The position numbers and the translations under genes were made by a program. Below are positions 1 to 64,000 of a DNA stretch of 64,000 nt, piece by piece. Position 1 is the first letter of the stretch, and each line of letters opens with the position of its first letter. Under the pieces are notes generated by a model that searched no databases, was not told the DNA's origin, and saw only the letters and a program-made list of their open reading frames with translations. Origin of the DNA: a virus; the IMG/VR virus record IMGVR_UViG_3300035698_024657, positions 1 through 64,000 of that record; one strand, 5' to 3'.

Positions 1-17
1 GTGTCGACACAGACTTA

Positions 18-293
18 ATGCGTAATCCTAATACCCCCGCTGAAGCATACTGTAACTTAGTACAATACGAAACCGAAACAGTTAGAATACAGATAGCAGA
101 ACGTCCTAATATGCACCCTATGGTATTAGTCATCGCAGCAAAAGACAAACAAGCATCAGTACGATACGCAGCGTTAAATAATCCAAATATGCCAAAGCCA
201 CCGCCGAAGCCCCCAAATGCGTACTATAAAAAAATTACTGAAGAATGGGGTATAAGGGCGTGGTTCAACAAACTAAAAAGGTCCCTTAGATGA
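18..293 (+). CDS. LRV/HEAT-like repeat protein (may extend past the window start)
   Basis: Repeated NPNTP/RPNM/NPNMP units with VR..A.. helices typical of leucine-rich-variant repeats. Confidence 0.55.
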   Translation: MRNPNTPAEAYCNLVQYETETVRIQIAERPNMHPMVLVIAAKDKQASVRYAALNNPNMPKPPPKPPNAYYKKITEEWGIRAWFNKLKRSLR

Positions 294-580
294 GTATCAT
301 TACAGATCTTGAAAACAAATGTGCATCGTTACAACAACAAATGCTCGACCTTAAAGGTGAACGCGATCAACTTAAGTCGGATAATATTATCCTACGTCAA
401 CAAGTCGAGGGGCGCGACGAAGCTATAGGGTGGATTAAAGAACATGCAATCGCAATGGATATCATTAGCAATCATAGCCCCGATGACGGTTTTGCTATGG
501 ACATGAGTGTTAAATCATTAGTGAAACGTATAGCCAAACAATCTCAAGCCTTCCTTGAGCGCATAGGAGAAAAATCATGA
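290..580 (+). CDS. hypothetical coiled-coil protein
   Basis: ATGA overlap with upstream gene; heptad-rich N-terminus. Confidence 0.6.
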   Translation: MSIITDLENKCASLQQQMLDLKGERDQLKSDNIILRQQVEGRDEAIGWIKEHAIAMDIISNHSPDDGFAMDMSVKSLVKRIAKQSQAFLERIGEKS

Positions 581-771
581 GTAGGACCATCATCAAGATC
601 TGTAAGAACACCCGTTTAGAAGAAGTAGAAAAGAATGTCAATGATTGGCTCGCAAAAATGCATGAAGACTATCAAGGTGTTGAAGTAGTCAGTATGCGCC
701 AAAGTGTGCTTACGTTCAAGAACGAGATTAATTACATCCTCACAATTTGTGTTAAGTATCGCCAGCCATGA
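577..771 (+). CDS. hypothetical protein
   Basis: GGAG SD; ATGA overlaps on both sides. Confidence 0.6.
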   Translation: MSRTIIKICKNTRLEEVEKNVNDWLAKMHEDYQGVEVVSMRQSVLTFKNEINYILTICVKYRQP

Positions 772-1067
772 TAAATAAAGTAAAGGAAAAGGAAATCCGT
801 ATACAGACGGCATTAGGAAGTCTTGGTGAAGAATACCGTAATCACCTTTGTAGGGGGCAAACGCCCATAACGTCCAAAGGTACAAGAAAATGTATACTTT
901 GCGGATTAAAAAGAATACATAAAGGCGATAAATTTTACCAAGTAAACATGGGCTTATCGGGGTATCTTAAACCTTACATTATCAACATTTGTGAAACATG
1001 TAGTTGGTTACCCCTTCAGACGATTAACGCAATTATAGATAATCATAATAATGGGCTTATAAAATAG
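768..1067 (+). CDS. Zn-finger protein with KExxIQxALG tag
   Basis: KEKEIRIQTALGSL at N-terminus; CILC...CETC pairs. Confidence 0.65.
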   Translation: MINKVKEKEIRIQTALGSLGEEYRNHLCRGQTPITSKGTRKCILCGLKRIHKGDKFYQVNMGLSGYLKPYIINICETCSWLPLQTINAIIDNHNNGLIK

Positions 1068-1077
1068 GATAGACAAG

Positions 1078-2073
1078 ATGCAAGAACTTCCTCCTCTACG
1101 TTCTAGAGATGAATGCGAGAAACAACTAAAAGTGGAACTGGCAGTAGGGGCTATCGACAATATTGATGGCCTAATTACACAGGGCCATGAAACTGCAATT
1201 GAATATGGGTGCCAACTACTCTTAGAAGAGATTAGACTCAAAGTAGCGGCAAGAACAAAATTGAAACCCAACATAGTGCAACACCTATTAAGGGATAGCG
1301 TCCCTAAAATAAGGCTGACTGTAGTAAGTACTAATTGGACAACATTAACACCGGGGCAACAAGAAGTATTCATCGCAGAAACTGCGGAAATATTCAAAGA
1401 AATACCCACACATGTGAAAGACAACGTACACAAAGGGTATTATCGCAGCGGAGAATGTTTCAACGAAGGCATTAGTATGCGTGCATTCGTCATAGAAGAA
1501 GCAATGTACGCCGCAATGGTAGCGCAAGACGAACAAAAAGTTCTAGACTATATTGACATAGTAGGACTAAGTATAGAAAACAATCAAAAGTTTCTACGAG
1601 ACTTAGACGTTTTTGTAAACATGCTCAAAGGTATGCCAAAAGTTTTCCACATGTTCTGGGAGAAAATAGGAAAAACTCGGCGCAACTTTATTCGACTAAT
1701 TTTAGCTCACCCCAATGAAGAGGTACGTCGAAAAGAAATTGAACGTATTTTAGATCCGGCAACACGAAAAGGTGATTTAAGTAACTGGAGAGAGTCAATT
1801 GGGGATGGTGACAGAAGTAGACCCCTCAAAGAAAAAATTCTACATTGCTGGGTAGATGATCCCAGTGTACAAATTAGAAGATACATTGCAGCAAATACGA
1901 CATGTGTTGAGGTACTCCGTAAACTCTCCTGTGATCTATCTACCTCAGTAACTGTGGTGGCCATGCCGAGACTACGAACCTATTCGAAACGAAAGAGCTA
2001 TTCAAAAGGTTACTCACAGATGTACAATGCAAGGAAGAAAGCAAAAAAAGAAGCAGAAGAAAATAATGGGTAA
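1078..2073 (+). CDS. hypothetical protein with C-terminal HEAT/LRV-like repeats and degenerate tag
   Basis: 331 aa; DDPSVQIRRYIAAN..VLRKLSCD repeat; N-terminal EKQLKVELAVGAI. Confidence 0.7.
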   Translation: MQELPPLRSRDECEKQLKVELAVGAIDNIDGLITQGHETAIEYGCQLLLEEIRLKVAARTKLKPNIVQHLLRDSVPKIRLTVVSTNWTTLTPGQQEVFIAETAEIFKEIPTHVKDNVHKGYYRSGECFNEGISMRAFVIEEAMYAAMVAQDEQKVLDYIDIVGLSIENNQKFLRDLDVFVNMLKGMPKVFHMFWEKIGKTRRNFIRLILAHPNEEVRRKEIERILDPATRKGDLSNWRESIGDGDRSRPLKEKILHCWVDDPSVQIRRYIAANTTCVEVLRKLSCDLSTSVTVVAMPRLRTYSKRKSYSKGYSQMYNARKKAKKEAEENNG

Positions 2074-2336
2074 AAATAGCCCGAGGAGCAGTAACCTCTA
2101 TTATATAGGGTAATTATAGAGGCTCTATAACTAATATAGATCCTAATATATTATTATAGATCTTCTGTATATAGTCTTCTGTTCTTAATATAACTGGGAC
2201 TTCGACCATTGGACAATCGAGGTAATTTCCTTGTAACTCGTTGGTAATCAAGAGGACACTAAAAATATTTGACCATTGGACAATTTTTACAAATCTGCTG
2301 AAATCTTGGACACGGTCAAGTACACATTAACATAGG
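2074..2336. repeat. AT-rich intergenic region with direct repeats (origin-like or regulatory)
   Basis: GACCATTGGACAAT at 2204-2217 and 2271-2284; TATAGATC and TCTTCTGT repeats; no ORF. Confidence 0.45.
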
Positions 2337-2576
2337 ATGGATGATATGGACAAAGAAGTACTTGACATGTTTCATGCTCGAATAAATGAAATTATGCAAA
2401 CTCTTGAGGGAGCAAGAGACCAGGTTTCATTGGATGAGTACTTAGAAAGCCCCGCTACAGGTAAGTTGATAGTTCCAAAATTTGACGATGTGTCTTTAGA
2501 GGATCTTCAGCTTGAACTCGACACAGCTTTACAACAATTACAGGATTTTATAAACATAGTCGGTGAACACATATAG
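2337..2576 (+). CDS. hypothetical acidic protein
   Basis: 79 aa ORF on the coding strand. Confidence 0.55.
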   Translation: MDDMDKEVLDMFHARINEIMQTLEGARDQVSLDEYLESPATGKLIVPKFDDVSLEDLQLELDTALQQLQDFINIVGEHI

Positions 2577-2595
2577 TCAAAATAGGTAAGATTTT

Positions 2596-2626
2596 TTGAC
2601 TCTTTTGACTATAACGATTGTATAAT
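2596..2626 (+). promoter_or_regulatory. putative sigma70-like promoter
   Basis: TTGACT (2596) N19 TATAAT (2621) upstream of AAGGA SD and the 2658 ORF; spacer is long. Confidence 0.35.
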
Positions 2627-2657
2627 AAACAGAGCAATAATACTGAAAGGATAAGAC

Positions 2658-2897
2658 ATGCCGGCAACTTCCGAAGAAGCAGTTAAATATATCACAGACT
2701 CCTTGGTTACTGGTGAACTGCTTATGAAAGATGCGTGCAATGCTCTTGGATGGAGTTTTCCAAGAATTCGCTCAAGGGCGTTAACGATAGCCAAAAAGTT
2801 AGATGGTACAATCATAAAAGAGGCGCGCGGTAGGTATCGGCTTGAACCTAATACCACCAACGTACAAATACCATCTACTGATGAGGAAGAGGTTTAA
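2658..2897 (+). CDS. winged-helix DNA-binding protein
   Basis: MKDACNALGWSFPRIR HTH followed by IIKEARGRYRL wing. Confidence 0.55.
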   Translation: MPATSEEAVKYITDSLVTGELLMKDACNALGWSFPRIRSRALTIAKKLDGTIIKEARGRYRLEPNTTNVQIPSTDEEEV

Positions 2898-2899
2898 TT

Positions 2900-3031
2900 G
2901 GGGGTGAATGGTTTCGACAGTTTACTACTAACGCCCTTACGGGCCGTGCAGGTCATACTGGGCGGGTAAGCTGCACGCGGGCCATATCTCCGTCGCTTCC
3001 TACGCATAAAGGAACTATGATATGATAAACT
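2900..3031 (+). ncRNA. ssrA: tmRNA-like gene, 5' part (interrupted; matching 3' end at 3792-3811)
   Basis: GGGGGTGAATGGTTTCGAC tmRNA-type 5' end; AGTTTA/TAAACT helix; hairpins GCCC/GGGC, CGTGCAG/CTGCACG, CATATC/GATATG. Confidence 0.6.
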
Positions 3032-3036
3032 TAATT

Positions 3037-3110
3037 GGGGGTGAATTAGATTCGATTGGAGAATGTTCCTATTTTCCAACACGCCGGTGCGATTCCGGCC
3101 ACCTCCACCA
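3037..3110 (+). ncRNA. ssrA: minimal tmRNA-like RNA, tRNA-like domain only (Ala identity)
   Basis: Acceptor GGGGGTG/CACCTCC with G3.U; unpaired D-loop AATTAGATTCGA; 9-bp stem TTGGAGAAT/ATTTTCCAA; T-arm GCCGG-TGCGATT-CCGGC; encoded ACCA. Confidence 0.8.
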
Positions 3111-3125
3111 ACTGTGGAGTTTATT

Positions 3126-3542
3126 ATGTCATTAGTTGATGCGTACACTGCGGGACTTTTCGATGGCGAAGGAACAGTTACATTATGTAAGAAGCAAGCA
3201 AGAGAATTTCGTGCACCTATAGTGCAGTTGGCTAGTACATCTCTTGAACTGTTAGAATTTCTTAAAGGTGAATATGGCGGCTATATTTCAAAGACAACAA
3301 AAAGAGAAGAACACCATAAACAGGCATGGATATGGTCTTGTATCTATGTGAAGGCAATAAACTTCTTTAAGCGTATCTACCCCTATATTAAGGAGGCTGC
3401 GAAAAGAGAACGGATCAGACTTCTTATCGAAGTGTACCCTCAAATTACTCGACGTAATGGAAAGTATACTGCAGATGAGAAGAAAGTGAAATTAGCTTTT
3501 GAGCGTACATTTTTTGGAGAAAGTAAATCATGGCGGAAATAG
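3126..3542 (+). CDS. LAGLIDADG homing endonuclease (single motif)
   Basis: YTAGLFDGEG motif; GGAG SD before ATG 3126, so the track's 3063 start overlapping the RNA is unlikely. Confidence 0.85.
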   Translation: MSLVDAYTAGLFDGEGTVTLCKKQAREFRAPIVQLASTSLELLEFLKGEYGGYISKTTKREEHHKQAWIWSCIYVKAINFFKRIYPYIKEAAKRERIRLLIEVYPQITRRNGKYTADEKKVKLAFERTFFGESKSWRK

Positions 3543-3793
3543 AAAAAGATAATAGAGGATTTCGACATGCGCCACCACGTACAGATTATGATAATGCCGT
3601 CTATTATGTCAAAGAAAGTAGTTTGGCAACCGATGCTGCAATAAGGTTATTTATTCGCGGCGGACCGCATACTAAAGAATCTGATTTACATTTAACTATT
3701 AGGCAGGCATGGGAACTTATTGATGATATCGCAACTATTTGTATGGCACATTATCAATTAACTAATGATAATTCTCCTGAAGATATATCATAA
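3530..3793 (+). CDS. hypothetical protein
   Basis: GGAG SD; overlaps the endonuclease stop. Confidence 0.6.
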   Translation: MAEIEKDNRGFRHAPPRTDYDNAVYYVKESSLATDAAIRLFIRGGPHTKESDLHLTIRQAWELIDDIATICMAHYQLTNDNSPEDIS

Positions 3794-3811
3794 TTCCCGC
3801 CACCTCCACTA
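3792..3811 (+). repeat. displaced tmRNA 3' end fragment
   Basis: AATTCCCGCCACCTCCACTA resembles the 3' T-arm/acceptor GATTCCGGCCACCTCCACCA at 3091-3110. Confidence 0.7.
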
Positions 3812-3814
3812 AAT

Positions 3815-3997
3815 ATGACACAGAAAGAATTTGATATTCAACGGGCTCTTGGAGTAATTTCAATAGAGTATAAATTAGGTTTTTGTGATTCTTGTAAAAC
3901 ATGCCAGCCCTTCAGAAGAATTACGCCAAATAGCCGTTGGTACATTTGTTCTCCATGTCGCCAAATAGGAAGACATACGTATTTGGCACAGCATTAA
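3815..3997 (+). CDS. Zn-ribbon protein with KEFDIQRALG tag
   Basis: MTQKEFDIQRALGVI; CDSC...CSPC. Confidence 0.65.
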   Translation: MTQKEFDIQRALGVISIEYKLGFCDSCKTCQPFRRITPNSRWYICSPCRQIGRHTYLAQH

Positions 3998-4017
3998 CTA
4001 CGTGAAAGAGTAAACTA

Positions 4018-4224
4018 ATGGCGAGAGTTAGATTACCCAGAATATACAAAATCAATCTTTGTAGCGGCCACGTAGGGTTAATTTATGCTAAGTCGAAACC
4101 GGTGGCAAACAGGAGGGCAATATGTGAGTGGGGAGCAAATGTGAAAAGTGTAGAATCCGCAACTCCTGAAGATGTTGAATGGGTACGTGCTATGGGTGGA
4201 AATGTTCCAGAGATAGAAAGGTAA
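4018..4224 (+). CDS. hypothetical protein
   Basis: Closely packed ORF. Confidence 0.55.
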   Translation: MARVRLPRIYKINLCSGHVGLIYAKSKPVANRRAICEWGANVKSVESATPEDVEWVRAMGGNVPEIER

Positions 4225-4225
4225 T

Positions 4226-4504
4226 ATGCCAATAGATAGTCAAGGTAAGATAAAAGTAAGGGGAGGTTTCACCGTTGATGATGCGTGTGCATTTCTCGAA
4301 ATACTGTGCTCTGCTTCCGATCCTATAGGTGTAGCCGTTGGTGTGGAATCATCGCCTTATGATCTTGCAGCACAATATGGAGGGGACACAAAAGCAGGGA
4401 AAGTTCGCATATGGTTTTACGGCCGTAAAGAAGGTTCGCGAAAAATCACAAAGATCAAGGGAACGTTATATACAATGATAGTTTATAGATTAGCAGGAAG
4501 GTAA
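4226..4504 (+). CDS. hypothetical protein
   Basis: AAGG SD; closely packed ORF. Confidence 0.55.
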   Translation: MPIDSQGKIKVRGGFTVDDACAFLEILCSASDPIGVAVGVESSPYDLAAQYGGDTKAGKVRIWFYGRKEGSRKITKIKGTLYTMIVYRLAGR

Positions 4505-4507
4505 AAG

Positions 4508-4897
4508 ATGACTTACAAAGAACTATTAGTTCAAAATGCTATAGGTACAACAAATGAATACGTCGTACAAATTCAAATACCCCTTAGAGCTGTCTCGACC
4601 TTATCTATAAAGGTTAATGCTATTTCAGAAGAACATGCGGTAGAACAGGCACAGCATCTCTGTGCAATACAATCACATGACGACATATTAACTCAAGCAG
4701 TTGGGGTCATCTCCGCACCCACTCGTCCGCCTATAATGGAGTTTGATGATGAACGTCAGTGGGAATTTGGGGCGGCTGAATGGTTCCCTTCTAAATCAGT
4801 TTCTGAACAATGTGGTAGTCTAACGGGGCGTATAACCCTTTCTGCGAACCCTTGCGAGGAGGTTCCTCGTCTATATAAACCAACAGGTGATAAATAG
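4508..4897 (+). CDS. hypothetical protein with tag
   Basis: MTYKELLVQNAIGTT. Confidence 0.6.
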   Translation: MTYKELLVQNAIGTTNEYVVQIQIPLRAVSTLSIKVNAISEEHAVEQAQHLCAIQSHDDILTQAVGVISAPTRPPIMEFDDERQWEFGAAEWFPSKSVSEQCGSLTGRITLSANPCEEVPRLYKPTGDK

Positions 4898-5178
4898 TGT
4901 CTGATATAGATGATCCTGTAGATAGACGAGATAAAGAAATAAGGGTGCACCTTGCTCTGGGTACATTGGATGTCAACAAATTCTCAGGTAAAGATCTGTT
5001 AGCCGTAAAATGTGTTGATACAATGTTAGCTATTAAACCCATATGGATTGAAAAGCGTCGCAATGATTATGTAGGCAAAAAGGGTTGGGAACATATTATG
5101 TTGGGACGGAGTCTCAACTTTTTCGGAATGCCCAGGGCACTGCGTAATGAAGAAATTCTACGTCAAGAAGAGATATAG
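4897..5178 (+). CDS. hypothetical protein with tag
   Basis: RDKEIRVHLALGTL; GTG start overlapping upstream stop. Confidence 0.6.
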   Translation: MSDIDDPVDRRDKEIRVHLALGTLDVNKFSGKDLLAVKCVDTMLAIKPIWIEKRRNDYVGKKGWEHIMLGRSLNFFGMPRALRNEEILRQEEI

Positions 5179-5304
5179 GGTAGAATTGTTTCGGAAGAAA
5201 CGAGGGAAAAATTAAGGGAAGCAAGGAAAGGCTACAAACATTCTGAAAAGACTAAACAAAAAATGAGTAAGTCGCACAAGAATAGGATAAATAATGGCTT
5301 CTAA
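5179..5304 (+). pseudogene. NUMOD3 homing-endonuclease remnant
   Basis: Reads GRIVSEETREKLREARKGYKHSEKTKQKMSKSHK (two NUMOD3 repeats) with no upstream start codon. Confidence 0.65.
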
Positions 5305-6205
5305 AATAACTGCGCCAATGTTAGCCGCCGCCCTCAAAGATGTAGCGCAATTAGACTTCTCTAAAGGATATTTAGCAACACAGAAGCTCGATGGTATTCG
5401 TGCATTGCTGCGTAACGGTAAACTTGTATCAAGAACCTTCAAAGACATCCGAAATAATCATATTAGGAAAATACTTGAAGAGGTTCTTCCCGAAGGTGCT
5501 GACGGTGAAATTGTTTGCCCAGGAGCATTTCAAGCAACTTCAAGTGGTGTAATGCGGGCAGACGGTAAACCTGAATTCACATACTATATGTTTGACTACG
5601 TTAAACATTCTTTAGATACTCCATACGTAGAACGTACACAACATATGCTCCAGTGGATGGTGGATAGAGGACCGGTATTAGAGCCAGGATTAGCAGTTAT
5701 TCAAATTCTTCTTCCTACAATCATTAAGGACCGCAAACATCTTGATCGATTTGAATCGACCTGCCTCGATGGCGGATTCGAGGGCGTGATCCTTCGTACA
5801 CCAGACAGTCCATATAAGTGTGGTAGATCTACCGCGAAGCAAGAGTGGTTATTGAAATTGAAAAGATTTTCCGATGATGAAGCAACGATCATTGGCTTTG
5901 CGGAGAAAATGCATAACGATAATGTGGCCACTAAAGATGAGCAAGGACATACTGTTAGGTCCGCACACAAGGAAAATAAACGACCTGCAGGAACGTTAGG
6001 TGCATTGATCGTCAAAGATATCAAAACTAAAATCGAATTTGAAGTAGGTACGGGGTTTTCCGACGCGCAGAGGCAAGAAATTTGGGACGACCAAAGTAAG
6101 TGGACTGGTCTTATAATTACCTATCGGCATTTTGAGATTAGTGGCGTTAAGGATAAGCCGCGCTTCTCCGCGTATAAAGGGATAAGGGATAAGGACGATA
6201 TGTAA
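5294..6205 (+). CDS. ATP-dependent DNA ligase (minimal viral type)
   Basis: KLDGIR motif I, DGE, FDY, EGVILR, LLKLK, VGTGFSD, KPRF. Confidence 0.95.
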   Translation: MASKITAPMLAAALKDVAQLDFSKGYLATQKLDGIRALLRNGKLVSRTFKDIRNNHIRKILEEVLPEGADGEIVCPGAFQATSSGVMRADGKPEFTYYMFDYVKHSLDTPYVERTQHMLQWMVDRGPVLEPGLAVIQILLPTIIKDRKHLDRFESTCLDGGFEGVILRTPDSPYKCGRSTAKQEWLLKLKRFSDDEATIIGFAEKMHNDNVATKDEQGHTVRSAHKENKRPAGTLGALIVKDIKTKIEFEVGTGFSDAQRQEIWDDQSKWTGLIITYRHFEISGVKDKPRFSAYKGIRDKDDM

Positions 6206-6630
6206 TGGTATTTGATTGGGATAAAGAACGGGCGGCTATGCTTGAACGTCAACATATTAGGTGTCCTAAATGTAATCGTGTTGAAGATGATTCATGCGAG
6301 CTCGGTGAAGCAGACCTCATTACATACTGGGGCGAAGAAGGTCCTGTAGCGTGGCACTGTCCTAATTGTGAAACTGTCCTTCTGGTAAACGAGATCGTAA
6401 CTCGAGAATATGAAATTAAAGAAGTAGTGACTTCATACTTTGCCGTACAGTACACTGACGAAGAAGGCAACACCTGGTTATCTAATCCTGACATGAGAAA
6501 TACTAAAAGGGAAGACTGCCAGGGTGAGATGTATACGATGATGCAATTATGGAAAGGGCAACCATCTAAATGGTGGGACAAAGTACGTGAAGTGAAGATA
6601 ATAGAAATTGAAGTAGGCGCGCATTTGTGA
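6205..6630 (+). CDS. Zn-ribbon protein
   Basis: CPKC...CPNC. Confidence 0.65.
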   Translation: MVFDWDKERAAMLERQHIRCPKCNRVEDDSCELGEADLITYWGEEGPVAWHCPNCETVLLVNEIVTREYEIKEVVTSYFAVQYTDEEGNTWLSNPDMRNTKREDCQGEMYTMMQLWKGQPSKWWDKVREVKIIEIEVGAHL

Positions 6631-7061
6631 CTCACCATAAACGCCCTCTTAACAATTTTTACAAAGTTCAACCGCCTACACGTATTCACCGCAGTCGGAA
6701 AACACGCAAGTGGAGTGTGATAGACCACGCAAACACGGTTCTTGCTGAAGGTCTTACGAAAGAGATTGCAGAAACATTTATGCAAGCCGTGAACTATTGT
6801 GGTACTGTTGTAGAGTTTACTAAAATGTTTGTAGAGTGGGAACATATAGTAACTTACCGTGAAGATGTCGACGAAAAGGAAAAGGGATTCCGTGAAGAAG
6901 TATACGGAGCAGCACGGGCGTTTTTACTTAGTGTTGGAATGATTGAACCCCCTCCACTATATGTAGATGGTTTTTCTGACTGGGAAACTCAACTAACAAA
7001 AGAGTTATACGCAAACATCAAAGATAGAAACAATAAGAATGGTAATGAGGATAAGGAGTAA
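6627..7061 (+). CDS. hypothetical protein
   Basis: GTGA overlap with upstream gene. Confidence 0.6.
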   Translation: MTHHKRPLNNFYKVQPPTRIHRSRKTRKWSVIDHANTVLAEGLTKEIAETFMQAVNYCGTVVEFTKMFVEWEHIVTYREDVDEKEKGFREEVYGAARAFLLSVGMIEPPPLYVDGFSDWETQLTKELYANIKDRNNKNGNEDKE

Positions 7062-7064
7062 ACT

Positions 7065-7748
7065 GTGAATCTTCTCTGGCATATAATAGTAGAAGCCGAT
7101 ATTCAGGGAGCATCTATTCAGGGGAAAATTTCCTGTCACGCTACTACTAAAGACATGGCTGCGAAACTCGCCAGACAAACCTTTATCAAATATCTCCGTA
7201 ACTCTGGAGTGTGGGCAGGCATAGAAGAAGTTGAGCTACCCGATGAAGAAGATAAAGAGAAGACTATACAAGTTACGCAATACGTTGCACCGTATTGGAA
7301 TCATGTAAAGGTTCTCAAATTTGTTACCCACGGAGACTATTCTTTTACGTACTGTGCAGAAGAACTCGAAAAAAATGCACGAGACCGAAATGGTGTTCCT
7401 GTACCTACCGCAGCTAAAAAGCGACGGACATCTGGAGAAGTTGCTATTGTGAAAAGGAAACAGAAGCAAAAACAACTTGACCATAAAGAAAAGAAGGTAG
7501 AACAGCAACAGAAGGCTGTGACAAATAAACAGAGTAAGGAAGACCTGCTGCGAACAGTTGAGAAACACTTTACGGTAGACACTGCACAGGTAATCAAAGA
7601 GGCTGCGATTGCACTTGATGAAACTTATCAACGTGTACGCTATGCACTATTCCAGATTAGAGATAAAGGATATGATTCTGTAGAATACGCTTTAGAACAA
7701 ACCAAGATCGACGGCAGCACAGCATTTAGGTTGATCAAGAAAGGTTGA
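7065..7748 (+). CDS. protein with C-terminal winged HTH
   Basis: AAGGAG SD; IKEAAIALDETYQRVRYALFQI resembles the C-terminus of ORF 51952-52479. Confidence 0.6.
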   Translation: MNLLWHIIVEADIQGASIQGKISCHATTKDMAAKLARQTFIKYLRNSGVWAGIEEVELPDEEDKEKTIQVTQYVAPYWNHVKVLKFVTHGDYSFTYCAEELEKNARDRNGVPVPTAAKKRRTSGEVAIVKRKQKQKQLDHKEKKVEQQQKAVTNKQSKEDLLRTVEKHFTVDTAQVIKEAAIALDETYQRVRYALFQIRDKGYDSVEYALEQTKIDGSTAFRLIKKG

Positions 7749-7752
7749 TACG

Positions 7753-8127
7753 ATGACGCCACTCCAATACTTGTTGCTCTATCTTAGCCTGAACTTTATA
7801 CTGACAATAATTTGGTTAATTATCCCCTTAAGTGTAAATACAATACGCAAAAACGCTGGCCTTACTCCAAAACTGCGTATTTGGCCGATAGATGACTGTA
7901 TATATCATACGAAAGGCGTGGATACGCTCACAGGCACAGTAGGTGCCTTCTGTGTATCAACTGTAATTGCTACACCATTGTTGATTTCCTGCATAATATA
8001 TCGGGGTCTTCATACGCCCATAAAAAGGGTCTGCAAATATCTTAAAGGTATTATATGGTGGATAGTTACATCAAAAGAGGATAGAGTACAAGTCGCATTA
8101 GGTACAGTACCAGAAGAAGAGGAATAG
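7753..8127 (+). CDS. membrane protein with C-terminal tag
   Basis: Two hydrophobic segments; TSKEDRVQVALGTV; paralog of the next gene. Confidence 0.7.
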   Translation: MTPLQYLLLYLSLNFILTIIWLIIPLSVNTIRKNAGLTPKLRIWPIDDCIYHTKGVDTLTGTVGAFCVSTVIATPLLISCIIYRGLHTPIKRVCKYLKGIIWWIVTSKEDRVQVALGTVPEEEE

Positions 8128-8130
8128 TAT

Positions 8131-8496
8131 ATGACCAATCCTATATTTCATGCAGAGCCGTGGATGATAATTACTTACTTCACAATTAACTGTATCATTT
8201 CTATGATATGGCTAGTTATCCCCGTAATAATAAACGCGAAGCGTCAAGAATATGAACTTCCTGCGGCAATGGTGATCTGGCCGATGCGACCCAAATTCTT
8301 TAGGAACTCTTGGCTAGGTTTAGCAATAAGATGTTTTATATCGGGTACGCTCATCGTGCTTCCTGCTATGTTCATATACATTATAGGCCATACTATTTAT
8401 CTTACTATCAATTGGGTAGCTAACTCATTGGCTTTTACTAAAGAAGATAAAGTACAAATCGCTATAGGCACATTACAGAAAAAGGATACGAAATAG
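8131..8496 (+). CDS. membrane protein with C-terminal tag
   Basis: IWLVIP...IWP shared with 7753; TKEDKVQIAIGTL. Confidence 0.7.
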   Translation: MTNPIFHAEPWMIITYFTINCIISMIWLVIPVIINAKRQEYELPAAMVIWPMRPKFFRNSWLGLAIRCFISGTLIVLPAMFIYIIGHTIYLTINWVANSLAFTKEDKVQIAIGTLQKKDTK

Positions 8497-8498
8497 CT

Positions 8499-8801
8499 AT
8501 GGACTGTAGTTGCAGTTGTGAGATAGACTATGATAACCCTACAGGTTTTCATCGAACATCAATATATCGCGCAAAGAAAAAGTATCGATGTTGTGAATGC
8601 CACGAGGATATTCTACCTGGTAAACGATATCAATACGTGGTCGGCGTATGGGGTGAACTTTTAACGTACAGAACATGTATGACCTGCGTAAATATACGAG
8701 AACAACTTTGTCCACATGGATGGATTTACGAAGAATTAAACGAAGTAGTTTACGAATGTTTTGGTATAGGCCTTACTGAAGTACCAGAAGAAGAGGAGTA
8801 G
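8499..8801 (+). CDS. Cys-rich Zn-finger phage protein
   Basis: AKKKYRCCEC..I.PG.RY...TYRTCMTC pattern common in phages. Confidence 0.7.
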   Translation: MDCSCSCEIDYDNPTGFHRTSIYRAKKKYRCCECHEDILPGKRYQYVVGVWGELLTYRTCMTCVNIREQLCPHGWIYEELNEVVYECFGIGLTEVPEEEE

Positions 8802-8892
8802 TGTCCGATGTAGAAAATAATTTGTCTTGGGACTATATTAATAGCTTAACCTTGGAAACCAATAACTTGTCATCGTAAGATGAAGGAGTAAA

Positions 8893-10119
8893 ATGATGAA
8901 GTACAAAATTCCTATTCTTGTGTTACTTATTCTGGTAGCGTTCAGTGCGCTCGCAGTATTTGCCACCGGGGAAAAGGGAGATGATTCCGCTGTAGTAGTT
9001 GATCCAGAGACTACAGCAGTGGTGGAAGAACCTGTGATAGCTGAAGAACCTATTCCCCCTACAGCCGCACCGATTATAACGACTGATGAAAATCTTTCAA
9101 GTGTTGGAGGATTTGATTGCGCAGTAGCAAAAGGACAGGAAGCTCTTGTAGTATCTGAAGAAGCACTAGCCGCGATCCAAGTACTTGTGGATCAGTGGAA
9201 GGCAGATTCGAGTCTGGTACTTGTGCTGAAAGGGTACGCTGATGGTAATGAATATATGTTGGATCATGATGCAATGAATCCAGCAATTGCTTTAGGCCGT
9301 TGTGCAGTCGCGTATAAGATTGTAAACGGAATGGGCGCCACCGAGCTTGCACGTATTCGATACTTTGTTGAAGAGTTTGAAGAGTGTGGTCCAGAGTTCA
9401 GAGGATTTAACGTATCTCTGGAATCTTCTGCATGGGCGAGTACTGCAGCCTTTGCCGCATTGGAAATCTATGTAGATGATTTGGCAGCCGCATTAGCCCT
9501 TCTTGACCATGCAGTAATAACGAATACTTTCGCCATATCTAATAACGGTGCAAATATTGCAGTATTGACCAATACGTGTAACGACCTCACTGCGCAACTG
9601 GCCCTTATCGAAGCTAATCAATTCAACGTACAAATCGGCATAGGAATTACAGGATTCAATGAATTTCCGCTTGTTCCATCGATACACGGCGTAATCAGTA
9701 AGGGCAGGTGGGGCGTAGAATTAGATATGGCGCATTCCATCTTTGCAAAGTCTAAAAAGATGATACGGCCATATGGAGAAGGTGCAAAAGTGTATGGTGA
9801 CTTTGATACCTTTACACGTTTTGCGTCAGCTCGAATTTCATACTTATTCATGCAGGATGTACTTCTTGATGATATGTCCCTGTATCTCAAAGCAGGCTGG
9901 CATTGGAGTGAACAAAACACTTACGAATATAGCGGATATTACGCGTGGTTCGATGGACCAGAATTAGGTGCAGGTCTGGCGCTTCCAATTGGACGTAATT
10001 GGGATGTCACAGGCAATGTGTATTGGATTCCAGCTCGCCATACAGTATATCCTGATCCAACCCGTACGTGGGATACTGAACGCGCACGTTTTTCATTGAA
10101 TGTTTTAAAGACACTGTAA
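8893..10119 (+). CDS. secreted protein with OmpA-like domain, coiled coil and outer-membrane beta-barrel
   Basis: Signal peptide; VLKGYAD...N.AIALGR OmpA-C-like motif; C-terminal amphipathic beta strands. Confidence 0.6.
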   Translation: MMKYKIPILVLLILVAFSALAVFATGEKGDDSAVVVDPETTAVVEEPVIAEEPIPPTAAPIITTDENLSSVGGFDCAVAKGQEALVVSEEALAAIQVLVDQWKADSSLVLVLKGYADGNEYMLDHDAMNPAIALGRCAVAYKIVNGMGATELARIRYFVEEFEECGPEFRGFNVSLESSAWASTAAFAALEIYVDDLAAALALLDHAVITNTFAISNNGANIAVLTNTCNDLTAQLALIEANQFNVQIGIGITGFNEFPLVPSIHGVISKGRWGVELDMAHSIFAKSKKMIRPYGEGAKVYGDFDTFTRFASARISYLFMQDVLLDDMSLYLKAGWHWSEQNTYEYSGYYAWFDGPELGAGLALPIGRNWDVTGNVYWIPARHTVYPDPTRTWDTERARFSLNVLKTL

Positions 10120-10132
10120 ATAGGAGAGTGTA

Positions 10133-10921
10133 ATGAAGCCAAATAACAAGGGACTAATTTTGTTGGTTGTCCTGGGACTAATGATCTTCGGGGCAATGAG
10201 TTGTTCAGACAAGATGGATACGCCGGTCGGCCCTACCAAGGTCGATAGCACCCTCTATATCGACACAGTGATTAAAATCGAAGTCGACACGGTTTTCCGC
10301 GTAGACACTGTATTCGAGCCAAAGCTTATCTATGATACGACATATGTCATAATCTTCGACACAGTCACTCAAGTAGATACGGTAAAGGTTCCGGAATATA
10401 TTTATATGTACGATACTACGTACATCACTGAATATGATACTACATACGTCCCTGACTATGATACTATATACGCGATTAGGTACGATACCATATACTCTGT
10501 TGAGTACGATACGACATATATTGAATCGCCTCCAGATACTATAACTGAATACGATACGACAATTATATATGTACCCCAATACATAACCGATACGCTATAT
10601 GATACATTACCACCAGATACAGTTCCTGTCTATATTATAGATACAGTCTATCAAGTACATTACGATACTATATGGATAGATACCTGTGGAGATACGACGT
10701 ATATTGAACTTCCACCAGATACTGTGATAGTAACGGATACATTATACTTGCCTGACGGCTGGGTAATAATGTGTTGCATTAGTGGACCGGATAAATGTGA
10801 ATGTCCCGAAGGAGCGGAACCGATAGCAGTGGCACCATGCGATATTGCGGATCGTGAGGCTGAAGGTTGGCGTATTGCGGAACAAGGATCCCCTTGTTTA
10901 GAAGGGTGGTGTATACAATAG
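10133..10921 (+). CDS. lipoprotein with ~22 D-(T/S)-(V/I/T/L) repeats and Cys-rich tip
   Basis: Lipobox-like GAMS-C after a hydrophobic signal; DT repeats; C-terminal CC..CEC..C..C..C. Confidence 0.75.
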   Translation: MKPNNKGLILLVVLGLMIFGAMSCSDKMDTPVGPTKVDSTLYIDTVIKIEVDTVFRVDTVFEPKLIYDTTYVIIFDTVTQVDTVKVPEYIYMYDTTYITEYDTTYVPDYDTIYAIRYDTIYSVEYDTTYIESPPDTITEYDTTIIYVPQYITDTLYDTLPPDTVPVYIIDTVYQVHYDTIWIDTCGDTTYIELPPDTVIVTDTLYLPDGWVIMCCISGPDKCECPEGAEPIAVAPCDIADREAEGWRIAEQGSPCLEGWCIQ

Positions 10922-10953
10922 ATACCGTAGCACCTTAACATGTATTAGCACAT

Positions 10954-10993
10954 GGGGAGATGCCTGTTTATATGGGCATCTCCTTTCTTTTTC
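10954..10993 (+). terminator. rho-independent terminator
   Basis: GGAGATGCCT/GGGCATCTCC stem followed by a T tract. Confidence 0.8.
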
Positions 10994-11071
10994 AATGGAG
11001 CTATATTATATATAGATGAGATGCGACTGGTCCAATTGGACTAGAATAACCCATAACAGTAAGGAGACTTC

Positions 11072-11350
11072 ATGAGACGCCCAAACATTTTACTACTATT
11101 TGGGACCGTACTGCTTCTGACTCTGTTTCTATCCGTCCCAGTTTTATCGGATCACACCTGGGGCGGTGAACAAGGTTTAGTAGACACTACAACTGCCTTG
11201 ACTGATCACAGTTGGGGAGGCGAACAAGGTACTCCGGCGTTTGATGATGGTGGGTGGGATGACCCCGCCATTCCAGAAGATGTGGACGATACCGGATGGG
11301 CTGATATTGAAAGCTATTTTCAGTATCTTGTCAACCTAATCGTTGAATAA
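11072..11350 (+). CDS. secreted peptide with internal repeats
   Basis: AAGGAG SD; signal peptide; DHTWGGEQG/DHSWGGEQG and DDGGWDD/DDTGWAD. Confidence 0.75.
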   Translation: MRRPNILLLFGTVLLLTLFLSVPVLSDHTWGGEQGLVDTTTALTDHSWGGEQGTPAFDDGGWDDPAIPEDVDDTGWADIESYFQYLVNLIVE

Positions 11351-11362
11351 CAACTAACATGC

Positions 11363-11391
11363 AGTACTCCCCAAAAAATTTGGGGAGTACT
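11363..11391 (+). terminator. 13-bp hairpin after the secreted peptide gene
   Basis: AGTACTCCCCAAA/TTTGGGGAGTACT; no clear T tract. Confidence 0.5.
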
Positions 11392-11423
11392 AATGAAAAA
11401 TGTAAAAGGTAACATACAGAAAG

Positions 11424-11651
11424 ATGGGAACAAATGACAGTACACAGTTAACAGAAGCGCTACGCCACCTTAAACATGCATTAGCATGCGTTCATATATT
11501 CGAAGTGATTGATGGAAAAACTGGTGAAGGTTGCCCAGATTGCGAAGAGGCAACACACTTTTTAGAACAGTATGAAATAGTTAAGACGGAGGAAGAAGAA
11601 GAGGATGAAGAGGACAACTCTTCACATTGGTGGATCGCGTTTGGGGGGTAA
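11424..11651 (+). CDS. hypothetical acidic protein
   Basis: 75 aa; CPDC; acidic tail. Confidence 0.55.
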   Translation: MGTNDSTQLTEALRHLKHALACVHIFEVIDGKTGEGCPDCEEATHFLEQYEIVKTEEEEEDEEDNSSHWWIAFGG

Positions 11652-12571
11652 TCTACGTGCAAAGGGGATGGAACAACGCCTTAATAGTTATAGTCTGTAT
11701 ACTTCTGCCTGCTTGTGTGTTCTCAAATTCTGGAGGACAAACAGCGGCAGATTTTTTACGTATTGGACTAAGTGCTCGCGCAGCCGGAATAGGAGATGCG
11801 AGCACAGCCTTCAGCAAAGGGGTAGAAGCAGCCTATTGGAATCCAGCAGGCTTAGTACTCCTAACGCCACGAGTGGAAATTTTATCGAGTCACTTTTTAT
11901 GGTATCAAGATATCAACGTAGATCACTGTGCGATCGCATACAGGTTACATCGGGGGATCGTTGTGGCCGCTTCGATTGTGTACGTCAATTATGGGGATAT
12001 CGATGGGTATGATATATCAGGTAATGCAACTGGAGAAAAACTCGACGCGTATGATCTTAGCGGAGCGTTCTCTACTGGAATACAATTATGGAAAGGATTT
12101 ACAGCCGGCGCAACCGTCAAGGTAATCAATCAACGCCTAATACACCTAAGCGCAAGAACAATCGCATTCGATTTTGGTTTACGTATGCAGCTTGGTACTA
12201 TAATATTAGGTGGCGCAGTTGTCAATCTTGGACCAGATATTGTTATTGGACATTACGCGGAAAAATTGCCCCTATCCTTCCGAGTAGGGACTTCTTTCAC
12301 TTTTTATAATGATGAACTATATACAGTATTCGATATTGATTTTCCAAAATATGGAATAATCTCTTTCCACACTGGTATAGAATATTGTATGCAAAAACGA
12401 TATTATCTTCGCACAGGCATAAAAATGCATATAAATACATTTCGACCTCAACCATCACTGGGTGCAGGTGTGAAATTTAACAATGTAACAATTAACTACG
12501 CATATGTTCCGGGAAATGGATTTATTCATGATCCACTGCATAAATTTTCGTTGACCTTGGGTATTATGTAA
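11627..12571 (+). CDS. PorV/PorQ-family outer-membrane beta-barrel
   Basis: FLRIGLSARAAGIGDA..A...YWNPAGL signature; signal peptide; terminal LHKFSLTLG strand; exact start uncertain. Confidence 0.8.
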   Translation: MVDRVWGVIYVQRGWNNALIVIVCILLPACVFSNSGGQTAADFLRIGLSARAAGIGDASTAFSKGVEAAYWNPAGLVLLTPRVEILSSHFLWYQDINVDHCAIAYRLHRGIVVAASIVYVNYGDIDGYDISGNATGEKLDAYDLSGAFSTGIQLWKGFTAGATVKVINQRLIHLSARTIAFDFGLRMQLGTIILGGAVVNLGPDIVIGHYAEKLPLSFRVGTSFTFYNDELYTVFDIDFPKYGIISFHTGIEYCMQKRYYLRTGIKMHINTFRPQPSLGAGVKFNNVTINYAYVPGNGFIHDPLHKFSLTLGIM

Positions 12572-12612
12572 TATCATCAGGTCCCCGGACGAGACGATTC
12601 GAGTCCGGCAAT

Positions 12613-13011
12613 ATGTTAACAGGAGAGGGGAAAATGTTTGAAACTTTGAAAAAACAATGGCACATCTTGACTATGTTCGTTGCGATGATAACAATGATCG
12701 TTACCGGTGTAGTATGGGCAGGAGAATTTGTTGAAAAAATGGGCATGATGGAACAAATTCAGATGAAGCAAGCACAGAATGAAGAAAAGCTAATCAATTT
12801 AACTTTGAAGCTGTGGCAAATTGATCCCGAACAACGTCACAAATGGAGTATACTTCCAGTTGCACCAAAGATAGGAAAAGCTGGAGATACTATTACAAGT
12901 GAATGGGTAGCCCTAATAGATGATAGTTTACTTATACGATATAAATTCACACGGGACTCGGTTACTACAAGTCTTGCGGTAGATACATTGAGAGAACAGA
13001 ATACTCCATAA
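12613..13011 (+). CDS. membrane-anchored protein
   Basis: N-terminal TM helix; DTI/DSL/DSV/DTL motifs. Confidence 0.6.
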   Translation: MLTGEGKMFETLKKQWHILTMFVAMITMIVTGVVWAGEFVEKMGMMEQIQMKQAQNEEKLINLTLKLWQIDPEQRHKWSILPVAPKIGKAGDTITSEWVALIDDSLLIRYKFTRDSVTTSLAVDTLREQNTP

Positions 13012-13101
13012 AAACTGCGGACTGTATAAGTATATTGCTTATACCTCTGCGGCGGCACTTATAGACGTAGAAGTGGCGAGTGATTGTATGCATCGATCAC
13101 G

Positions 13102-13148
13102 AGAAGCAGGAAGTATCCGATTACGACGGTAATCGGATACCTGCTTCT
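13102..13148. other. long intergenic hairpin
   Basis: AGAAGCAG-gaa-GTATCCGATTAC gacg GTAATCGGATAC-CTGCTTCT: 20 bp with a 3-nt bulge. Confidence 0.7.
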
Positions 13149-13164
13149 ATAAAGGCACCAAATA

Positions 13165-13344
13165 ATGGATGATCTAAATAAACGGATTGAATACGCCAGA
13201 GAGCATATAGAGGATATAATGAAGGATCCTGCATGGCTAAAAAATCTAGAAGAATCCGATAAACGTCTTAAAGAGGATATCGAAAGGCGGAAACGTGAAA
13301 GTATAGTCTCATGGGAAGATCTAAATGAACCTACAACGATTTAA
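13165..13344 (+). CDS. small hypothetical protein (not in ORF track)
   Basis: MDDLNKRIEYAREH...EPTTI*, 59 aa, AAAGG upstream. Confidence 0.5.
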   Translation: MDDLNKRIEYAREHIEDIMKDPAWLKNLEESDKRLKEDIERRKRESIVSWEDLNEPTTI

Positions 13345-13697
13345 GGAATAGTTATGAATACGTTTTCGCTCGCAATAGCAATTGCGTTTATCGCAGGTAT
13401 GTTGCTCGGTGGGACATACGTATACAGAAAAACCATGGCGCGGATGAATCAGCTTTTCGAATCAGTGATGGAAGACCAGTTCCACAGTAAGGAAGAAAGA
13501 TAATGAGTATGCAAGAGACGCGAGAAAAGATTGAAGCAATTTTGAAATCAATACATGAGAGGGAAATAGGCCATCCCCTCAACTATGAGAGTGAAGCAAT
13601 CCATATCATAACGCTTGTTCGTACGCATGGATAAAGTTATGCGAAGAGTAATGTCGTTCCCTTTCGGGAAGGACAAAGATACGGCAAACAGTATTGC

Positions 13698-14003
13698 ATG
13701 GGTAATTATCCTCATTGTGATTTTATCGTGGATGAAAGGGAAAGTATTATGACTATTGAAGAAGCCATTGCCCTAATGGACGAAACAGATGAGGGTTGGG
13801 CCAAAAAGGGTGAGTTACTTGCACCATTGGAAATCTTTAAGAAATACAAACCAGATTTTTGTCTCAAAGATTTGGAACCGGCACACGATGAGATTTACTT
13901 TCCAACGTTTGACGAAAAGATGACGAAAGACGATATTCTGTTTTTACATCGATGCGGCTTTCATCTGGATGAGTCATACGAATGCTGGGTGATGTTTACA
14001 TAA
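13698..14003 (+). CDS. hypothetical protein
   Basis: PAHDEIYF...LHRCGFHLDE..W; start uncertain. Confidence 0.6.
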   Translation: MGNYPHCDFIVDERESIMTIEEAIALMDETDEGWAKKGELLAPLEIFKKYKPDFCLKDLEPAHDEIYFPTFDEKMTKDDILFLHRCGFHLDESYECWVMFT

Positions 14004-14260
14004 TGGCAAAAACTATCGCTCCACAATATAGAGTATATGATGAGCATATAACGCTCAAAGAATTCAAAATACAATATGCATTAGGGGCATTGCATTGGCA
14101 CAAACGCTACCATATGGCAGGCGACTCCACCACGCCTATAGAAATACTGGCTATTTTAGCTAAAGATCCGAACGACCTTGTACGCCGCAGAGCTAGGCAC
14201 AGTCCCTGTTGGAAGGGGCACAATTTCAGTTGGAGGAGGTCTCGGTTAAATGACGGTTAA
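13982..14260 (+). CDS. tag + LRV-repeat protein (probable start 14003)
   Basis: TLKEFKIQYALGAL; TTPIEILAILAKDPNDLVRRRA. Confidence 0.7.
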   Translation: MLGDVYIMAKTIAPQYRVYDEHITLKEFKIQYALGALHWHKRYHMAGDSTTPIEILAILAKDPNDLVRRRARHSPCWKGHNFSWRRSRLNDG

Positions 14261-14477
14261 GGAATTCGAAATACAGTATGCATTAGGGTCGATAGACTGG
14301 CTGCATATGTATAACCTTGCAAGAAGTCAACGTACTCATCCAATTATATTGAGTACATTACGAGATAATCCAGATTATCTCGTCAGTCGAAGAGCAAAAC
14401 TTAACCCACGTACAAATAAGAATACAGTAAGGTATATTAAACGTAGCAACGCTACAGAAAGGAACCATGGATCTTAA
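14250..14477 (+). CDS. tag + LRV-repeat protein
   Basis: MTVKEFEIQYALGSI; THPIILSTL...VSRRAKLNPRT. Confidence 0.7.
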   Translation: MTVKEFEIQYALGSIDWLHMYNLARSQRTHPIILSTLRDNPDYLVSRRAKLNPRTNKNTVRYIKRSNATERNHGS

Positions 14478-14495
14478 AACACAATTAGGAACAAA

Positions 14496-16583
14496 ATGAA
14501 CGGCAACGAATCAACCTCAGAAATTTTGATGAATGCTCGGTACCTTATGAAAGGTGAAAATTGGACAGATTTAACTAAACGCGTAAGTACTGCAATCGCG
14601 GTGGCCGAGAAGACTCCAGAGCTACAAAAGGAGTGGGCCAAAAAGTTTGCTGATATTATACAGAAGAAAGAGTTCGTACCTGCCTCCCCGTTTATGATGA
14701 ACGCAGGGAAAAAAGAAGAAGGTATGAACAACCACCTTTTCTCTTGTTATGTTTTACCAGTAGAAGACTCTCTCGAACAAATTTACAAAACAATTGCCGA
14801 TGCTGCGAAAATATTTCAAGTAGCCGGTGGGGTAGGGTACGACTTTTCAACACTTCGACCCAAAGGATGTTCTACGTCTACATCTGGTGGAACAAGTTCA
14901 GGGCCCATGTCCTTTATGCGGGTATTCAACGCATCTTGTAATGAATTGAAAGCAGGGGGTCGACGTAAGGGCGCACAGATGGGTGTGTTCCGAATAGATC
15001 ATCCCGACATTGAAGAATTTATCAACGTCAAACAAGATTTAACACAATTAACTAACTTCAATCTCTCAATAGCTATTACCGATGCGTTTATGCTGGCAGT
15101 ACGTAATGATGAGATGATCATGCTGCAATTTGCGAGTCATCCTGAGAAAGATCATGAGGTTAGTGCAAAGTCTCTTTGGGATCAGATCGTAAAAGGGGCA
15201 TGGAGATGTGGCGAGCCGGGCGTCTTGTTTATCGACAGAATAAACGATAAAGATCCCATTGGAGGCATTTTTGCGACTAACCCCTGTGGAGAGATTCCTC
15301 TCCCTCCTTATGGTTGCTGTAATTTAGGCTCGATTAATCTGGCGCAGATGATCCGTAGGGGAAAATTCAATTGGGACCGCTACAAAGAGATTATTCATAT
15401 TGCTATTCGTTTCCTCGACAATGCAATTGACGTAAATACCTACACGTTGCCTGAAATTAAAGAGCAACAATTAAACCAACGTCGCGTAGGTTTAGGTGTT
15501 ATGGGCTTGGCTGACTTATTCGTCAAGTTAAGTATTGCTTACGACTCCAAAGAAGCGCGTGAAATGAGTGAGGAATTAGCGAGGATACTGCACGAAACCT
15601 CAAAAGCCGCGTCAGAAGACTTATCTAAAGAGAAAGGCGCGTTTCCTGCGCAGAATAGCAGTAAATTGAAGGATTCTTTACCTATTCGTAATGCTACACG
15701 TACCGCGATCGCACCAACTGGATCAATTAGCATTGTTGCAGAATGTTCTTCGGGAATTGAACCTATTTACGCGATAACTCTCGAAAGGCGCCACGATTTA
15801 GCAGACCATGATGTAATCGTCGAAATCAATCCACTATTCCTTGAAATTGCAAAGAAGCAGCAGTTCTATTCAGAAGCCCTTATTGCAGGAATCCGCGAAA
15901 ATAACGGATCTTGCCAAGGCGTAGAAGGTGTACCAGAGGATGTTCAGAATATCTTCAAGATTGCTGCAGATATTAAACCAAAAGATCATGTAGAGCAATT
16001 GGCGGTTTGGCAAGGAAATATTGATAGTGCAGTTAGTAAGACTATCAATTTAGCCTCTTCTGCTACGGAAGAAGATATTGAGCACATCTTCTCAATGGCC
16101 TACGATCTTGGATGCAAAGGTATTACCGTGTACCGTGATGGATGTAGAGGTGCACAAGTTCTTGCTTCTGGAATACAGAAACTGGAGCGACCTGATGTAG
16201 TGCCAGGTAAGACCATCCGTGTTCCTACCAGTTTAGGTACAATGTATATTACCGTCGGTGTTATAGAGGGTCGGCCATTTGAAGTCTTCGTTAGTCTACG
16301 AACCGGAGGAACAAATGCGGGTGCTGATGCAGAGGGTCTGGCACGAATGGTCTCTCTTGCACTGCGAACGAAAGTAAGCGTCTATGACATCGTTAAACAA
16401 CTTAAGGGAATTGGATCAGGTGCAGCTGTCTTCCATAAAGGAAGGGTAATCACGTCTATCCCTGATGCTATAGCTTATGCGCTGGAGAAATATTTCCTGG
16501 ACTCAAAAGTCGCACATCCAGATGATCATGCACAATTTGCGAGCGGCTCCGAAGGCATGTATTGTAAAGATTGCGACGATTAA
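14496..16583 (+). CDS. nrdJ: class II (B12-dependent) ribonucleotide reductase with C-terminal TSCPD-like domain
   Basis: PASPFMMNAG, SCYV, GGVG, RRKGAQM, TNPCGE, CNLGSINL, APTGSIS, KGITVYRDG. Confidence 0.95.
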   Translation: MNGNESTSEILMNARYLMKGENWTDLTKRVSTAIAVAEKTPELQKEWAKKFADIIQKKEFVPASPFMMNAGKKEEGMNNHLFSCYVLPVEDSLEQIYKTIADAAKIFQVAGGVGYDFSTLRPKGCSTSTSGGTSSGPMSFMRVFNASCNELKAGGRRKGAQMGVFRIDHPDIEEFINVKQDLTQLTNFNLSIAITDAFMLAVRNDEMIMLQFASHPEKDHEVSAKSLWDQIVKGAWRCGEPGVLFIDRINDKDPIGGIFATNPCGEIPLPPYGCCNLGSINLAQMIRRGKFNWDRYKEIIHIAIRFLDNAIDVNTYTLPEIKEQQLNQRRVGLGVMGLADLFVKLSIAYDSKEAREMSEELARILHETSKAASEDLSKEKGAFPAQNSSKLKDSLPIRNATRTAIAPTGSISIVAECSSGIEPIYAITLERRHDLADHDVIVEINPLFLEIAKKQQFYSEALIAGIRENNGSCQGVEGVPEDVQNIFKIAADIKPKDHVEQLAVWQGNIDSAVSKTINLASSATEEDIEHIFSMAYDLGCKGITVYRDGCRGAQVLASGIQKLERPDVVPGKTIRVPTSLGTMYITVGVIEGRPFEVFVSLRTGGTNAGADAEGLARMVSLALRTKVSVYDIVKQLKGIGSGAAVFHKGRVITSIPDAIAYALEKYFLDSKVAHPDDHAQFASGSEGMYCKDCDD

Positions 16584-16600
16584 TAATTTGGAGATAAATA

Positions 16601-16942
16601 ATGGCAGATAATGAAACCACAGTTTTACCGGATGGTAGTGCATTTTGTACAGCAAGTTTCCCTCTACCAAAAGACCATTGGATATATTCTGACAAATACG
16701 CAAAATCACCTATGCCGATGCAAATGGGTGTAGATAATCCTGCGCGAAAAGAATTTACAGAAATGCTACGGGAAGCGGGAAGATACGCAGTCCACGGAGC
16801 AACAATGGCAGGAAAGGAAATGGATTTTGATCCAGATGCATTGATTCAAAATCTTATTGTAGGATTTCTCGGCTATCACACATTTGACGGGTCACTTGAA
16901 TCCGACATCGTCAATAGAGCGGTTCCCGACGAGGATAAATAA
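16601..16942 (+). CDS. hypothetical phage protein
   Basis: GGAG SD; 113 aa. Confidence 0.7.
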   Translation: MADNETTVLPDGSAFCTASFPLPKDHWIYSDKYAKSPMPMQMGVDNPARKEFTEMLREAGRYAVHGATMAGKEMDFDPDALIQNLIVGFLGYHTFDGSLESDIVNRAVPDEDK

Positions 16943-17207
16943 TATGCCATATATTCCTTCAAAGGATCGAGATAAACTTGATCCACGAATCGATGGATTA
17001 TTTACAGTACTCAAAGATCAGCCTCCCGGAGAGTTGAATTACTCGATTTCGAAATTAATTTGGAAGTTGTTCGAGCACGAAAAAAGCTACTCAACCATAG
17101 CTACACTTGTGGGCACATTAGTTTTAGTAATTTTTGAATTTGTTCGGCGTAAAGTAAATACTTATGAGGACACTAAAATAATTCAAAACGGGGATATCTC
17201 TGTATGA
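16884..17207 (+). CDS. DUF6899-like phage protein (probable start at MPYI)
   Basis: MPYI...GELNY.I....EF.RR...YED.KI..NGDI pattern. Confidence 0.65.
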   Translation: MTGHLNPTSSIERFPTRINNMPYIPSKDRDKLDPRIDGLFTVLKDQPPGELNYSISKLIWKLFEHEKSYSTIATLVGTLVLVIFEFVRRKVNTYEDTKIIQNGDISV

Positions 17208-17398
17208 TTCGAAAAGAACTATATTAGTAGTCAAGCAGGATAAGTAATATTGTTAGACGTAATAAACGAAAACATTACAACAAATGAAATAGGGCCTGAG
17301 GGAACGTACTCAGGCTTTCCTGCTTTTATCTCAAATTCCCCGCACACTTCTCCTATCTTACAGGTATAATATATATAAGGATTATACAAGGAGAAAAC

Positions 17399-17905
17399 AT
17401 GAGTAAAATGTATTTGATGGTTGGCAACATAGGTACAGGAAAAACTACGACTACAACAGTATTGATGCAGGATACCCGTAATGTCCTCACCGTGTCAGAT
17501 GATGCTATCGCATTAGCTCTCAATGGTGGGTACTATGGTCATGATATTTGGACCGATAAACATTGGCCGCTATATTCCCGGATCAAGGGAGAAATCGCCC
17601 GTGCGACATTAGAAACAGACTTTGACGTAGTCATAGATGGTACACATATGTCAATAAAAAGTCGTAAACGTTTTATTGACATAGCAAAAGAACTTGACGT
17701 CCCGGTAATTGCATACGTACATAGAAACTCGGCAGAAGGTCTTGCCCGGAGATTGGCAGATCCCAGAGGATCTAATTTAGATGTATGGCGAGAAGTACAT
17801 GCAAGGTTTGAAAAAAGTTTTGAAGACCCTACTACAGATGAAGGCATTAAAACTATAATTGACGGCGCACTTATGCGTATACCTGGACTCTCTAATGCAA
17901 ATTGA
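17399..17905 (+). CDS. P-loop kinase (AAA_33, polynucleotide-kinase-like)
   Basis: MVGNIGTGKTT; VSDD; VVIDGTH...R; PTTDEG. Confidence 0.85.
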   Translation: MSKMYLMVGNIGTGKTTTTTVLMQDTRNVLTVSDDAIALALNGGYYGHDIWTDKHWPLYSRIKGEIARATLETDFDVVIDGTHMSIKSRKRFIDIAKELDVPVIAYVHRNSAEGLARRLADPRGSNLDVWREVHARFEKSFEDPTTDEGIKTIIDGALMRIPGLSNAN

Positions 17906-18068
17906 TCCTTGTCCTACTTGTAATCATACTGAGTTAGAAGTACGACAAGGGTGGTGCACTTATTATGTTTACTGTACACACTGTAATACAAGTGGACCAG
18001 AAGATACTAATAAAGTGCGCACAATCCGAGAATGGAATAAAATAAGAGAAAGGGTTACCCATGAATAA
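17859..18068 (+). CDS. Lar-like Zn-ribbon protein
   Basis: PCPTC...YVYCTHC..SGP...WN. Confidence 0.6.
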   Translation: MTAHLCVYLDSLMQIDPCPTCNHTELEVRQGWCTYYVYCTHCNTSGPEDTNKVRTIREWNKIRERVTHE

Positions 18069-19029
18069 GGAAGAGTGGCGGGAGAAATTAGAAGAACGTG
18101 GCGAGAGTGTACTGATTGATGGAATTTCAAAATATCAGCATGTTTCCCGCATTACTAATGATGAAACTGAAGGATTACTCGACGGCGAAGTAATCGTACA
18201 GAATAAGATTGATGGTGCAAACTTTAACGTGGCATGGACCTCGGAACGCGGCCACATTATTGCATCGAGGAATAGCGCTAAAAGTCTTGGTGGTGAGCCT
18301 AAAGTAGGTTTTCGCGGTGCAGTAGAATACTGTCTAAATCATCCCGGTATAATGCTCATTAGTAAAAGATTCATTCTTCGCGGTGAATGGTTAGTAAGGC
18401 ATAGTCTAAATTATCCAAAAGACAGTATGCACCACTTCTACGTATTTGATGTGCAACGATATGAGGATCATTCATACTTACATCCAGATGCATATATCCC
18501 GCTATTAGAAAAATACAGTATTAGGTATATTCCGATACTCGCAAGATTGACAAACCCCTCAATAGAAGAATTGACTAAATTAGTCGAGGGTCCGGATGAG
18601 TTTGGTGCAGAGCAAAAAGAAGGCATCGTAATTAAACGATACGACTTCGTCAATAAGTATGAGCGTGTGCAATGGGGTAAAATCATTCATCCATCTTTTG
18701 AAATAAAGAATAAGCTTGTATTTAAGCCGAAGAATGCGGATGACATTACAATCAAATTCGCATCCGAAACCGTTACGCAACATTTAGTACTAAAGACGAT
18801 TGAAAAAGTTAAATCAGAAGATCCTGATGGAAATATCAACATTAAACAAATGGCTCAAATCTTGGGCTTAGTTTGGTACGATGTGTTTCACGAAGATTTA
18901 TGGAACTTTGTACGTGATCAAAAAGTAAGTGATTTCAATTTCCACGATGCAAGGAAATTAGTCTATCAGGCTACTCGAGAAATAGCGGTGGCATATTTTA
19001 ATGGTACATTGGATACGCCCAAAGTTTAA
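18061..19029 (+). CDS. RNA ligase (Rnl2-like nucleotidyltransferase)
   Basis: KIDGAN, SRN, GEW, FYVFDV, EGIVIK, KII motifs. Confidence 0.85.
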   Translation: MNKEEWREKLEERGESVLIDGISKYQHVSRITNDETEGLLDGEVIVQNKIDGANFNVAWTSERGHIIASRNSAKSLGGEPKVGFRGAVEYCLNHPGIMLISKRFILRGEWLVRHSLNYPKDSMHHFYVFDVQRYEDHSYLHPDAYIPLLEKYSIRYIPILARLTNPSIEELTKLVEGPDEFGAEQKEGIVIKRYDFVNKYERVQWGKIIHPSFEIKNKLVFKPKNADDITIKFASETVTQHLVLKTIEKVKSEDPDGNINIKQMAQILGLVWYDVFHEDLWNFVRDQKVSDFNFHDARKLVYQATREIAVAYFNGTLDTPKV

Positions 19030-19285
19030 CTGGCCACAGAAGAAGAGACTTCCGAAATGGGTAAAAGGTAGAACATGGCCAAAGCGAAAATCACAAAGAT
19101 AGAAAGAATATTATGCAAACTTTCATTAATCCTAAGGTTATATTAGCCACTACTCACGAAGGCCATTTAATCGCACTGAAAAAAGAAGACAGTAGAAATG
19201 CGGAAATTCTATTTGAAATTGATTTTCCTTCGATAAAAGGGCATGATGTATGGTCAGAGATTGTTGATCATTTAATAAACGCTAA

Positions 19286-19825
19286 ATGAGATACGTAGTT
19301 ATAGATTTAGAGTGCACCTGCTGGGAACGTGGGGATAAAAATAGGCAACCTCACGAGATCATCGAAATAGGCGCAGCCTTCCTTGATGAAAAATATCAAC
19401 TTATCAAAACATTCTCACAATTCGTCAAGCCGGCGGATAATATAGAATTGACTGAGTACTGTACTGAGTTAACTACGATTACCCAAAAAGATATCAACAA
19501 CGCACCACCTCTCTCTGTCGCTGTAAGTAAATTAGAGGAATGGATGGGGCCCGTTGATGATATCACTTTCTGTTCGTGGGGGTATTTTGATAAAGCTCAA
19601 CTCATTGATGAGTGCAATTTGCACGGGATAACTTACCCATTTACAGATGATCATATTAACATTAAGACCAGATTTTCTGCAAAACTACAAAGAACAAAAA
19701 AGATTGGCGTAAAGAAGGCATTACGTATCCTTGGAATACCTTTTGAAGGTACTCCACATCGCGCGATTTCTGACGCAATAATGACCGCAAAGATATTTAA
19801 ATTTATTATGGAAATACCTGCATGA
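19286..19825 (+). CDS. DEDDh 3'-5' exonuclease (ERI1/KapD-like)
   Basis: IDLECTC, EIIEIGA, SWG.FD, HRAISDA. Confidence 0.9.
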   Translation: MRYVVIDLECTCWERGDKNRQPHEIIEIGAAFLDEKYQLIKTFSQFVKPADNIELTEYCTELTTITQKDINNAPPLSVAVSKLEEWMGPVDDITFCSWGYFDKAQLIDECNLHGITYPFTDDHINIKTRFSAKLQRTKKIGVKKALRILGIPFEGTPHRAISDAIMTAKIFKFIMEIPA

Positions 19826-20055
19826 CTACTAAAGAATTTGAAATACAATATGCTCTCGGAATACTGTCTGAAGACCAAAAATTTAAAATGGCCAAGAACG
19901 TACAGACTTCAAGACGTGTCTTATCTATTCTTGCTAATGATATTAACCTGGCCATCAGGATCAGGATACACGATAACCCCAATACTCCCTGGACTACGGT
20001 AAATATGATATGGAATCGAGACAGGATGCAGATAATGCAATCAGGATTAGTATGA
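19822..20055 (+). CDS. tag + LRV-repeat protein
   Basis: MTTKEFEIQYALGIL; LSILAND...IR....NPNTP. Confidence 0.7.
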   Translation: MTTKEFEIQYALGILSEDQKFKMAKNVQTSRRVLSILANDINLAIRIRIHDNPNTPWTTVNMIWNRDRMQIMQSGLV

Positions 20056-20603
20056 ATAAATCCGAAGCCGAAAACCCTTATGCACGGACACCATTACGTG
20101 TACGCGCTGTTGATGGTCCCACTTTTCCAATACATGCCCAAGAAGACGTGGATCTTGATTGTCTGGACCCAGAATTTCTCCACGTATGGTGTGACGGTGG
20201 AGGCAACTGCGGTCCTGCATCTTTGGGGGTAGTAGTCGTTGATAAGGGTACAGTAATTATGACATTCGGTATTTTTTTAGGCGCACATAACCAAACAAAT
20301 AATATTGCAGAATTGAATGCTATTTGGAAAAGTCTTCGACTCGTTAAACATTTATTTAGGCCAGTTAAAATTTATTCTGATTCGGCATATGCGATTAACT
20401 CAATTTGCGAAATATTTCACGGTAAAAAGAATAGAGAATTAATAGATAGTATAATTGATTATACTAAACAATATCCGGTTTCAGTAGAATTTGTCAAAGT
20501 ACGGGGACATTCAGGATTAATATATAATGAAATTGCAGATTCAATTGCGAGCTGGTTTTTAAGTGAACATAAAAACAAGAAGAAGGGAAGAAAAAGTAAA
20601 TGA
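20010..20603 (+). CDS. rnhA: ribonuclease HI
   Basis: WCDGG, TNNIAEL, IYSDS.YA, KVRGHSG..YNEIAD; start may be 20052. Confidence 0.9.
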   Translation: MESRQDADNAIRISMNKSEAENPYARTPLRVRAVDGPTFPIHAQEDVDLDCLDPEFLHVWCDGGGNCGPASLGVVVVDKGTVIMTFGIFLGAHNQTNNIAELNAIWKSLRLVKHLFRPVKIYSDSAYAINSICEIFHGKKNRELIDSIIDYTKQYPVSVEFVKVRGHSGLIYNEIADSIASWFLSEHKNKKKGRKSK

Positions 20604-21286
20604 GTCACTTCTATGTTTATATGTATTTAGACCAGAATAATGTTCCTTTTTATATTGGAAAAGGTAATGGTAATCGATACAAAGTGCAATCTCATTTACG
20701 CGAAGACCAGGCATTTCTAAAGAATAAGATCAATAAAGTAGGTAATTCTAATGTTAAGATCCACTTCCTCCATAAAGATATTTCTGAAGAAGAAGCTTTT
20801 CGTTGGGAGAGATACTGGATTAAGTACATTGGACGTAGAGATCTAAAAGAAGGTACTCTCTGTAACTTGACCGATGGTGGAGAAGGACAATCGGGTTTTA
20901 TTCATTCTGAAGAATCTAAACAAAAGATGCGTAAAGCTCATAAAGGTGAAAAGAATTCTATGTATGGTAAATCCCATACAGAAGTAGCGAAGCAAAAAAT
21001 GTGCACCATACACAAAGGTAAAACTCATTCTGATGAAACCCGCGAAAAGATGAGTAAATCCCAAAAAGGGCGAAAACATCCAGAAGGGACTAAACAGAAA
21101 ATGAGTAAAACTAAAAAAGGTAAAACTCATTCTGTTGAAACTAAACGAAAAATCAGCGATGCTACGAAAGGTAAGCGAATAGGTAAAAAGAACCCTATGT
21201 ATGGTAAACGACATACTCCAGAAACTCGGCAGAAAATGCGCAATGCTAAAGAAAAGAAGAAAAATGGGAAAAATGGAGCTGCGTGA
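20600..21286 (+). CDS. GIY-YIG homing endonuclease with NUMOD3 repeats
   Basis: FYVY...FYIGKG..R; NLTDGGEG; several HS.E.K.KMS repeats. Confidence 0.9.
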   Translation: MSHFYVYMYLDQNNVPFYIGKGNGNRYKVQSHLREDQAFLKNKINKVGNSNVKIHFLHKDISEEEAFRWERYWIKYIGRRDLKEGTLCNLTDGGEGQSGFIHSEESKQKMRKAHKGEKNSMYGKSHTEVAKQKMCTIHKGKTHSDETREKMSKSQKGRKHPEGTKQKMSKTKKGKTHSVETKRKISDATKGKRIGKKNPMYGKRHTPETRQKMRNAKEKKKNGKNGAA

Positions 21287-21602
21287 AATTGAAGTACAGC
21301 GGGCTTTGGGCCTAACCGAATTTTACTGGATTACATTATGGACAGGTATGGGGAAACGGGAAGAACATCTAAATTTGGATCAATTATTTCATGAAGTTTT
21401 TCCGGTAGCCGCGCGTTACGTAAATGGGCAATATACCTGTTTTTCTGTAGAATCCTCGCCTAAAGAGTTGAAAGTATTTACATCTCGTCTCCATAATGAA
21501 TTACATTCATTATATAAGCAATTACATATCAAGATATATAAAGGGGTCTCGGATAAGGGTGACCTTGTTTGCCATAAATGGATAGGATATAACGCATCAT
21601 GA
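21273..21602 (+). CDS. hypothetical protein with tag
   Basis: MELREIEVQRALGLT; start 21264 or 21273. Confidence 0.6.
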   Translation: MELREIEVQRALGLTEFYWITLWTGMGKREEHLNLDQLFHEVFPVAARYVNGQYTCFSVESSPKELKVFTSRLHNELHSLYKQLHIKIYKGVSDKGDLVCHKWIGYNAS

Positions 21603-21844
21603 AAGTACGCGGAGATGATCATCCAGGAATTTTGACTCTTGCCGAGATACAGGCACAATTAGCCGTAGGTTCCCTAGTTAAACGCGATTTGCATCGCATG
21701 GTACATGATTATGAGTGTTCTCGCTTCTATTTACCTGAAAACGTCGTAGCCTTCCTTGAAGGTTATTTCGGTAGAACTATTCGTAATAAGAATAAGTTTT
21801 ATTTTCGCGAAAAAGAGGAATCATCCGTAAAAGAACGGGATTAA
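21599..21844 (+). CDS. hypothetical protein with tag (last + strand gene)
   Basis: TLAEIQAQLAVGSL. Confidence 0.55.
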   Translation: MKVRGDDHPGILTLAEIQAQLAVGSLVKRDLHRMVHDYECSRFYLPENVVAFLEGYFGRTIRNKNKFYFREKEESSVKERD

Positions 21845-22099
21845 TTGACTTGAATTGCATTCTGGACAATGTTGAGATTCCTCTGTTACTATCGTATAGC
21901 TTACGATATGCGTCCAGTATCTTCCGCCCCTCTGCAACTTTGTAGGCTTCTGTACTGTTTTGAGCCCACCTAATGGTGTCACTAATCTACATTCTTCACA
22001 TAATACACATTTAATTGTGCCTAATGCGAGTTGGATTCTTATTTCTTTTTCTGTTAGTTTACCTTCTTCAGAAATCGAAGATTTTGTATTGGTAGTAAT
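21821..22099 (-). CDS. Zn-ribbon protein with tag and non-canonical (ATT) start (not in ORF track)
   Basis: Reads ..KLTEKEIRIQLALGTIKCVLCEEC...HCPECNSSQLIPFFYG*; AAGGAGG 8 nt before ATT. Confidence 0.6.
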   Translation of the reverse strand: MTTNTKSSISEEGKLTEKEIRIQLALGTIKCVLCEECRLVTPLGGLKTVQKPTKLQRGGRYWTHIVSYTIVTEESQHCPECNSSQLIPFFYG

Positions 22100-22682
22100 A
22101 CCCTCTCCCTCCTTTACCTAATATCAGCCCTACCGAGTGTTTCTTCCACGAAATGTCACCCATTAATACCACTTCTTCAAGATGATCCCATCCTACTCCT
22201 GCCGCGATTGCGAGCCCGAGCTTTTTCTTAAGCGGTTGATAATTTTCATTGAGAAGTATTGCAATTGGGCCCACATCAGGTATAGTAGTTACCTTAACTT
22301 TACGGAAATCACGCTTATCGGGGAATTCTAAGCTAACTGACAGACTACGGTGCTTAATGTCCCATTCCCATTGATCATTGCGCGTATTCACTGAAGCTAA
22401 ACCGTGTACGAGCGGAGTATCGAATGAGCTCTTATATGTACCGTAATGATGGATGACGGTAGTAGAATCGTCAACTACTATAGTATCTGCATCTGCGTAT
22501 ACTGTATCGCTTACTGTGATATACGTGGTATCAAATACTGTAAGAGGGATTTCGACTGTAACTGTATCGATTACTTGTTCAGACAGGGCCGTTTCTAAAT
22601 GGTCAATTTTACTTGTGGCCCAAAACCACCCACATGCGATGGCGATGATTAGTCCCACTAATACCCAACGTTCGAACGTCAT
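22068..22682 (-). CDS. membrane-anchored envelope protein (spanin-like?)
   Basis: N-terminal TM; DT-repeat linker; C-terminal beta strands ending in F. Confidence 0.55.
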   Translation of the reverse strand: MTFERWVLVGLIIAIACGWFWATSKIDHLETALSEQVIDTVTVEIPLTVFDTTYITVSDTVYADADTIVVDDSTTVIHHYGTYKSSFDTPLVHGLASVNTRNDQWEWDIKHRSLSVSLEFPDKRDFRKVKVTTIPDVGPIAILLNENYQPLKKKLGLAIAAGVGWDHLEEVVLMGDISWKKHSVGLILGKGGRGYYYQYKIFDF

Positions 22683-22741
22683 ATCTTTACCTTCCTATTT
22701 GGGCAGGCCCACTTTACTTTACTTTACTTCAGGTTTTGGCG

Positions 22742-23110
22742 TCAACGATTTTCTAATTGTATCGTTACTTTATCCAATTTACTGGTGACTTTGCGAAACT
22801 CGTGCATCTGTTCTTGTACGTGGGTTTTAAGATCAAGTAAATGTATATTTGACATCACTGTGTGTTCTGCTAATTTATCAATAGACTGCTTGATCTCTAC
22901 AAGGATCTTATTATTAAAATCTACATCTTTCGTCAATAGTGCTAAATGGACTGCAATGCGTTCTTGGATATTTTGTATATTTGCAGCTTTGCCATTTCCG
23001 CCATTTCTTTTTTCTTTTATACCATCATACGCTAACTTTGTACCCAAAGTTAGCACAGATGCGAACACACCTGTAGCAATTAGTGTCGGTAACTGCGCTG
23101 CAAATTCCAT
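22742..23110 (-). CDS. membrane protein with coiled coil (holin-like?)
   Basis: N-terminal TM helix followed by heptads; GGAG SD. Confidence 0.5.
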   Translation of the reverse strand: MEFAAQLPTLIATGVFASVLTLGTKLAYDGIKEKRNGGNGKAANIQNIQERIAVHLALLTKDVDFNNKILVEIKQSIDKLAEHTVMSNIHLLDLKTHVQEQMHEFRKVTSKLDKVTIQLENR

Positions 23111-23147
23111 ATTGTCTCCTCAAGAATGCGTGTAGGTTACCGATCAA

Positions 23148-23480
23148 TTATGCATACGTCCCATAAACAATGATTGAAGCGCCACCATCCTCATCATAAT
23201 ACGAAAGAGGTGCCATTACGGGCAGGGCGGTCTCGAGCATGTCAACATTTGGATAACTTCCAGAAGTAACATGATAAAACACGTCGTTATCTTTATCTCG
23301 TATCTGGAGCTCTCCACGATCGCCGGTAATTGCGCCACTCCAACCAATACCTGTAACCATTATAGTGCGGTCGGTAGCGTCTGCGCCTATAACTGTCCAT
23401 GCAGCAGCGGCACTTGAGGCCACTTTATTTGCGGGGCTATTAAAAAGGTCTCCATGACCATGCGCGTATATTATAGACAT
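23148..23480 (-). CDS. hypothetical beta-rich protein (possibly virion)
   Basis: 110 aa, Gly/Ala/Thr rich. Confidence 0.55.
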   Translation of the reverse strand: MSIIYAHGHGDLFNSPANKVASSAAAAWTVIGADATDRTIMVTGIGWSGAITGDRGELQIRDKDNDVFYHVTSGSYPNVDMLETALPVMAPLSYYDEDGGASIIVYGTYA

Positions 23481-23483
23481 TTC

Positions 23484-23795
23484 CTACTTCTCCGGATTTG
23501 TATGTGTATTATTATCATTATCATTTTCAACTATACCTGAACGATTCATTAATCTGTTTCGCAATTTATCAAGCCGTACTGGTGAAAAAATCTTTGCACC
23601 TACATTACCTGAAATATAAATGCCGAAGATCCACGCCCAAAACCAAAAAACTTGCTCGCCCGTGGCTTTGCCCGCAAAACACAATACAAGGGCGCCAAAA
23701 TAGAGTAGAGCAAAACCAACAAGCTTTCGCGTATTCCACTTGGACTCCGCCAGTTTTTGCCCATTAGTTTTTTGTTTTCTCCGGCGACGCGACAT
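23484..23795 (-). CDS. two-TM membrane protein (holin-like)
   Basis: TRKL + TM1, TM2 ending YISGNVGAK. Confidence 0.6.
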   Translation of the reverse strand: MSRRRRKQKTNGQKLAESKWNTRKLVGFALLYFGALVLCFAGKATGEQVFWFWAWIFGIYISGNVGAKIFSPVRLDKLRNRLMNRSGIVENDNDNNTHTNPEK

Positions 23796-23842
23796 GTACT
23801 TTTATCCCTATTTCTATATAGAAGTAGTTCACTTTAAACCAT

Positions 23843-25138
23843 TTAGATCAATTCGCCCAATGCCTGGTTTTCCACATAAGCATACGGTGAAGGACCAGCG
23901 GCGTCAATGTGCTGTACATTAATTTTATACCTGAACGTCATTCCACGTTTAGGGTGTACACCACAAAAATGTTGACACGCTTCAGAACTTGTAAACATTC
24001 TACCTACGCTAAACTCATTGCCACCAATAAGAGAGCCATTAATTACTAACTCACCTTTGACTCTGTCTAAAAGACCATAATTGTGGAAGTGGCCTAACAT
24101 GATATAATCAAAGTGCTGTTCCTTCGAAGCTAACAATTCCTTAAAGTTCGCCACCATACGTTGAATGCCATACCATGGAATACCCAGGTTCGACATAATA
24201 TTATCACCGTGTAGTAGTAGAAAATTATGATTATTGACCTCGTGAACATACCAGAAGCTTTTTGGAATAATAAATTTGACATTCTTCTGATTGACTAACA
24301 ATGCACTTAGCATCTGATAGCATATGTAGTCCCAATTAACATAACGTGCCTTAAACCTCGGTTTCTTATGTAACCGTCCATGATTGCCAATGACTCCAAC
24401 AAATTCAATTTCTTCGAATTCAACCGCTAATTCTCGGACCATCTGCGCAACTATGTACGCTAAATTCATGGTCCACTCGACTACGTTACCGTCAGCACTT
24501 TCAACCAGTTCCTCATGAATTGTACCTGAAACCCAGTCACCTAAACCCAGAATATGGAGCTTACGGAACTTATATCCCTGCAGCTTGTTCTGCGAAATGT
24601 CAACTACCGCCTCTACCAGAGCTTTCAAACGATGTGACATGATGTGGAAGTTATACTCATTCAATCCCGCAAGCTCTTCAGATTTAACCACTTCACCTGC
24701 GTGAATATCTCCAAGATTGAGGATAAGTTCCTCTTCAGATGGTTTGTCGAGTTCGGACGATCTGGGTTTAGGCGAAGATACTTCGGGAAAGGCATGAATA
24801 TGCTCTTGCACGTACTCAGTGAGAACCTCTTGAGTACTGGTCGCTTTAATTGCGTGCTTATATTTCTTTAGAAGGATACCCTTTTCAGCTTTCACGCGAG
24901 TAAGTTCAATGTCCTTCTTGACGATTGTTTTAGACTCTTCTACGGTAGGAATCGCAAACGTCCTTTCACATTCTGTGAGAGATAACCCTAAGCGCCCAAT
25001 TTTCCGTTCCACGGCATCGTATGTTCGCGCATTGCCAAACTTCACATTCATTTTAGCTAAAAAATCTTGGGGATGTTTACCCAGGGTCACTTGTTTGTCT
25101 AAATACTTCTCTTCGGGTACTGTCCATTTAATCGACAT
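23843..25138 (-). CDS. calcineurin-like metallophosphoesterase with N-terminal HTH-like region
   Basis: GDIHAG, LGDWVSG..H, GNHGR, LHGD, GHFH. Confidence 0.85.
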   Translation of the reverse strand: MSIKWTVPEEKYLDKQVTLGKHPQDFLAKMNVKFGNARTYDAVERKIGRLGLSLTECERTFAIPTVEESKTIVKKDIELTRVKAEKGILLKKYKHAIKATSTQEVLTEYVQEHIHAFPEVSSPKPRSSELDKPSEEELILNLGDIHAGEVVKSEELAGLNEYNFHIMSHRLKALVEAVVDISQNKLQGYKFRKLHILGLGDWVSGTIHEELVESADGNVVEWTMNLAYIVAQMVRELAVEFEEIEFVGVIGNHGRLHKKPRFKARYVNWDYICYQMLSALLVNQKNVKFIIPKSFWYVHEVNNHNFLLLHGDNIMSNLGIPWYGIQRMVANFKELLASKEQHFDYIMLGHFHNYGLLDRVKGELVINGSLIGGNEFSVGRMFTSSEACQHFCGVHPKRGMTFRYKINVQHIDAAGPSPYAYVENQALGELI

Positions 25139-25151
25139 ACATTACTTTCCT

Positions 25152-27236
25152 TTATTCAGCTATTTCCAGATTAAGGCCCAATGCTTTTGCAATTTCCTGC
25201 ACTTGATCGGGACGTAAATCCATATCATCGGTAATCCGTTTAATTTGTCGGAGAACCTCTAAATACTTGTACCTTTCAACAATTTTAAAGATGATGTTTC
25301 CTTTTGACCAATTACTATTTTCACCAATCAAAGAATCCTCATTATCGAATGCCTCTTGTCGTTTTTGCTTTAAGTTTGTATACTCTACCTTAAGTGCCTT
25401 TAATTCATCATCAATTTCACGTAATTTATCCGCAATTTGCGTATACCGAGTAGCGGCATTTTCTGGCGTAATTACTTCATTGAGTAATGCATAATCAATA
25501 ACGTTTTTACGTGCATCCGCAATATGTTGATTAATGCGGGCCATAAATTCTGCAGCTTCATCCAATGCAGGATCAATTACCTCTTCTGTTAAATTTACTG
25601 CCTTACCTGGAGGAATAAGCCACACATCGTGGCCCATATCATAAAGTTCTTCTTTTTGTTCAGTAAGTTTCTTTTCATCTCCAGGGGGCATCACATAATA
25701 CGTCAGAGGATGCTTTGTACCAGGCAATTGGATTTTATTTAATGTCCACCAAAATACGTCGTGGAGATCTTGCCACATTTCTTGGGGATCAGCCTTAGCT
25801 TTATCTGGATTAAGTGCAGCTAAATCTATCCAATCCACAATAACGTGTATATCAATATCAGAGGTATTATTATAGGAGTACGTCGCAGTAGACCCAGTAT
25901 AGAACATATTCTTAACCCACTGCTCGGGCTTAATATATCCGCCCATATACGCTACATAGGATAAAAAGTTTTCAATGATATGTAATTTTATATCAGGTTT
26001 CAGCATTGGTAAATCATCTCGACCGATATCCCAAATTGCGGGATCGAGAGTAGACCGGGGTTCATCTAAAATACTTGCAAGTCGCGCATTTTTAATGTGC
26101 ATAGGCTTTTGAAATATAACTTCAATATCGTCGGGGATAGTCTCCATCTCCTCATATTGAGTTGACTCAGTCACCTTTTCCCATACTCGCGTATATCCCC
26201 AATCATTTAATTCATTAATAATTGGCTGAAGTGTGACTACTGAGTCAAGTAATCTAACTTTACCTCCAGGAAGTAGTGCATTATCTATATTATGTGCAGC
26301 TTGTAAAAGTTGTGCTGCATACTCTTCCTTAGATATCCCCCTATATCCCAGATTACTAATTACATTACTCACATTGATAAAAGATTTAGGACTTAATTCT
26401 AGAGAAGTAGTTATATCCCCTTTATCTCCTTCTATATAAGGATGATCTGGGTATTCATCCATATCAGGACCATATAGATCTACAACTGTCAATCCTTTAT
26501 GAAATGGGGATTCACCGCCACCAAAATCATATCCCTCTATATCCGTTGGGACAGCTTTACGGTAAGCCGCATCATACTCTTCTGGAAATGCGCGCACTCT
26601 CCAATCATAGTCATACCTATCTTCTTTGTCCCCACTAATTTTCTTTATACTTGAGGTTACTTCATTGAGTGCGCCGCCCTTACTCGATTTTTCCTGGACT
26701 TCTTTTTCTTTTTTCTTGTTCCAGGAATGCGGGTAGTCGAGGGATTCTCTGATCGGGACTGCCATGGCAGCAGTTTTTTCAACTTGTTGAGTATCGCCAT
26801 CTTTACTCCTTAAATTCAACGCAATTACTTTACGTTTACGCATATTGAGACCTCTTTGCCTCTGATGGTACTCTGATAAGAAATCTTCATTGAAGTCGTG
26901 TACGAGATGTTCATCCGTAAATGGTAAACCCTTAAGAGGTCTTAACCAATTCGAAGGTTCAGGATAAATATTATCTACCTTTTTAGGATCGCCTGAGTGC
27001 CCTTGTCCACCCGTACCCGCTTCAGGTTGAGTTTCACCAGGAATAGGATCACGATCAAGTTCTGATGGAGTATGATAATCCTCCATCGTATGTTGCTCGC
27101 CACGAGGTTTAGTCCACGGCGCTTTTGGCGCAGTATGGGGCACAGGTCCAGATACATTAGACCCTGGATAAGTTGCCTCATCCCGTGGGGGATTATCCCA
27201 TGAAGTTTTTCGCATATTTAAATTACCTGCAATCAC
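25152..27236 (-). CDS. multidomain protein: SAM methyltransferase-like domain + Pol-beta-type nucleotidyltransferase
   Basis: YDFGGG...VVD...ALLPGGKVRLLD; TGSTATYSYNNTSDIDIH (GS..DxD). Confidence 0.65.
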   Translation of the reverse strand: MIAGNLNMRKTSWDNPPRDEATYPGSNVSGPVPHTAPKAPWTKPRGEQHTMEDYHTPSELDRDPIPGETQPEAGTGGQGHSGDPKKVDNIYPEPSNWLRPLKGLPFTDEHLVHDFNEDFLSEYHQRQRGLNMRKRKVIALNLRSKDGDTQQVEKTAAMAVPIRESLDYPHSWNKKKEKEVQEKSSKGGALNEVTSSIKKISGDKEDRYDYDWRVRAFPEEYDAAYRKAVPTDIEGYDFGGGESPFHKGLTVVDLYGPDMDEYPDHPYIEGDKGDITTSLELSPKSFINVSNVISNLGYRGISKEEYAAQLLQAAHNIDNALLPGGKVRLLDSVVTLQPIINELNDWGYTRVWEKVTESTQYEEMETIPDDIEVIFQKPMHIKNARLASILDEPRSTLDPAIWDIGRDDLPMLKPDIKLHIIENFLSYVAYMGGYIKPEQWVKNMFYTGSTATYSYNNTSDIDIHVIVDWIDLAALNPDKAKADPQEMWQDLHDVFWWTLNKIQLPGTKHPLTYYVMPPGDEKKLTEQKEELYDMGHDVWLIPPGKAVNLTEEVIDPALDEAAEFMARINQHIADARKNVIDYALLNEVITPENAATRYTQIADKLREIDDELKALKVEYTNLKQKRQEAFDNEDSLIGENSNWSKGNIIFKIVERYKYLEVLRQIKRITDDMDLRPDQVQEIAKALGLNLEIAE

Positions 27237-27245
27237 GTTTGCCGC

Positions 27246-29522
27246 TTACTTTTTCTTCTTATCGCTCTTGCCAAGAAATAGTCTACCGGGGGCACCTGGG
27301 CCAGCACCGGGAGCAGCATTAAATTCAGTTACGCCAGTCATTGCTGATTGAAAATTCTCATCATCTGGGAATGTAGGTGCAGGGGCAACCATAGGTTGTT
27401 CTACCGCAGGAGCTAATTTAAAATACTCTACCATCTGCGCAGCTTCTTCTGGCGAATACTGCCCAGCAGCAACAGCCGCCTGAATCTCTTCGTATGTAGG
27501 CACGGCGGCGTGCTTCATATTAAGAGGCAACTTCTTCATAGAAAGACGCATACGTCCTCTATCAAATCCACTAGAATCTTCACCCTGGTAAGCAGGAGTA
27601 TTAGTTAACTGTTGCTCATTAGTATCGTAACGTTTTTTCGGCATAGTTGGCCTCTTTGGATCTTGATTTATTGGCTTAATTGGTGGTTGTTCTATTGTAG
27701 CTGCACGTTCTTCAGGAGTCTCTGTAATCGGTGCAGAAAATTCTGCAATTTTTTCGCGGACTCTTGATTTCATATTGTTGCTCATAGTTCTTCCCGGAGT
27801 GAAACCGCCACCTTCGTTATCTGCCTGATCCATATAGGGCATGACTGGGCGTTTTGCTCTTTCACGGGGCGGATTTTTAGCATCAAAGCCATCACGATTT
27901 CCTTGCTGTGGTTCTACATCATATGGACCAGTACGGGGACCATATGTACCACCTGGGGGCGCGCCCTTTTGAAGATCATGAAGAGAATCATCTGGAGTAG
28001 GCTTCCCTACAACGGTGGCCAAAATCGGAGATATTGCATCAACTAATGATTTTTTGGCCCGTGTAACCGTACCAAACCTGCGTCTAAGCGTATTGCATTC
28101 TGCAGAAGTCTTACCGTGCTGAATTACCAGGTCACCTGCACGAAATTTCGAATACGCTTTACGGAACAGAGTGAATGTTAACCACTTCCCAGCATTATCA
28201 AAAGAGAATGTAGAAAACAGATCATTGTCCGCAGTTTTTTGCATTAAGTTAATAGCATTTGCAAGATAGTTTTCATCTGATTGTCCACCTAATGGTCCAA
28301 CCGCAAGCAGATTACCTTGATCACCGTCACCTGGAGTACGCCCAGAAGGACGATTATGAAATTGCCACCTGTCCTCACGCCTTCTTACCGGCGCCTTAGT
28401 AGGAGAATCACCAGATGTCCATTCATATTCCCACTCAGGGCCACCAGGACCAGTAACATCGCCTATCGCGTCTTTACGCATATTCAGATTAGCGGCTTCA
28501 CGGCCTTTATCCTTCTCTCTCTGCGCACGTTCGTTTTCACGGTATTCTCTTTCGACACGTTGTTGGACATTTTCTTTCGGTGGAGCGGCCCAACCTTTAA
28601 TAACATCTTCTGCAGATTTACCAGTACGTTTTGCATCATCAAACGCATTCTGATCGATCCTCTTTTCATTTAACAATCCCATTAACCCAGTGATGCGTTT
28701 CTTTTCTGCACGCTGTTCTGGAGTACTACGTGGTGCACTGGGCGGCTGGTCAATAACAGATTGCCCTTCCATCGATAACATAGTATTAGAAAGCATACTC
28801 ATTACCTTACGGACACGCTGCATATCAAATACTAAATCCAAATACTGCTGCCCGCGATCAGTCATAAACCAATCTTTTGCCTTTTCTAACTCTTGTTTGG
28901 TATTCGCCTTCATTAAATTCAGGGCAAGTTTCTCCGCCTTGGCACGATCATTAGGCGTTCCACTCTCAAATAGCTTTTGTGCCCGTTCTTTAAGTAAGAT
29001 AGGTAAATCGGAAGAAGCAATCATGGATTGAGCAGTTTCAACATCAACATCATTGATACTTGTTGATAATGGTGTTAAAGCCTCAATTACCCCACCGATA
29101 ACTTCAGGCGGCCCAAATTTGGCCAACTGCCGCTCTTCTCTTTGCCCTTGAGGAGTCTCCTTTTTCAGCAAATCCTTCATAATATCACGAAAAGAATCAG
29201 GAACTGCGGGACCATCTTTAGCTGGAGGAGCCTTTTTCTGCTGCTCGCGCTTTTTCGCAAGTTCTTCAGCAGACATGGGATTGTATGCTTCTTCAACCTC
29301 TCCACGTTGTCCGGCAGGCGCACCCGGCAAAGATCTTACTGGGGTAAGCGCATCTTCAGGAGGTAAAGCGGGATGAGGTTTTGGTGCAGGCACCTCTTTT
29401 TTTACCCCTAAATCGTTTTTCGTTTCATCATCTAACGAATCGCTAAGGAGGGTCGCCTTTTTGGTTATAGGATCAATTATCCTTGCGTCCAAATTGTAAC
29501 GTTTCACTATTTTCCTCCTCAA
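27246..29522 (-). CDS. large low-complexity protein, probably virion-internal
   Basis: 758 aa, Pro/Gly rich; LNMRKDA, MQKTA, LNMKHA motifs. Confidence 0.7.
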   Translation of the reverse strand: MRRKIVKRYNLDARIIDPITKKATLLSDSLDDETKNDLGVKKEVPAPKPHPALPPEDALTPVRSLPGAPAGQRGEVEEAYNPMSAEELAKKREQQKKAPPAKDGPAVPDSFRDIMKDLLKKETPQGQREERQLAKFGPPEVIGGVIEALTPLSTSINDVDVETAQSMIASSDLPILLKERAQKLFESGTPNDRAKAEKLALNLMKANTKQELEKAKDWFMTDRGQQYLDLVFDMQRVRKVMSMLSNTMLSMEGQSVIDQPPSAPRSTPEQRAEKKRITGLMGLLNEKRIDQNAFDDAKRTGKSAEDVIKGWAAPPKENVQQRVEREYRENERAQREKDKGREAANLNMRKDAIGDVTGPGGPEWEYEWTSGDSPTKAPVRRREDRWQFHNRPSGRTPGDGDQGNLLAVGPLGGQSDENYLANAINLMQKTADNDLFSTFSFDNAGKWLTFTLFRKAYSKFRAGDLVIQHGKTSAECNTLRRRFGTVTRAKKSLVDAISPILATVVGKPTPDDSLHDLQKGAPPGGTYGPRTGPYDVEPQQGNRDGFDAKNPPRERAKRPVMPYMDQADNEGGGFTPGRTMSNNMKSRVREKIAEFSAPITETPEERAATIEQPPIKPINQDPKRPTMPKKRYDTNEQQLTNTPAYQGEDSSGFDRGRMRLSMKKLPLNMKHAAVPTYEEIQAAVAAGQYSPEEAAQMVEYFKLAPAVEQPMVAPAPTFPDDENFQSAMTGVTEFNAAPGAGPGAPGRLFLGKSDKKKK

Positions 29523-29540
29523 TATTCACCAGAACATGTA

Positions 29541-30179
29541 TTAAGCTACATGTTCAGTATCGTTAGAAACTATAGGCGTTTCCAACAATACCGCTTGTTC
29601 GGTTAATTTAAAAGTGTATGTACCGGTATACTCAAATTTCGGGCAATCTACCTGGACTACTTTACACCCTTTATCGATATATTGTTTTTCTTGTTCGGCT
29701 AAATGGACCATTGCATTTTGTACTGATGGTAAATCTTGAATATCATATATGTCAGATTCAAGAGACCGCGTAATGGTAACATTATCTGCAGTCTTCTCCC
29801 CTTTATTATTATCACGTCGGAATTCACTCAAAGTTTCGAATGCTATAAAATCATCCCCTTGCAATGCATATGCAGCAGACTCTTCTGATGGGATTACGGC
29901 ATCTACAGGAGGTGCCTCACTTTTCATAGGACTATCATCATCAGAAGTAGCAACTATTTTAAGTACGACAGTATTCTCGCCAATAAATTCTACGCCCACT
30001 TGACTACATTCTATAGGTTCGTATTCATTACCGTTCCAATTTACTAACAATTTTGTAACACTCACAGGAACTGCTCCTTTCGGGGATTTACTAAGATTAA
30101 GGACAATTTGAGTAGGATCTTGGCCAAATCTTAACTTTTCCGGGGTCTTTAATAATGTTGCATACATGTCATCAGTCAT
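29541..30179 (-). CDS. hypothetical protein
   Basis: 212 aa; contains EKTA. Confidence 0.7.
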   Translation of the reverse strand: MTDDMYATLLKTPEKLRFGQDPTQIVLNLSKSPKGAVPVSVTKLLVNWNGNEYEPIECSQVGVEFIGENTVVLKIVATSDDDSPMKSEAPPVDAVIPSEESAAYALQGDDFIAFETLSEFRRDNNKGEKTADNVTITRSLESDIYDIQDLPSVQNAMVHLAEQEKQYIDKGCKVVQVDCPKFEYTGTYTFKLTEQAVLLETPIVSNDTEHVA

Positions 30180-30181
30180 AA

Positions 30182-30586
30182 TTAGTATCGAGGTACAAAA
30201 AAGGTTTCAAGTAATTGTACGTCCGAAATATTCGACAAAAAGAAACTCTTAATAGTATCAGCATTAATATCGTGTAACCAAAGGTATCCTGCAGGATGAC
30301 TTCCTGCGCCACCTACTTCATAGGGTTCACCTACGTACTGTTTAAGCTCTCCTCGTCTATTAGTATATTCAATTTGTAAATGTTGACTATTCGCAATCGC
30401 AAACGGAATTAATTCAAGAGGACTAAGAATCTCTTCCTCGGGCAGAATCTGTTCCGATGGCTCAACTATCTCCTCAGAATTAGCTAATGCGGCAAGTCGC
30501 CCCAATTCCTCAGGTGTAAGTTCAAGGTTTTCACCATTATCGAAATCTTCTTCAAAGAAAGGGGAATCATATTCATCTTCAGACAT
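30182..30586 (-). CDS. WYL-domain protein with acidic N-terminus
   Basis: AIAN...LQIEYTNRRGE...EPY...YLW.HD.....IKSFFLSNI. Confidence 0.75.
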   Translation of the reverse strand: MSEDEYDSPFFEEDFDNGENLELTPEELGRLAALANSEEIVEPSEQILPEEEILSPLELIPFAIANSQHLQIEYTNRRGELKQYVGEPYEVGGAGSHPAGYLWLHDINADTIKSFFLSNISDVQLLETFFVPRY

Positions 30587-30668
30587 CTATTTTCCCCTTC
30601 TACATCGCCGTTTGCATTTACTGCATTTTTTCTTATTATCTTCAGACATCTTTATCTATAATACCTTC

Positions 30669-31115
30669 TTAAAATCGGAGAGACGCCGCAAAACTATTAC
30701 TCTTTATCTCTGCAAACAATGCTTTATCCCATACACCCATACATTTTGCTAAACGTTTCGTCGCAGTCCATGTACGTTGCTCGTCATTTCGCCGATATAC
30801 TGAATTATTCGTGTATTCTTTCATATTCTTAATACGCTGCTTTTGGGTCATTCCCCGGTCCTCAAAATAATGACAATATTCGTGCATGAGTACACACATA
30901 AGGGAAAGTTGTGTCGCTGCTGTAAATGTACAATCATACGGTATATCTATCTCAATATAGGTCTTTTTCTTTAAGATGACAGTAGAGCCTGTAATCTCAG
31001 TATCGTGCTGACCAAACCTCACAAATATTTTTGGACGTATCTCGCATAGATTATTTAATGTTTTTTGCAGTTTTTCAACATATTGTACGATTGGCCAATA
31101 TGAACGAGATACCAC
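30669..31115 (-). CDS. zincin-like metallopeptidase
   Basis: LMHEYCH (HExxH) with downstream E..TW. Confidence 0.6.
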   Translation of the reverse strand: MVSRSYWPIVQYVEKLQKTLNNLCEIRPKIFVRFGQHDTEITGSTVILKKKTYIEIDIPYDCTFTAATQLSLMCVLMHEYCHYFEDRGMTQKQRIKNMKEYTNNSVYRRNDEQRTWTATKRLAKCMGVWDKALFAEIKSNSFAASLRF

Positions 31116-31117
31116 AA

Positions 31118-34100
31118 TTACCTTCTCCCTATACGATGACCTACTTTCCTCATTGCGGCCGCCGCTGGGCCACTTTGTCCCTCATTTCGAAATAAGCCCG
31201 GGGTACGTAAACCTGAACGGTGTTTTCCTACTGATTGATGCTTAACCGGCCTGCCAGTCTGCTTGAATAAGTCTTTATATACGGATTTATCACCAGATTG
31301 ATACAATCCATGACGATATACTAAATTTGCAAGAATATCTGCCCAGTCATCCGTTTGTATTGGACCACTATCAGCGTGACCATATCTAACAATATCACCC
31401 GTAGTCGTCTTCGTTAAGTATTTTAATTCGAGTTGCAATTGCTCTACCCAACCTGAAACATATACAGGTGCCTTCGCAAAAGTATCTAGAGGAGGTTGAC
31501 TGAAACAATGCACTTGGCCTAAATTCAATTTCTCCAAGAAATTAGTGTACATTATATTTTTGTACTTGTTAGTGAAGAAGGTTTCAAGTGCGGCATATCC
31601 CGCATTTCGCAAATCAAGGATACTTTGCATAGAATTCCATTGATCGAATACAATTTCCAATAACGTTCCTTGATAACTCAAATGCGCTGCCAGCGCTTTG
31701 ATAAATTGAGTTACTTTTCCGACATCAACAGGAACTTGAACAACTTTGCCGGTAACTTGATTGTGCACTGCTTTAGGTCTAAATCCTTGAAGACCGTCAA
31801 CAATAACATTACCGCCTTCACAATGTCCCCAACCAATAGCATACGTATCACTTTTAGATGCGGGATCAACAGAAATAATATATTGACTTGCCCATTTACC
31901 TAAATAAGTCATCCGTAAATGAGGTTTGATCATTTCGTCAATCCGTTCAGAATTAATGAACGAAGTACTTGGTTCACCGAAACGTGCACCATATTCCATA
32001 TTGGCGCCAACTGGATCTTTCTTGAAATCAGAATCAAATACTTTTCTCGGGTACTTTGGATTACATTCCCATGTGGATAATTGCATCAACAAATAGTTTT
32101 CATTTGTCTCAACCATTCCACCAGTTTGCTCACTACCTCCAGCAAGGCAATAGTTCCTATAAAATTCTCCGCCCTTTTCCCTGGGTGAACTGATCATAAT
32201 GACCTTACCATCAAAGATCTCTTTATCAGCCATGATAAAGTCTTTGGTGGAAGGTGACAACGCTTTGAGCATGGCGTAATCTGTTTGGGGCATTTCTGCT
32301 AAAATGTCTTCTTCAGTGGCCCCACCGCCTACTGTTTTAGTACGCTCAAAGTGGGCAAACTCATCAAGGATTAAACATATAATAGCTTTACCACGTTTCG
32401 ATGCGGCAGACGTAGTAAATGCAGCTACCATGATAGAACCTTCTAATAGGTTCTTCTTCGTTACGCCTTTTGCGCGGGCCTCATTATATTTACGAATCCT
32501 ATCATTTTCATATAAATCAGCGGGAGTGAATAAACGAAGCTCTTCAGAGTTATCCTTACTCCAATCTACGTATTTTTCAAAGAAAGGTATACGGCGAATG
32601 TTATCCTTACACAGTCTGAAAGGATCCTGCGCCTGTGAACCATCCTTCGCACAGTTATGTACAAAAATACCGTCAGCAAAAAAATTATGCGTTTCCATAA
32701 CTTCAATATCATAAGTTTTTTGAATACCTAATGCAGAAATTTCTCGAATACGCGTCCACTTAAGACCATCGCAAATTAAATGATTTTTAAATTCTTTATT
32801 AGTCCCATTTTTTGATATTGTAAACCGCCAAATTGGGCCTTCTCCGTAATTCGTACGCATATAAAATGTTGTTACGTTCGAAACATTCCAGCCAACGGAA
32901 ATGCATAAATCTCTTAAAGACCTAATTAATTCTTCATTTGATAAAGAAATTGTAGTAATTCCATTCGTTCCTTGATGGCCATCACTATGAATTACTCCCT
33001 TTAAAAGTGCAATTTTTAACGTATCCTGTAACCCGAAAACCCATGAAGGTAATTTTTTAGTTTTGGCTCCCCTATCAAAGCCCCATTGTAAAATATTATT
33101 ACACGCAACTGTAGAATGTACACGGTAAAAATAATTATGCGTGCCAACACCTATAAAATTGGGGTCCTGAAATTTTACTGGCGAAAACCACGCGATTTTT
33201 GCCTGATCTATATATTTCTGCTTTTCAATATCCGTATCGGGAAGGGCAATAGTTAACACGCCACTTGTAGGATTTTCAGCCCTACCACAGAAACAGATAC
33301 TCCCATCGCCTAAATACAACCCTAATTGTTCCATAATTTCTAAAGTTGCTTGCGCGCCATTAGGAAGAGAGCTCCCAGATTGTTCGGGAACATCAGTTAA
33401 AATTCCAATATAATCACCTACACGTAGCGCAGATGCGTCAACCCATTCAGGTTTACGGGGATTCGCAGGATTGACTCCTTTAGAAAGTCTATAAAATCTA
33501 TGTTTCCAACTGGACTCAATTGTACGATTGCCTGTTTTAATTTCAAGGATTTCCTTTTCCCCTGATTCCCAAATATGCTTAATTGTAGAAGTTTGAAGAC
33601 CTTTCTCTCCTTTAGAAAGAATAGAGTCGCCTGATTCTAATTCACATATTCTTTTAGTGTCTCCCGCAGGTAAAGTTACTCGAGAATTTGCTGATAAACA
33701 GTTAACAATCCAAATTGGGTGTCGTCTACGAATATTGTAATACGCTTGAGGATCACCCTTGCAGATAAGCTTATATGCTTCGTATGTTTGAATAAACGAG
33801 ATCAGACTACTCTTACCAGAACGTCGTCCCAATACAAGTATAAGAATTTCTACGAACTTTAGAGGATCACGTTTTGCGAGCTCCCAATCAATCTGCCATA
33901 CATTTTTCATAATGTCGAGGACAGTTTGTTCTTCCTCTGAGAGGGGATATTTCTCCCATAGGCCATAAATTACTTTGATGAGCAAAGATTGGAAAGGAAA
34001 TAGCCGTTCACCTAAATACTTAGAGGAGGTACAAAAGATATACGCGTCGACTTCATTGATCGCCGCAGTTGCGGCCACGCGCGATTTATATTGAGTATCA

Positions 34101-34147
34101 ACGGTCGATTTAAAAGTAAATGGTTTTTGGGATTGAGATTTCGGCAT
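31118..34147 (-). CDS. terminase large subunit with intein
   Basis: GRRSGKS Walker A; LILDE Walker B; ISSP; SVDPA nuclease Asp; DQWNS; TDDWAD. Confidence 0.9.
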   Translation of the reverse strand: MPKSQSQKPFTFKSTVDTQYKSRVAATAAINEVDAYIFCTSSKYLGERLFPFQSLLIKVIYGLWEKYPLSEEEQTVLDIMKNVWQIDWELAKRDPLKFVEILILVLGRRSGKSSLISFIQTYEAYKLICKGDPQAYYNIRRRHPIWIVNCLSANSRVTLPAGDTKRICELESGDSILSKGEKGLQTSTIKHIWESGEKEILEIKTGNRTIESSWKHRFYRLSKGVNPANPRKPEWVDASALRVGDYIGILTDVPEQSGSSLPNGAQATLEIMEQLGLYLGDGSICFCGRAENPTSGVLTIALPDTDIEKQKYIDQAKIAWFSPVKFQDPNFIGVGTHNYFYRVHSTVACNNILQWGFDRGAKTKKLPSWVFGLQDTLKIALLKGVIHSDGHQGTNGITTISLSNEELIRSLRDLCISVGWNVSNVTTFYMRTNYGEGPIWRFTISKNGTNKEFKNHLICDGLKWTRIREISALGIQKTYDIEVMETHNFFADGIFVHNCAKDGSQAQDPFRLCKDNIRRIPFFEKYVDWSKDNSEELRLFTPADLYENDRIRKYNEARAKGVTKKNLLEGSIMVAAFTTSAASKRGKAIICLILDEFAHFERTKTVGGGATEEDILAEMPQTDYAMLKALSPSTKDFIMADKEIFDGKVIMISSPREKGGEFYRNYCLAGGSEQTGGMVETNENYLLMQLSTWECNPKYPRKVFDSDFKKDPVGANMEYGARFGEPSTSFINSERIDEMIKPHLRMTYLGKWASQYIISVDPASKSDTYAIGWGHCEGGNVIVDGLQGFRPKAVHNQVTGKVVQVPVDVGKVTQFIKALAAHLSYQGTLLEIVFDQWNSMQSILDLRNAGYAALETFFTNKYKNIMYTNFLEKLNLGQVHCFSQPPLDTFAKAPVYVSGWVEQLQLELKYLTKTTTGDIVRYGHADSGPIQTDDWADILANLVYRHGLYQSGDKSVYKDLFKQTGRPVKHQSVGKHRSGLRTPGLFRNEGQSGPAAAAMRKVGHRIGRR
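32654..33700 (-). mobile_element. intein with LAGLIDADG endonuclease in terminase (349 aa)
   Basis: N|CLSANSRV start; HRF block B; LGLYLGDG and LKGVIHSDG; TYDIEV..THNFFADGIFVHN|C. Confidence 0.92.
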
Positions 34148-34217
34148 TACTTATCCTTTATCCAAAAATCATCTATTTCCGGGCATTTATTAAATTTGGC
34201 GCTATTTTCCCCGGGCA

Positions 34218-35243
34218 TTATATTTCACCCTCGAAGAAAATCGCGTTCTTGATAGCATTATATAAAGACTGACGTAATTCAGCACTTTCCTGTAATACAG
34301 GATTGTTTGATTGGTTTATATACATAGAAAAACCTTCATCCAAGAATTGATTGACTAACGTCGATGCCTCACTAAAACGAATTTTATCTGCATCTTCTTG
34401 TATGACATTCGCACCATCCGGACCAGTAACTCCCTGTTCAGATAATCCGCTCCATATATAGTTAATGACGAATGACTCCGCCTCTTTATACATTAGAGAT
34501 TGATCTGCTTCGGATCCTTTATAGGTTTCATCAGGAAATTCTATGCCCCCAATTTCATAGGAGGTCTTTTTCATATTTAAAGACGTAGATTTAAAAGTTA
34601 AACTGTGTGGGCCTTCAGTGAGCTCATCTGGATAAATTTCATCGACTGCTCGATGGGTTTCATCTACGCCTAACATCCACGGTTCATAATTGGAATGATT
34701 CTGAACGAAACTATTTACCGCCCAATCTACTGCCTGATGCATTAATTGTGCAGTAGCACCCGTTTGTACAAGTTCTATTTGATTAGTATCTACTGCCCAT
34801 GAAAGGACTTTAAACATTAATCCATCAAAAACATCTTCATCGCCATGTTCATTATATTGCTCTTGTCCTAGAGCTAAATTTGCTTCAAGTGTAGAATATA
34901 GAAATCTACCAAAGTCTTCTACACTTGAAGCGGTTTTCTTCATATTCAACTTACTTGCCATTGACGGAAAAGTTAAATCTATTTCTTCTACGGGCGCCTC
35001 GCCTTCGGTCGTAGTAAGTAAGCCATTCATATGCGCCTCATGGATCAATTCAAGCGCTTGCTCAGGCCCACCATCCATATTCTCTACTAATGACGCCAAG
35101 TCATAAGAAGGCTGTCCTTCAAACATACGAAGTAAAGTATCCATCGATGTATGTAAAGAATCAGTCATTCGCTGTTGTCCTCTCGGCGTCAAAAACGTTG
35201 TCGCTTTTTTACGAAGGTTTAACGACATTTGAAATATCCTCAT
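34218..35243 (-). CDS. modular acidic protein with three LN(L/M)(R/K)K(K/T)(A/S) motifs
   Basis: SLNLRKKA, KLNMKKTA, SLNMKKTS separate ~95-120 aa acidic segments. Confidence 0.75.
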   Translation of the reverse strand: MRIFQMSLNLRKKATTFLTPRGQQRMTDSLHTSMDTLLRMFEGQPSYDLASLVENMDGGPEQALELIHEAHMNGLLTTTEGEAPVEEIDLTFPSMASKLNMKKTASSVEDFGRFLYSTLEANLALGQEQYNEHGDEDVFDGLMFKVLSWAVDTNQIELVQTGATAQLMHQAVDWAVNSFVQNHSNYEPWMLGVDETHRAVDEIYPDELTEGPHSLTFKSTSLNMKKTSYEIGGIEFPDETYKGSEADQSLMYKEAESFVINYIWSGLSEQGVTGPDGANVIQEDADKIRFSEASTLVNQFLDEGFSMYINQSNNPVLQESAELRQSLYNAIKNAIFFEGEI

Positions 35244-36009
35244 ACTGCGCGTCTACAGCTTTATTGGGATCAAGTATCGGAGCAATTTCACCATCAAGTA
35301 AATCGCCTAACTGTTCTTTTACCCTTTCTCGAGTAATTGAATCGGGTATCTCTTTAACCAGTACATCCATAAATTTTGCGGTAAACGCGAGGAATGAGCG
35401 CTGAACCGTCGCGATATATTGGATACTCACCTGTTTTACATATAAGTCTGCATCAACTTGGATATGCTTCAATAAGTCCTGTTGAAAGCCCCTATATGCG
35501 ATTTCTAAATCACTTATGAGCTTTCTACGGATGGCTAAATCAGCATCATCTAAAATGCCACCATTTATCTTCTCTTCTTTATTAAAGCGTTCGATTTCCG
35601 ACTGTAGGTAAAAAAGATTTTGAAGTCGCTGCTTATACAACTTATCAGCAGCAGTCATCTTATCAAAGTCTTTATCATATTCTTGGCGATACAACGCTTT
35701 GGTCACGTCACTATATTCTTCATCTGATACTAACGCTAATGCGGTTTCCCTACCTGCCTTAACTGCTGCAATAGGAGAAACGTGTTGCTTATGTGAATGA
35801 ATGTTCGTAGGAGTCAACGGTGACTCAAAGAGATGTCCCCAATTCGCAATAATTTGCGAACTGGGCGTAGATGTAAGTATCGCCTGCGTTATTTCGTCAC
35901 GTGCTGTAGATTTACAAATCTTACACGTAGCGGACACAACCATTGTACCGCCCTCAATAAGGGAAGCATTAGTTGGGCGACCTACTTTTCTACCGGTATC
36001 AGATGACAT
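35209..36009 (-). CDS. putative terminase small subunit / packaging protein
   Basis: CKICKS...I..H..H N-terminal HTH-like region plus helical body, near the terminase. Confidence 0.45.
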   Translation of the reverse strand: MSSDTGRKVGRPTNASLIEGGTMVVSATCKICKSTARDEITQAILTSTPSSQIIANWGHLFESPLTPTNIHSHKQHVSPIAAVKAGRETALALVSDEEYSDVTKALYRQEYDKDFDKMTAADKLYKQRLQNLFYLQSEIERFNKEEKINGGILDDADLAIRRKLISDLEIAYRGFQQDLLKHIQVDADLYVKQVSIQYIATVQRSFLAFTAKFMDVLVKEIPDSITRERVKEQLGDLLDGEIAPILDPNKAVDAQYEDISNVVKPS

Positions 36010-36032
36010 TCATTTTCTCCTTATCTTCTCAT

Positions 36033-39000
36033 CTATGCCGCTAACGCAACATTCAATTCTTGTACATCACCAAGTAAGCCTGCTACCGTATTGTACGTAT
36101 TTTGGTATAACGTAGCTAAATATGTATCCGTTTCTGTTGCCGCATTTTTGTTCGGCCACTGCTTATATTGACCAACAGTCAATTCTGTCATTTTATCAAG
36201 ATTTGCTTGCGCCTCTGCAAGAGCTTGCTCAGCCTTTACGCCAAATTTCTCAAGAAGGACCTTAACTTGAGTAGAAGGAGTTAACCTTTTATTCACTACA
36301 GCTTCGGCATAATACCCAATCTGATCTCCAGTTTGAATAAGTTCCTGATCCAATGCGCTCATCAACTCTACAAGCGCTTTCGTCGCACGTAATTGATTAT
36401 TACTTTCATCACCAATTTGTGCCTGAATAGGAGCAATTTGCTGCTGAAGTTCAATTTGCAGTCGATTAACTTCCAACTTTAATTGATCTACTCTGGTCTT
36501 ACTTGTAGCAAGACTTTGCATCAATTCCGCTTGTTCGGGTGACGCCTCAGGAGGTGCTGAATCATCTACACCAGGCGATTTCTGTTTCAACATTTTCGGA
36601 GGATCAATACGCATAGCAGGTTCAATAGATTCACCCGCTGCAGGAGGGACCTCTTCCGGCTCACCCCCATCAGATTTACCAAATGGCCACACTGCAGTTT
36701 TCGTCAGTTTTTCACCAGAGGCTTGTCGATCTTTTGCTGCGCGATATTCCGCCAGTTCTTGGCGTTTCACTTGATAACATTGACCGCACATACCATGAGA
36801 TTGAACCGTCGCATATTCTTCATCCGAAATCTTTCGAATAGGCAATCCTGTAGCATCATCGTAGGTACTCCTACAATATGAACATACATGATCCAGGCCT
36901 TCAGGATTGCCTTCAAAATCCATCCCCATAGCTTTACGATCTTGTCGTGCAGTAACCTTTAACGCTGCGAATAACGAATCGGTATCAGTTACTTCACCTT
37001 GTTCCGCTTTCGCCTCTTCTTCCATCTTATCCAAACGTGTATAATAATCAGGAATTTCCTTCAGATGGTCTTTAGCAATCTCTTCAGCTAATGCCATGTC
37101 AACAGTATGTTCCTTTTCAATTTCAACACCCATGGCAAGTTCTTCAGGATCGAAATCTGAAGATGGGTCACCATCAGCTAATCCGCCCGGCAATTTATCA
37201 TCGGTAGCTTCCTCTTTTTTTGCAAAGGGAAGTGAACCTTCCCCTCTAGCTTTTCCCTCGGCGCCCCTTTCACCTTCTATAGGCGGGGTAATCACTTCTT
37301 TTTGAACGGGCATTTGTTTGAACAGATCCCCCAGTTTCTCTTCAGCACGTTTCCTCAATACTTCTGGATCAATAGCAGCGTGTGCAGTAGGGAAGATCGC
37401 ATCGCGGTCAACTTTGAACGTATCAACTAACGATTGCAATTCTTCAAGAGCATATCCACCATCTTTCAATTTCTGGAGATCTACCTTTGTTGGTGGAATA
37501 TTTCCAGCTCTTATATAATCCTGTACTATGCCCTTTAAACGACTATAATTGATAGGATTCTGTCCGACAGTATCGCCACCAAGATCAACTCCAGTTGCTT
37601 CCGCTTCCTTTTGAATAGTTGCTTCAGTGGTTTTACCTTTAAACATGGTTGAGTATTCACGCTCATTCATAGGAAGGATACCACCATCGGTATCTTCATA
37701 CTTCCCACCGAACTCTGTTTCAAACTCGTCAGTAGTTGCAATTGAATAATCGGGATCCGGATCAGTAATTGGTGTTAAGGTATCTTTATCGCGCAGTGCA
37801 AGCTTAATTTTGCTTGATGCAAGCGCATTAGCAGCAGTCTTATGCGCATTTTGCGAAGCTACCATAAGCCCTTCGCCTTTATCCAGAGAAGTGTTATACG
37901 AATCTATATAGGTGTCAACCCACTGATCCATTTGAGAAGATGTCATACCGTCAAAAGCAAACTCTGCTTTAACTATTTCCGCAGTAGTATGGAGGTGCCT
38001 GACGTTATCCATTTCCGCTTGCTTAATTAACTCAGCTGCCTTATTTGCAAGAATATCAGGAGCAGGAGCAGGAGCAATGTCACCTACAAGTGCTTGCCCC
38101 ATTTGATCAAACTCTGCTTGGGTAATTAAAGCCTGTCCTTGGGTCGCATCACGTACCGTCGCATATGCTTCTGGGAAAGCTAACCCGTCCTCAACTGCAC
38201 GATAAAGCGCTTCAACTCCTACCTGGTTCCATGAATTGTCAATAGGCGCGCTTTCCTGCATCCCGTCAAACTGGGGAAATTCTGCTTTCTTTTTCATATT
38301 CAATTTACGAGCAAAACCTTGCCCGTTACTTTGAGAATACTGCAACCATTTTTGATGTAATCTCGGAGCAATTTCCCCTGATAGATTAGTTATCTCAGGA
38401 GTTATTTTAGCAAGATTATCTCCCTGGTCAATATTCATTACAGTATTCGGTGGAAATAATTCTCTAGGCAATTCATATACAAATTCTTGAATTATTGCCA
38501 TTGGATCCTCAGTACCACTTTGCAACCATTGCAAAGTGGTAGAATCAGATATTAACATACTCCAGTATTCTTCAGTTATTTGATCTAAAATATCTGCTTT
38601 CTTTTTCATATTCAATTTACGAGAAAGTCCCAGGCCATTCATAAATGCTCCACCACCCATATTTTGGCTGGCTGGTGCAGGAGGTGCGCCAATTGGAGTA
38701 GCCCCTGCAGGAGTTCCCTGATACTTCGTAAGTACGTCTTTCATCGCCTGCACATCTTCAGGAGCGGTCACTCCCATACCTTGGATTGTCGCATCCATTG
38801 CAGCGGGATCTAGATTTTCTGCAGTTTTGGTAATCCCACTTTTACTCGCAGAAATTTCTCTGAAACGTGTAATATCCGGATCTCTATAAGTCAATGATGG
38901 TATAACTGCATCAGACATCACCGCATCGTACAATTTACCTGATGTAAGATCCGTAATTGCCTCTTTTGTTAAAGGATATTCTGTACCTGAAAGCGTCTTA

Positions 39001-39605
39001 AAGGTACGCGGATAAATGAGCTTACCTCGCGGATCAAGCCCAGCTTGAATAACTATACGATTTCGGGTATTATTGAAATCCATGAACTCTACGGTAAATT
39101 CAGCACCTTTCGCAGTTTTTGGTTGTCCCGGAAACTTTTGCGAACGTATACCGCGTTGAAACTTCAATTGAGGATTATCAATACCGAATTGTTGAATATA
39201 TTCTCCAGTACTTTGAACAAGCCTACCGTAAATAGCTTTATCTACCCACGTGTTAATTCCTCTACTGGGTGCACGATTATTATCTTGATATCTATCAGCC
39301 CGATTGACAATACTTGTATTATCTCGAACAACGGCAGTCGTACCCTCACGAAGGATCCCTGCGCATTTCGGGCATTCTATATAAGTACTACCTTTCCTTA
39401 CCGCCTGTTTAACTTGTTTCTCAACGTCGCTTGAAGTAAATTGTAACCTGCATTGAGGACAAGTATAGGAAGTAACCACTTTCCGTGAATGTGTAGGCAA
39501 ATTAACATGAAAAGCTTTTTGCTGTTCTGCCTCCTTACCCACAACTTGTTTAAGCTTAGTAACATCCAACCATTTTGGACGCCTTGGTTGATTTGGATTA
39601 TTCAT
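36033..39605 (-). CDS. large modular virion-associated protein with DUF5661-like domain
   Basis: 1190 aa; Zn ribbons; GGLAD....FDPEELAMG.EIEKEHT.D...AEEIAKDHL.EIPDYYTRL; C-terminal coiled coil. Confidence 0.75.
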   Translation of the reverse strand: MNNPNQPRRPKWLDVTKLKQVVGKEAEQQKAFHVNLPTHSRKVVTSYTCPQCRLQFTSSDVEKQVKQAVRKGSTYIECPKCAGILREGTTAVVRDNTSIVNRADRYQDNNRAPSRGINTWVDKAIYGRLVQSTGEYIQQFGIDNPQLKFQRGIRSQKFPGQPKTAKGAEFTVEFMDFNNTRNRIVIQAGLDPRGKLIYPRTFKTLSGTEYPLTKEAITDLTSGKLYDAVMSDAVIPSLTYRDPDITRFREISASKSGITKTAENLDPAAMDATIQGMGVTAPEDVQAMKDVLTKYQGTPAGATPIGAPPAPASQNMGGGAFMNGLGLSRKLNMKKKADILDQITEEYWSMLISDSTTLQWLQSGTEDPMAIIQEFVYELPRELFPPNTVMNIDQGDNLAKITPEITNLSGEIAPRLHQKWLQYSQSNGQGFARKLNMKKKAEFPQFDGMQESAPIDNSWNQVGVEALYRAVEDGLAFPEAYATVRDATQGQALITQAEFDQMGQALVGDIAPAPAPDILANKAAELIKQAEMDNVRHLHTTAEIVKAEFAFDGMTSSQMDQWVDTYIDSYNTSLDKGEGLMVASQNAHKTAANALASSKIKLALRDKDTLTPITDPDPDYSIATTDEFETEFGGKYEDTDGGILPMNEREYSTMFKGKTTEATIQKEAEATGVDLGGDTVGQNPINYSRLKGIVQDYIRAGNIPPTKVDLQKLKDGGYALEELQSLVDTFKVDRDAIFPTAHAAIDPEVLRKRAEEKLGDLFKQMPVQKEVITPPIEGERGAEGKARGEGSLPFAKKEEATDDKLPGGLADGDPSSDFDPEELAMGVEIEKEHTVDMALAEEIAKDHLKEIPDYYTRLDKMEEEAKAEQGEVTDTDSLFAALKVTARQDRKAMGMDFEGNPEGLDHVCSYCRSTYDDATGLPIRKISDEEYATVQSHGMCGQCYQVKRQELAEYRAAKDRQASGEKLTKTAVWPFGKSDGGEPEEVPPAAGESIEPAMRIDPPKMLKQKSPGVDDSAPPEASPEQAELMQSLATSKTRVDQLKLEVNRLQIELQQQIAPIQAQIGDESNNQLRATKALVELMSALDQELIQTGDQIGYYAEAVVNKRLTPSTQVKVLLEKFGVKAEQALAEAQANLDKMTELTVGQYKQWPNKNAATETDTYLATLYQNTYNTVAGLLGDVQELNVALAA
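38281..38623. repeat. 31-bp direct repeat encoding RKLNMKKKA
   Basis: TCTGCTTTCTTTTTCATATTCAATTTACGAG at 38281-38311 and 38593-38623. Confidence 0.85.
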
Positions 39606-39639
39606 TATACCCTCATTTATCCTTAGTACTTATTAACAT

Positions 39640-41961
39640 TTAAAAGTTTACGGGAACGTTCATGCCACTAAGATCTTCTGCGCCACCATCAGGCTGTCCA
39701 CCGACTTGACCTGGTTGGGGTCCTTGGCCTGGACCCATTTGACCAGGTTCTGGTCCTACAGGCGGCTGCTCGGCGCCCTCTAATGCAATTGGTGGAGCTT
39801 CTTCTTGATCATAGTCAATAGTGATCTTTTTGTTTTCTGGATCAAGTTCAATATTGACCTTTGGTGCAGCTTGTTCAAACGGTACCGCTTGGTCAGCTAA
39901 ATTCTCTTGGAGGGCAGTCTGTAATTGATTTGGATCAGGTTCACCTGGTCCAGGATTCTTAACTTCCCAACCCATAGGATCTACATCCATTCCGCCAGGA
40001 TATCCTCCACCACCACCACGTAACGTTTCCATACCAGGAAGGTCTAACGCAAATCGCTGACCAGAGGCAGTTTTAAAAATCGTGAATGCAAAAGCATCGC
40101 CAGCAGTTGAAAGTAACTGATCAGGATACTTATAACCAAGATTATTTAATCCATTACGTAACAGATCCCAATTGATTGTAGGGAAAGTTGTTGCGTGTTG
40201 GGTAATAAGGTGGGCTGCGGGCGCAGGAACACTATATTGATGATTCATTACATTTACTGCATCACTTACAAACTTTTGACGATCACGTAAAGTACCAAAC
40301 GTAGTAGGCTTCACGACAGCAACATTTATGTGCGAATCGATAGCTTCGCCAAGTTTTGCGGTCGCCATAGAATGCGCATCTGCTTTAGCTTGTGCAAGAT
40401 TACCTTGCATATCCCAGATATCAGTCTCGGGTGCTTTAGGAGGTGCAAATTCTTCTGTAGTAGGCGCTTCTGCCTTCTCATCAGCAGCAGTCGTATACAA
40501 CCACTCACTCAATAAGTTTTTATCTTCTGAAGACAATACCTGTTGAAGCTCAACAGGTAAGTATCGAGACATATACGTAACGATCGCCTGCTTAACTAAA
40601 GTATTTTCAAACTCAGCCGTGACGGTAGTGCCGGGTGCCTCTACTTCATGATTACGCAATGCCTGAGATACCATTCCATCTACAAACTCAAGTGCCGCGG
40701 TTTTAATGTTATCAAACCTATGGTCAAGTACAGCAGTCTTCTTAGTGCCTTCATCATCTGATGATCGCACAGGAGACGCATCCATAGGTAAAGCAGAAAC
40801 GGGCGCGTCAAAACCAGTATTAGGATTAATTTTCATGATATCGGTATCATAAATAAGATCAGGTTCTTGTGAACCAAAATCAATCATGTAAAACTTGCCT
40901 AGTTTTTTATCAAAACTAACATTAACAATTGTACCATGTTCGCCCGTACTCTTTTTCTGAACTTGATCACCAATATTTAACTGCCGCCCACGCTTTACAA
41001 ATCCTTCAAAATGTGCAAACTGACTTGCAGGCATTGAAGTGCCCGCAGACATTTCGGATGAAGAAGGATTGGCTTTAATTGATGGAGGAAAAGACTCGGG
41101 CATTCCACCCATACCTGAAGGAGATTCCATTCCCGGCGTAGGTGCCCCCGCATCTGAGCCATCGGGCATTATGGGCGGTTGTGGATATGCACCCTTCATA
41201 TAATCCCGGAACATCTTAGTATCATTAGGATCACTTGGATCAGTAGTAATATTTTGGATCGTAATACCGGTTTTGGTTATTTTACATAAATCTTGAATCC
41301 GTGCAGATAATTCTTGACCACCTTGAGATTCAAAATGTATATATGTACCATCATGGCTAAATCGGGTAATTTTTCCGCCGATGTTTTTATGTGAAAACAT
41401 CCGTACATCATCACCTACGGCAATTTCTCTATGATCTTTAACTGTAGTGAGATCAGTATTTTCAACCCAAAAAGATGTCCCATCATCAAAAGTCAATTGT
41501 GACTTTACAGGATCAGCAGCAGTTACTTCACCGCGCTTACCTTTATATTTATTATGGACGGACTCTCTGTGCCTCGGAGTAACTTCAACCAAATCACCGG
41601 GGTGCATAATGATTGCGTCTTTTGCAATTGATGCAACTTTAGTTATGCCTTTCGCAGCAGCCTTCAAGCCACGTAAAATGGTATCGTTTTGATCAGTATA
41701 ACAAACTAACCAATCCTCCCCATTAATTGCCTCAACGGACCAAATATTGCCCGCATCTACGTCATTTTTATGTTGAAAAACATCGAAACCGATTTTACGA
41801 AAACCTTGTGCTTTAGCATCTGCAAGTAGTACATGACCGGCTTTACGTAAAGCGTTTTTACGTTGATCTACGTTGCCCTGGTTAATCTTACTTAGGATCT
41901 GGCGACGTTGTTGAACTATCTCTTGCCGCGTGTTCGGCAGTTTCATGAGCAGTCCCTCCAT
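39640..41961 (-). CDS. large protein with three SH3/KOW-like beta domains
   Basis: PGDLVEV..KRGEV, VGDDVR..GKIT, IGDQVQ..GEHGTI; several KTA-type motifs. Confidence 0.7.
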   Translation of the reverse strand: MEGLLMKLPNTRQEIVQQRRQILSKINQGNVDQRKNALRKAGHVLLADAKAQGFRKIGFDVFQHKNDVDAGNIWSVEAINGEDWLVCYTDQNDTILRGLKAAAKGITKVASIAKDAIIMHPGDLVEVTPRHRESVHNKYKGKRGEVTAADPVKSQLTFDDGTSFWVENTDLTTVKDHREIAVGDDVRMFSHKNIGGKITRFSHDGTYIHFESQGGQELSARIQDLCKITKTGITIQNITTDPSDPNDTKMFRDYMKGAYPQPPIMPDGSDAGAPTPGMESPSGMGGMPESFPPSIKANPSSSEMSAGTSMPASQFAHFEGFVKRGRQLNIGDQVQKKSTGEHGTIVNVSFDKKLGKFYMIDFGSQEPDLIYDTDIMKINPNTGFDAPVSALPMDASPVRSSDDEGTKKTAVLDHRFDNIKTAALEFVDGMVSQALRNHEVEAPGTTVTAEFENTLVKQAIVTYMSRYLPVELQQVLSSEDKNLLSEWLYTTAADEKAEAPTTEEFAPPKAPETDIWDMQGNLAQAKADAHSMATAKLGEAIDSHINVAVVKPTTFGTLRDRQKFVSDAVNVMNHQYSVPAPAAHLITQHATTFPTINWDLLRNGLNNLGYKYPDQLLSTAGDAFAFTIFKTASGQRFALDLPGMETLRGGGGGYPGGMDVDPMGWEVKNPGPGEPDPNQLQTALQENLADQAVPFEQAAPKVNIELDPENKKITIDYDQEEAPPIALEGAEQPPVGPEPGQMGPGQGPQPGQVGGQPDGGAEDLSGMNVPVNF

Positions 41962-42115
41962 TTATATTATCAGTATCATTTTGAACACTATGAACAGTAT
42001 TACCGCATTCACCGCAAACAGTTTCATCCCCTGTTGCAGAAAGGGTTACGCGTGTGCCACATTGACATAACCGAGTTACTGAGGTTACTGTTGAGGCTAC
42101 TTTCTTTGTAAGCAT
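41888..42115 (-). CDS. small Zn-ribbon protein
   Basis: CQCG...CGEC; GGAG SD. Confidence 0.6.
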   Translation of the reverse strand: MLTKKVASTVTSVTRLCQCGTRVTLSATGDETVCGECGNTVHSVQNDTDNINGGTAHETAEHAARDSSTTSPDPK

Positions 42116-42160
42116 AATACTCCATCCTTTAATTACTCTATGTTAATATTATAGTTAACT

Positions 42161-42205
42161 ATTTTGGAAAACTAAAAAGGGGGTTGTCCCCCCATTTTCC
42201 AAAAT
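42161..42205 (-). terminator. terminator between replication and virion blocks
   Basis: GGGGG-ACAA-CCCCC-TTTTT on the - strand, inside an outer ATTTTGGAAAA/TTTTCCAAAAT inverted repeat. Confidence 0.65.
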
Positions 42206-42224
42206 TATATGAAATTGTACAAAA

Positions 42225-42473
42225 TTACTCGGTATCGTCGGATAAACCGAGAAGAGTGTCGGCAGAAACCTGGACGTAAAGACACAGTTTCTTGAAATTC
42301 AGTAAACTTGGACTACGTTTACCTTCAAGATAATCCCGCATTTGTTGGGGATTGATTTGAAGTTTTTCTCGAATGGTCTTGAATTTACGGGCAGATGGAG
42401 GCAATTTAGCGAAGGCCACCTTCAATAAGGCGTGATGCATCACGAACCATCCATCGAATCCGTCTTTAATCAC
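42225..42473 (-). CDS. XRE-family HTH regulator
   Basis: YLEGKRSPSL..FKKLC....VSADTLLG. Confidence 0.8.
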   Translation of the reverse strand: MIKDGFDGWFVMHHALLKVAFAKLPPSARKFKTIREKLQINPQQMRDYLEGKRSPSLLNFKKLCLYVQVSADTLLGLSDDTE

Positions 42474-42990
42474 GATTTAAGGACCATTTAATTCCCCCCG
42501 CAACATAAATGGGGGCAGCTTTTAAAAGGTCGGAAATATAAATAGGTAGAACACCTAAATGGCCCACCGGCAAATTCAACATTCGAAGTGCGTCGTATAC
42601 GCCATCGACTTTTTCGGGATCTGGTACATCTAACGTATTAGTTAATAACGATTTAAACGTATCTACACTTAAAAAGATTGCAACAGGTTGCCTGTCTTGA
42701 TTTGCAAGAATTATGCGCTGTTTTGCAATTGCATTGAAGAGTAACGGCTCATCATTAATCAATTGTGCCACAACTGCATCTCTAATTCCCTCAAGTACTT
42801 CTTCAGTATCTTTTAATGTGCCTAATTCATTATTTCCCAACTTTAACCGCTTTATTGCCCATTGACGTACGATCTGCCCAAAATCTCCTCGAGACATCAA
42901 GGAAATTATCAAAGCGGTCATAAATATTGAAGTTCCTGCCACTATACTCAGGAGCCATACAGGAGCCATAGAATTTAGACTGTCTACCAT
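42466..42990 (-). CDS. membrane-anchored hypothetical protein
   Basis: N-terminal TM helix. Confidence 0.6.
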   Translation of the reverse strand: MVDSLNSMAPVWLLSIVAGTSIFMTALIISLMSRGDFGQIVRQWAIKRLKLGNNELGTLKDTEEVLEGIRDAVVAQLINDEPLLFNAIAKQRIILANQDRQPVAIFLSVDTFKSLLTNTLDVPDPEKVDGVYDALRMLNLPVGHLGVLPIYISDLLKAAPIYVAGGIKWSLNRD

Positions 42991-42993
42991 AAT

Positions 42994-43578
42994 TTAACCT
43001 TTCACTAACAACGTACGACGTTTAACTTCGTTCAACAAGTCATCTATAGGTATTTGACTTAAATCAATAACTTCTCTATCTCTTATACACTTAATAAATC
43101 GAATAAGTTCCAGAAAATGATGTCTTGGAACAACATAATGTATAGAATTGCCGAAATGTCCATCAGCCCAACAATATTTCCGCAACCCCACTTCATTCGG
43201 ACGTATGCCCTTAAATTTGATTGCCACAATCGATAAACGGTTATTATGTTCTGCTTCATGAAGCGCTTGATCGACCCACTCTTTCTTGACCGAGAAGCTT
43301 CGCATCGGTCGACCAGTGTCAGCCTTCTTTTTGCTTGCCGTCTTGTAATGTTTGCACTCTATGAGCACGTCTTTTGGCGATAAGCCTAGTTTTGCGAGCT
43401 CTAAGGAGACGTCGCCTTCCAACATACTCTGCGCACCAGTTTTTGTGGAATTTTTTGATCTGCCCGATCCTTCTACGCGAAAGATTAGATCGTCGCAGCG
43501 ACTTTTTTCGATGTCCGGAAATGCAGCGCGCCAAAAATCCACCTCCTCTATCTCAAAAGAGTATCCTTTATTACCCAT
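42994..43578 (-). CDS. PD-(D/E)XK nuclease, Holliday junction resolvase-like
   Basis: GYSFE...RVEGSG...EGDV...LIECK. Confidence 0.7.
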   Translation of the reverse strand: MGNKGYSFEIEEVDFWRAAFPDIEKSRCDDLIFRVEGSGRSKNSTKTGAQSMLEGDVSLELAKLGLSPKDVLIECKHYKTASKKKADTGRPMRSFSVKKEWVDQALHEAEHNNRLSIVAIKFKGIRPNEVGLRKYCWADGHFGNSIHYVVPRHHFLELIRFIKCIRDREVIDLSQIPIDDLLNEVKRRTLLVKG

Positions 43579-43817
43579 TAGTTACCTTCTAATTTCCACC
43601 ATTTTCGCCAACCGTATAAATTTGACACCACAAGAATTATATTCAGGACTAAAATAGGCCAAAGGGTAAAATAGATACAATAGGTAATTATGCATATGTT
43701 CGATATTAACCATACCCCCCAGCATGACATCTTCTTATGCGCATTGAGTAATAGTCCGCCAATACGACATGCTGCGCCTATCCAGCCAATAATCTCAACA
43801 ATACTACTGGTGCCCAT
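43578..43817 (-). CDS. small PnuC-like three-TM membrane protein
   Basis: W.VWL.SN...YGWRKW pattern. Confidence 0.55.
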   Translation of the reverse strand: MGTSSIVEIIGWIGAACRIGGLLLNAHKKMSCWGVWLISNICIITYCIYFTLWPILVLNIILVVSNLYGWRKWWKLEGN

Positions 43818-44290
43818 TATATTTCTTGATCGAACAACTTTTTCATATATGCAAGTGCTTGCGACTCTTCTACAAAGATCACACTAGCCGCTTCCTGTAC
43901 AAAGGCATGATCATGAAGATTTTTATCTTCCATTACAACTACTACGTATTTTCCAAGTAGTGCTGCCCATGCTAACTCCATCATACATCCGATTGAAACG
44001 GCTTTTGCCCCAGTAAGATCCACGTAAGCAATATCACTATGCTGGACCATCCACTTATCTCGTGCAAAGATTGAATGGGGTGAAGCCACACCGCCATAGT
44101 CGCAGCGTTTTGTAAACGTCTCAGCACCTTCAACAGACTTGTGCAATTCACTCTTACCTGTCATAGGCTGAAGCACCTCGAAGCCAATAGCTTCTAGGGT
44201 AGTTTTGATATTCGTATAATACCCTGCAACCTCATCCCATGTAAGCCCACTAATCGGATGGGAACAATATACTCTAAACTTTTTCTGCAC
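43817..44290 (-). CDS. nucleoside 2-deoxyribosyltransferase / dNMP N-glycosidase family
   Basis: VY.S.PISG; RD..MV..SD; SIG..MELAWA..LGK. Confidence 0.8.
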   Translation of the reverse strand: MQKKFRVYCSHPISGLTWDEVAGYYTNIKTTLEAIGFEVLQPMTGKSELHKSVEGAETFTKRCDYGGVASPHSIFARDKWMVQHSDIAYVDLTGAKAVSIGCMMELAWAALLGKYVVVVMEDKNLHDHAFVQEAASVIFVEESQALAYMKKLFDQEI

Positions 44291-44293
44291 GCT

Positions 44294-44527
44294 TTACTCC
44301 TCGTATTGGTAAATAGCATCTTTAACATATTGTTGAATTTCCTCAAGAGAATCCATCACATCAATCGCATCTAATATAATTTGCTTATCGTTGGCATTAA
44401 TGTTTGAAGTGCACGCGCATTTATGTACATGTGCATACGCAACGTGTGCCGTTTTCGCTTTTTGTACTTGCCTCTGTACTTTACGTAGAATCGACACTTT
44501 TTGCTTACTCATCCCAATTTTCCCCAC
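44294..44527 (-). CDS. hypothetical protein
   Basis: Closely packed ORF. Confidence 0.55.
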   Translation of the reverse strand: MGKIGMSKQKVSILRKVQRQVQKAKTAHVAYAHVHKCACTSNINANDKQIILDAIDVMDSLEEIQQYVKDAIYQYEE

Positions 44528-44532
44528 GTAAC

Positions 44533-45099
44533 TTACGCCAATTTTAATATTTCAGTAAAGATTAAGTCGACGATCTCATCAATAGAACATTCAGGTGAAG
44601 TTTCTAAATCAAAAAAGCCCGTACCCTCTATATCGTCAAATCCTGTTTCAGAAGGATGGTCTAAATTAACAGTACCTTTATTGCCCTCGGTATCTCGAGA
44701 TAATTGTAACTCTCGGGTAGTCACAAGACGCACTGTTTTGAAACCGTGCTCACGTAAACGTTCAACCTCTCCTGAAAATCTGCAATCATCACAAATATAA
44801 AAATCATACTCACCTTCATCTTGCAAATCTTTCAAATCAGCCAGCATAAGGTTAACCCAAAAATCTTCCGTACCGAAATACTTACCTGCAAATTTTCGCA
44901 TTATTTCAGTGCCCATATATTGCATCGCAGGACGATCATGGCGATCATAGCCCCGAGCAAGAAGAACTTTTAGCCAATGTGCAAGACTGAGGCGTTTTGC
45001 ATAGTGTTTACGTGCCGCCATTCTTGCGATTATTTCACGAGTAACATATGTTTTACCCGAGCGCATTTTCCCGGAAATTAAAAGGTTAGGTATGGCCAT
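44533..45099 (-). CDS. deoxynucleoside monophosphate kinase
   Basis: SGKMRSGKT; LA..LK; R..MQ.MGTE; DCRF..E; HPSE. Confidence 0.88.
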   Translation of the reverse strand: MAIPNLLISGKMRSGKTYVTREIIARMAARKHYAKRLSLAHWLKVLLARGYDRHDRPAMQYMGTEIMRKFAGKYFGTEDFWVNLMLADLKDLQDEGEYDFYICDDCRFSGEVERLREHGFKTVRLVTTRELQLSRDTEGNKGTVNLDHPSETGFDDIEGTGFFDLETSPECSIDEIVDLIFTEILKLA

Positions 45100-45214
45100 T
45101 TTGTTCCTCCTTCCTATCTTTTTTAACTTTATGTGCAGTCCAATAAACCGTTACCGCTGAACGGATAACATCCCATACGATCATCCCTATTAATACAAAT
45201 AACCAGTCCATATA

Positions 45215-45850
45215 TCACCTAATATACGATACACCTTTTTTCTGGTGCACTTCAATTGTATTAGTTGCAAATTCCATCAATTTTTCATTATGCGTAATAA
45301 GAATTATTTGACGATCAAATTGTTTCGATACTTCAGTCAAAAATTTTCCAAATGCCCCAACATGTTGTGCAGATACATTTTTTCCGGGTTCATCTAAAAT
45401 TAACGGACCTTTGAGGTTCATCAATTGCATAATGATTATACGTAACGAAATACTAATCACGTCTGCAATACCACCACCATACGTAATTAAAATCTCACCT
45501 CGAATTGGGTTTGTATCTACTCGAGATAAATCAAATTCAGCTTCAACCTGGTTTCTTTTGGTGATGAAATTAATATTGAATTGAATAGTAGGATCATCAA
45601 AAATATCGCGTAAACCTTGAGTCACCAAAAGTTCAACTTTCGCTTTAATGCGGTCACGGGAAACTATATTACATTGTTCCAATAACCGTAGAGATGCTTC
45701 AAGGGAAGTGTTCTCCTTTTTCGCAGCATCACATTTGGCGAGAGCCGTAACAAGTGAGTGCTGCGCGGCAGATTTTTCACCATCAAATTTAGCTAATGCC
45801 ACCTTCGTGGTAGTAAGTTTATCTAATAACGTATCTAATTGGTGTGACAT
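45215..45850 (-). CDS. Rad50/SbcC C-terminal half
   Basis: Coiled coil, YGGG signature variant, LILDEP Walker B, ILITH H-loop. Confidence 0.85.
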   Translation of the reverse strand: MSHQLDTLLDKLTTTKVALAKFDGEKSAAQHSLVTALAKCDAAKKENTSLEASLRLLEQCNIVSRDRIKAKVELLVTQGLRDIFDDPTIQFNINFITKRNQVEAEFDLSRVDTNPIRGEILITYGGGIADVISISLRIIIMQLMNLKGPLILDEPGKNVSAQHVGAFGKFLTEVSKQFDRQIILITHNEKLMEFATNTIEVHQKKGVSYIR

Positions 45851-45851
45851 A

Positions 45852-46091
45852 CTATAGGTCTACTGTAGAAAGTTGTACTTCAACCTCTTCAAACTTTTTT
45901 GCAATATCTTGCTGCAACGTTACAATACTATCTTTAATAGTTTGAACAGATTCACCCTGTTCTTCCATTTCTGCAATAATTTCAGCTCGACGTTGCTGTA
46001 AACTTTCTAATTGCGTAGTGGCCCGAATTTTCTCATTCCTATGTTTAATTACCTGTGCCTCTAACGCAGCCAATTCTGCTTCACTGTGCAT
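45852..46091 (-). CDS. coiled-coil protein
   Basis: Continuous heptads; directly upstream of the Rad50 C-half. Confidence 0.6.
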   Translation of the reverse strand: MHSEAELAALEAQVIKHRNEKIRATTQLESLQQRRAEIIAEMEEQGESVQTIKDSIVTLQQDIAKKFEEVEVQLSTVDL

Positions 46092-46800
46092 TACTACTCC
46101 TTAACAATTCGAGAAACGCATTTTTACCGTATTTAAGCATAAAACTAGCAGGATCTTCACCATCAGGAAGATTGACTGCAACTACATGTATTTTATTATC
46201 TAAATATACCTCATCAAGATACTTTTGCGCCTTTAACTGTGCTTTCTTTCCCGCATCATCTGCATCAAACACAATATATACCTTTTGTGCATAGCGCGCT
46301 AACGTTCTTGCCGCCGCAGGTTTAAACGCAACACCAGAAGAAGCGACTGTGCTAAGTAACCCATATTGATGCAAAATAAGTGCATCCATTTGACCTTCAA
46401 CCAATATTGCAGTACCTGTTTTAATGATCGCAGGCTTTGCTAAATGGTACAAATAAAGAAGTCTGCCTTTTTGAAATTTTGCAGATTCCTTTACATTAAT
46501 GTATTTCGCAGGCGCATTTATTAATGTACGCCCAGTCCAGCCTACAGGATGCCCAAAAGATGAATGAATTGGAAATATTAATCGATCATGGAAGCGTTTA
46601 CCTATTTTAGGTTGAGAAGGTGCATACCCTAATTGGTGTTTAATCACAGATTCTTTAGATACACCACGTGACTTTAAATACGCCTTCACCTCAGGTGCAG
46701 CCTTTAATTCTGCGTGATAATATTCAATTGCCATCTGAATTTTATCTATACCTAAAGCAAGTTGAATTTCTTTCTCTCTTCGTGTAAGATCATTCAACAT
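46081..46800 (-). CDS. dnaG: DnaG-type primase core (TOPRIM) lacking the Zn-binding domain
   Basis: YL.SRG, LGYAP, RLIFPI, GR, KYIN, VEG.MD, FDADDAG, DPA; N-terminal REKEIQLALGI tag. Confidence 0.88.
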   Translation of the reverse strand: MLNDLTRREKEIQLALGIDKIQMAIEYYHAELKAAPEVKAYLKSRGVSKESVIKHQLGYAPSQPKIGKRFHDRLIFPIHSSFGHPVGWTGRTLINAPAKYINVKESAKFQKGRLLYLYHLAKPAIIKTGTAILVEGQMDALILHQYGLLSTVASSGVAFKPAAARTLARYAQKVYIVFDADDAGKKAQLKAQKYLDEVYLDNKIHVVAVNLPDGEDPASFMLKYGKNAFLELLRSSNAQ

Positions 46801-47707
46801 ATGCTAACGCTTTAGTGATAACGGATTTCGGATACTTCCCTTCTTGTCCTACTAACATAATCAAATCTTTAAGATTATCATACTGCAGGGTACTTGCCTT
46901 TTCTTCTAATAACTGCATAAACGTATCAAAACTTCCGAACACTTCCGCAGCTTCGATTTCTTTAGTTTCAAACACATCTACTGGAACATTAAGTGGAATA
47001 AATTCCCAAGATTCTTCACCAACCTTATCAGTATCTACGATAATTATACCTGGCGAATACTGTCTTTGCACATTCTCAGTACGTCCTAAAGAACCTACAT
47101 TAATGACCGTAGTCTTACCTACCTGTACCGGTTTAAATCCTGGATGATAGTGCCCACATACAAGAAGATCTGCCCAGGTTACAATGTTTCGGACATCTGT
47201 ATACTTGCCAAATCCCCATGGTTCACTCATTGTCATTCCATGACAAATTTCTATTAAATATGCATCAGGGTCTACTTTACTCCTATAGTAATCTGTCATA
47301 GGGTGCTCATCAAGCCCATATGAATGTGATACCCCTGCAATTTGAGTATTCCTCCCAATTACTTGAGTATCTTTCAATAGTTTAACGGTGCCCGAAGCTA
47401 GTAAGGTTCCCAATCCTGTACGATATAGTGTATCATCATTGTACCCAAATTTATCATGAGACCCTACAATACTGTATATAGGTATCTGCCAATATGAAAA
47501 TACTTGCAAATAGTTATTTACTACGCTGGTCGACGGATCGGGCGAATCAAATAAATCTCCACCAATAAGAACTGCGTGAATTCCTTGGCTGGTAATAATT
47601 TGACCAATTTGGCGAAATTTTTCCCATAATGCCGCGGGATAATCATCTATTCTACTGCGAGGTGTGGACGCGCGAATATGTGCATCTGTAAAAATCAATA
47701 GTTTCAT
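46790..47707 (-). CDS. sbcD: Mre11/SbcD nuclease
   Basis: TDAH, GGDLFD, GSHD, HG, GHYH, GSLGR. Confidence 0.88.
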   Translation of the reverse strand: MKLLIFTDAHIRASTPRSRIDDYPAALWEKFRQIGQIITSQGIHAVLIGGDLFDSPDPSTSVVNNYLQVFSYWQIPIYSIVGSHDKFGYNDDTLYRTGLGTLLASGTVKLLKDTQVIGRNTQIAGVSHSYGLDEHPMTDYYRSKVDPDAYLIEICHGMTMSEPWGFGKYTDVRNIVTWADLLVCGHYHPGFKPVQVGKTTVINVGSLGRTENVQRQYSPGIIIVDTDKVGEESWEFIPLNVPVDVFETKEIEAAEVFGSFDTFMQLLEEKASTLQYDNLKDLIMLVGQEGKYPKSVITKALAYVE

Positions 47708-48003
47708 TGTTTCTTACGCCGAGAAGGCCTCTTCGGTAATTGTTTCTGTGCTGCGTGCGCCGTAAATTCGGCCATCAATGTTGGAAATTGATGTTGGTCA
47801 AATTTATGTCGCATAATAGCGTTCTGTTCTTCAAGAATATTTACACGACTTTGCACTTCTTCTAATTCCCCTAACATGCCTATTTTAGTGGATACAAGCT
47901 TAATAACATCTTCATCAAGTTCAGTAATCTTTACAACAAGTCTATGGATAATTTCATTCGTAATACGTTCAGTGTCAGATGCAGTCTGTTTAGGCTTACT
48001 CAC
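47704..48003 (-). CDS. coiled-coil protein
   Basis: Heptad pattern. Confidence 0.6.
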   Translation of the reverse strand: MSKPKQTASDTERITNEIIHRLVVKITELDEDVIKLVSTKIGMLGELEEVQSRVNILEEQNAIMRHKFDQHQFPTLMAEFTAHAAQKQLPKRPSRRKKQ

Positions 48004-49105
48004 AGTAGTCCCCTATATGGTGCGTTTGTTGTTTACAGGTTGGGCAAATTTTCATTTTACGTAACAATGTAGTCCATGCAACTTCTGCTGCATCAATGTT
48101 ATGATCAAAATCTATCCTTGATAATTGTGAAATATCCGCATCAATTTGCGTAAGTGTATTTGTACGATTTTGGAGAAATGCAATTTTTTGAATATCACTA
48201 CGTAGATCATCAAAATTAACTGCAATATCTTCACGTGACTCAGGAAAACCATCAATATCTTGAGTATTCTTATCTAAAGTATTCGTAAGAGTTTGAAGTT
48301 TCGCCAAACGCAGTACATTTTCCCTTATTTCTGGAAAATCTACAACAATATCGGGTAACGTGGTCAATTTTTTTACAAGTACTCTACCCGCGTCACAGAT
48401 CAATTCATATCGAGCACGAAGATGAGTTAATGCAGTTAACTTATTCTCCATTTCTGTAAGTTTTTGTAGCGCCATTTGCACAGTTTTACATATTGCGTGA
48501 CCTGGCGTAGTATCTTTGGAAGAGGCTACTTTTTCTTGTGCCTCAACACTTTGTGCGGTAGCTACTCTTAACTCTTGATTTCCTGCGCGTATGTCGCGGT
48601 TCACTGCAACAATACCGCGATCTAACAGATGTAAACCGACAAGTCTACCAATTAATTTAGATCGGGTACCTGCAGACCCTCGAGAAATCATAAAAGGTGG
48701 ATCATGTTGATCTGAAAAATAGAGATCAATTTTATCACCGTTCTCAAGTTCAATGATGGACATTTCTAATACGCGTTGAATTTCTTCTGGAATTTCTCTG
48801 CCAAATCCACCATATTCTGCATCATCAAGAAAATATAAATTTTTTGACTGCGTAATTTGTCGGGTCAATGTATGCGACGTACCATCTTCTGCAATAAATT
48901 CTAAAGATAACGTCATAGTAGAGGCATCTCGATTAATAAAATCTTTGCCTGCCGGTAAATCCCTCACCAGCTTACGGAGTGCCCGCAAAATCGAAGATTT
49001 CCCTACATCAGTCTCCCCTATAATGGTGTTAAGACCATCGGTAAACTTTACCGTAGTGTCCTTATGCGCCTGATAATTTACTAAATGTAATGATATGAAT
49101 TTCAT
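47996..49105 (-). CDS. sbcC: Rad50/SbcC N-terminal half ending at the zinc hook
   Basis: NYQAH, GETDVGKSS Walker A, Q-loop (DQ), coiled coil, terminal CPTC. Confidence 0.88.
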   Translation of the reverse strand: MKFISLHLVNYQAHKDTTVKFTDGLNTIIGETDVGKSSILRALRKLVRDLPAGKDFINRDASTMTLSLEFIAEDGTSHTLTRQITQSKNLYFLDDAEYGGFGREIPEEIQRVLEMSIIELENGDKIDLYFSDQHDPPFMISRGSAGTRSKLIGRLVGLHLLDRGIVAVNRDIRAGNQELRVATAQSVEAQEKVASSKDTTPGHAICKTVQMALQKLTEMENKLTALTHLRARYELICDAGRVLVKKLTTLPDIVVDFPEIRENVLRLAKLQTLTNTLDKNTQDIDGFPESREDIAVNFDDLRSDIQKIAFLQNRTNTLTQIDADISQLSRIDFDHNIDAAEVAWTTLLRKMKICPTCKQQTHHIGDYCE

Positions 49106-49112
49106 AGATTGG

Positions 49113-49141
49113 AATGGGGGAAGTATTACACTTCCCCCATT
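49113..49141 (-). terminator. hairpin after the SSB-like gene
   Basis: AATGGGGGAAGT/ACTTCCCCCATT 12-bp stem; weak T tract. Confidence 0.55.
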
Positions 49142-49164
49142 TGAACAGTTACTACTAAAGGACT

Positions 49165-49752
49165 CTAAAAGCCAAAGTCCTCATCAGCATTCAATGCCTG
49201 CGGGTCAACGACGGCAGCCGTGCCCTGGACGGCGGTTGCCGTAGCCGGAGCAGGGGAAGGGGAAGCCACTTGTGCTGCTGCAGGAGCAGCCACCGCAGGC
49301 GCAGCGGTCGCGGGAGCGGCGGCAGGTGCTGTTGCTACAGGGGGAGGAACTGCCTGAGTTTGATCAGGTATGTATGCAGCGAGTGCAGTAACGTTCGAAT
49401 ACGTGGTCGTACGTTCTTGCCCATCAACCATAGACGGTTTGACGTTATTCGTAATTTGAACTTTGACCATTCTACCGATCAAATCGTCCAATTCAAATTC
49501 GTCATTTCCACCTAAAATGACCCCAAAAGCTTGTAACCATGAGAACATCTTACTCTTTGGTGACACTTTCATGCTACTCATTCCAGTAACGGTCGTGCCG
49601 ACGGCAGAAGGATCGTTCGGAGACTCTTTAATCACAAAAGACCATTTGATGTTTGCGCCAAATGTAGCGTGATTAGTCTCTTCAAGACTATCAAGTTGTG
49701 CAAGGTAAAAGCCTTCAGGAATCGGCTTGTTTTCTTGGTGGCGTACTTTCAT
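49165..49752 (-). CDS. single-stranded DNA-binding protein-like (OB fold)
   Basis: IPEG.Y.A...IKWSF...LDDLIGR; Ala/Pro linker; acidic tail DEDFGF. Confidence 0.7.
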   Translation of the reverse strand: MKVRHQENKPIPEGFYLAQLDSLEETNHATFGANIKWSFVIKESPNDPSAVGTTVTGMSSMKVSPKSKMFSWLQAFGVILGGNDEFELDDLIGRMVKVQITNNVKPSMVDGQERTTTYSNVTALAAYIPDQTQAVPPPVATAPAAAPATAAPAVAAPAAAQVASPSPAPATATAVQGTAAVVDPQALNADEDFGF

Positions 49753-49844
49753 TTTGAATTCCTCAACATTTTGGGTAAATTATTTTGCATATCCATATGG
49801 CATATGCATGCTTCATTCTGCGGTTTTCTTTTTCTCCTCATTTT

Positions 49845-50486
49845 TCATACTGTATTCTTATGTGGTAATGGTGAATGGGCTGCCGAGAGAGTCACTGAAG
49901 GCCCAGAGGTTCTACCAGTTCCACCGCTATCTAACGCGCGTTGAATTTCTCCGATTTCAATCTGTGTTTGTATCACAGTAATCTGTCGAGAAATATTTTT
50001 ATTGGTACTATCAAGTTTATCGAATTCGTTTTTGACAACCTTAGTAAATGTACGCGCCTGTGAAAGTGAACCATCAATGACAGTCACCGCAGCCTTCAAT
50101 TGGGCTAACAGTGAATTGCATGCACCTTCACGTAATTCTTTATTAGAAAAATCCTTTATCGGAGATGTAGGTAAGCGCCTATCGAATTCTGTCTTATATA
50201 ATGATGTAATCTTCTTAGATAACACATTAAGACCGTCTTCATTAATAATTGCTCTACTGAACACAGTAGCTGTACGTGTCTTAAGCGCATCAACCTGTGC
50301 AATTTGCATATTTAACACACCGATTACATCTGCACTGGGATCTGCAGATAATGTAACAGATTGCGCATTGAGCTCTTTTAAAAAGACATCGTACTGCAAA
50401 ATAGCGTAATTTGTATATTCATCAATAATTTCCTGTGCCCCGTCAATCGAAAGAAGTGCAATTGGAGTTAGATTTACTTCAATCAC
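49845..50486 (-). CDS. helical protein (recombination mediator-like?)
   Basis: Helical; located between the recA region and the SSB-like gene. Confidence 0.5.
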   Translation of the reverse strand: MIEVNLTPIALLSIDGAQEIIDEYTNYAILQYDVFLKELNAQSVTLSADPSADVIGVLNMQIAQVDALKTRTATVFSRAIINEDGLNVLSKKITSLYKTEFDRRLPTSPIKDFSNKELREGACNSLLAQLKAAVTVIDGSLSQARTFTKVVKNEFDKLDSTNKNISRQITVIQTQIEIGEIQRALDSGGTGRTSGPSVTLSAAHSPLPHKNTV

Positions 50487-50790
50487 CGTTATTCTCCAAT
50501 CCCCTATTCACAGTCAATTCTCTGTGCATAATTGATTTACTTAATTCGATATCATTTTGACACGCTAAAGCAACGTCTTCGGCTAATGCACGTAACGTCA
50601 TTTTACCTAAAGAGGCCTTCATTTTTTGATAAGCTGCTTGACCTTCCGCAGTAGTTATATCAAGTGGAGGATCCAGTTCAATTTCAATTGAAGTGCCTCC
50701 GATTGACCAACTCCCGAAACCAAATGCAGAACCAACAGTTTTACCTGTGCCATGCTTGACCATTTTTGTAATCAATACCTTGCCGTTCAT
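50479..50790 (-). CDS. hypothetical protein
   Basis: AAAGGA SD; AT-rich upstream region with TATAAT. Confidence 0.65.
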   Translation of the reverse strand: MNGKVLITKMVKHGTGKTVGSAFGFGSWSIGGTSIEIELDPPLDITTAEGQAAYQKMKASLGKMTLRALAEDVALACQNDIELSKSIMHRELTVNRGLENNGD

Positions 50791-50842
50791 TAGTATCCTT
50801 TCTGTTACTTATTATACATTATAAATAAGAGATTTGTGCAAA

Positions 50843-51955
50843 TTATTCTGCAGCTTCTCCCTTAAATTTAGGGAACTCTATATCTTCGGTATCCGCGGCA
50901 TCCTCCGAAGAATCTTCTGTACGGGTACCTATATGCTGTTCAAGGAGCAGGGCATATACCCGTGCTTGAAATTCTTCATCAGCCAAAGCTTCTTTAATCG
51001 CAGTAACGGTCGGATATTCAAGAACCTCATCACCTAAAGTGAGAAGATATCCTTTGGGTGACTTCTCATACATTTTCCTATTCTTAAGAATAGACATGAC
51101 GGATTTTACGGTATCCAATCCCTGGGTATAATTAATGAAAAACTCGCCCTCACGCAAAGGGGGTCCAAGTTTGTTCTTTTTGTTCTTCACTTCAATGGAG
51201 TGCCCAATAACATCACCGTGCTCGGTTACTTGCGACTGTGATTTCTTATTTACTCTATATCGTTGAGCCGCATAAAATTTTAGCGCTCTTCCCCCAGGAG
51301 TACTTTCAGGACTACCAAACATTACTCCGGGTTTCTCTCTAATCTGATTGATAAAAATACAACAAGGACCATCTGGGCCCTCTGGATCCAATGCACCTAA
51401 AGTGGCGACAATTTTTTGAATTCCTTTACTTGCTGCTCTGGCGGCTTCGGCCATATAGGCTTTGTCTATCGTGCCCTCAAGTTGTGCCCGAGGAATCATT
51501 GCTGCAAGCGAATCAATAACGATATATGTATACACACCCGAACGAATTGCTTCAATTATTACATCATAATTTTGTTCTGCGGTTAATCCCGCACTCACGA
51601 TATCGAAATAATTAAGATCAATTCCAAGAGTTTCTAACCACTCTACGGGAGTACCTCCCTCGATATCAAAATATAGTGCGGTTGACTTAAACATTTTCTG
51701 TGCATAGGCAACTGCACATAAAGACAATAAAGATTTACCGCTAGACTCGGGGCCATATATTTCAATTACCCTACCACTTGGAAATCCCCCACAACCTGTA
51801 GCGACGTCAAATGTAAAGATGCCTGTAGGAATAGAACGTACTGCGGGTAAGTCCGCTGCAGTATTTACAGTCACTCCTTCTTTCTTATACTTTACTTGAA
51901 ATGCGTCCTTAAATCCTTGACGCCCTTCACTCGGTTTACTCGCTTTTACCATCAT
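50843..51955 (-). CDS. recA: RecA recombinase
   Basis: GRVIEIYGPESSGKS; VIDSLAAMIP; FINQIREK; GG.ALKFYA; KNK..PP. Confidence 0.95.
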   Translation of the reverse strand: MMVKASKPSEGRQGFKDAFQVKYKKEGVTVNTAADLPAVRSIPTGIFTFDVATGCGGFPSGRVIEIYGPESSGKSLLSLCAVAYAQKMFKSTALYFDIEGGTPVEWLETLGIDLNYFDIVSAGLTAEQNYDVIIEAIRSGVYTYIVIDSLAAMIPRAQLEGTIDKAYMAEAARAASKGIQKIVATLGALDPEGPDGPCCIFINQIREKPGVMFGSPESTPGGRALKFYAAQRYRVNKKSQSQVTEHGDVIGHSIEVKNKKNKLGPPLREGEFFINYTQGLDTVKSVMSILKNRKMYEKSPKGYLLTLGDEVLEYPTVTAIKEALADEEFQARVYALLLEQHIGTRTEDSSEDAADTEDIEFPKFKGEAAE

Positions 51956-52479
51956 TTTACCTCAATAATCTGCACAGTTTTATTTGCAGCGTTTTCTTTA
52001 TGTATTACATTATATTTTGACATAACATCAATCTTATCAATAGTATACTTTATTTGTTGATACCTTTTATCAAATTCTTGAGCTGCCTCAGATATTGTCC
52101 GAGGTTCCCTAAAATAGTCAATTAATGCAGGGATCAATTCAGTCGGAGTGAGCGTAGCATGTACGATAAGTTCTTTACATATTTTTCGAGATAGTGCCTC
52201 GTCAAAAGGAATAGTTTCTTTTGAAGTATACGTAGTAAGAAGTTTGAATTCGATACTAGGTGAAGTTTCACGGGTACTATACAGCGGATAATCCTTATCA
52301 AGAATACACGTCGTTCCCCATGGAGTAGCTACGATAATTTTTACCGTATTCTTCATAGTCACCAATACTCGATCATACCCCCATCCCGCGAAATTTCCGA
52401 TGTCGTCAATTATTGCAACCCCGCCCTGAGTAACGTATACTGTACCTACTTGAATATCATCAAAAGCAACTTGAGGCAT
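51952..52479 (-). CDS. protein with C-terminal winged HTH
   Basis: TISEAAQEFDKRYQQIKYTIDKI. Confidence 0.6.
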   Translation of the reverse strand: MPQVAFDDIQVGTVYVTQGGVAIIDDIGNFAGWGYDRVLVTMKNTVKIIVATPWGTTCILDKDYPLYSTRETSPSIEFKLLTTYTSKETIPFDEALSRKICKELIVHATLTPTELIPALIDYFREPRTISEAAQEFDKRYQQIKYTIDKIDVMSKYNVIHKENAANKTVQIIEVK

Positions 52480-52484
52480 ATTAA

Positions 52485-53042
52485 TTATACCTTAATTTCA
52501 TCAGATAATGGCGGAAGATCTATGTAGTTATGAATATAAGATACGGGCACCCATACAAATATATCAGATTTACCGTTAATCTCAAGATACTCTTCTTCAA
52601 ATATTGGTAAAGGTTTAAGGATGTCTGTAAATTTAAGGAGTGCCGCACGAGTACACGGAACATTCATCACAACAAGGTACGCCCTATCTGTTTTACTTAT
52701 ATTTGCTGCAGGATGATTATACACTTGATGGAAAAACGTTTCCCATTTTCGCCGGGGAATATGAATACGTGGTTCGGGATACCTTTCTTGCGTAGTCCAA
52801 CAAGAATTGTTAGTCAATTCTAAACCTACAATCTCCCCTGTTTGTAGATTTCTTGCACATACATCAATCTTATCATACGTGCCATTGACCACACATTCTA
52901 ATCCACGTTTTTGACAATATTTGACCATGGCTGCACGGGCAGTACTATCATCAAAAATTGAGTGTGGGTCAGCTGCGCGAATTATCATCTGTATCTTCCT
53001 TTGAGTCATCTTCAATTTCATCGAGCATACTATACATATCAC
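52485..53042 (-). CDS. putative PD-(D/E)XK-fold nuclease
   Basis: D..AR...YDKIDV...GLEL...W...IHIPRRK; start uncertain. Confidence 0.45.
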   Translation of the reverse strand: MICIVCSMKLKMTQRKIQMIIRAADPHSIFDDSTARAAMVKYCQKRGLECVVNGTYDKIDVCARNLQTGEIVGLELTNNSCWTTQERYPEPRIHIPRRKWETFFHQVYNHPAANISKTDRAYLVVMNVPCTRAALLKFTDILKPLPIFEEEYLEINGKSDIFVWVPVSYIHNYIDLPPLSDEIKV

Positions 53043-53346
53043 TAAACTTCGCTAAACGTGTACCCATTTCTACTATACTCGTTTCAAGATTTATTACTGA
53101 CGCATCGATATCCGACGTCTTCATCAAAATTGTTTGAATCAATCGAGTAAGTGACATAAAATTGAAATTAATTATACGTAAAAACTGTAGAACATCATCA
53201 AGGTCTGCAGGAACGGGGTTGTCCCCTACCATCTTGCTATGAATCTCTTGAACCTTTTTCTGCATTTCCCGTGCTTCTTTCATTCCTTCACCATCCATGG
53301 AGTCATCATCCCCGAACGGGAAATTGTTGTCAGGATCCCGTGCCAT
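52969..53346 (-). CDS. hypothetical protein
   Basis: AAGGAG SD; helical. Confidence 0.65.
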   Translation of the reverse strand: MARDPDNNFPFGDDDSMDGEGMKEAREMQKKVQEIHSKMVGDNPVPADLDDVLQFLRIINFNFMSLTRLIQTILMKTSDIDASVINLETSIVEMGTRLAKFSDMYSMLDEIEDDSKEDTDDNSRS

Positions 53347-53511
53347 TTTTTAACTCCTTCAGTTCTGCCTTGAGTAACCCATTATTTTGTTGCATACGTG
53401 CAGCATAAATTTTCCAACAAATTAAACAATCCTGCTTAGGTGGCGAACTTGCTTTATATCTTTTATGATCTTTGCATATCACAGTTATAATAGTCCGATT
53501 CTTCATATAAT

Positions 53512-56316
53512 TTACGCGGCCTCATCTGCATAGAACTGCGCAAGTCCCGCGGCAATATCATCAGCGGAGATTTCGGTAAGGTCGCCCCAATTACGCCCAA
53601 TTTCAATCTCGGAGGCCATAGGTACTTTCATGTTTTCAACATTTTCAGTCATCTTCTGGTGACACATAGTCAATACTGCTTCCGCACATGCGGGCGCGAG
53701 TTCAAGAATAATAGAATCATGTACGGTCAAAATAAGGTGAGCTTCCCACTCGGGATGTTTACGCAATTCATCATATATCTTAATCAGCGCCACTCCGGTA
53801 AGGTCCGCAGCCCCTCCCTGAATAGGTGCATTCACTGATTGACGTAATGCCTCGGCCCATTTTTGTTTATCTGCAAATTTCATTTGCGCGTACGGGAGTC
53901 GTCGAACTCTACCAAAATATCCCGGAGAATGTCCAACAGATTCCGCATACTTTTTAGTAGTGGCTAACCATCTACGGGCAACAGGATACTTAGCAAAAAA
54001 CTGTTTAATAATCGATTCAGCCTCTTCTGTAGTGATTTTTACTTGTTTCGCTACAGATGCCGCACCCCTACCATACATCAATCCGAATACTACGAATTTT
54101 GCAGCAGACCTCTGGTCCTTTGTAACCTCTTTTTCCGGAATACCCCAAAATTGTGCAGCCGTTGCCCTATGGATATCTAAACCACTTTTAATGTCATTAA
54201 TCATATCCAGATCATTAGACAATTCTGCCCACATGCGGAATTCCGCCTGGGCATAATCCATTTGAGCAATAATCCAACCAGGATAAGTAGGAATAAAGGC
54301 CTTTTTAATGTCTTTGTTCGCTCTGGGAATATTCTGTAAATTTGGATCAGAACTACTAAGACGTCCAGTCACCGTAACATGTTGATTAAAATTCGTATGG
54401 ACCCGATCACCTTGCTTTGCCCTTTTTATCTGGCCTTTTACATATGTCTTATGTAACTTACTTAATGTGCGGTTCTCTGAAAGTGCCGCGACACATATAT
54501 GGCTATCCGTTAATGCCTCAAGTACTTCTTTATCGGTAGATAACCCAGCTTTGCCAGTTTTTTCAGGGAAGGGATGAACGAGACCAATCACATCAAACAA
54601 TAAAAGTCGAAGGTGATCATGAGAATTTACATTAAAGGGTATAGGCTTACCATAATGGACACCATAAGCCTTCTTAGTGAATTTCGGTTTCTTCTGAGTA
54701 AGCCCAGCTTTAAAATCTATAGTAGTCTTGAGAGTTTCCCAACGCTCTTCTGCCTTCTTTTGACTTTTCTTGAGTAACTTTTCACACGTTGTTGTAATCT
54801 CAGGCATACAAAGTAATGACTGCACAAGTGCTTCTAATTTTAGGGAATACCCTACATCTAATTTACGCAAATATGGAATGTTTACCTTTGCTCCACGGTG
54901 CTCCATGGCATCAAGTACTCTACGCTGCCTCATAACTAATTTATGATAATACCTAACCATATCAGTTTCAGGACGATTATTGTGCGAATACGCATATGTT
55001 GCAGCTTCTTTATGTAGGCGTCTCGTAAGTACATGAAATACGCGAAGGGTGGCATCTGCATCCATTGCGGCATACGGCCAAAGAATCTCCGTAGGAATAT
55101 CTGCGTAAGTAATATCCTTCTCGCGCAGTGCAAGATCTTCTAATTCTCCCTCAAGTTCTACAATATCTTGATTGATTTCAATTGATTCAGTATCGTCGGC
55201 CTTCTTGAGTATCTTCTTAAGGCCTTTTATCTTATCTTTACACGTTTTTTGATCTGCCTGCAATAATTTACGGCGATCAATCTTTAACTGCGTCTTACAT
55301 GCATCAAGGCCTTCATCATAATTACCCATATCCGTATATACGTTTGCCATTGCTTTTAAGCCCTTCAAATCGTTCGCATTTTCATCACATAACGATTGAA
55401 GTAACATAGTATCTTCCATTGGCCCAGCAATTTCAATACCTGCAGTTTTTAGGAATTTCGCGTCAAATGAAATATTTTGCGCGATCCAAGTAACGCTGGG
55501 ATCCCCATAAATATTGCAAAGAGCGGTATGTATCTCTGCAAGTTCCTCTTCCGTCCAAATTGTTGCTTCTTTATATCCCAATAATGGTAGAACTACCGCA
55601 GTATTTTCTTTCCATGAAAAAGAGTAACATAACAGACGATCTTTCACAAAATCAAACCCAGTCGTTTCGGTATCAAATACAATAGTCTTCTGTTCCCGCA
55701 TCTTTACCATTAATTTACGGAATTGATCAATAGTTTGAACGTATGCATACCGTACGGCAGATCTTGTAGGTGTTTCGCCCCGAGTAAGTTGACCAAATGT
55801 CTTAAAATGTTTCAGCGCTCTATCTTTATACGTGATATTCCGCTGTACGTACGACGGATGTACACTTACAAAAACTCGGTAAGAGGCAGAATCAGTTTTA
55901 TAGTTAATTACTTGTCCCGCAAGTTTCATTACTTGCGTTTGTCCGGTAATCGCCTCTAATGCATCACCACCTAAAGTAATGATGAATCTTGGTTTAACCG
56001 CATTAATCTCTTGATCTAAATAAGTACGACAAGCTGCACGCTCCTCTGTAGTACTTGGACGATTACCGGGAGGACGACATTTAGCCAAAGTGGTAATATA
56101 CACATTGGCTCGGGTTAACCCCATTGCATGGATAAATTCATCCAATAACTGGCCTGGTACGGATTTTGGGGCAAATTGTTTCCCTGTGCTATCTTCATGG
56201 TCGCCGGGTTCTCTTCCAATAATCATTACATCGCAAGGCGATGGGCCTTCCCCCCAAAGGCAGCGGGTATTTGCTCCCGGGCCAAGAGTACAAAGAGTAC
56301 AATTTGGATTCCTCAT
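53512..56316 (-). CDS. polA: family A DNA polymerase with N-terminal uracil-DNA glycosylase domain
   Basis: C..C.L, IG..PG, KCRPPGNR, HPSY (family-4 UDG-like); FDTETTG exonuclease; TGRLSS.DPNLQNIP, DYAQAEFR, R..AK...FG..YG, VHDS. Confidence 0.95.
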   Translation of the reverse strand: MRNPNCTLCTLGPGANTRCLWGEGPSPCDVMIIGREPGDHEDSTGKQFAPKSVPGQLLDEFIHAMGLTRANVYITTLAKCRPPGNRPSTTEERAACRTYLDQEINAVKPRFIITLGGDALEAITGQTQVMKLAGQVINYKTDSASYRVFVSVHPSYVQRNITYKDRALKHFKTFGQLTRGETPTRSAVRYAYVQTIDQFRKLMVKMREQKTIVFDTETTGFDFVKDRLLCYSFSWKENTAVVLPLLGYKEATIWTEEELAEIHTALCNIYGDPSVTWIAQNISFDAKFLKTAGIEIAGPMEDTMLLQSLCDENANDLKGLKAMANVYTDMGNYDEGLDACKTQLKIDRRKLLQADQKTCKDKIKGLKKILKKADDTESIEINQDIVELEGELEDLALREKDITYADIPTEILWPYAAMDADATLRVFHVLTRRLHKEAATYAYSHNNRPETDMVRYYHKLVMRQRRVLDAMEHRGAKVNIPYLRKLDVGYSLKLEALVQSLLCMPEITTTCEKLLKKSQKKAEERWETLKTTIDFKAGLTQKKPKFTKKAYGVHYGKPIPFNVNSHDHLRLLLFDVIGLVHPFPEKTGKAGLSTDKEVLEALTDSHICVAALSENRTLSKLHKTYVKGQIKRAKQGDRVHTNFNQHVTVTGRLSSSDPNLQNIPRANKDIKKAFIPTYPGWIIAQMDYAQAEFRMWAELSNDLDMINDIKSGLDIHRATAAQFWGIPEKEVTKDQRSAAKFVVFGLMYGRGAASVAKQVKITTEEAESIIKQFFAKYPVARRWLATTKKYAESVGHSPGYFGRVRRLPYAQMKFADKQKWAEALRQSVNAPIQGGAADLTGVALIKIYDELRKHPEWEAHLILTVHDSIILELAPACAEAVLTMCHQKMTENVENMKVPMASEIEIGRNWGDLTEISADDIAAGLAQFYADEAA

Positions 56317-56320
56317 TTAT

Positions 56321-56623
56321 TTAGTCTACCCCATTTTTAAGGTCTTCTCGTTGCTTCGCATCATGAATTTTTTCCATTTGCGCCGCGTCATCGTCTGCGC
56401 TTTGGTTTACTTTTGCAGTATAGTCAGGAAAACCACGTAATCGTTTATTCATATGTCGTCCTGTAAACTGGAAACCTGTACCACCGAAAGCGGTGTTTTT
56501 ACATGTTTCCTTACATGTAGGACACTGTGCGGTATGTTCTGCACTATCTGTGGACAGAGATTGTCTCTCTGTCCACATAAGGCCACATTTACATTGAAAT
56601 TTATATGTCGGCACGCAAAACAC
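56321..56623 (-). CDS. FmdB-like Zn-ribbon protein
   Basis: PTY.FQCKCG...CPTC...FQFTG. Confidence 0.75.
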   Translation of the reverse strand: MFCVPTYKFQCKCGLMWTERQSLSTDSAEHTAQCPTCKETCKNTAFGGTGFQFTGRHMNKRLRGFPDYTAKVNQSADDDAAQMEKIHDAKQREDLKNGVD

Positions 56624-56856
56624 CCTGAGTTTTATAGATTTTGTACATATCCTTAATCATCTTACAAAAACTGGCTGCCTGGTCCATAGGAACATACTGA
56701 GTATCTGATGTAACATCATCCTCAATACATCCTCGAAAAACCAAGAAAGATAAGAAACCATCACTAAGGCCGAACAAATCTATCTTAATGTTATTTGAAA
56801 ATTTACTCGGAATCAACGACATTTCAAGTTCCGGTAAAAGTCCATCCTTTTCTACA

Positions 56857-56876
<20 letters not shown>
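56601..56876 (-). CDS. hypothetical protein
   Basis: Closely packed ORF. Confidence 0.55.
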
Positions 56877-59289
<2,413 letters not shown>

Positions 59290-59472
59290 CTACGTGGCAG
59301 GATCATGATGAAATCTTTCCTTTGTAGCATAATGATGAAATCTCTCATAAAACATGTATAAAATTTCATCTAATTTAACTACATCGTATATCCCCTGCAA
59401 TTCATTTTCATACGCCTTGTATACAGGTGCCCATTCAATTAATCCACTCATCAGTTACTGTAACCTTTCGAA

Positions 59473-60168
59473 TTACGGCGTATTTATATATTTTTCCCAT
59501 ACGGCATCAGACACTATAGGATCTTTCATATTATTTGCTTTAAATGCTGCCAATCGTTCATGGCAAGCATCACATATCATACACGGTTCCTCTCCCCCAA
59601 CGTAACACGTCCAAGTATGTTCATACGGTACTTTAAGATATTGGCCCACTCTAATTATTTCCTCCTTGGTAGAAGTAATAAACGGAGTATCAATTGCAAG
59701 ATCGTGAATAGTTCCAGCTAAAAGCATTAACTGCTGAAGGGCATCAAAATATACTGGCCGACAATCTTCATAATTAGCATGATCTTCAGCAGTTGGTCCC
59801 ATATAGATCATATTCAAATTATGCGCCTTACAATATGCAGCAGCCAAGAATGCAATAAATGTATTCCTATAAGGTACTACAGTATTGGCCTGTTTTTGTG
59901 TATCCTGTGCAGGTATCTCGAGAGTAGGATCAGTTAATGGTGAACCTCCGAACGCTGTGAGATCAAATGGTAAAATTCTATGTGGAACTTTTGTAATTTT
60001 ACAAAGATTTTGTGCACATAGCAATTCTTTAATATGCCGCTGCCCGTAATTAACGGAAACCGCGTGGACTTCTTCACATTGTTGGAGTGCTAAATATAAT
60101 ATCGTAGCACTATCCGCACCTCCGCTGAGTGTCACGACTGCTTTATTTTTCCGGGGCAACACACTCAT
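59473..60168 (-). CDS. queC: 7-cyano-7-deazaguanine synthase
   Basis: SGGADS, YGQRH..E, VP.RN, Y.DCRP, TWTCY, C..C..C..R. Confidence 0.95.
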   Translation of the reverse strand: MSVLPRKNKAVVTLSGGADSATILYLALQQCEEVHAVSVNYGQRHIKELLCAQNLCKITKVPHRILPFDLTAFGGSPLTDPTLEIPAQDTQKQANTVVPYRNTFIAFLAAAYCKAHNLNMIYMGPTAEDHANYEDCRPVYFDALQQLMLLAGTIHDLAIDTPFITSTKEEIIRVGQYLKVPYEHTWTCYVGGEEPCMICDACHERLAAFKANNMKDPIVSDAVWEKYINTP

Positions 60169-60169
60169 A

Positions 60170-60610
60170 CTAAACTATCTCCTCATAAGGAAAGACTACC
60201 CATTGTTTCTCATTATCATGAACAAAGAAGGTAGGATCAAACTTCGTCACTTCTTTGTTACTATATACCGCAGCAGTTTGTATACGGAACCCTCTTTCTT
60301 TGAAAAATATCGAACATTTCGTAAAAGTTACTCCAGTATCTGCAATATCGTCAACAATCAAAAGACGCCGACTTACTACAGAAGATATCGGTAACCCAAT
60401 ACTACTTCGTTCACCTCCATCAGGTCGAAGAGAATGTGGATCAAATGCGAACATCGGAGTATCCAATTGGTGCGATAAACATACTCCTGGAACTAATCCG
60501 CCCCGAGTCAATCCGACTATCGCATCAAATCGCTCGTCTTTAAAATAGTAAGCAATTTTATGCACCGCGATAATATACTGATTCCACGACATGTGTATTT
60601 TATCAGCCAC
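60170..60610 (-). CDS. purine phosphoribosyltransferase (Gpt-like)
   Basis: RGGLVP; LIVDDIADTGVT PRPP-binding loop; WVVFPYE. Confidence 0.9.
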   Translation of the reverse strand: MADKIHMSWNQYIIAVHKIAYYFKDERFDAIVGLTRGGLVPGVCLSHQLDTPMFAFDPHSLRPDGGERSSIGLPISSVVSRRLLIVDDIADTGVTFTKCSIFFKERGFRIQTAAVYSNKEVTKFDPTFFVHDNEKQWVVFPYEEIV

Positions 60611-60967
60611 TTATTTTCCCAATAACTTACGTACAGAATCGGTACGCAGGTAAATAGTATATATACGCTCTCGCCAATCACACTTTACAGAATACTTCTG
60701 CGGACCAACAGAAAACGCGTTTCGCTCCCCTACCTTTTGTACTAAATGCGCTAGTAACTTCGCACGAGTCCGTGCAGGGTCGAACTGGGGGGGTGCACAT
60801 ATACAGATTTCTACACAATCATTCTCCAAATCTTCAGGTTTTGGCGCCTCCAACCATATATAATTTCTCTTTGGCAAATTGGATGCCCGTTCACATAACC
60901 AATCTTTTATGTTACCTACGTCACCATCGTTGATAAATGCTCTATCCTGTCTCATTCTAATACCCAC
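60611..60967 (-). CDS. hypothetical protein within the deazaguanine cluster
   Basis: Abuts neighbours on both sides. Confidence 0.55.
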   Translation of the reverse strand: MGIRMRQDRAFINDGDVGNIKDWLCERASNLPKRNYIWLEAPKPEDLENDCVEICICAPPQFDPARTRAKLLAHLVQKVGERNAFSVGPQKYSVKCDWRERIYTIYLRTDSVRKLLGK

Positions 60968-62823
60968 TCCTTACTAATTGTTGCTGTTGCTTCATGTAAA
61001 TGTATAGACTCTTCAGCCGTACTCCTAATGTGATAATGCGCTACACCCTTCTCATCAAGCATAACCGCGACGTCACGTGCAAGGTCCTCCACAAACTTCG
61101 GATTTTCATAAGCGGTCTCAGTCACAAACTTTTCATCCTCCCGCTTTAACAGAGGATAAATAGGCGAACTCATCTGTCCTTCAAGAGCATCAATAATATC
61201 TTCGATCCAATAGAAATCTTCTGTAGGAACAAGACGTAACCTAACGGTATTACGTTGATTGTGTGCACCATACTGAGAAATCTCTTTCGAGCATGGGCAA
61301 AGATTCGTACCCATTACGCTAACTTCCATTACAAAAACATATTGCCCATTTACTTTCTTACCTATAAATGTGACGTCATATCCCTGCGTTCCTCTACTAT
61401 TAGATACTGGCGCAAATCGAGACACAAAGTATTTAAAGGCGATACTAATATAACCGTCTTGCGACTCCAAGCGTTTAAGCATATCTTCAATAACTTGTTC
61501 GAGATCTTTAGACGTAATCGTGCACGCTTCATATGCCATCAAAGTTTCCAGGAACCTCGAATTCCCACTCCAAATAGGTATTCCTTTCCTCCGAACCATT
61601 AGCGTATGATTTGGAACCGTACAGCAGTAAATTTTACCATTATAATCAACCCATTTATTTCGATTGGTACTCGTACCTTTTCGACTTGAATTGACAGTCG
61701 GCATAAGATTATTTGTCAGATAACCTACATAGTACACTGCACCAGGTTTAAATGCGTTCATAGGACGAGTATTGGGTTTAATATGTACGCCAATACCACA
61801 TTTAATTCCGATTTCTTGTAAATCATCAGCAAGACGCTGAGATGCAGTATAAAAAGATTTAGAAGTTTTCGTATGACTCCCATCACCTAACATATAGTAT
61901 TCGAAAAGAGTTTGTAAATAATCTATAGCAAGTTCTTTAATATCTTGCGGAATAAATCTTTCGGGAGACTTCTTCAATTTTTTAAAATATTCATACAACG
62001 TTTTATTTGATACAACTAAATTAAATGCACTACCATTTTTTGATATTGAAGAATTTATATCCTGATTTTTTAGGATATGTGCAAGTTCTTTTAGAATATT
62101 CTTATCAGAATTTGACCAAATTACCTGATATCCCCCAGAACGCGATTTATCTTTATGTGCACAACCTTCTGCTAAATAAAATCCGAGCAATTTCATAAAA
62201 CCTTGTACAGGAAATTGGTAAGTACTTCGCTTCTTAAATGTCTTCCGAGAAGTGGTAGTAATTTCAATATATTTAGGCGCCATGCCGCACCAATTACACC
62301 TTTTAGACATCCTATAAGTAGTTTTATCGAAAAATTCGTCAGCGCGCATTAATTCAGGAAAAATCTTAAACTTAGAATCAAACACCAAAAGATTATGATT
62401 AGGCGTTACACACAAATTAATGCCTCTACATTCGACGCTAAACATCTTCCCTTTATAAGTATCTTCAAAATACTTTGTAGGCTTTTTCCATACAAATTTC
62501 TCACCCGTGATAGAATTTCCGGGACGATCTAATGTAGCTACATAATCAGATTTACGAAGATCTTTAAAAAGAACCCATCCATGGCTTTTCGTAAGTATCT
62601 CAGTTTGATCGTCATAACACATATTGGCACCTTTCGTAGTCTCGTCAACTGAAACGTACATAGAAACATTTGCCTGTACAGGTTGCGCAATTACTTGGTC
62701 CTTCTGCCCAATTTTTAACGGAATACTAACATTCGTCACCCCTGCGCGACTAATGAACTTGCCTCGTGTATCTTTGATATTTTGAATATCTGGAAGATCC
62801 TTTCTATCAACTCTATCTGCCAT
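60952..62823 (-). CDS. folE2: GTP cyclohydrolase IB (FolE2) with intein
   Basis: LPDIQ, KGANM|SRF, LCPCSKEIS.YGAHNQR, LLKR.DEKFVTE.AYENPKFVED, ESIH.H. Confidence 0.93.
   Translation of the reverse strand: MADRVDRKDLPDIQNIKDTRGKFISRAGVTNVSIPLKIGQKDQVIAQPVQANVSMYVSVDETTKGANMCYDDQTEILTKSHGWVLFKDLRKSDYVATLDRPGNSITGEKFVWKKPTKYFEDTYKGKMFSVECRGINLCVTPNHNLLVFDSKFKIFPELMRADEFFDKTTYRMSKRCNWCGMAPKYIEITTTSRKTFKKRSTYQFPVQGFMKLLGFYLAEGCAHKDKSRSGGYQVIWSNSDKNILKELAHILKNQDINSSISKNGSAFNLVVSNKTLYEYFKKLKKSPERFIPQDIKELAIDYLQTLFEYYMLGDGSHTKTSKSFYTASQRLADDLQEIGIKCGIGVHIKPNTRPMNAFKPGAVYYVGYLTNNLMPTVNSSRKGTSTNRNKWVDYNGKIYCCTVPNHTLMVRRKGIPIWSGNSRFLETLMAYEACTITSKDLEQVIEDMLKRLESQDGYISIAFKYFVSRFAPVSNSRGTQGYDVTFIGKKVNGQYVFVMEVSVMGTNLCPCSKEISQYGAHNQRNTVRLRLVPTEDFYWIEDIIDALEGQMSSPIYPLLKREDEKFVTETAYENPKFVEDLARDVAVMLDEKGVAHYHIRSTAEESIHLHEATATISKEWVLE
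61561..62619 (-). mobile_element. intein with LAGLIDADG endonuclease in FolE2 (353 aa)
   Basis: M|CYDDQTEILT start; VTPNHNL block B; LGFYLAEG, YMLGDG; YCCTVPNHTL.VRR.G..IWSGN|S. Confidence 0.92.
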
Positions 62824-62838
62824 TAATCTATCCCCATA

Positions 62839-63372
62839 TTAACCATTACTGGTATCAAACTGTGTCCCGTAGTCGCCCATCGTCTGCAATTGTTCTGTAG
62901 TAAATACCATCATTTCTTTAGTAAGTGTACCAAAGGAATGCGGAGTTTCCCATACCTTAACTTGCTGCAACCAGGCTAATCCTGGACGAAGCTCATTAAT
63001 CTGTATACAGATTGCACCCCAAATATAATGTAAAATATTCTCAACGGTAGGTGACTTCTTTGTCATTTTAAAATACTCAATATCATTGAGCAGTCTATGG
63101 TCCATCCGTTTGATTACGCCCTCTTCAAGAATACGTTTCAACTCCTTGAAATCAATAACAAAGCCGGTGCCTTCATCGATTTCGCCGCGTACAGTGACTT
63201 CAAGATGATACGTATGCCCATGTGGCTCTCGAATCTTTCCCGCATCGTCTTTATAAAGACTACATGCATGAAATGCTGCACGATTTTTTGCAATATCCCA
63301 CTCGTGATTAGCGAGATAATGAGATGCACCAAAATTTAAATGTTTAGTTACTTCTACAGTTGGCTGAGTCAT
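62839..63372 (-). CDS. queD: 6-carboxy-tetrahydropterin synthase
   Basis: F.ASH, C, HGHTY.LEV, G.VIDF, DHR.LND, PTVEN, VWET. Confidence 0.93.
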   Translation of the reverse strand: MTQPTVEVTKHLNFGASHYLANHEWDIAKNRAAFHACSLYKDDAGKIREPHGHTYHLEVTVRGEIDEGTGFVIDFKELKRILEEGVIKRMDHRLLNDIEYFKMTKKSPTVENILHYIWGAICIQINELRPGLAWLQQVKVWETPHSFGTLTKEMMVFTTEQLQTMGDYGTQFDTSNG

Positions 63373-63380
63373 AATAGCTC

Positions 63381-64000
63381 CTATATTAAGTCTTCCACAA
63401 TTTGTCTACACTTTTTAATGCGATTATTCATTGCATTTTGTGCAAGTTTAACCTCACGACTAATTTCACTTTTAGAGCAGCCTTGTAACATTAACTGCAA
63501 AATTGTATAGGTTGTCATATCTATAGTTTTTACGCGTTGCAGGAGTCGAGATACAATCTGCTTATTTTCAATATCCCTTAAGTAATCTGGCTGATGTGTA
63601 CTAAGGGGTAAACCGAGGCTCAAGGCAAGATCAAGGGAAAACGACAAATTAGGTAATTTTAAAGATGAACCACAAGTAGTACATTCTGCGGACGCCTTAG
63701 AAACTTGCTTAGTATTACACACATTACATATTTGATGGGGGTGACCACGTTGGTGCTGGATAAAATTAATTGTCTTATTTTTAAGCTGCCGTAACATTAA
63801 CCAATGAAATTTTTTGCCCGGCACAGGCTCCCAACGATTAAAAAGTCGCCACATGTCCGCAAGAAGAATTGCAAAAAGGTCATCAACGTTCCATGTGGAA
63901 TCCCGACACGCCTTGTACGCGACCTGTCGAATAATTGGCGTAGCAAGTTTAACGAAGTCCGTAAAATGCTGAGGATCCTTCGTACGGTGAAACTTTTGTG
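63381..64000 (-). CDS. sigma70/ECF-like factor with Zn-ribbon insert (5' end outside window)
   Basis: Frame open to the window edge; DDLF..LL..MW....W....F.W...LKNK region-2-like; CNVC..CTTC; region-4 HTH GCSKSEIS. Confidence 0.6.
   Translation of the reverse strand, partial: QKFHRTKDPQHFTDFVKLATPIIRQVAYKACRDSTWNVDDLFAILLADMWRLFNRWEPVPGKKFHWLMLRQLKNKTINFIQHQRGHPHQICNVCNTKQVSKASAECTTCGSSLKLPNLSFSLDLALSLGLPLSTHQPDYLRDIENKQIVSRLLQRVKTIDMTTYTILQLMLQGCSKSEISREVKLAQNAMNNRIKKCRQIVEDLI

What the first reader, a model, noticed from the sequence alone, without database searches (positions are those of the whole stretch)
768..46800. A ~12-residue tag (KE-x-x-I/V-Q-x-A-L-G) shared by at least 14 proteins with very different bodies, including the primase
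Seen: KEKEIRIQTALGSL (768), EKQLKVELAVGAI (1078), TQKEFDIQRALGVI (3815), TYKELLVQNAIGTT (4508), RDKEIRVHLALGTL (4897), TSKEDRVQVALGTV (7753, C-term), TKEDKVQIAIGTL (8131, C-term), TLKEFKIQYALGAL (13982), TVKEFEIQYALGSI (14250), TTKEFEIQYALGIL (19822), ELREIEVQRALGLT (21273), TLAEIQAQLAVGSL (21599), TEKEIRIQLALGTI (21821-22099, -) and TRREKEIQLALGI (primase 46800, -). The attached bodies include Zn ribbons, LRV/HEAT repeats, membrane proteins and a TOPRIM primase. The tag is always near a terminus, N or C. Codons vary between copies, suggesting selection on the peptide. Inference: a portable docking or address helix read by one hub protein, for example recruitment to a replication compartment, capsid packaging (compare the T4 capsid targeting sequence), a chaperonin or a protease adaptor. 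I know of no described family matching it.
Basis: partly seen in the sequence, partly recalled or inferred. Interest (0 to 1): 0.88.

Follow-up and report, generated by a model that had tools for sequence, protein, structure and literature searches.

The report
Shared helix tag on phage proteins
About forty otherwise unrelated small proteins of one large uncultured phage carry the same 15-residue helix at one end, most likely a plug for a common partner that is still unknown.

Summary
The 130-kb record holds 18-19 tags against 0.08 expected. An IMG/VR contig that overlaps its end by an exact 127 bp adds 21-23, so the phage carries about 40. Synonymous codons vary freely, so selection acts on the peptide.

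The consensus is M-T-x-K-E-[IF]-x-[IV]-Q-x-A-L-G-T-[LI]. It is predicted as a helix in two AlphaFold models. It sits at the N-terminus in 62 of 79 cases, the C-terminus in 15 and internally in 2.

With tags masked, 377 carriers fall into 125 body clusters. LRV-like repeats are the largest class (87).

The tag is portable. The primase has it, but its 78%-identical orthologue does not. Two near-complete relatives have none.

A whole-library profile search found 113 clusters. A metagenome scan found 299 tags in 297 kb.

No Pfam or PHROG family and no paper found matches it. The partner remains unidentified; one co-folding job gave no verdict.

The scan had already noted this tag in this genome (e1-6145873, e1-6151172). 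It has also noted different shared tags in other large phages.

The parts
789..818 (+). Tag core (K4-G13), N-terminal in gene 768-1067 (99 aa, Cys-rich)
   Evidence: (22.8 bits)
3824..3853 (+). Tag core directly after Met1 of gene 3815-3997 (60 aa, CxxC pairs)
   Evidence: (27.1 bits)
4517..4546 (+). Tag core directly after Met1 of gene 4508-4897 (129 aa)
   Evidence: 22.4 bits
4933..4962 (+). Tag core (His in place of Gln9) at residues 13-22 of gene 4897-5178 (93 aa)
   Evidence: 22.9 bits
8074..8103 (+). C-terminal tag of membrane protein 7753-8127 (124 aa), directly after the last hydrophobic segment, 7 residues before the stop
8440..8469 (+). C-terminal tag of paralogous membrane protein 8131-8496 (121 aa)
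14057..14086 (+). Tag core at residues 26-35 of gene 13982-14260 (92 aa, LRV-like body)
14259..14288 (+). Tag core after Met1 of gene 14250-14477 (75 aa, LRV-like body)
   Evidence: (27.8 bits)
19831..19860 (+). Tag core after Met1 of gene 19822-20055 (77 aa, LRV-like body)
   Evidence: (29.0 bits)
21282..21311 (+). Tag core after the Met at 21273, in the ORF that the ORF listing starts at 21201 and ends at 21602
   Evidence: (21.1 bits)
21641..21670 (+). Weak, degenerate tag (Ala at positions 4 and 8) near the start of gene 21599-21844
   Evidence: 10.3 bits
22019..22048 (-). Tag core in open frame 22117-21824 (Zn-ribbon-like body). No ATG/GTG/TTG lies upstream; an ATT 8 nt after AAGGAGG is the likely start
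   Evidence: (26.8 bits)
46750..46779 (-). Tag core in the 14-residue N-terminal extension of the DnaG-type primase core 46081-46800 (239 aa)
1117..1155 (+). Not supported as a tag: Gln and Glu are swapped at the two invariant polar positions

Best explanation
The tag is a self-contained helix of about 15 residues, with consensus M-T-x-K-E-h-x-[IV]-Q-x-A-L-G-T-h. It probably began as the first helix of small LRV/HEAT-type repeat proteins. It has since been copied onto unrelated bodies in the hypervariable accessory genes of one clade of ~190-kb myoviruses distantly related to Bacillus phage G.

Its conserved face (Glu5, Ile/Val8, Gln9, Ala11, Leu12, Gly13) most likely serves as a docking surface read by one common partner, so that about 40 different proteins per genome are handled as one group.

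Shown:
- peptide-level selection
- helicity in two models
- terminal position
- diversity of the bodies
- gain or loss on an orthologous primase
- restriction to one clade

Inferred: that a single partner exists. Its identity is open. My ranking, conditional on a partner existing:
- about 30%: the prohead interior or scaffold, as with the T4 capsid targeting sequence
- about 25%: the phage's Cdc48-like AAA+ ATPase, whose N-domain is diverged in this clade
- about 25%: a host hub
- about 20%: another phage protein
For: - Enrichment and the bimodal HMM scores.
- Free synonymous variation.
- In 301 distinct tags, E5 is at 100%, Q9 99%, A11 97%, L12 95% and G13 98%. Part of that set was selected with the canonical pattern.
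- Tags are more conserved than bodies in 11 of 11 homologous pairs: tag 43-79% identity against body 23-62%. In 2,915 carrier pairs without body similarity, tags are 48% identical on average.
- Bodies form 125 clusters with 77 singletons among 377 carriers.
- The G000 primase has the tag. Its orthologues in G004, G011 and G026 do not.
- In two membrane proteins the tag follows the last membrane segment, with no globular body to pack on.
- Several tags lie 2-3 residues from the C-terminus.
- Near-complete relatives G011 (168 kb) and G026 (182 kb) have no tag and no substitute terminal motif.
- The Cdc48-like AAA+ gene is followed by a conserved tagged gene, and its N-domain is barely alignable with the tagless G011 homologue.
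Against: - No partner was found.
- Both AlphaFold models place the tag as a confident, integrated helix. It is the first of six helices in model A7, and the highest-pLDDT block in model A8.
- The ESM Atlas structural alignments to LRV-domain clusters start at residue 1, so they include the tag.
- There is no linker between tag and body. CxxC knuckles or a beta strand start 3-8 residues after Gly13.
- 87 of 377 carriers share one LRV-like body class, so part of the spread is plain paralogy.
- The AAA+ ATPase has a full-length homologue in tagless G011, and the chaperonin occurs in tagless G026.
- Against capsid loading specifically: tagged membrane proteins and a tagged primase are odd cargo, and no match to the tag profile above 4.6 bits occurs in any other frame of the record, virion genes included.
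- Later checks of analogous tags elsewhere in this scan priced single-partner readings at 10-33 in 100.
Confidence: 0.42

Rival explanations
1. The tag is a fold-intrinsic cap helix. It is the N-terminal capping or nucleating helix of a fast-diverging LRV-like superfamily, kept because it stabilises small proteins. It was occasionally carried onto other bodies by recombination. No common partner exists.
For: - AlphaFold puts the tag helix into the fold with pLDDT about 85 and 92.
- The ESM Atlas aligns residues 1-63 of the 75-aa carrier to LRV-domain clusters.
- LRV-like bodies are the largest class, 87 of 377.
- There is no linker after the tag.
- Tagged genes lie in tandem paralogous arrays.
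Against: - A purely structural helix packing on 125 different body clusters should not keep the same two polar residues at 99-100%.
- Tags occur after transmembrane segments and 2-3 residues from C-termini, where there is nothing to cap.
- The primase folds without it in three orthologues.
- Pfam LRV matches only 2 of 78 carriers and 0 of 45 tag regions.
Confidence: 0.25
2. The tag is a self-associating helix. Tags bind one another and pull all carriers into one mixed assembly or condensate, as proposed for microcompartment encapsulation peptides. No separate hub exists.
For: - The tag is a short amphipathic helix at either terminus of many proteins.
- By its abstract in the search listing, PMC12339742 reports condensation driven by encapsulation peptides.
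- Some proteins carry two tags: 4 of 113 library representatives have two, and P0007, P0008, P0009 and P0014 are examples.
Against: - A ten-residue helix gives little interface.
- Near-invariant Glu and Gln suggest a specific polar contact rather than generic hydrophobic clustering.
- Self-association was not tested here.
Confidence: 0.1
3. The tag is a leader or processing signal. A dedicated protease, modification enzyme or exporter recognises it and then removes it after Gly13, like leader peptides shared by many variable core peptides.
For: - Most tags follow Met1 directly.
- The tag ends in a small residue.
- 27 of 377 carriers are small and Cys-rich.
- A radical-SAM gene lies in the genome.
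Against: - 15 of 79 tags are C-terminal, some 2-3 residues from the end.
- Bodies include a 239-aa enzyme and repeat proteins of about 260 aa.
- The radical-SAM gene sits with the queuosine-type genes.
- No peptidase or transporter was seen beside the arrays.
Confidence: 0.05
4. The conserved element works at the DNA or RNA level, as a promoter, a recombination site or an RNA structure that happens to lie in frame.
For: The tags sit at gene starts in dense arrays.
Against: - All four Gly codons, three Ala codons and six Leu/Ile codons are used at the invariant positions.
- The motif is found in one reading frame only, and also at 3' ends of genes.
Confidence: 0.01

Closest known systems
Capsid targeting sequence (CTS) of the phage T4 internal proteins
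   Same: A short terminal peptide is the only conserved part of a highly diverse set of phage accessory proteins. [quoted passage not shown]
   Different: - This tag is also C-terminal in 15 of 79 cases.
- It is a capped helix with no linker to the body.
- It sits on about 40 proteins per genome, including membrane proteins and a primase.
- No protease site is seen next to it.
- Presence in the virion is untested.
- Sequence likeness to the T4 CTS was not tested here.
Encapsulation peptides of bacterial microcompartments
   Same: They are short amphipathic helices of 15-20 residues on the N- or C-terminus of unrelated enzymes. One face of the helix makes the contact (PMC4594438, abstract and passages read).
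   Different: - Those peptides lack sequence conservation and are joined to the body by a poorly conserved linker.
- This tag has five positions at 95-100% and no linker.
- No shell genes were seen among the proteins scanned.
First helix of small LRV / HEAT-type repeat proteins (Pfam PF01816, PF25591)
   Same: The largest body class is LRV-like. The Atlas structural alignments to LRV clusters cover the tag helix. Library proteins such as P0007 are tandem [tag + LRV repeats] units.
   Different: - The Pfam LRV model matches 2 of 78 carriers and none of 45 tag regions.
- The tag also sits on Zn-ribbon, alpha/beta, membrane and primase bodies.
Other shared terminal tags noted by this scan in large phages (e1-370441, e1-5339848, e1-4772764, e1-173140)
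   Same: Many unrelated proteins of one large phage share one short terminal peptide, and the reader of the tag is unidentified.
   Different: - The sequences are different and the phages unrelated.
- Most of those tags are C-terminal.
- These are AI notes, not published work, and I did not test them.

Membership tests
T4-type capsid targeting sequence | A short terminal peptide shared by otherwise diverse phage accessory proteins | tested here: met
   The 79 carriers fall into 56 body clusters and the 377 carriers into 125.
T4-type capsid targeting sequence | Strictly N-terminal and removed by the prohead protease | tested here: not met
   15 of 79 tags are C-terminal and 2 are internal. Cleavage itself is not testable here.
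T4-type capsid targeting sequence | Carriers are found inside the virion | not testable with these tools
   The phage is uncultured, and no proteomics is on hand.
Microcompartment encapsulation peptide | Amphipathic helix of 15-20 residues at either terminus | tested here: met
   Helix 3-12 in model A7 and helix 70-78 in model A8. Tags occur at both N- and C-termini.
Microcompartment encapsulation peptide | Joined to the body by a poorly conserved linker, with no sequence conservation | tested here: not met
   The body starts 3-8 residues after Gly13. E5, Q9, A11, L12 and G13 are at 95-100%.
LRV repeat (PF01816) | Match to the Pfam model | tested here: not met
   2 of 78 whole carriers match at E <= 0.05. 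0 of 45 tag regions match at E <= 10.
LRV repeat (PF01816) | Fold likeness of carriers to LRV-domain proteins | tested here: inconclusive
   For one carrier the Atlas gives TM 0.57-0.62 to LRV clusters. Foldseek on model A7 found nothing at E <= 0.001.
Any Pfam or PHROG family covering the tag | A recurrent profile match over the tag | tested here: not met
   Among the 18 carriers in G000, only the primase body matches. Each of the 8 families found over tag regions matched only 1 of 45 members.

The most novel reading that the evidence does not exclude
The tagged proteins form an expandable adaptor arsenal, analogous to F-box families. The constant helix plugs each protein into one remodelling machine, for example the phage's Cdc48-like AAA+ unfoldase. 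The hypervariable LRV, Zn-ribbon and other bodies each capture a different host target, so the phage could unfold, remove or relocate many host factors through one engine.
Probability: 0.1. Interest if true: 0.9.

Novelty: new variant of a known kind. Interest (0 to 1): 0.68.

Why it matters
About one gene in eight of a ~190-kb phage bears this tag (36 of 301 called proteins), and in related metagenome contigs tags occur about once per kilobase. They mark the most variable part of the genome. If one partner reads the tag, finding it would assign a common fate to hundreds of proteins that currently have no annotation. That fate could be loading into the head, handing to an unfoldase, or gathering at one site. 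It would also give a 15-residue portable handle for engineering. Similar but unrelated tags keep turning up in other large phages, so shared address peptides may be a general and undescribed way in which large phages organise their accessory proteins.

Tried and rejected
- Co-folding. I co-folded the tag (32 aa, 45-row alignment) with three candidate partners: the clade-specific 182-aa and 126-aa proteins upstream of the portal, and the acidic 230-aa scaffold-like protein. The score was 0.13 against a mark of 0.32. The verdict was 'no answer', so I draw nothing from it.
- Phyletic screen for a hub. Ten conserved proteins are absent from the tagless relatives, including proteins of 123, 126, 182, 205, 105, 71 and 179 aa and an LbH acetyltransferase. 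None could be tied to the tag.
- Multi-copy family next to some tags. It proved to be GIY-YIG/NUMOD3 homing endonucleases. The 163-aa gene heading a tag array looks like a dCMP deaminase; this rests on my reading of its sequence, not on a profile search.
- Chaperonin as hub. It is present in tagless G026 and absent from G011, so it does not correlate with the tag.
- Fusion of the 22117-21824 tag gene to the upstream 204-aa ORF. Rejected, because the G011 orthologue of that ORF ends at the same place.
- Fold searches. Foldseek on model A7 found nothing at E <= 0.001. VIA-align wide on model A8 gave a best Z of 3.6, which is at chance level.
- Other phage records. A megablast of the window against named phages found nothing. 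Bacillus phage G, the closest cultured relative (capsid protein 37.5% identical), has no tag at E <= 1. P0007 has no relative in IMG/VR.
- Promoter-like motif ACTATATTA. It lies upstream of some accessory operons and of two genes in or beside the head module. It does not settle the timing of expression.
- Literature. Searches found no description of this tag; six tag heptapeptides gave 0 papers. Supplementary files of PMC7824862, which may list the phage G Zn-ribbon expansion, are closed and were not seen.
Full report
**The observation**

A regular expression for the motif finds 12 sites in the window and 18 in the whole 130,254-bp virus record, G000. Fifty base shuffles give a mean of 0.08, and reversed translations give 0. 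The called proteome holds 14, against 0.055 in 200 residue shuffles.

An HMM built from the 18 sites scores them at 18.5-29.0 bits. The best of the other 2,640 open frames scores 4.6. After iteration over six related records, no shuffled proteome in 20 tries reaches 10 bits (max 8.4). In the real data, 36 of 301 called proteins of G000+G001 do.

The one near 21599 is a degenerate copy at 10.3 bits. The one in gene 1078 is not recovered: its candidate has Gln and Glu swapped at the two invariant polar positions. Six further copies lie beyond the window, at 67-75 kb.

**Selection acts on the peptide**

At the invariant Gly all four codons are used (6, 5, 4, 3). Ala uses three codons, and the Leu/Ile position uses six. 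A DNA- or RNA-level element is therefore very unlikely.

**Anatomy**

From 301 distinct 16-mers the consensus is M-T-x-K-E-[IF]-[KE]-[IV]-Q-x-A-L-G-T-[LI]-x. E5 is at 100%, Q9 99%, A11 97%, L12 95% and G13 98%. One caveat applies: each metagenome locus in that set was picked because it holds at least one perfect canonical tag.

My reading of the pattern is inference, not measurement. Thr2..Glu5 look like a helix N-capping box, and Gly13 plus the hydrophobic residue at 15 look like a C-cap.

AlphaFold2 predicts a helix over the tag in both families I modelled:
- Model A7 (10 sequences, mean pLDDT 85.2) has the tag as residues 3-12, the first of six helices.
- Model A8 (4 sequences, mean pLDDT 73.5) is a C-terminal-tag family. 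The tag is residues 70-78, which is the most confident block (92), and a strand follows it.

In six records the tag is N-terminal in 62 cases, C-terminal in 15 and internal in 2, out of 79. Nine of the 18 in G000 follow Met1 by exactly two residues. Some C-terminal copies end 2-3 residues before the stop.

**The carriers**

Of the 18 G000 carriers, only the primase matches Pfam above threshold or any PHROG family. It is a DnaG catalytic core only, covering positions 114-365 of 577 in phrog_6444. It sits inside an SbcCD-like operon.

Across 78 carriers Pfam finds LRV in 2, Zn ribbons in 2-3 and the primase in 1. With tags masked:
- 79 carriers form 56 clusters, 42 of them singletons.
- 377 carriers form 125 clusters, 77 of them singletons.
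- The largest cluster is an LRV-like class of 87. The next is a 'KG'-repeat helical class of 42.
- 27 of 377 have two or more CxxC pairs, and 12 have a hydrophobic membrane-type segment.

The ESM Atlas places the 75-aa carrier at 14250 among LRV/HEAT clusters, and its structural alignments start at residue 1. So the carriers are not one domain family, although roughly a quarter share one repeat type. The tag may well have started as the first helix of that type.

**Portability**

The G000 primase begins with a 14-residue extension that holds the tag. Its orthologue in G004 is 77.5% identical over 218 residues and starts directly with the catalytic core. The G011 and G026 orthologues also lack the tag.

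In 11 of 11 pairs of homologous carriers the tag is more conserved than the body: 43-79% against 23-62%. In 2,915 pairs with no body similarity the tags are still 48% identical on average. In two paralogous membrane proteins the tag directly follows the last hydrophobic segment.

**Distribution**

- IMG/VR, loose pattern. A DNA-pattern scan found several contigs with multiple copies. Profile searches count 19, 17, 12, 5 and 1 tags in five of them.
- G001 belongs to the same genome. Its first 127 bp are the exact reverse complement of the start of G000. Its other end is syntenic with the head module at the far end of G000. The phage is therefore at least about 190 kb and carries 39 tags at >= 12 bits, or 42 at >= 10 bits.
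- Tagless relatives. Twenty-one further records that share the capsid protein were scanned. One short record has a single match. The two near-complete ones, G011 (168 kb, capsid 73% identical) and G026 (182 kb, 56%), have none. A de novo search for any other shared terminal motif in them found only a paralogous endonuclease family.
- IMG/VR, strict pattern. A strict pattern for the canonical N-terminal tag hits only three IMG/VR contigs.
- Metagenomes. The same strict pattern hits 96 metagenome stretches. These 297 kb hold 299 tags at >= 12 bits, about one per kilobase, and 74 of the 96 stretches have two or more. Their untagged genes resemble accessory genes of G000 and G001.
- Whole library. 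A profile search of 1.84 billion representative proteins returns 113 at E <= 0.001. Of these, 101 have a single N-terminal tag, and only 12 come from my six records.

The closest cultured phage is Bacillus phage G (capsid 37.5% identical), and it has no tag.

**The search for a partner**

- Candidates absent from the tagless relatives. Ten proteins are conserved in tag-bearing genomes and absent from G011 and G026. They include three small proteins just upstream of the portal.
- The AAA+ ATPase. G001 45857-47251 is a Cdc48/p97-like AAA+ ATPase. A conserved tagged gene follows it. Its N-domain is barely alignable with the G011 homologue and carries an extra acidic extension. However, G011 does have a full-length homologue.
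- The chaperonin. The chaperonin at 57401-59074 also occurs in tagless G026.
- Co-folding.

**Reading**

I favour a portable docking helix read by one common partner, at 0.42. The reasons are that two polar residues stay fixed on more than a hundred unrelated bodies, and that the tag works at either end. It also occurs where there is nothing to cap, and it can be added to or missing from an enzyme that functions without it.

The main rival is a fold-intrinsic cap helix inherited from an LRV-like ancestor, at 0.25. It is supported by the confident, integrated placement of the helix in both models, by the lack of a linker, and by the size of the LRV-like class. Self-association (0.10), a cleaved leader (0.05) and a nucleic-acid element (0.01) follow.

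**Comparison with what is known**

- T4 capsid targeting sequence. [quoted passage not shown] It differs in position, cleavage and cargo.
- Microcompartment encapsulation peptides. They share the short terminal helix on either end of unrelated proteins (PMC4594438, abstract and passages read). They lack sequence conservation and have linkers.
- Phage AAA+ translocases. PMC7824862 (passages read) proposes that phage BCS1-type AAA+ proteins may translocate folded proteins into heads. It also notes a ~35-copy Zn-ribbon expansion in phage G. Neither is the same thing as this tag, and its supplements were closed.
- Literature on the tag itself. No Pfam or PHROG model and none of six literature searches describes this tag.

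**Verdict**

The feature is real, strongly selected and lineage-specific. It is a new variant of the 'shared terminal address peptide' kind, and its reader remains unidentified.

Noticed in passing
window 1-127 and locus L073 1-127: The IMG/VR contig G001 (59,461 bp) overlaps the start of the window's record by an exact 127 bp in reverse complement. Its other end is syntenic with the head module. The two records are pieces of one genome of about 190 kb.
   Followed up: yes
window 46081-46800 (-), within 45215-49105: The DnaG-type primase is reduced to its catalytic core, with no zinc-binding domain and no helicase-binding domain. It is nested between SbcD-like and SbcC-like genes. Orthologues in three relatives are equally short.
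   Followed up: partly
window 22058-22117 (-): The tagged Zn-ribbon gene has no ATG, GTG or TTG upstream of its tag. An ATT lies 8 nt after an AAGGAGG and overlaps the end of the upstream gene, so it is a candidate non-canonical start.
   Followed up: partly
window 57401-59074 (-): A phage-encoded GroEL-type chaperonin (Cpn60_TCP1, 234.7 bits). It is also present in relatives G004 and G026 but not in G011.
   Followed up: partly
L075 5857-7251 (+) and neighbours: A Cdc48/p97-like single-module AAA+ ATPase with a clade-diverged N-domain lies next to a radical-SAM gene, a DUF366 gene and a possible transglycosylase. Further on lie the portal, a sigma factor and a peptide deformylase.
   Followed up: partly
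window 31118-34147, 60952-62823; L002 611-3358: Intein or LAGLIDADG insertions lie in the large terminase, the GTP cyclohydrolase (folE2-type) and the DnaB helicase. Three GIY-YIG/NUMOD3 homing endonuclease paralogues lie at 20600-21286, 76388-76966 and 121564-122289.
   Followed up: no
window 8833, 11001, 17219; G000 129887; eight intergenic sites in G001 (nine matches in all): A promoter-like motif, ACTATATTA, is enriched in intergenic regions: 9 upstream regions, 22 copies genome-wide. It lies upstream of accessory operons and of two genes in or beside the head module.
   Followed up: partly
protein P0080 (1,068 aa, library hit): A tail-fibre-like protein carries about a dozen repeats of a motif resembling the second half of the tag (D-x-D-V-Q-x-A-L-x-T-[IL]-D). 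Some G001 tags likewise have Asn in place of Gly13.
   Followed up: no
loci L161, L154, L163 and others: Some metagenome contigs hold up to six tagged mini-genes within about 1 kb, each only 40-85 codons long. The second-largest body class is a helical repeat rich in K-G.
   Followed up: partly
window 14496-16583, 17399-19029, 62839-63372: Auxiliary genes in the accessory region include a class II-like ribonucleotide reductase, an AAA_33 kinase with an RNA ligase (a tRNA-repair-like pair), and PTPS/QueD-like and FolE genes that suggest 7-deazaguanine synthesis.
   Followed up: no
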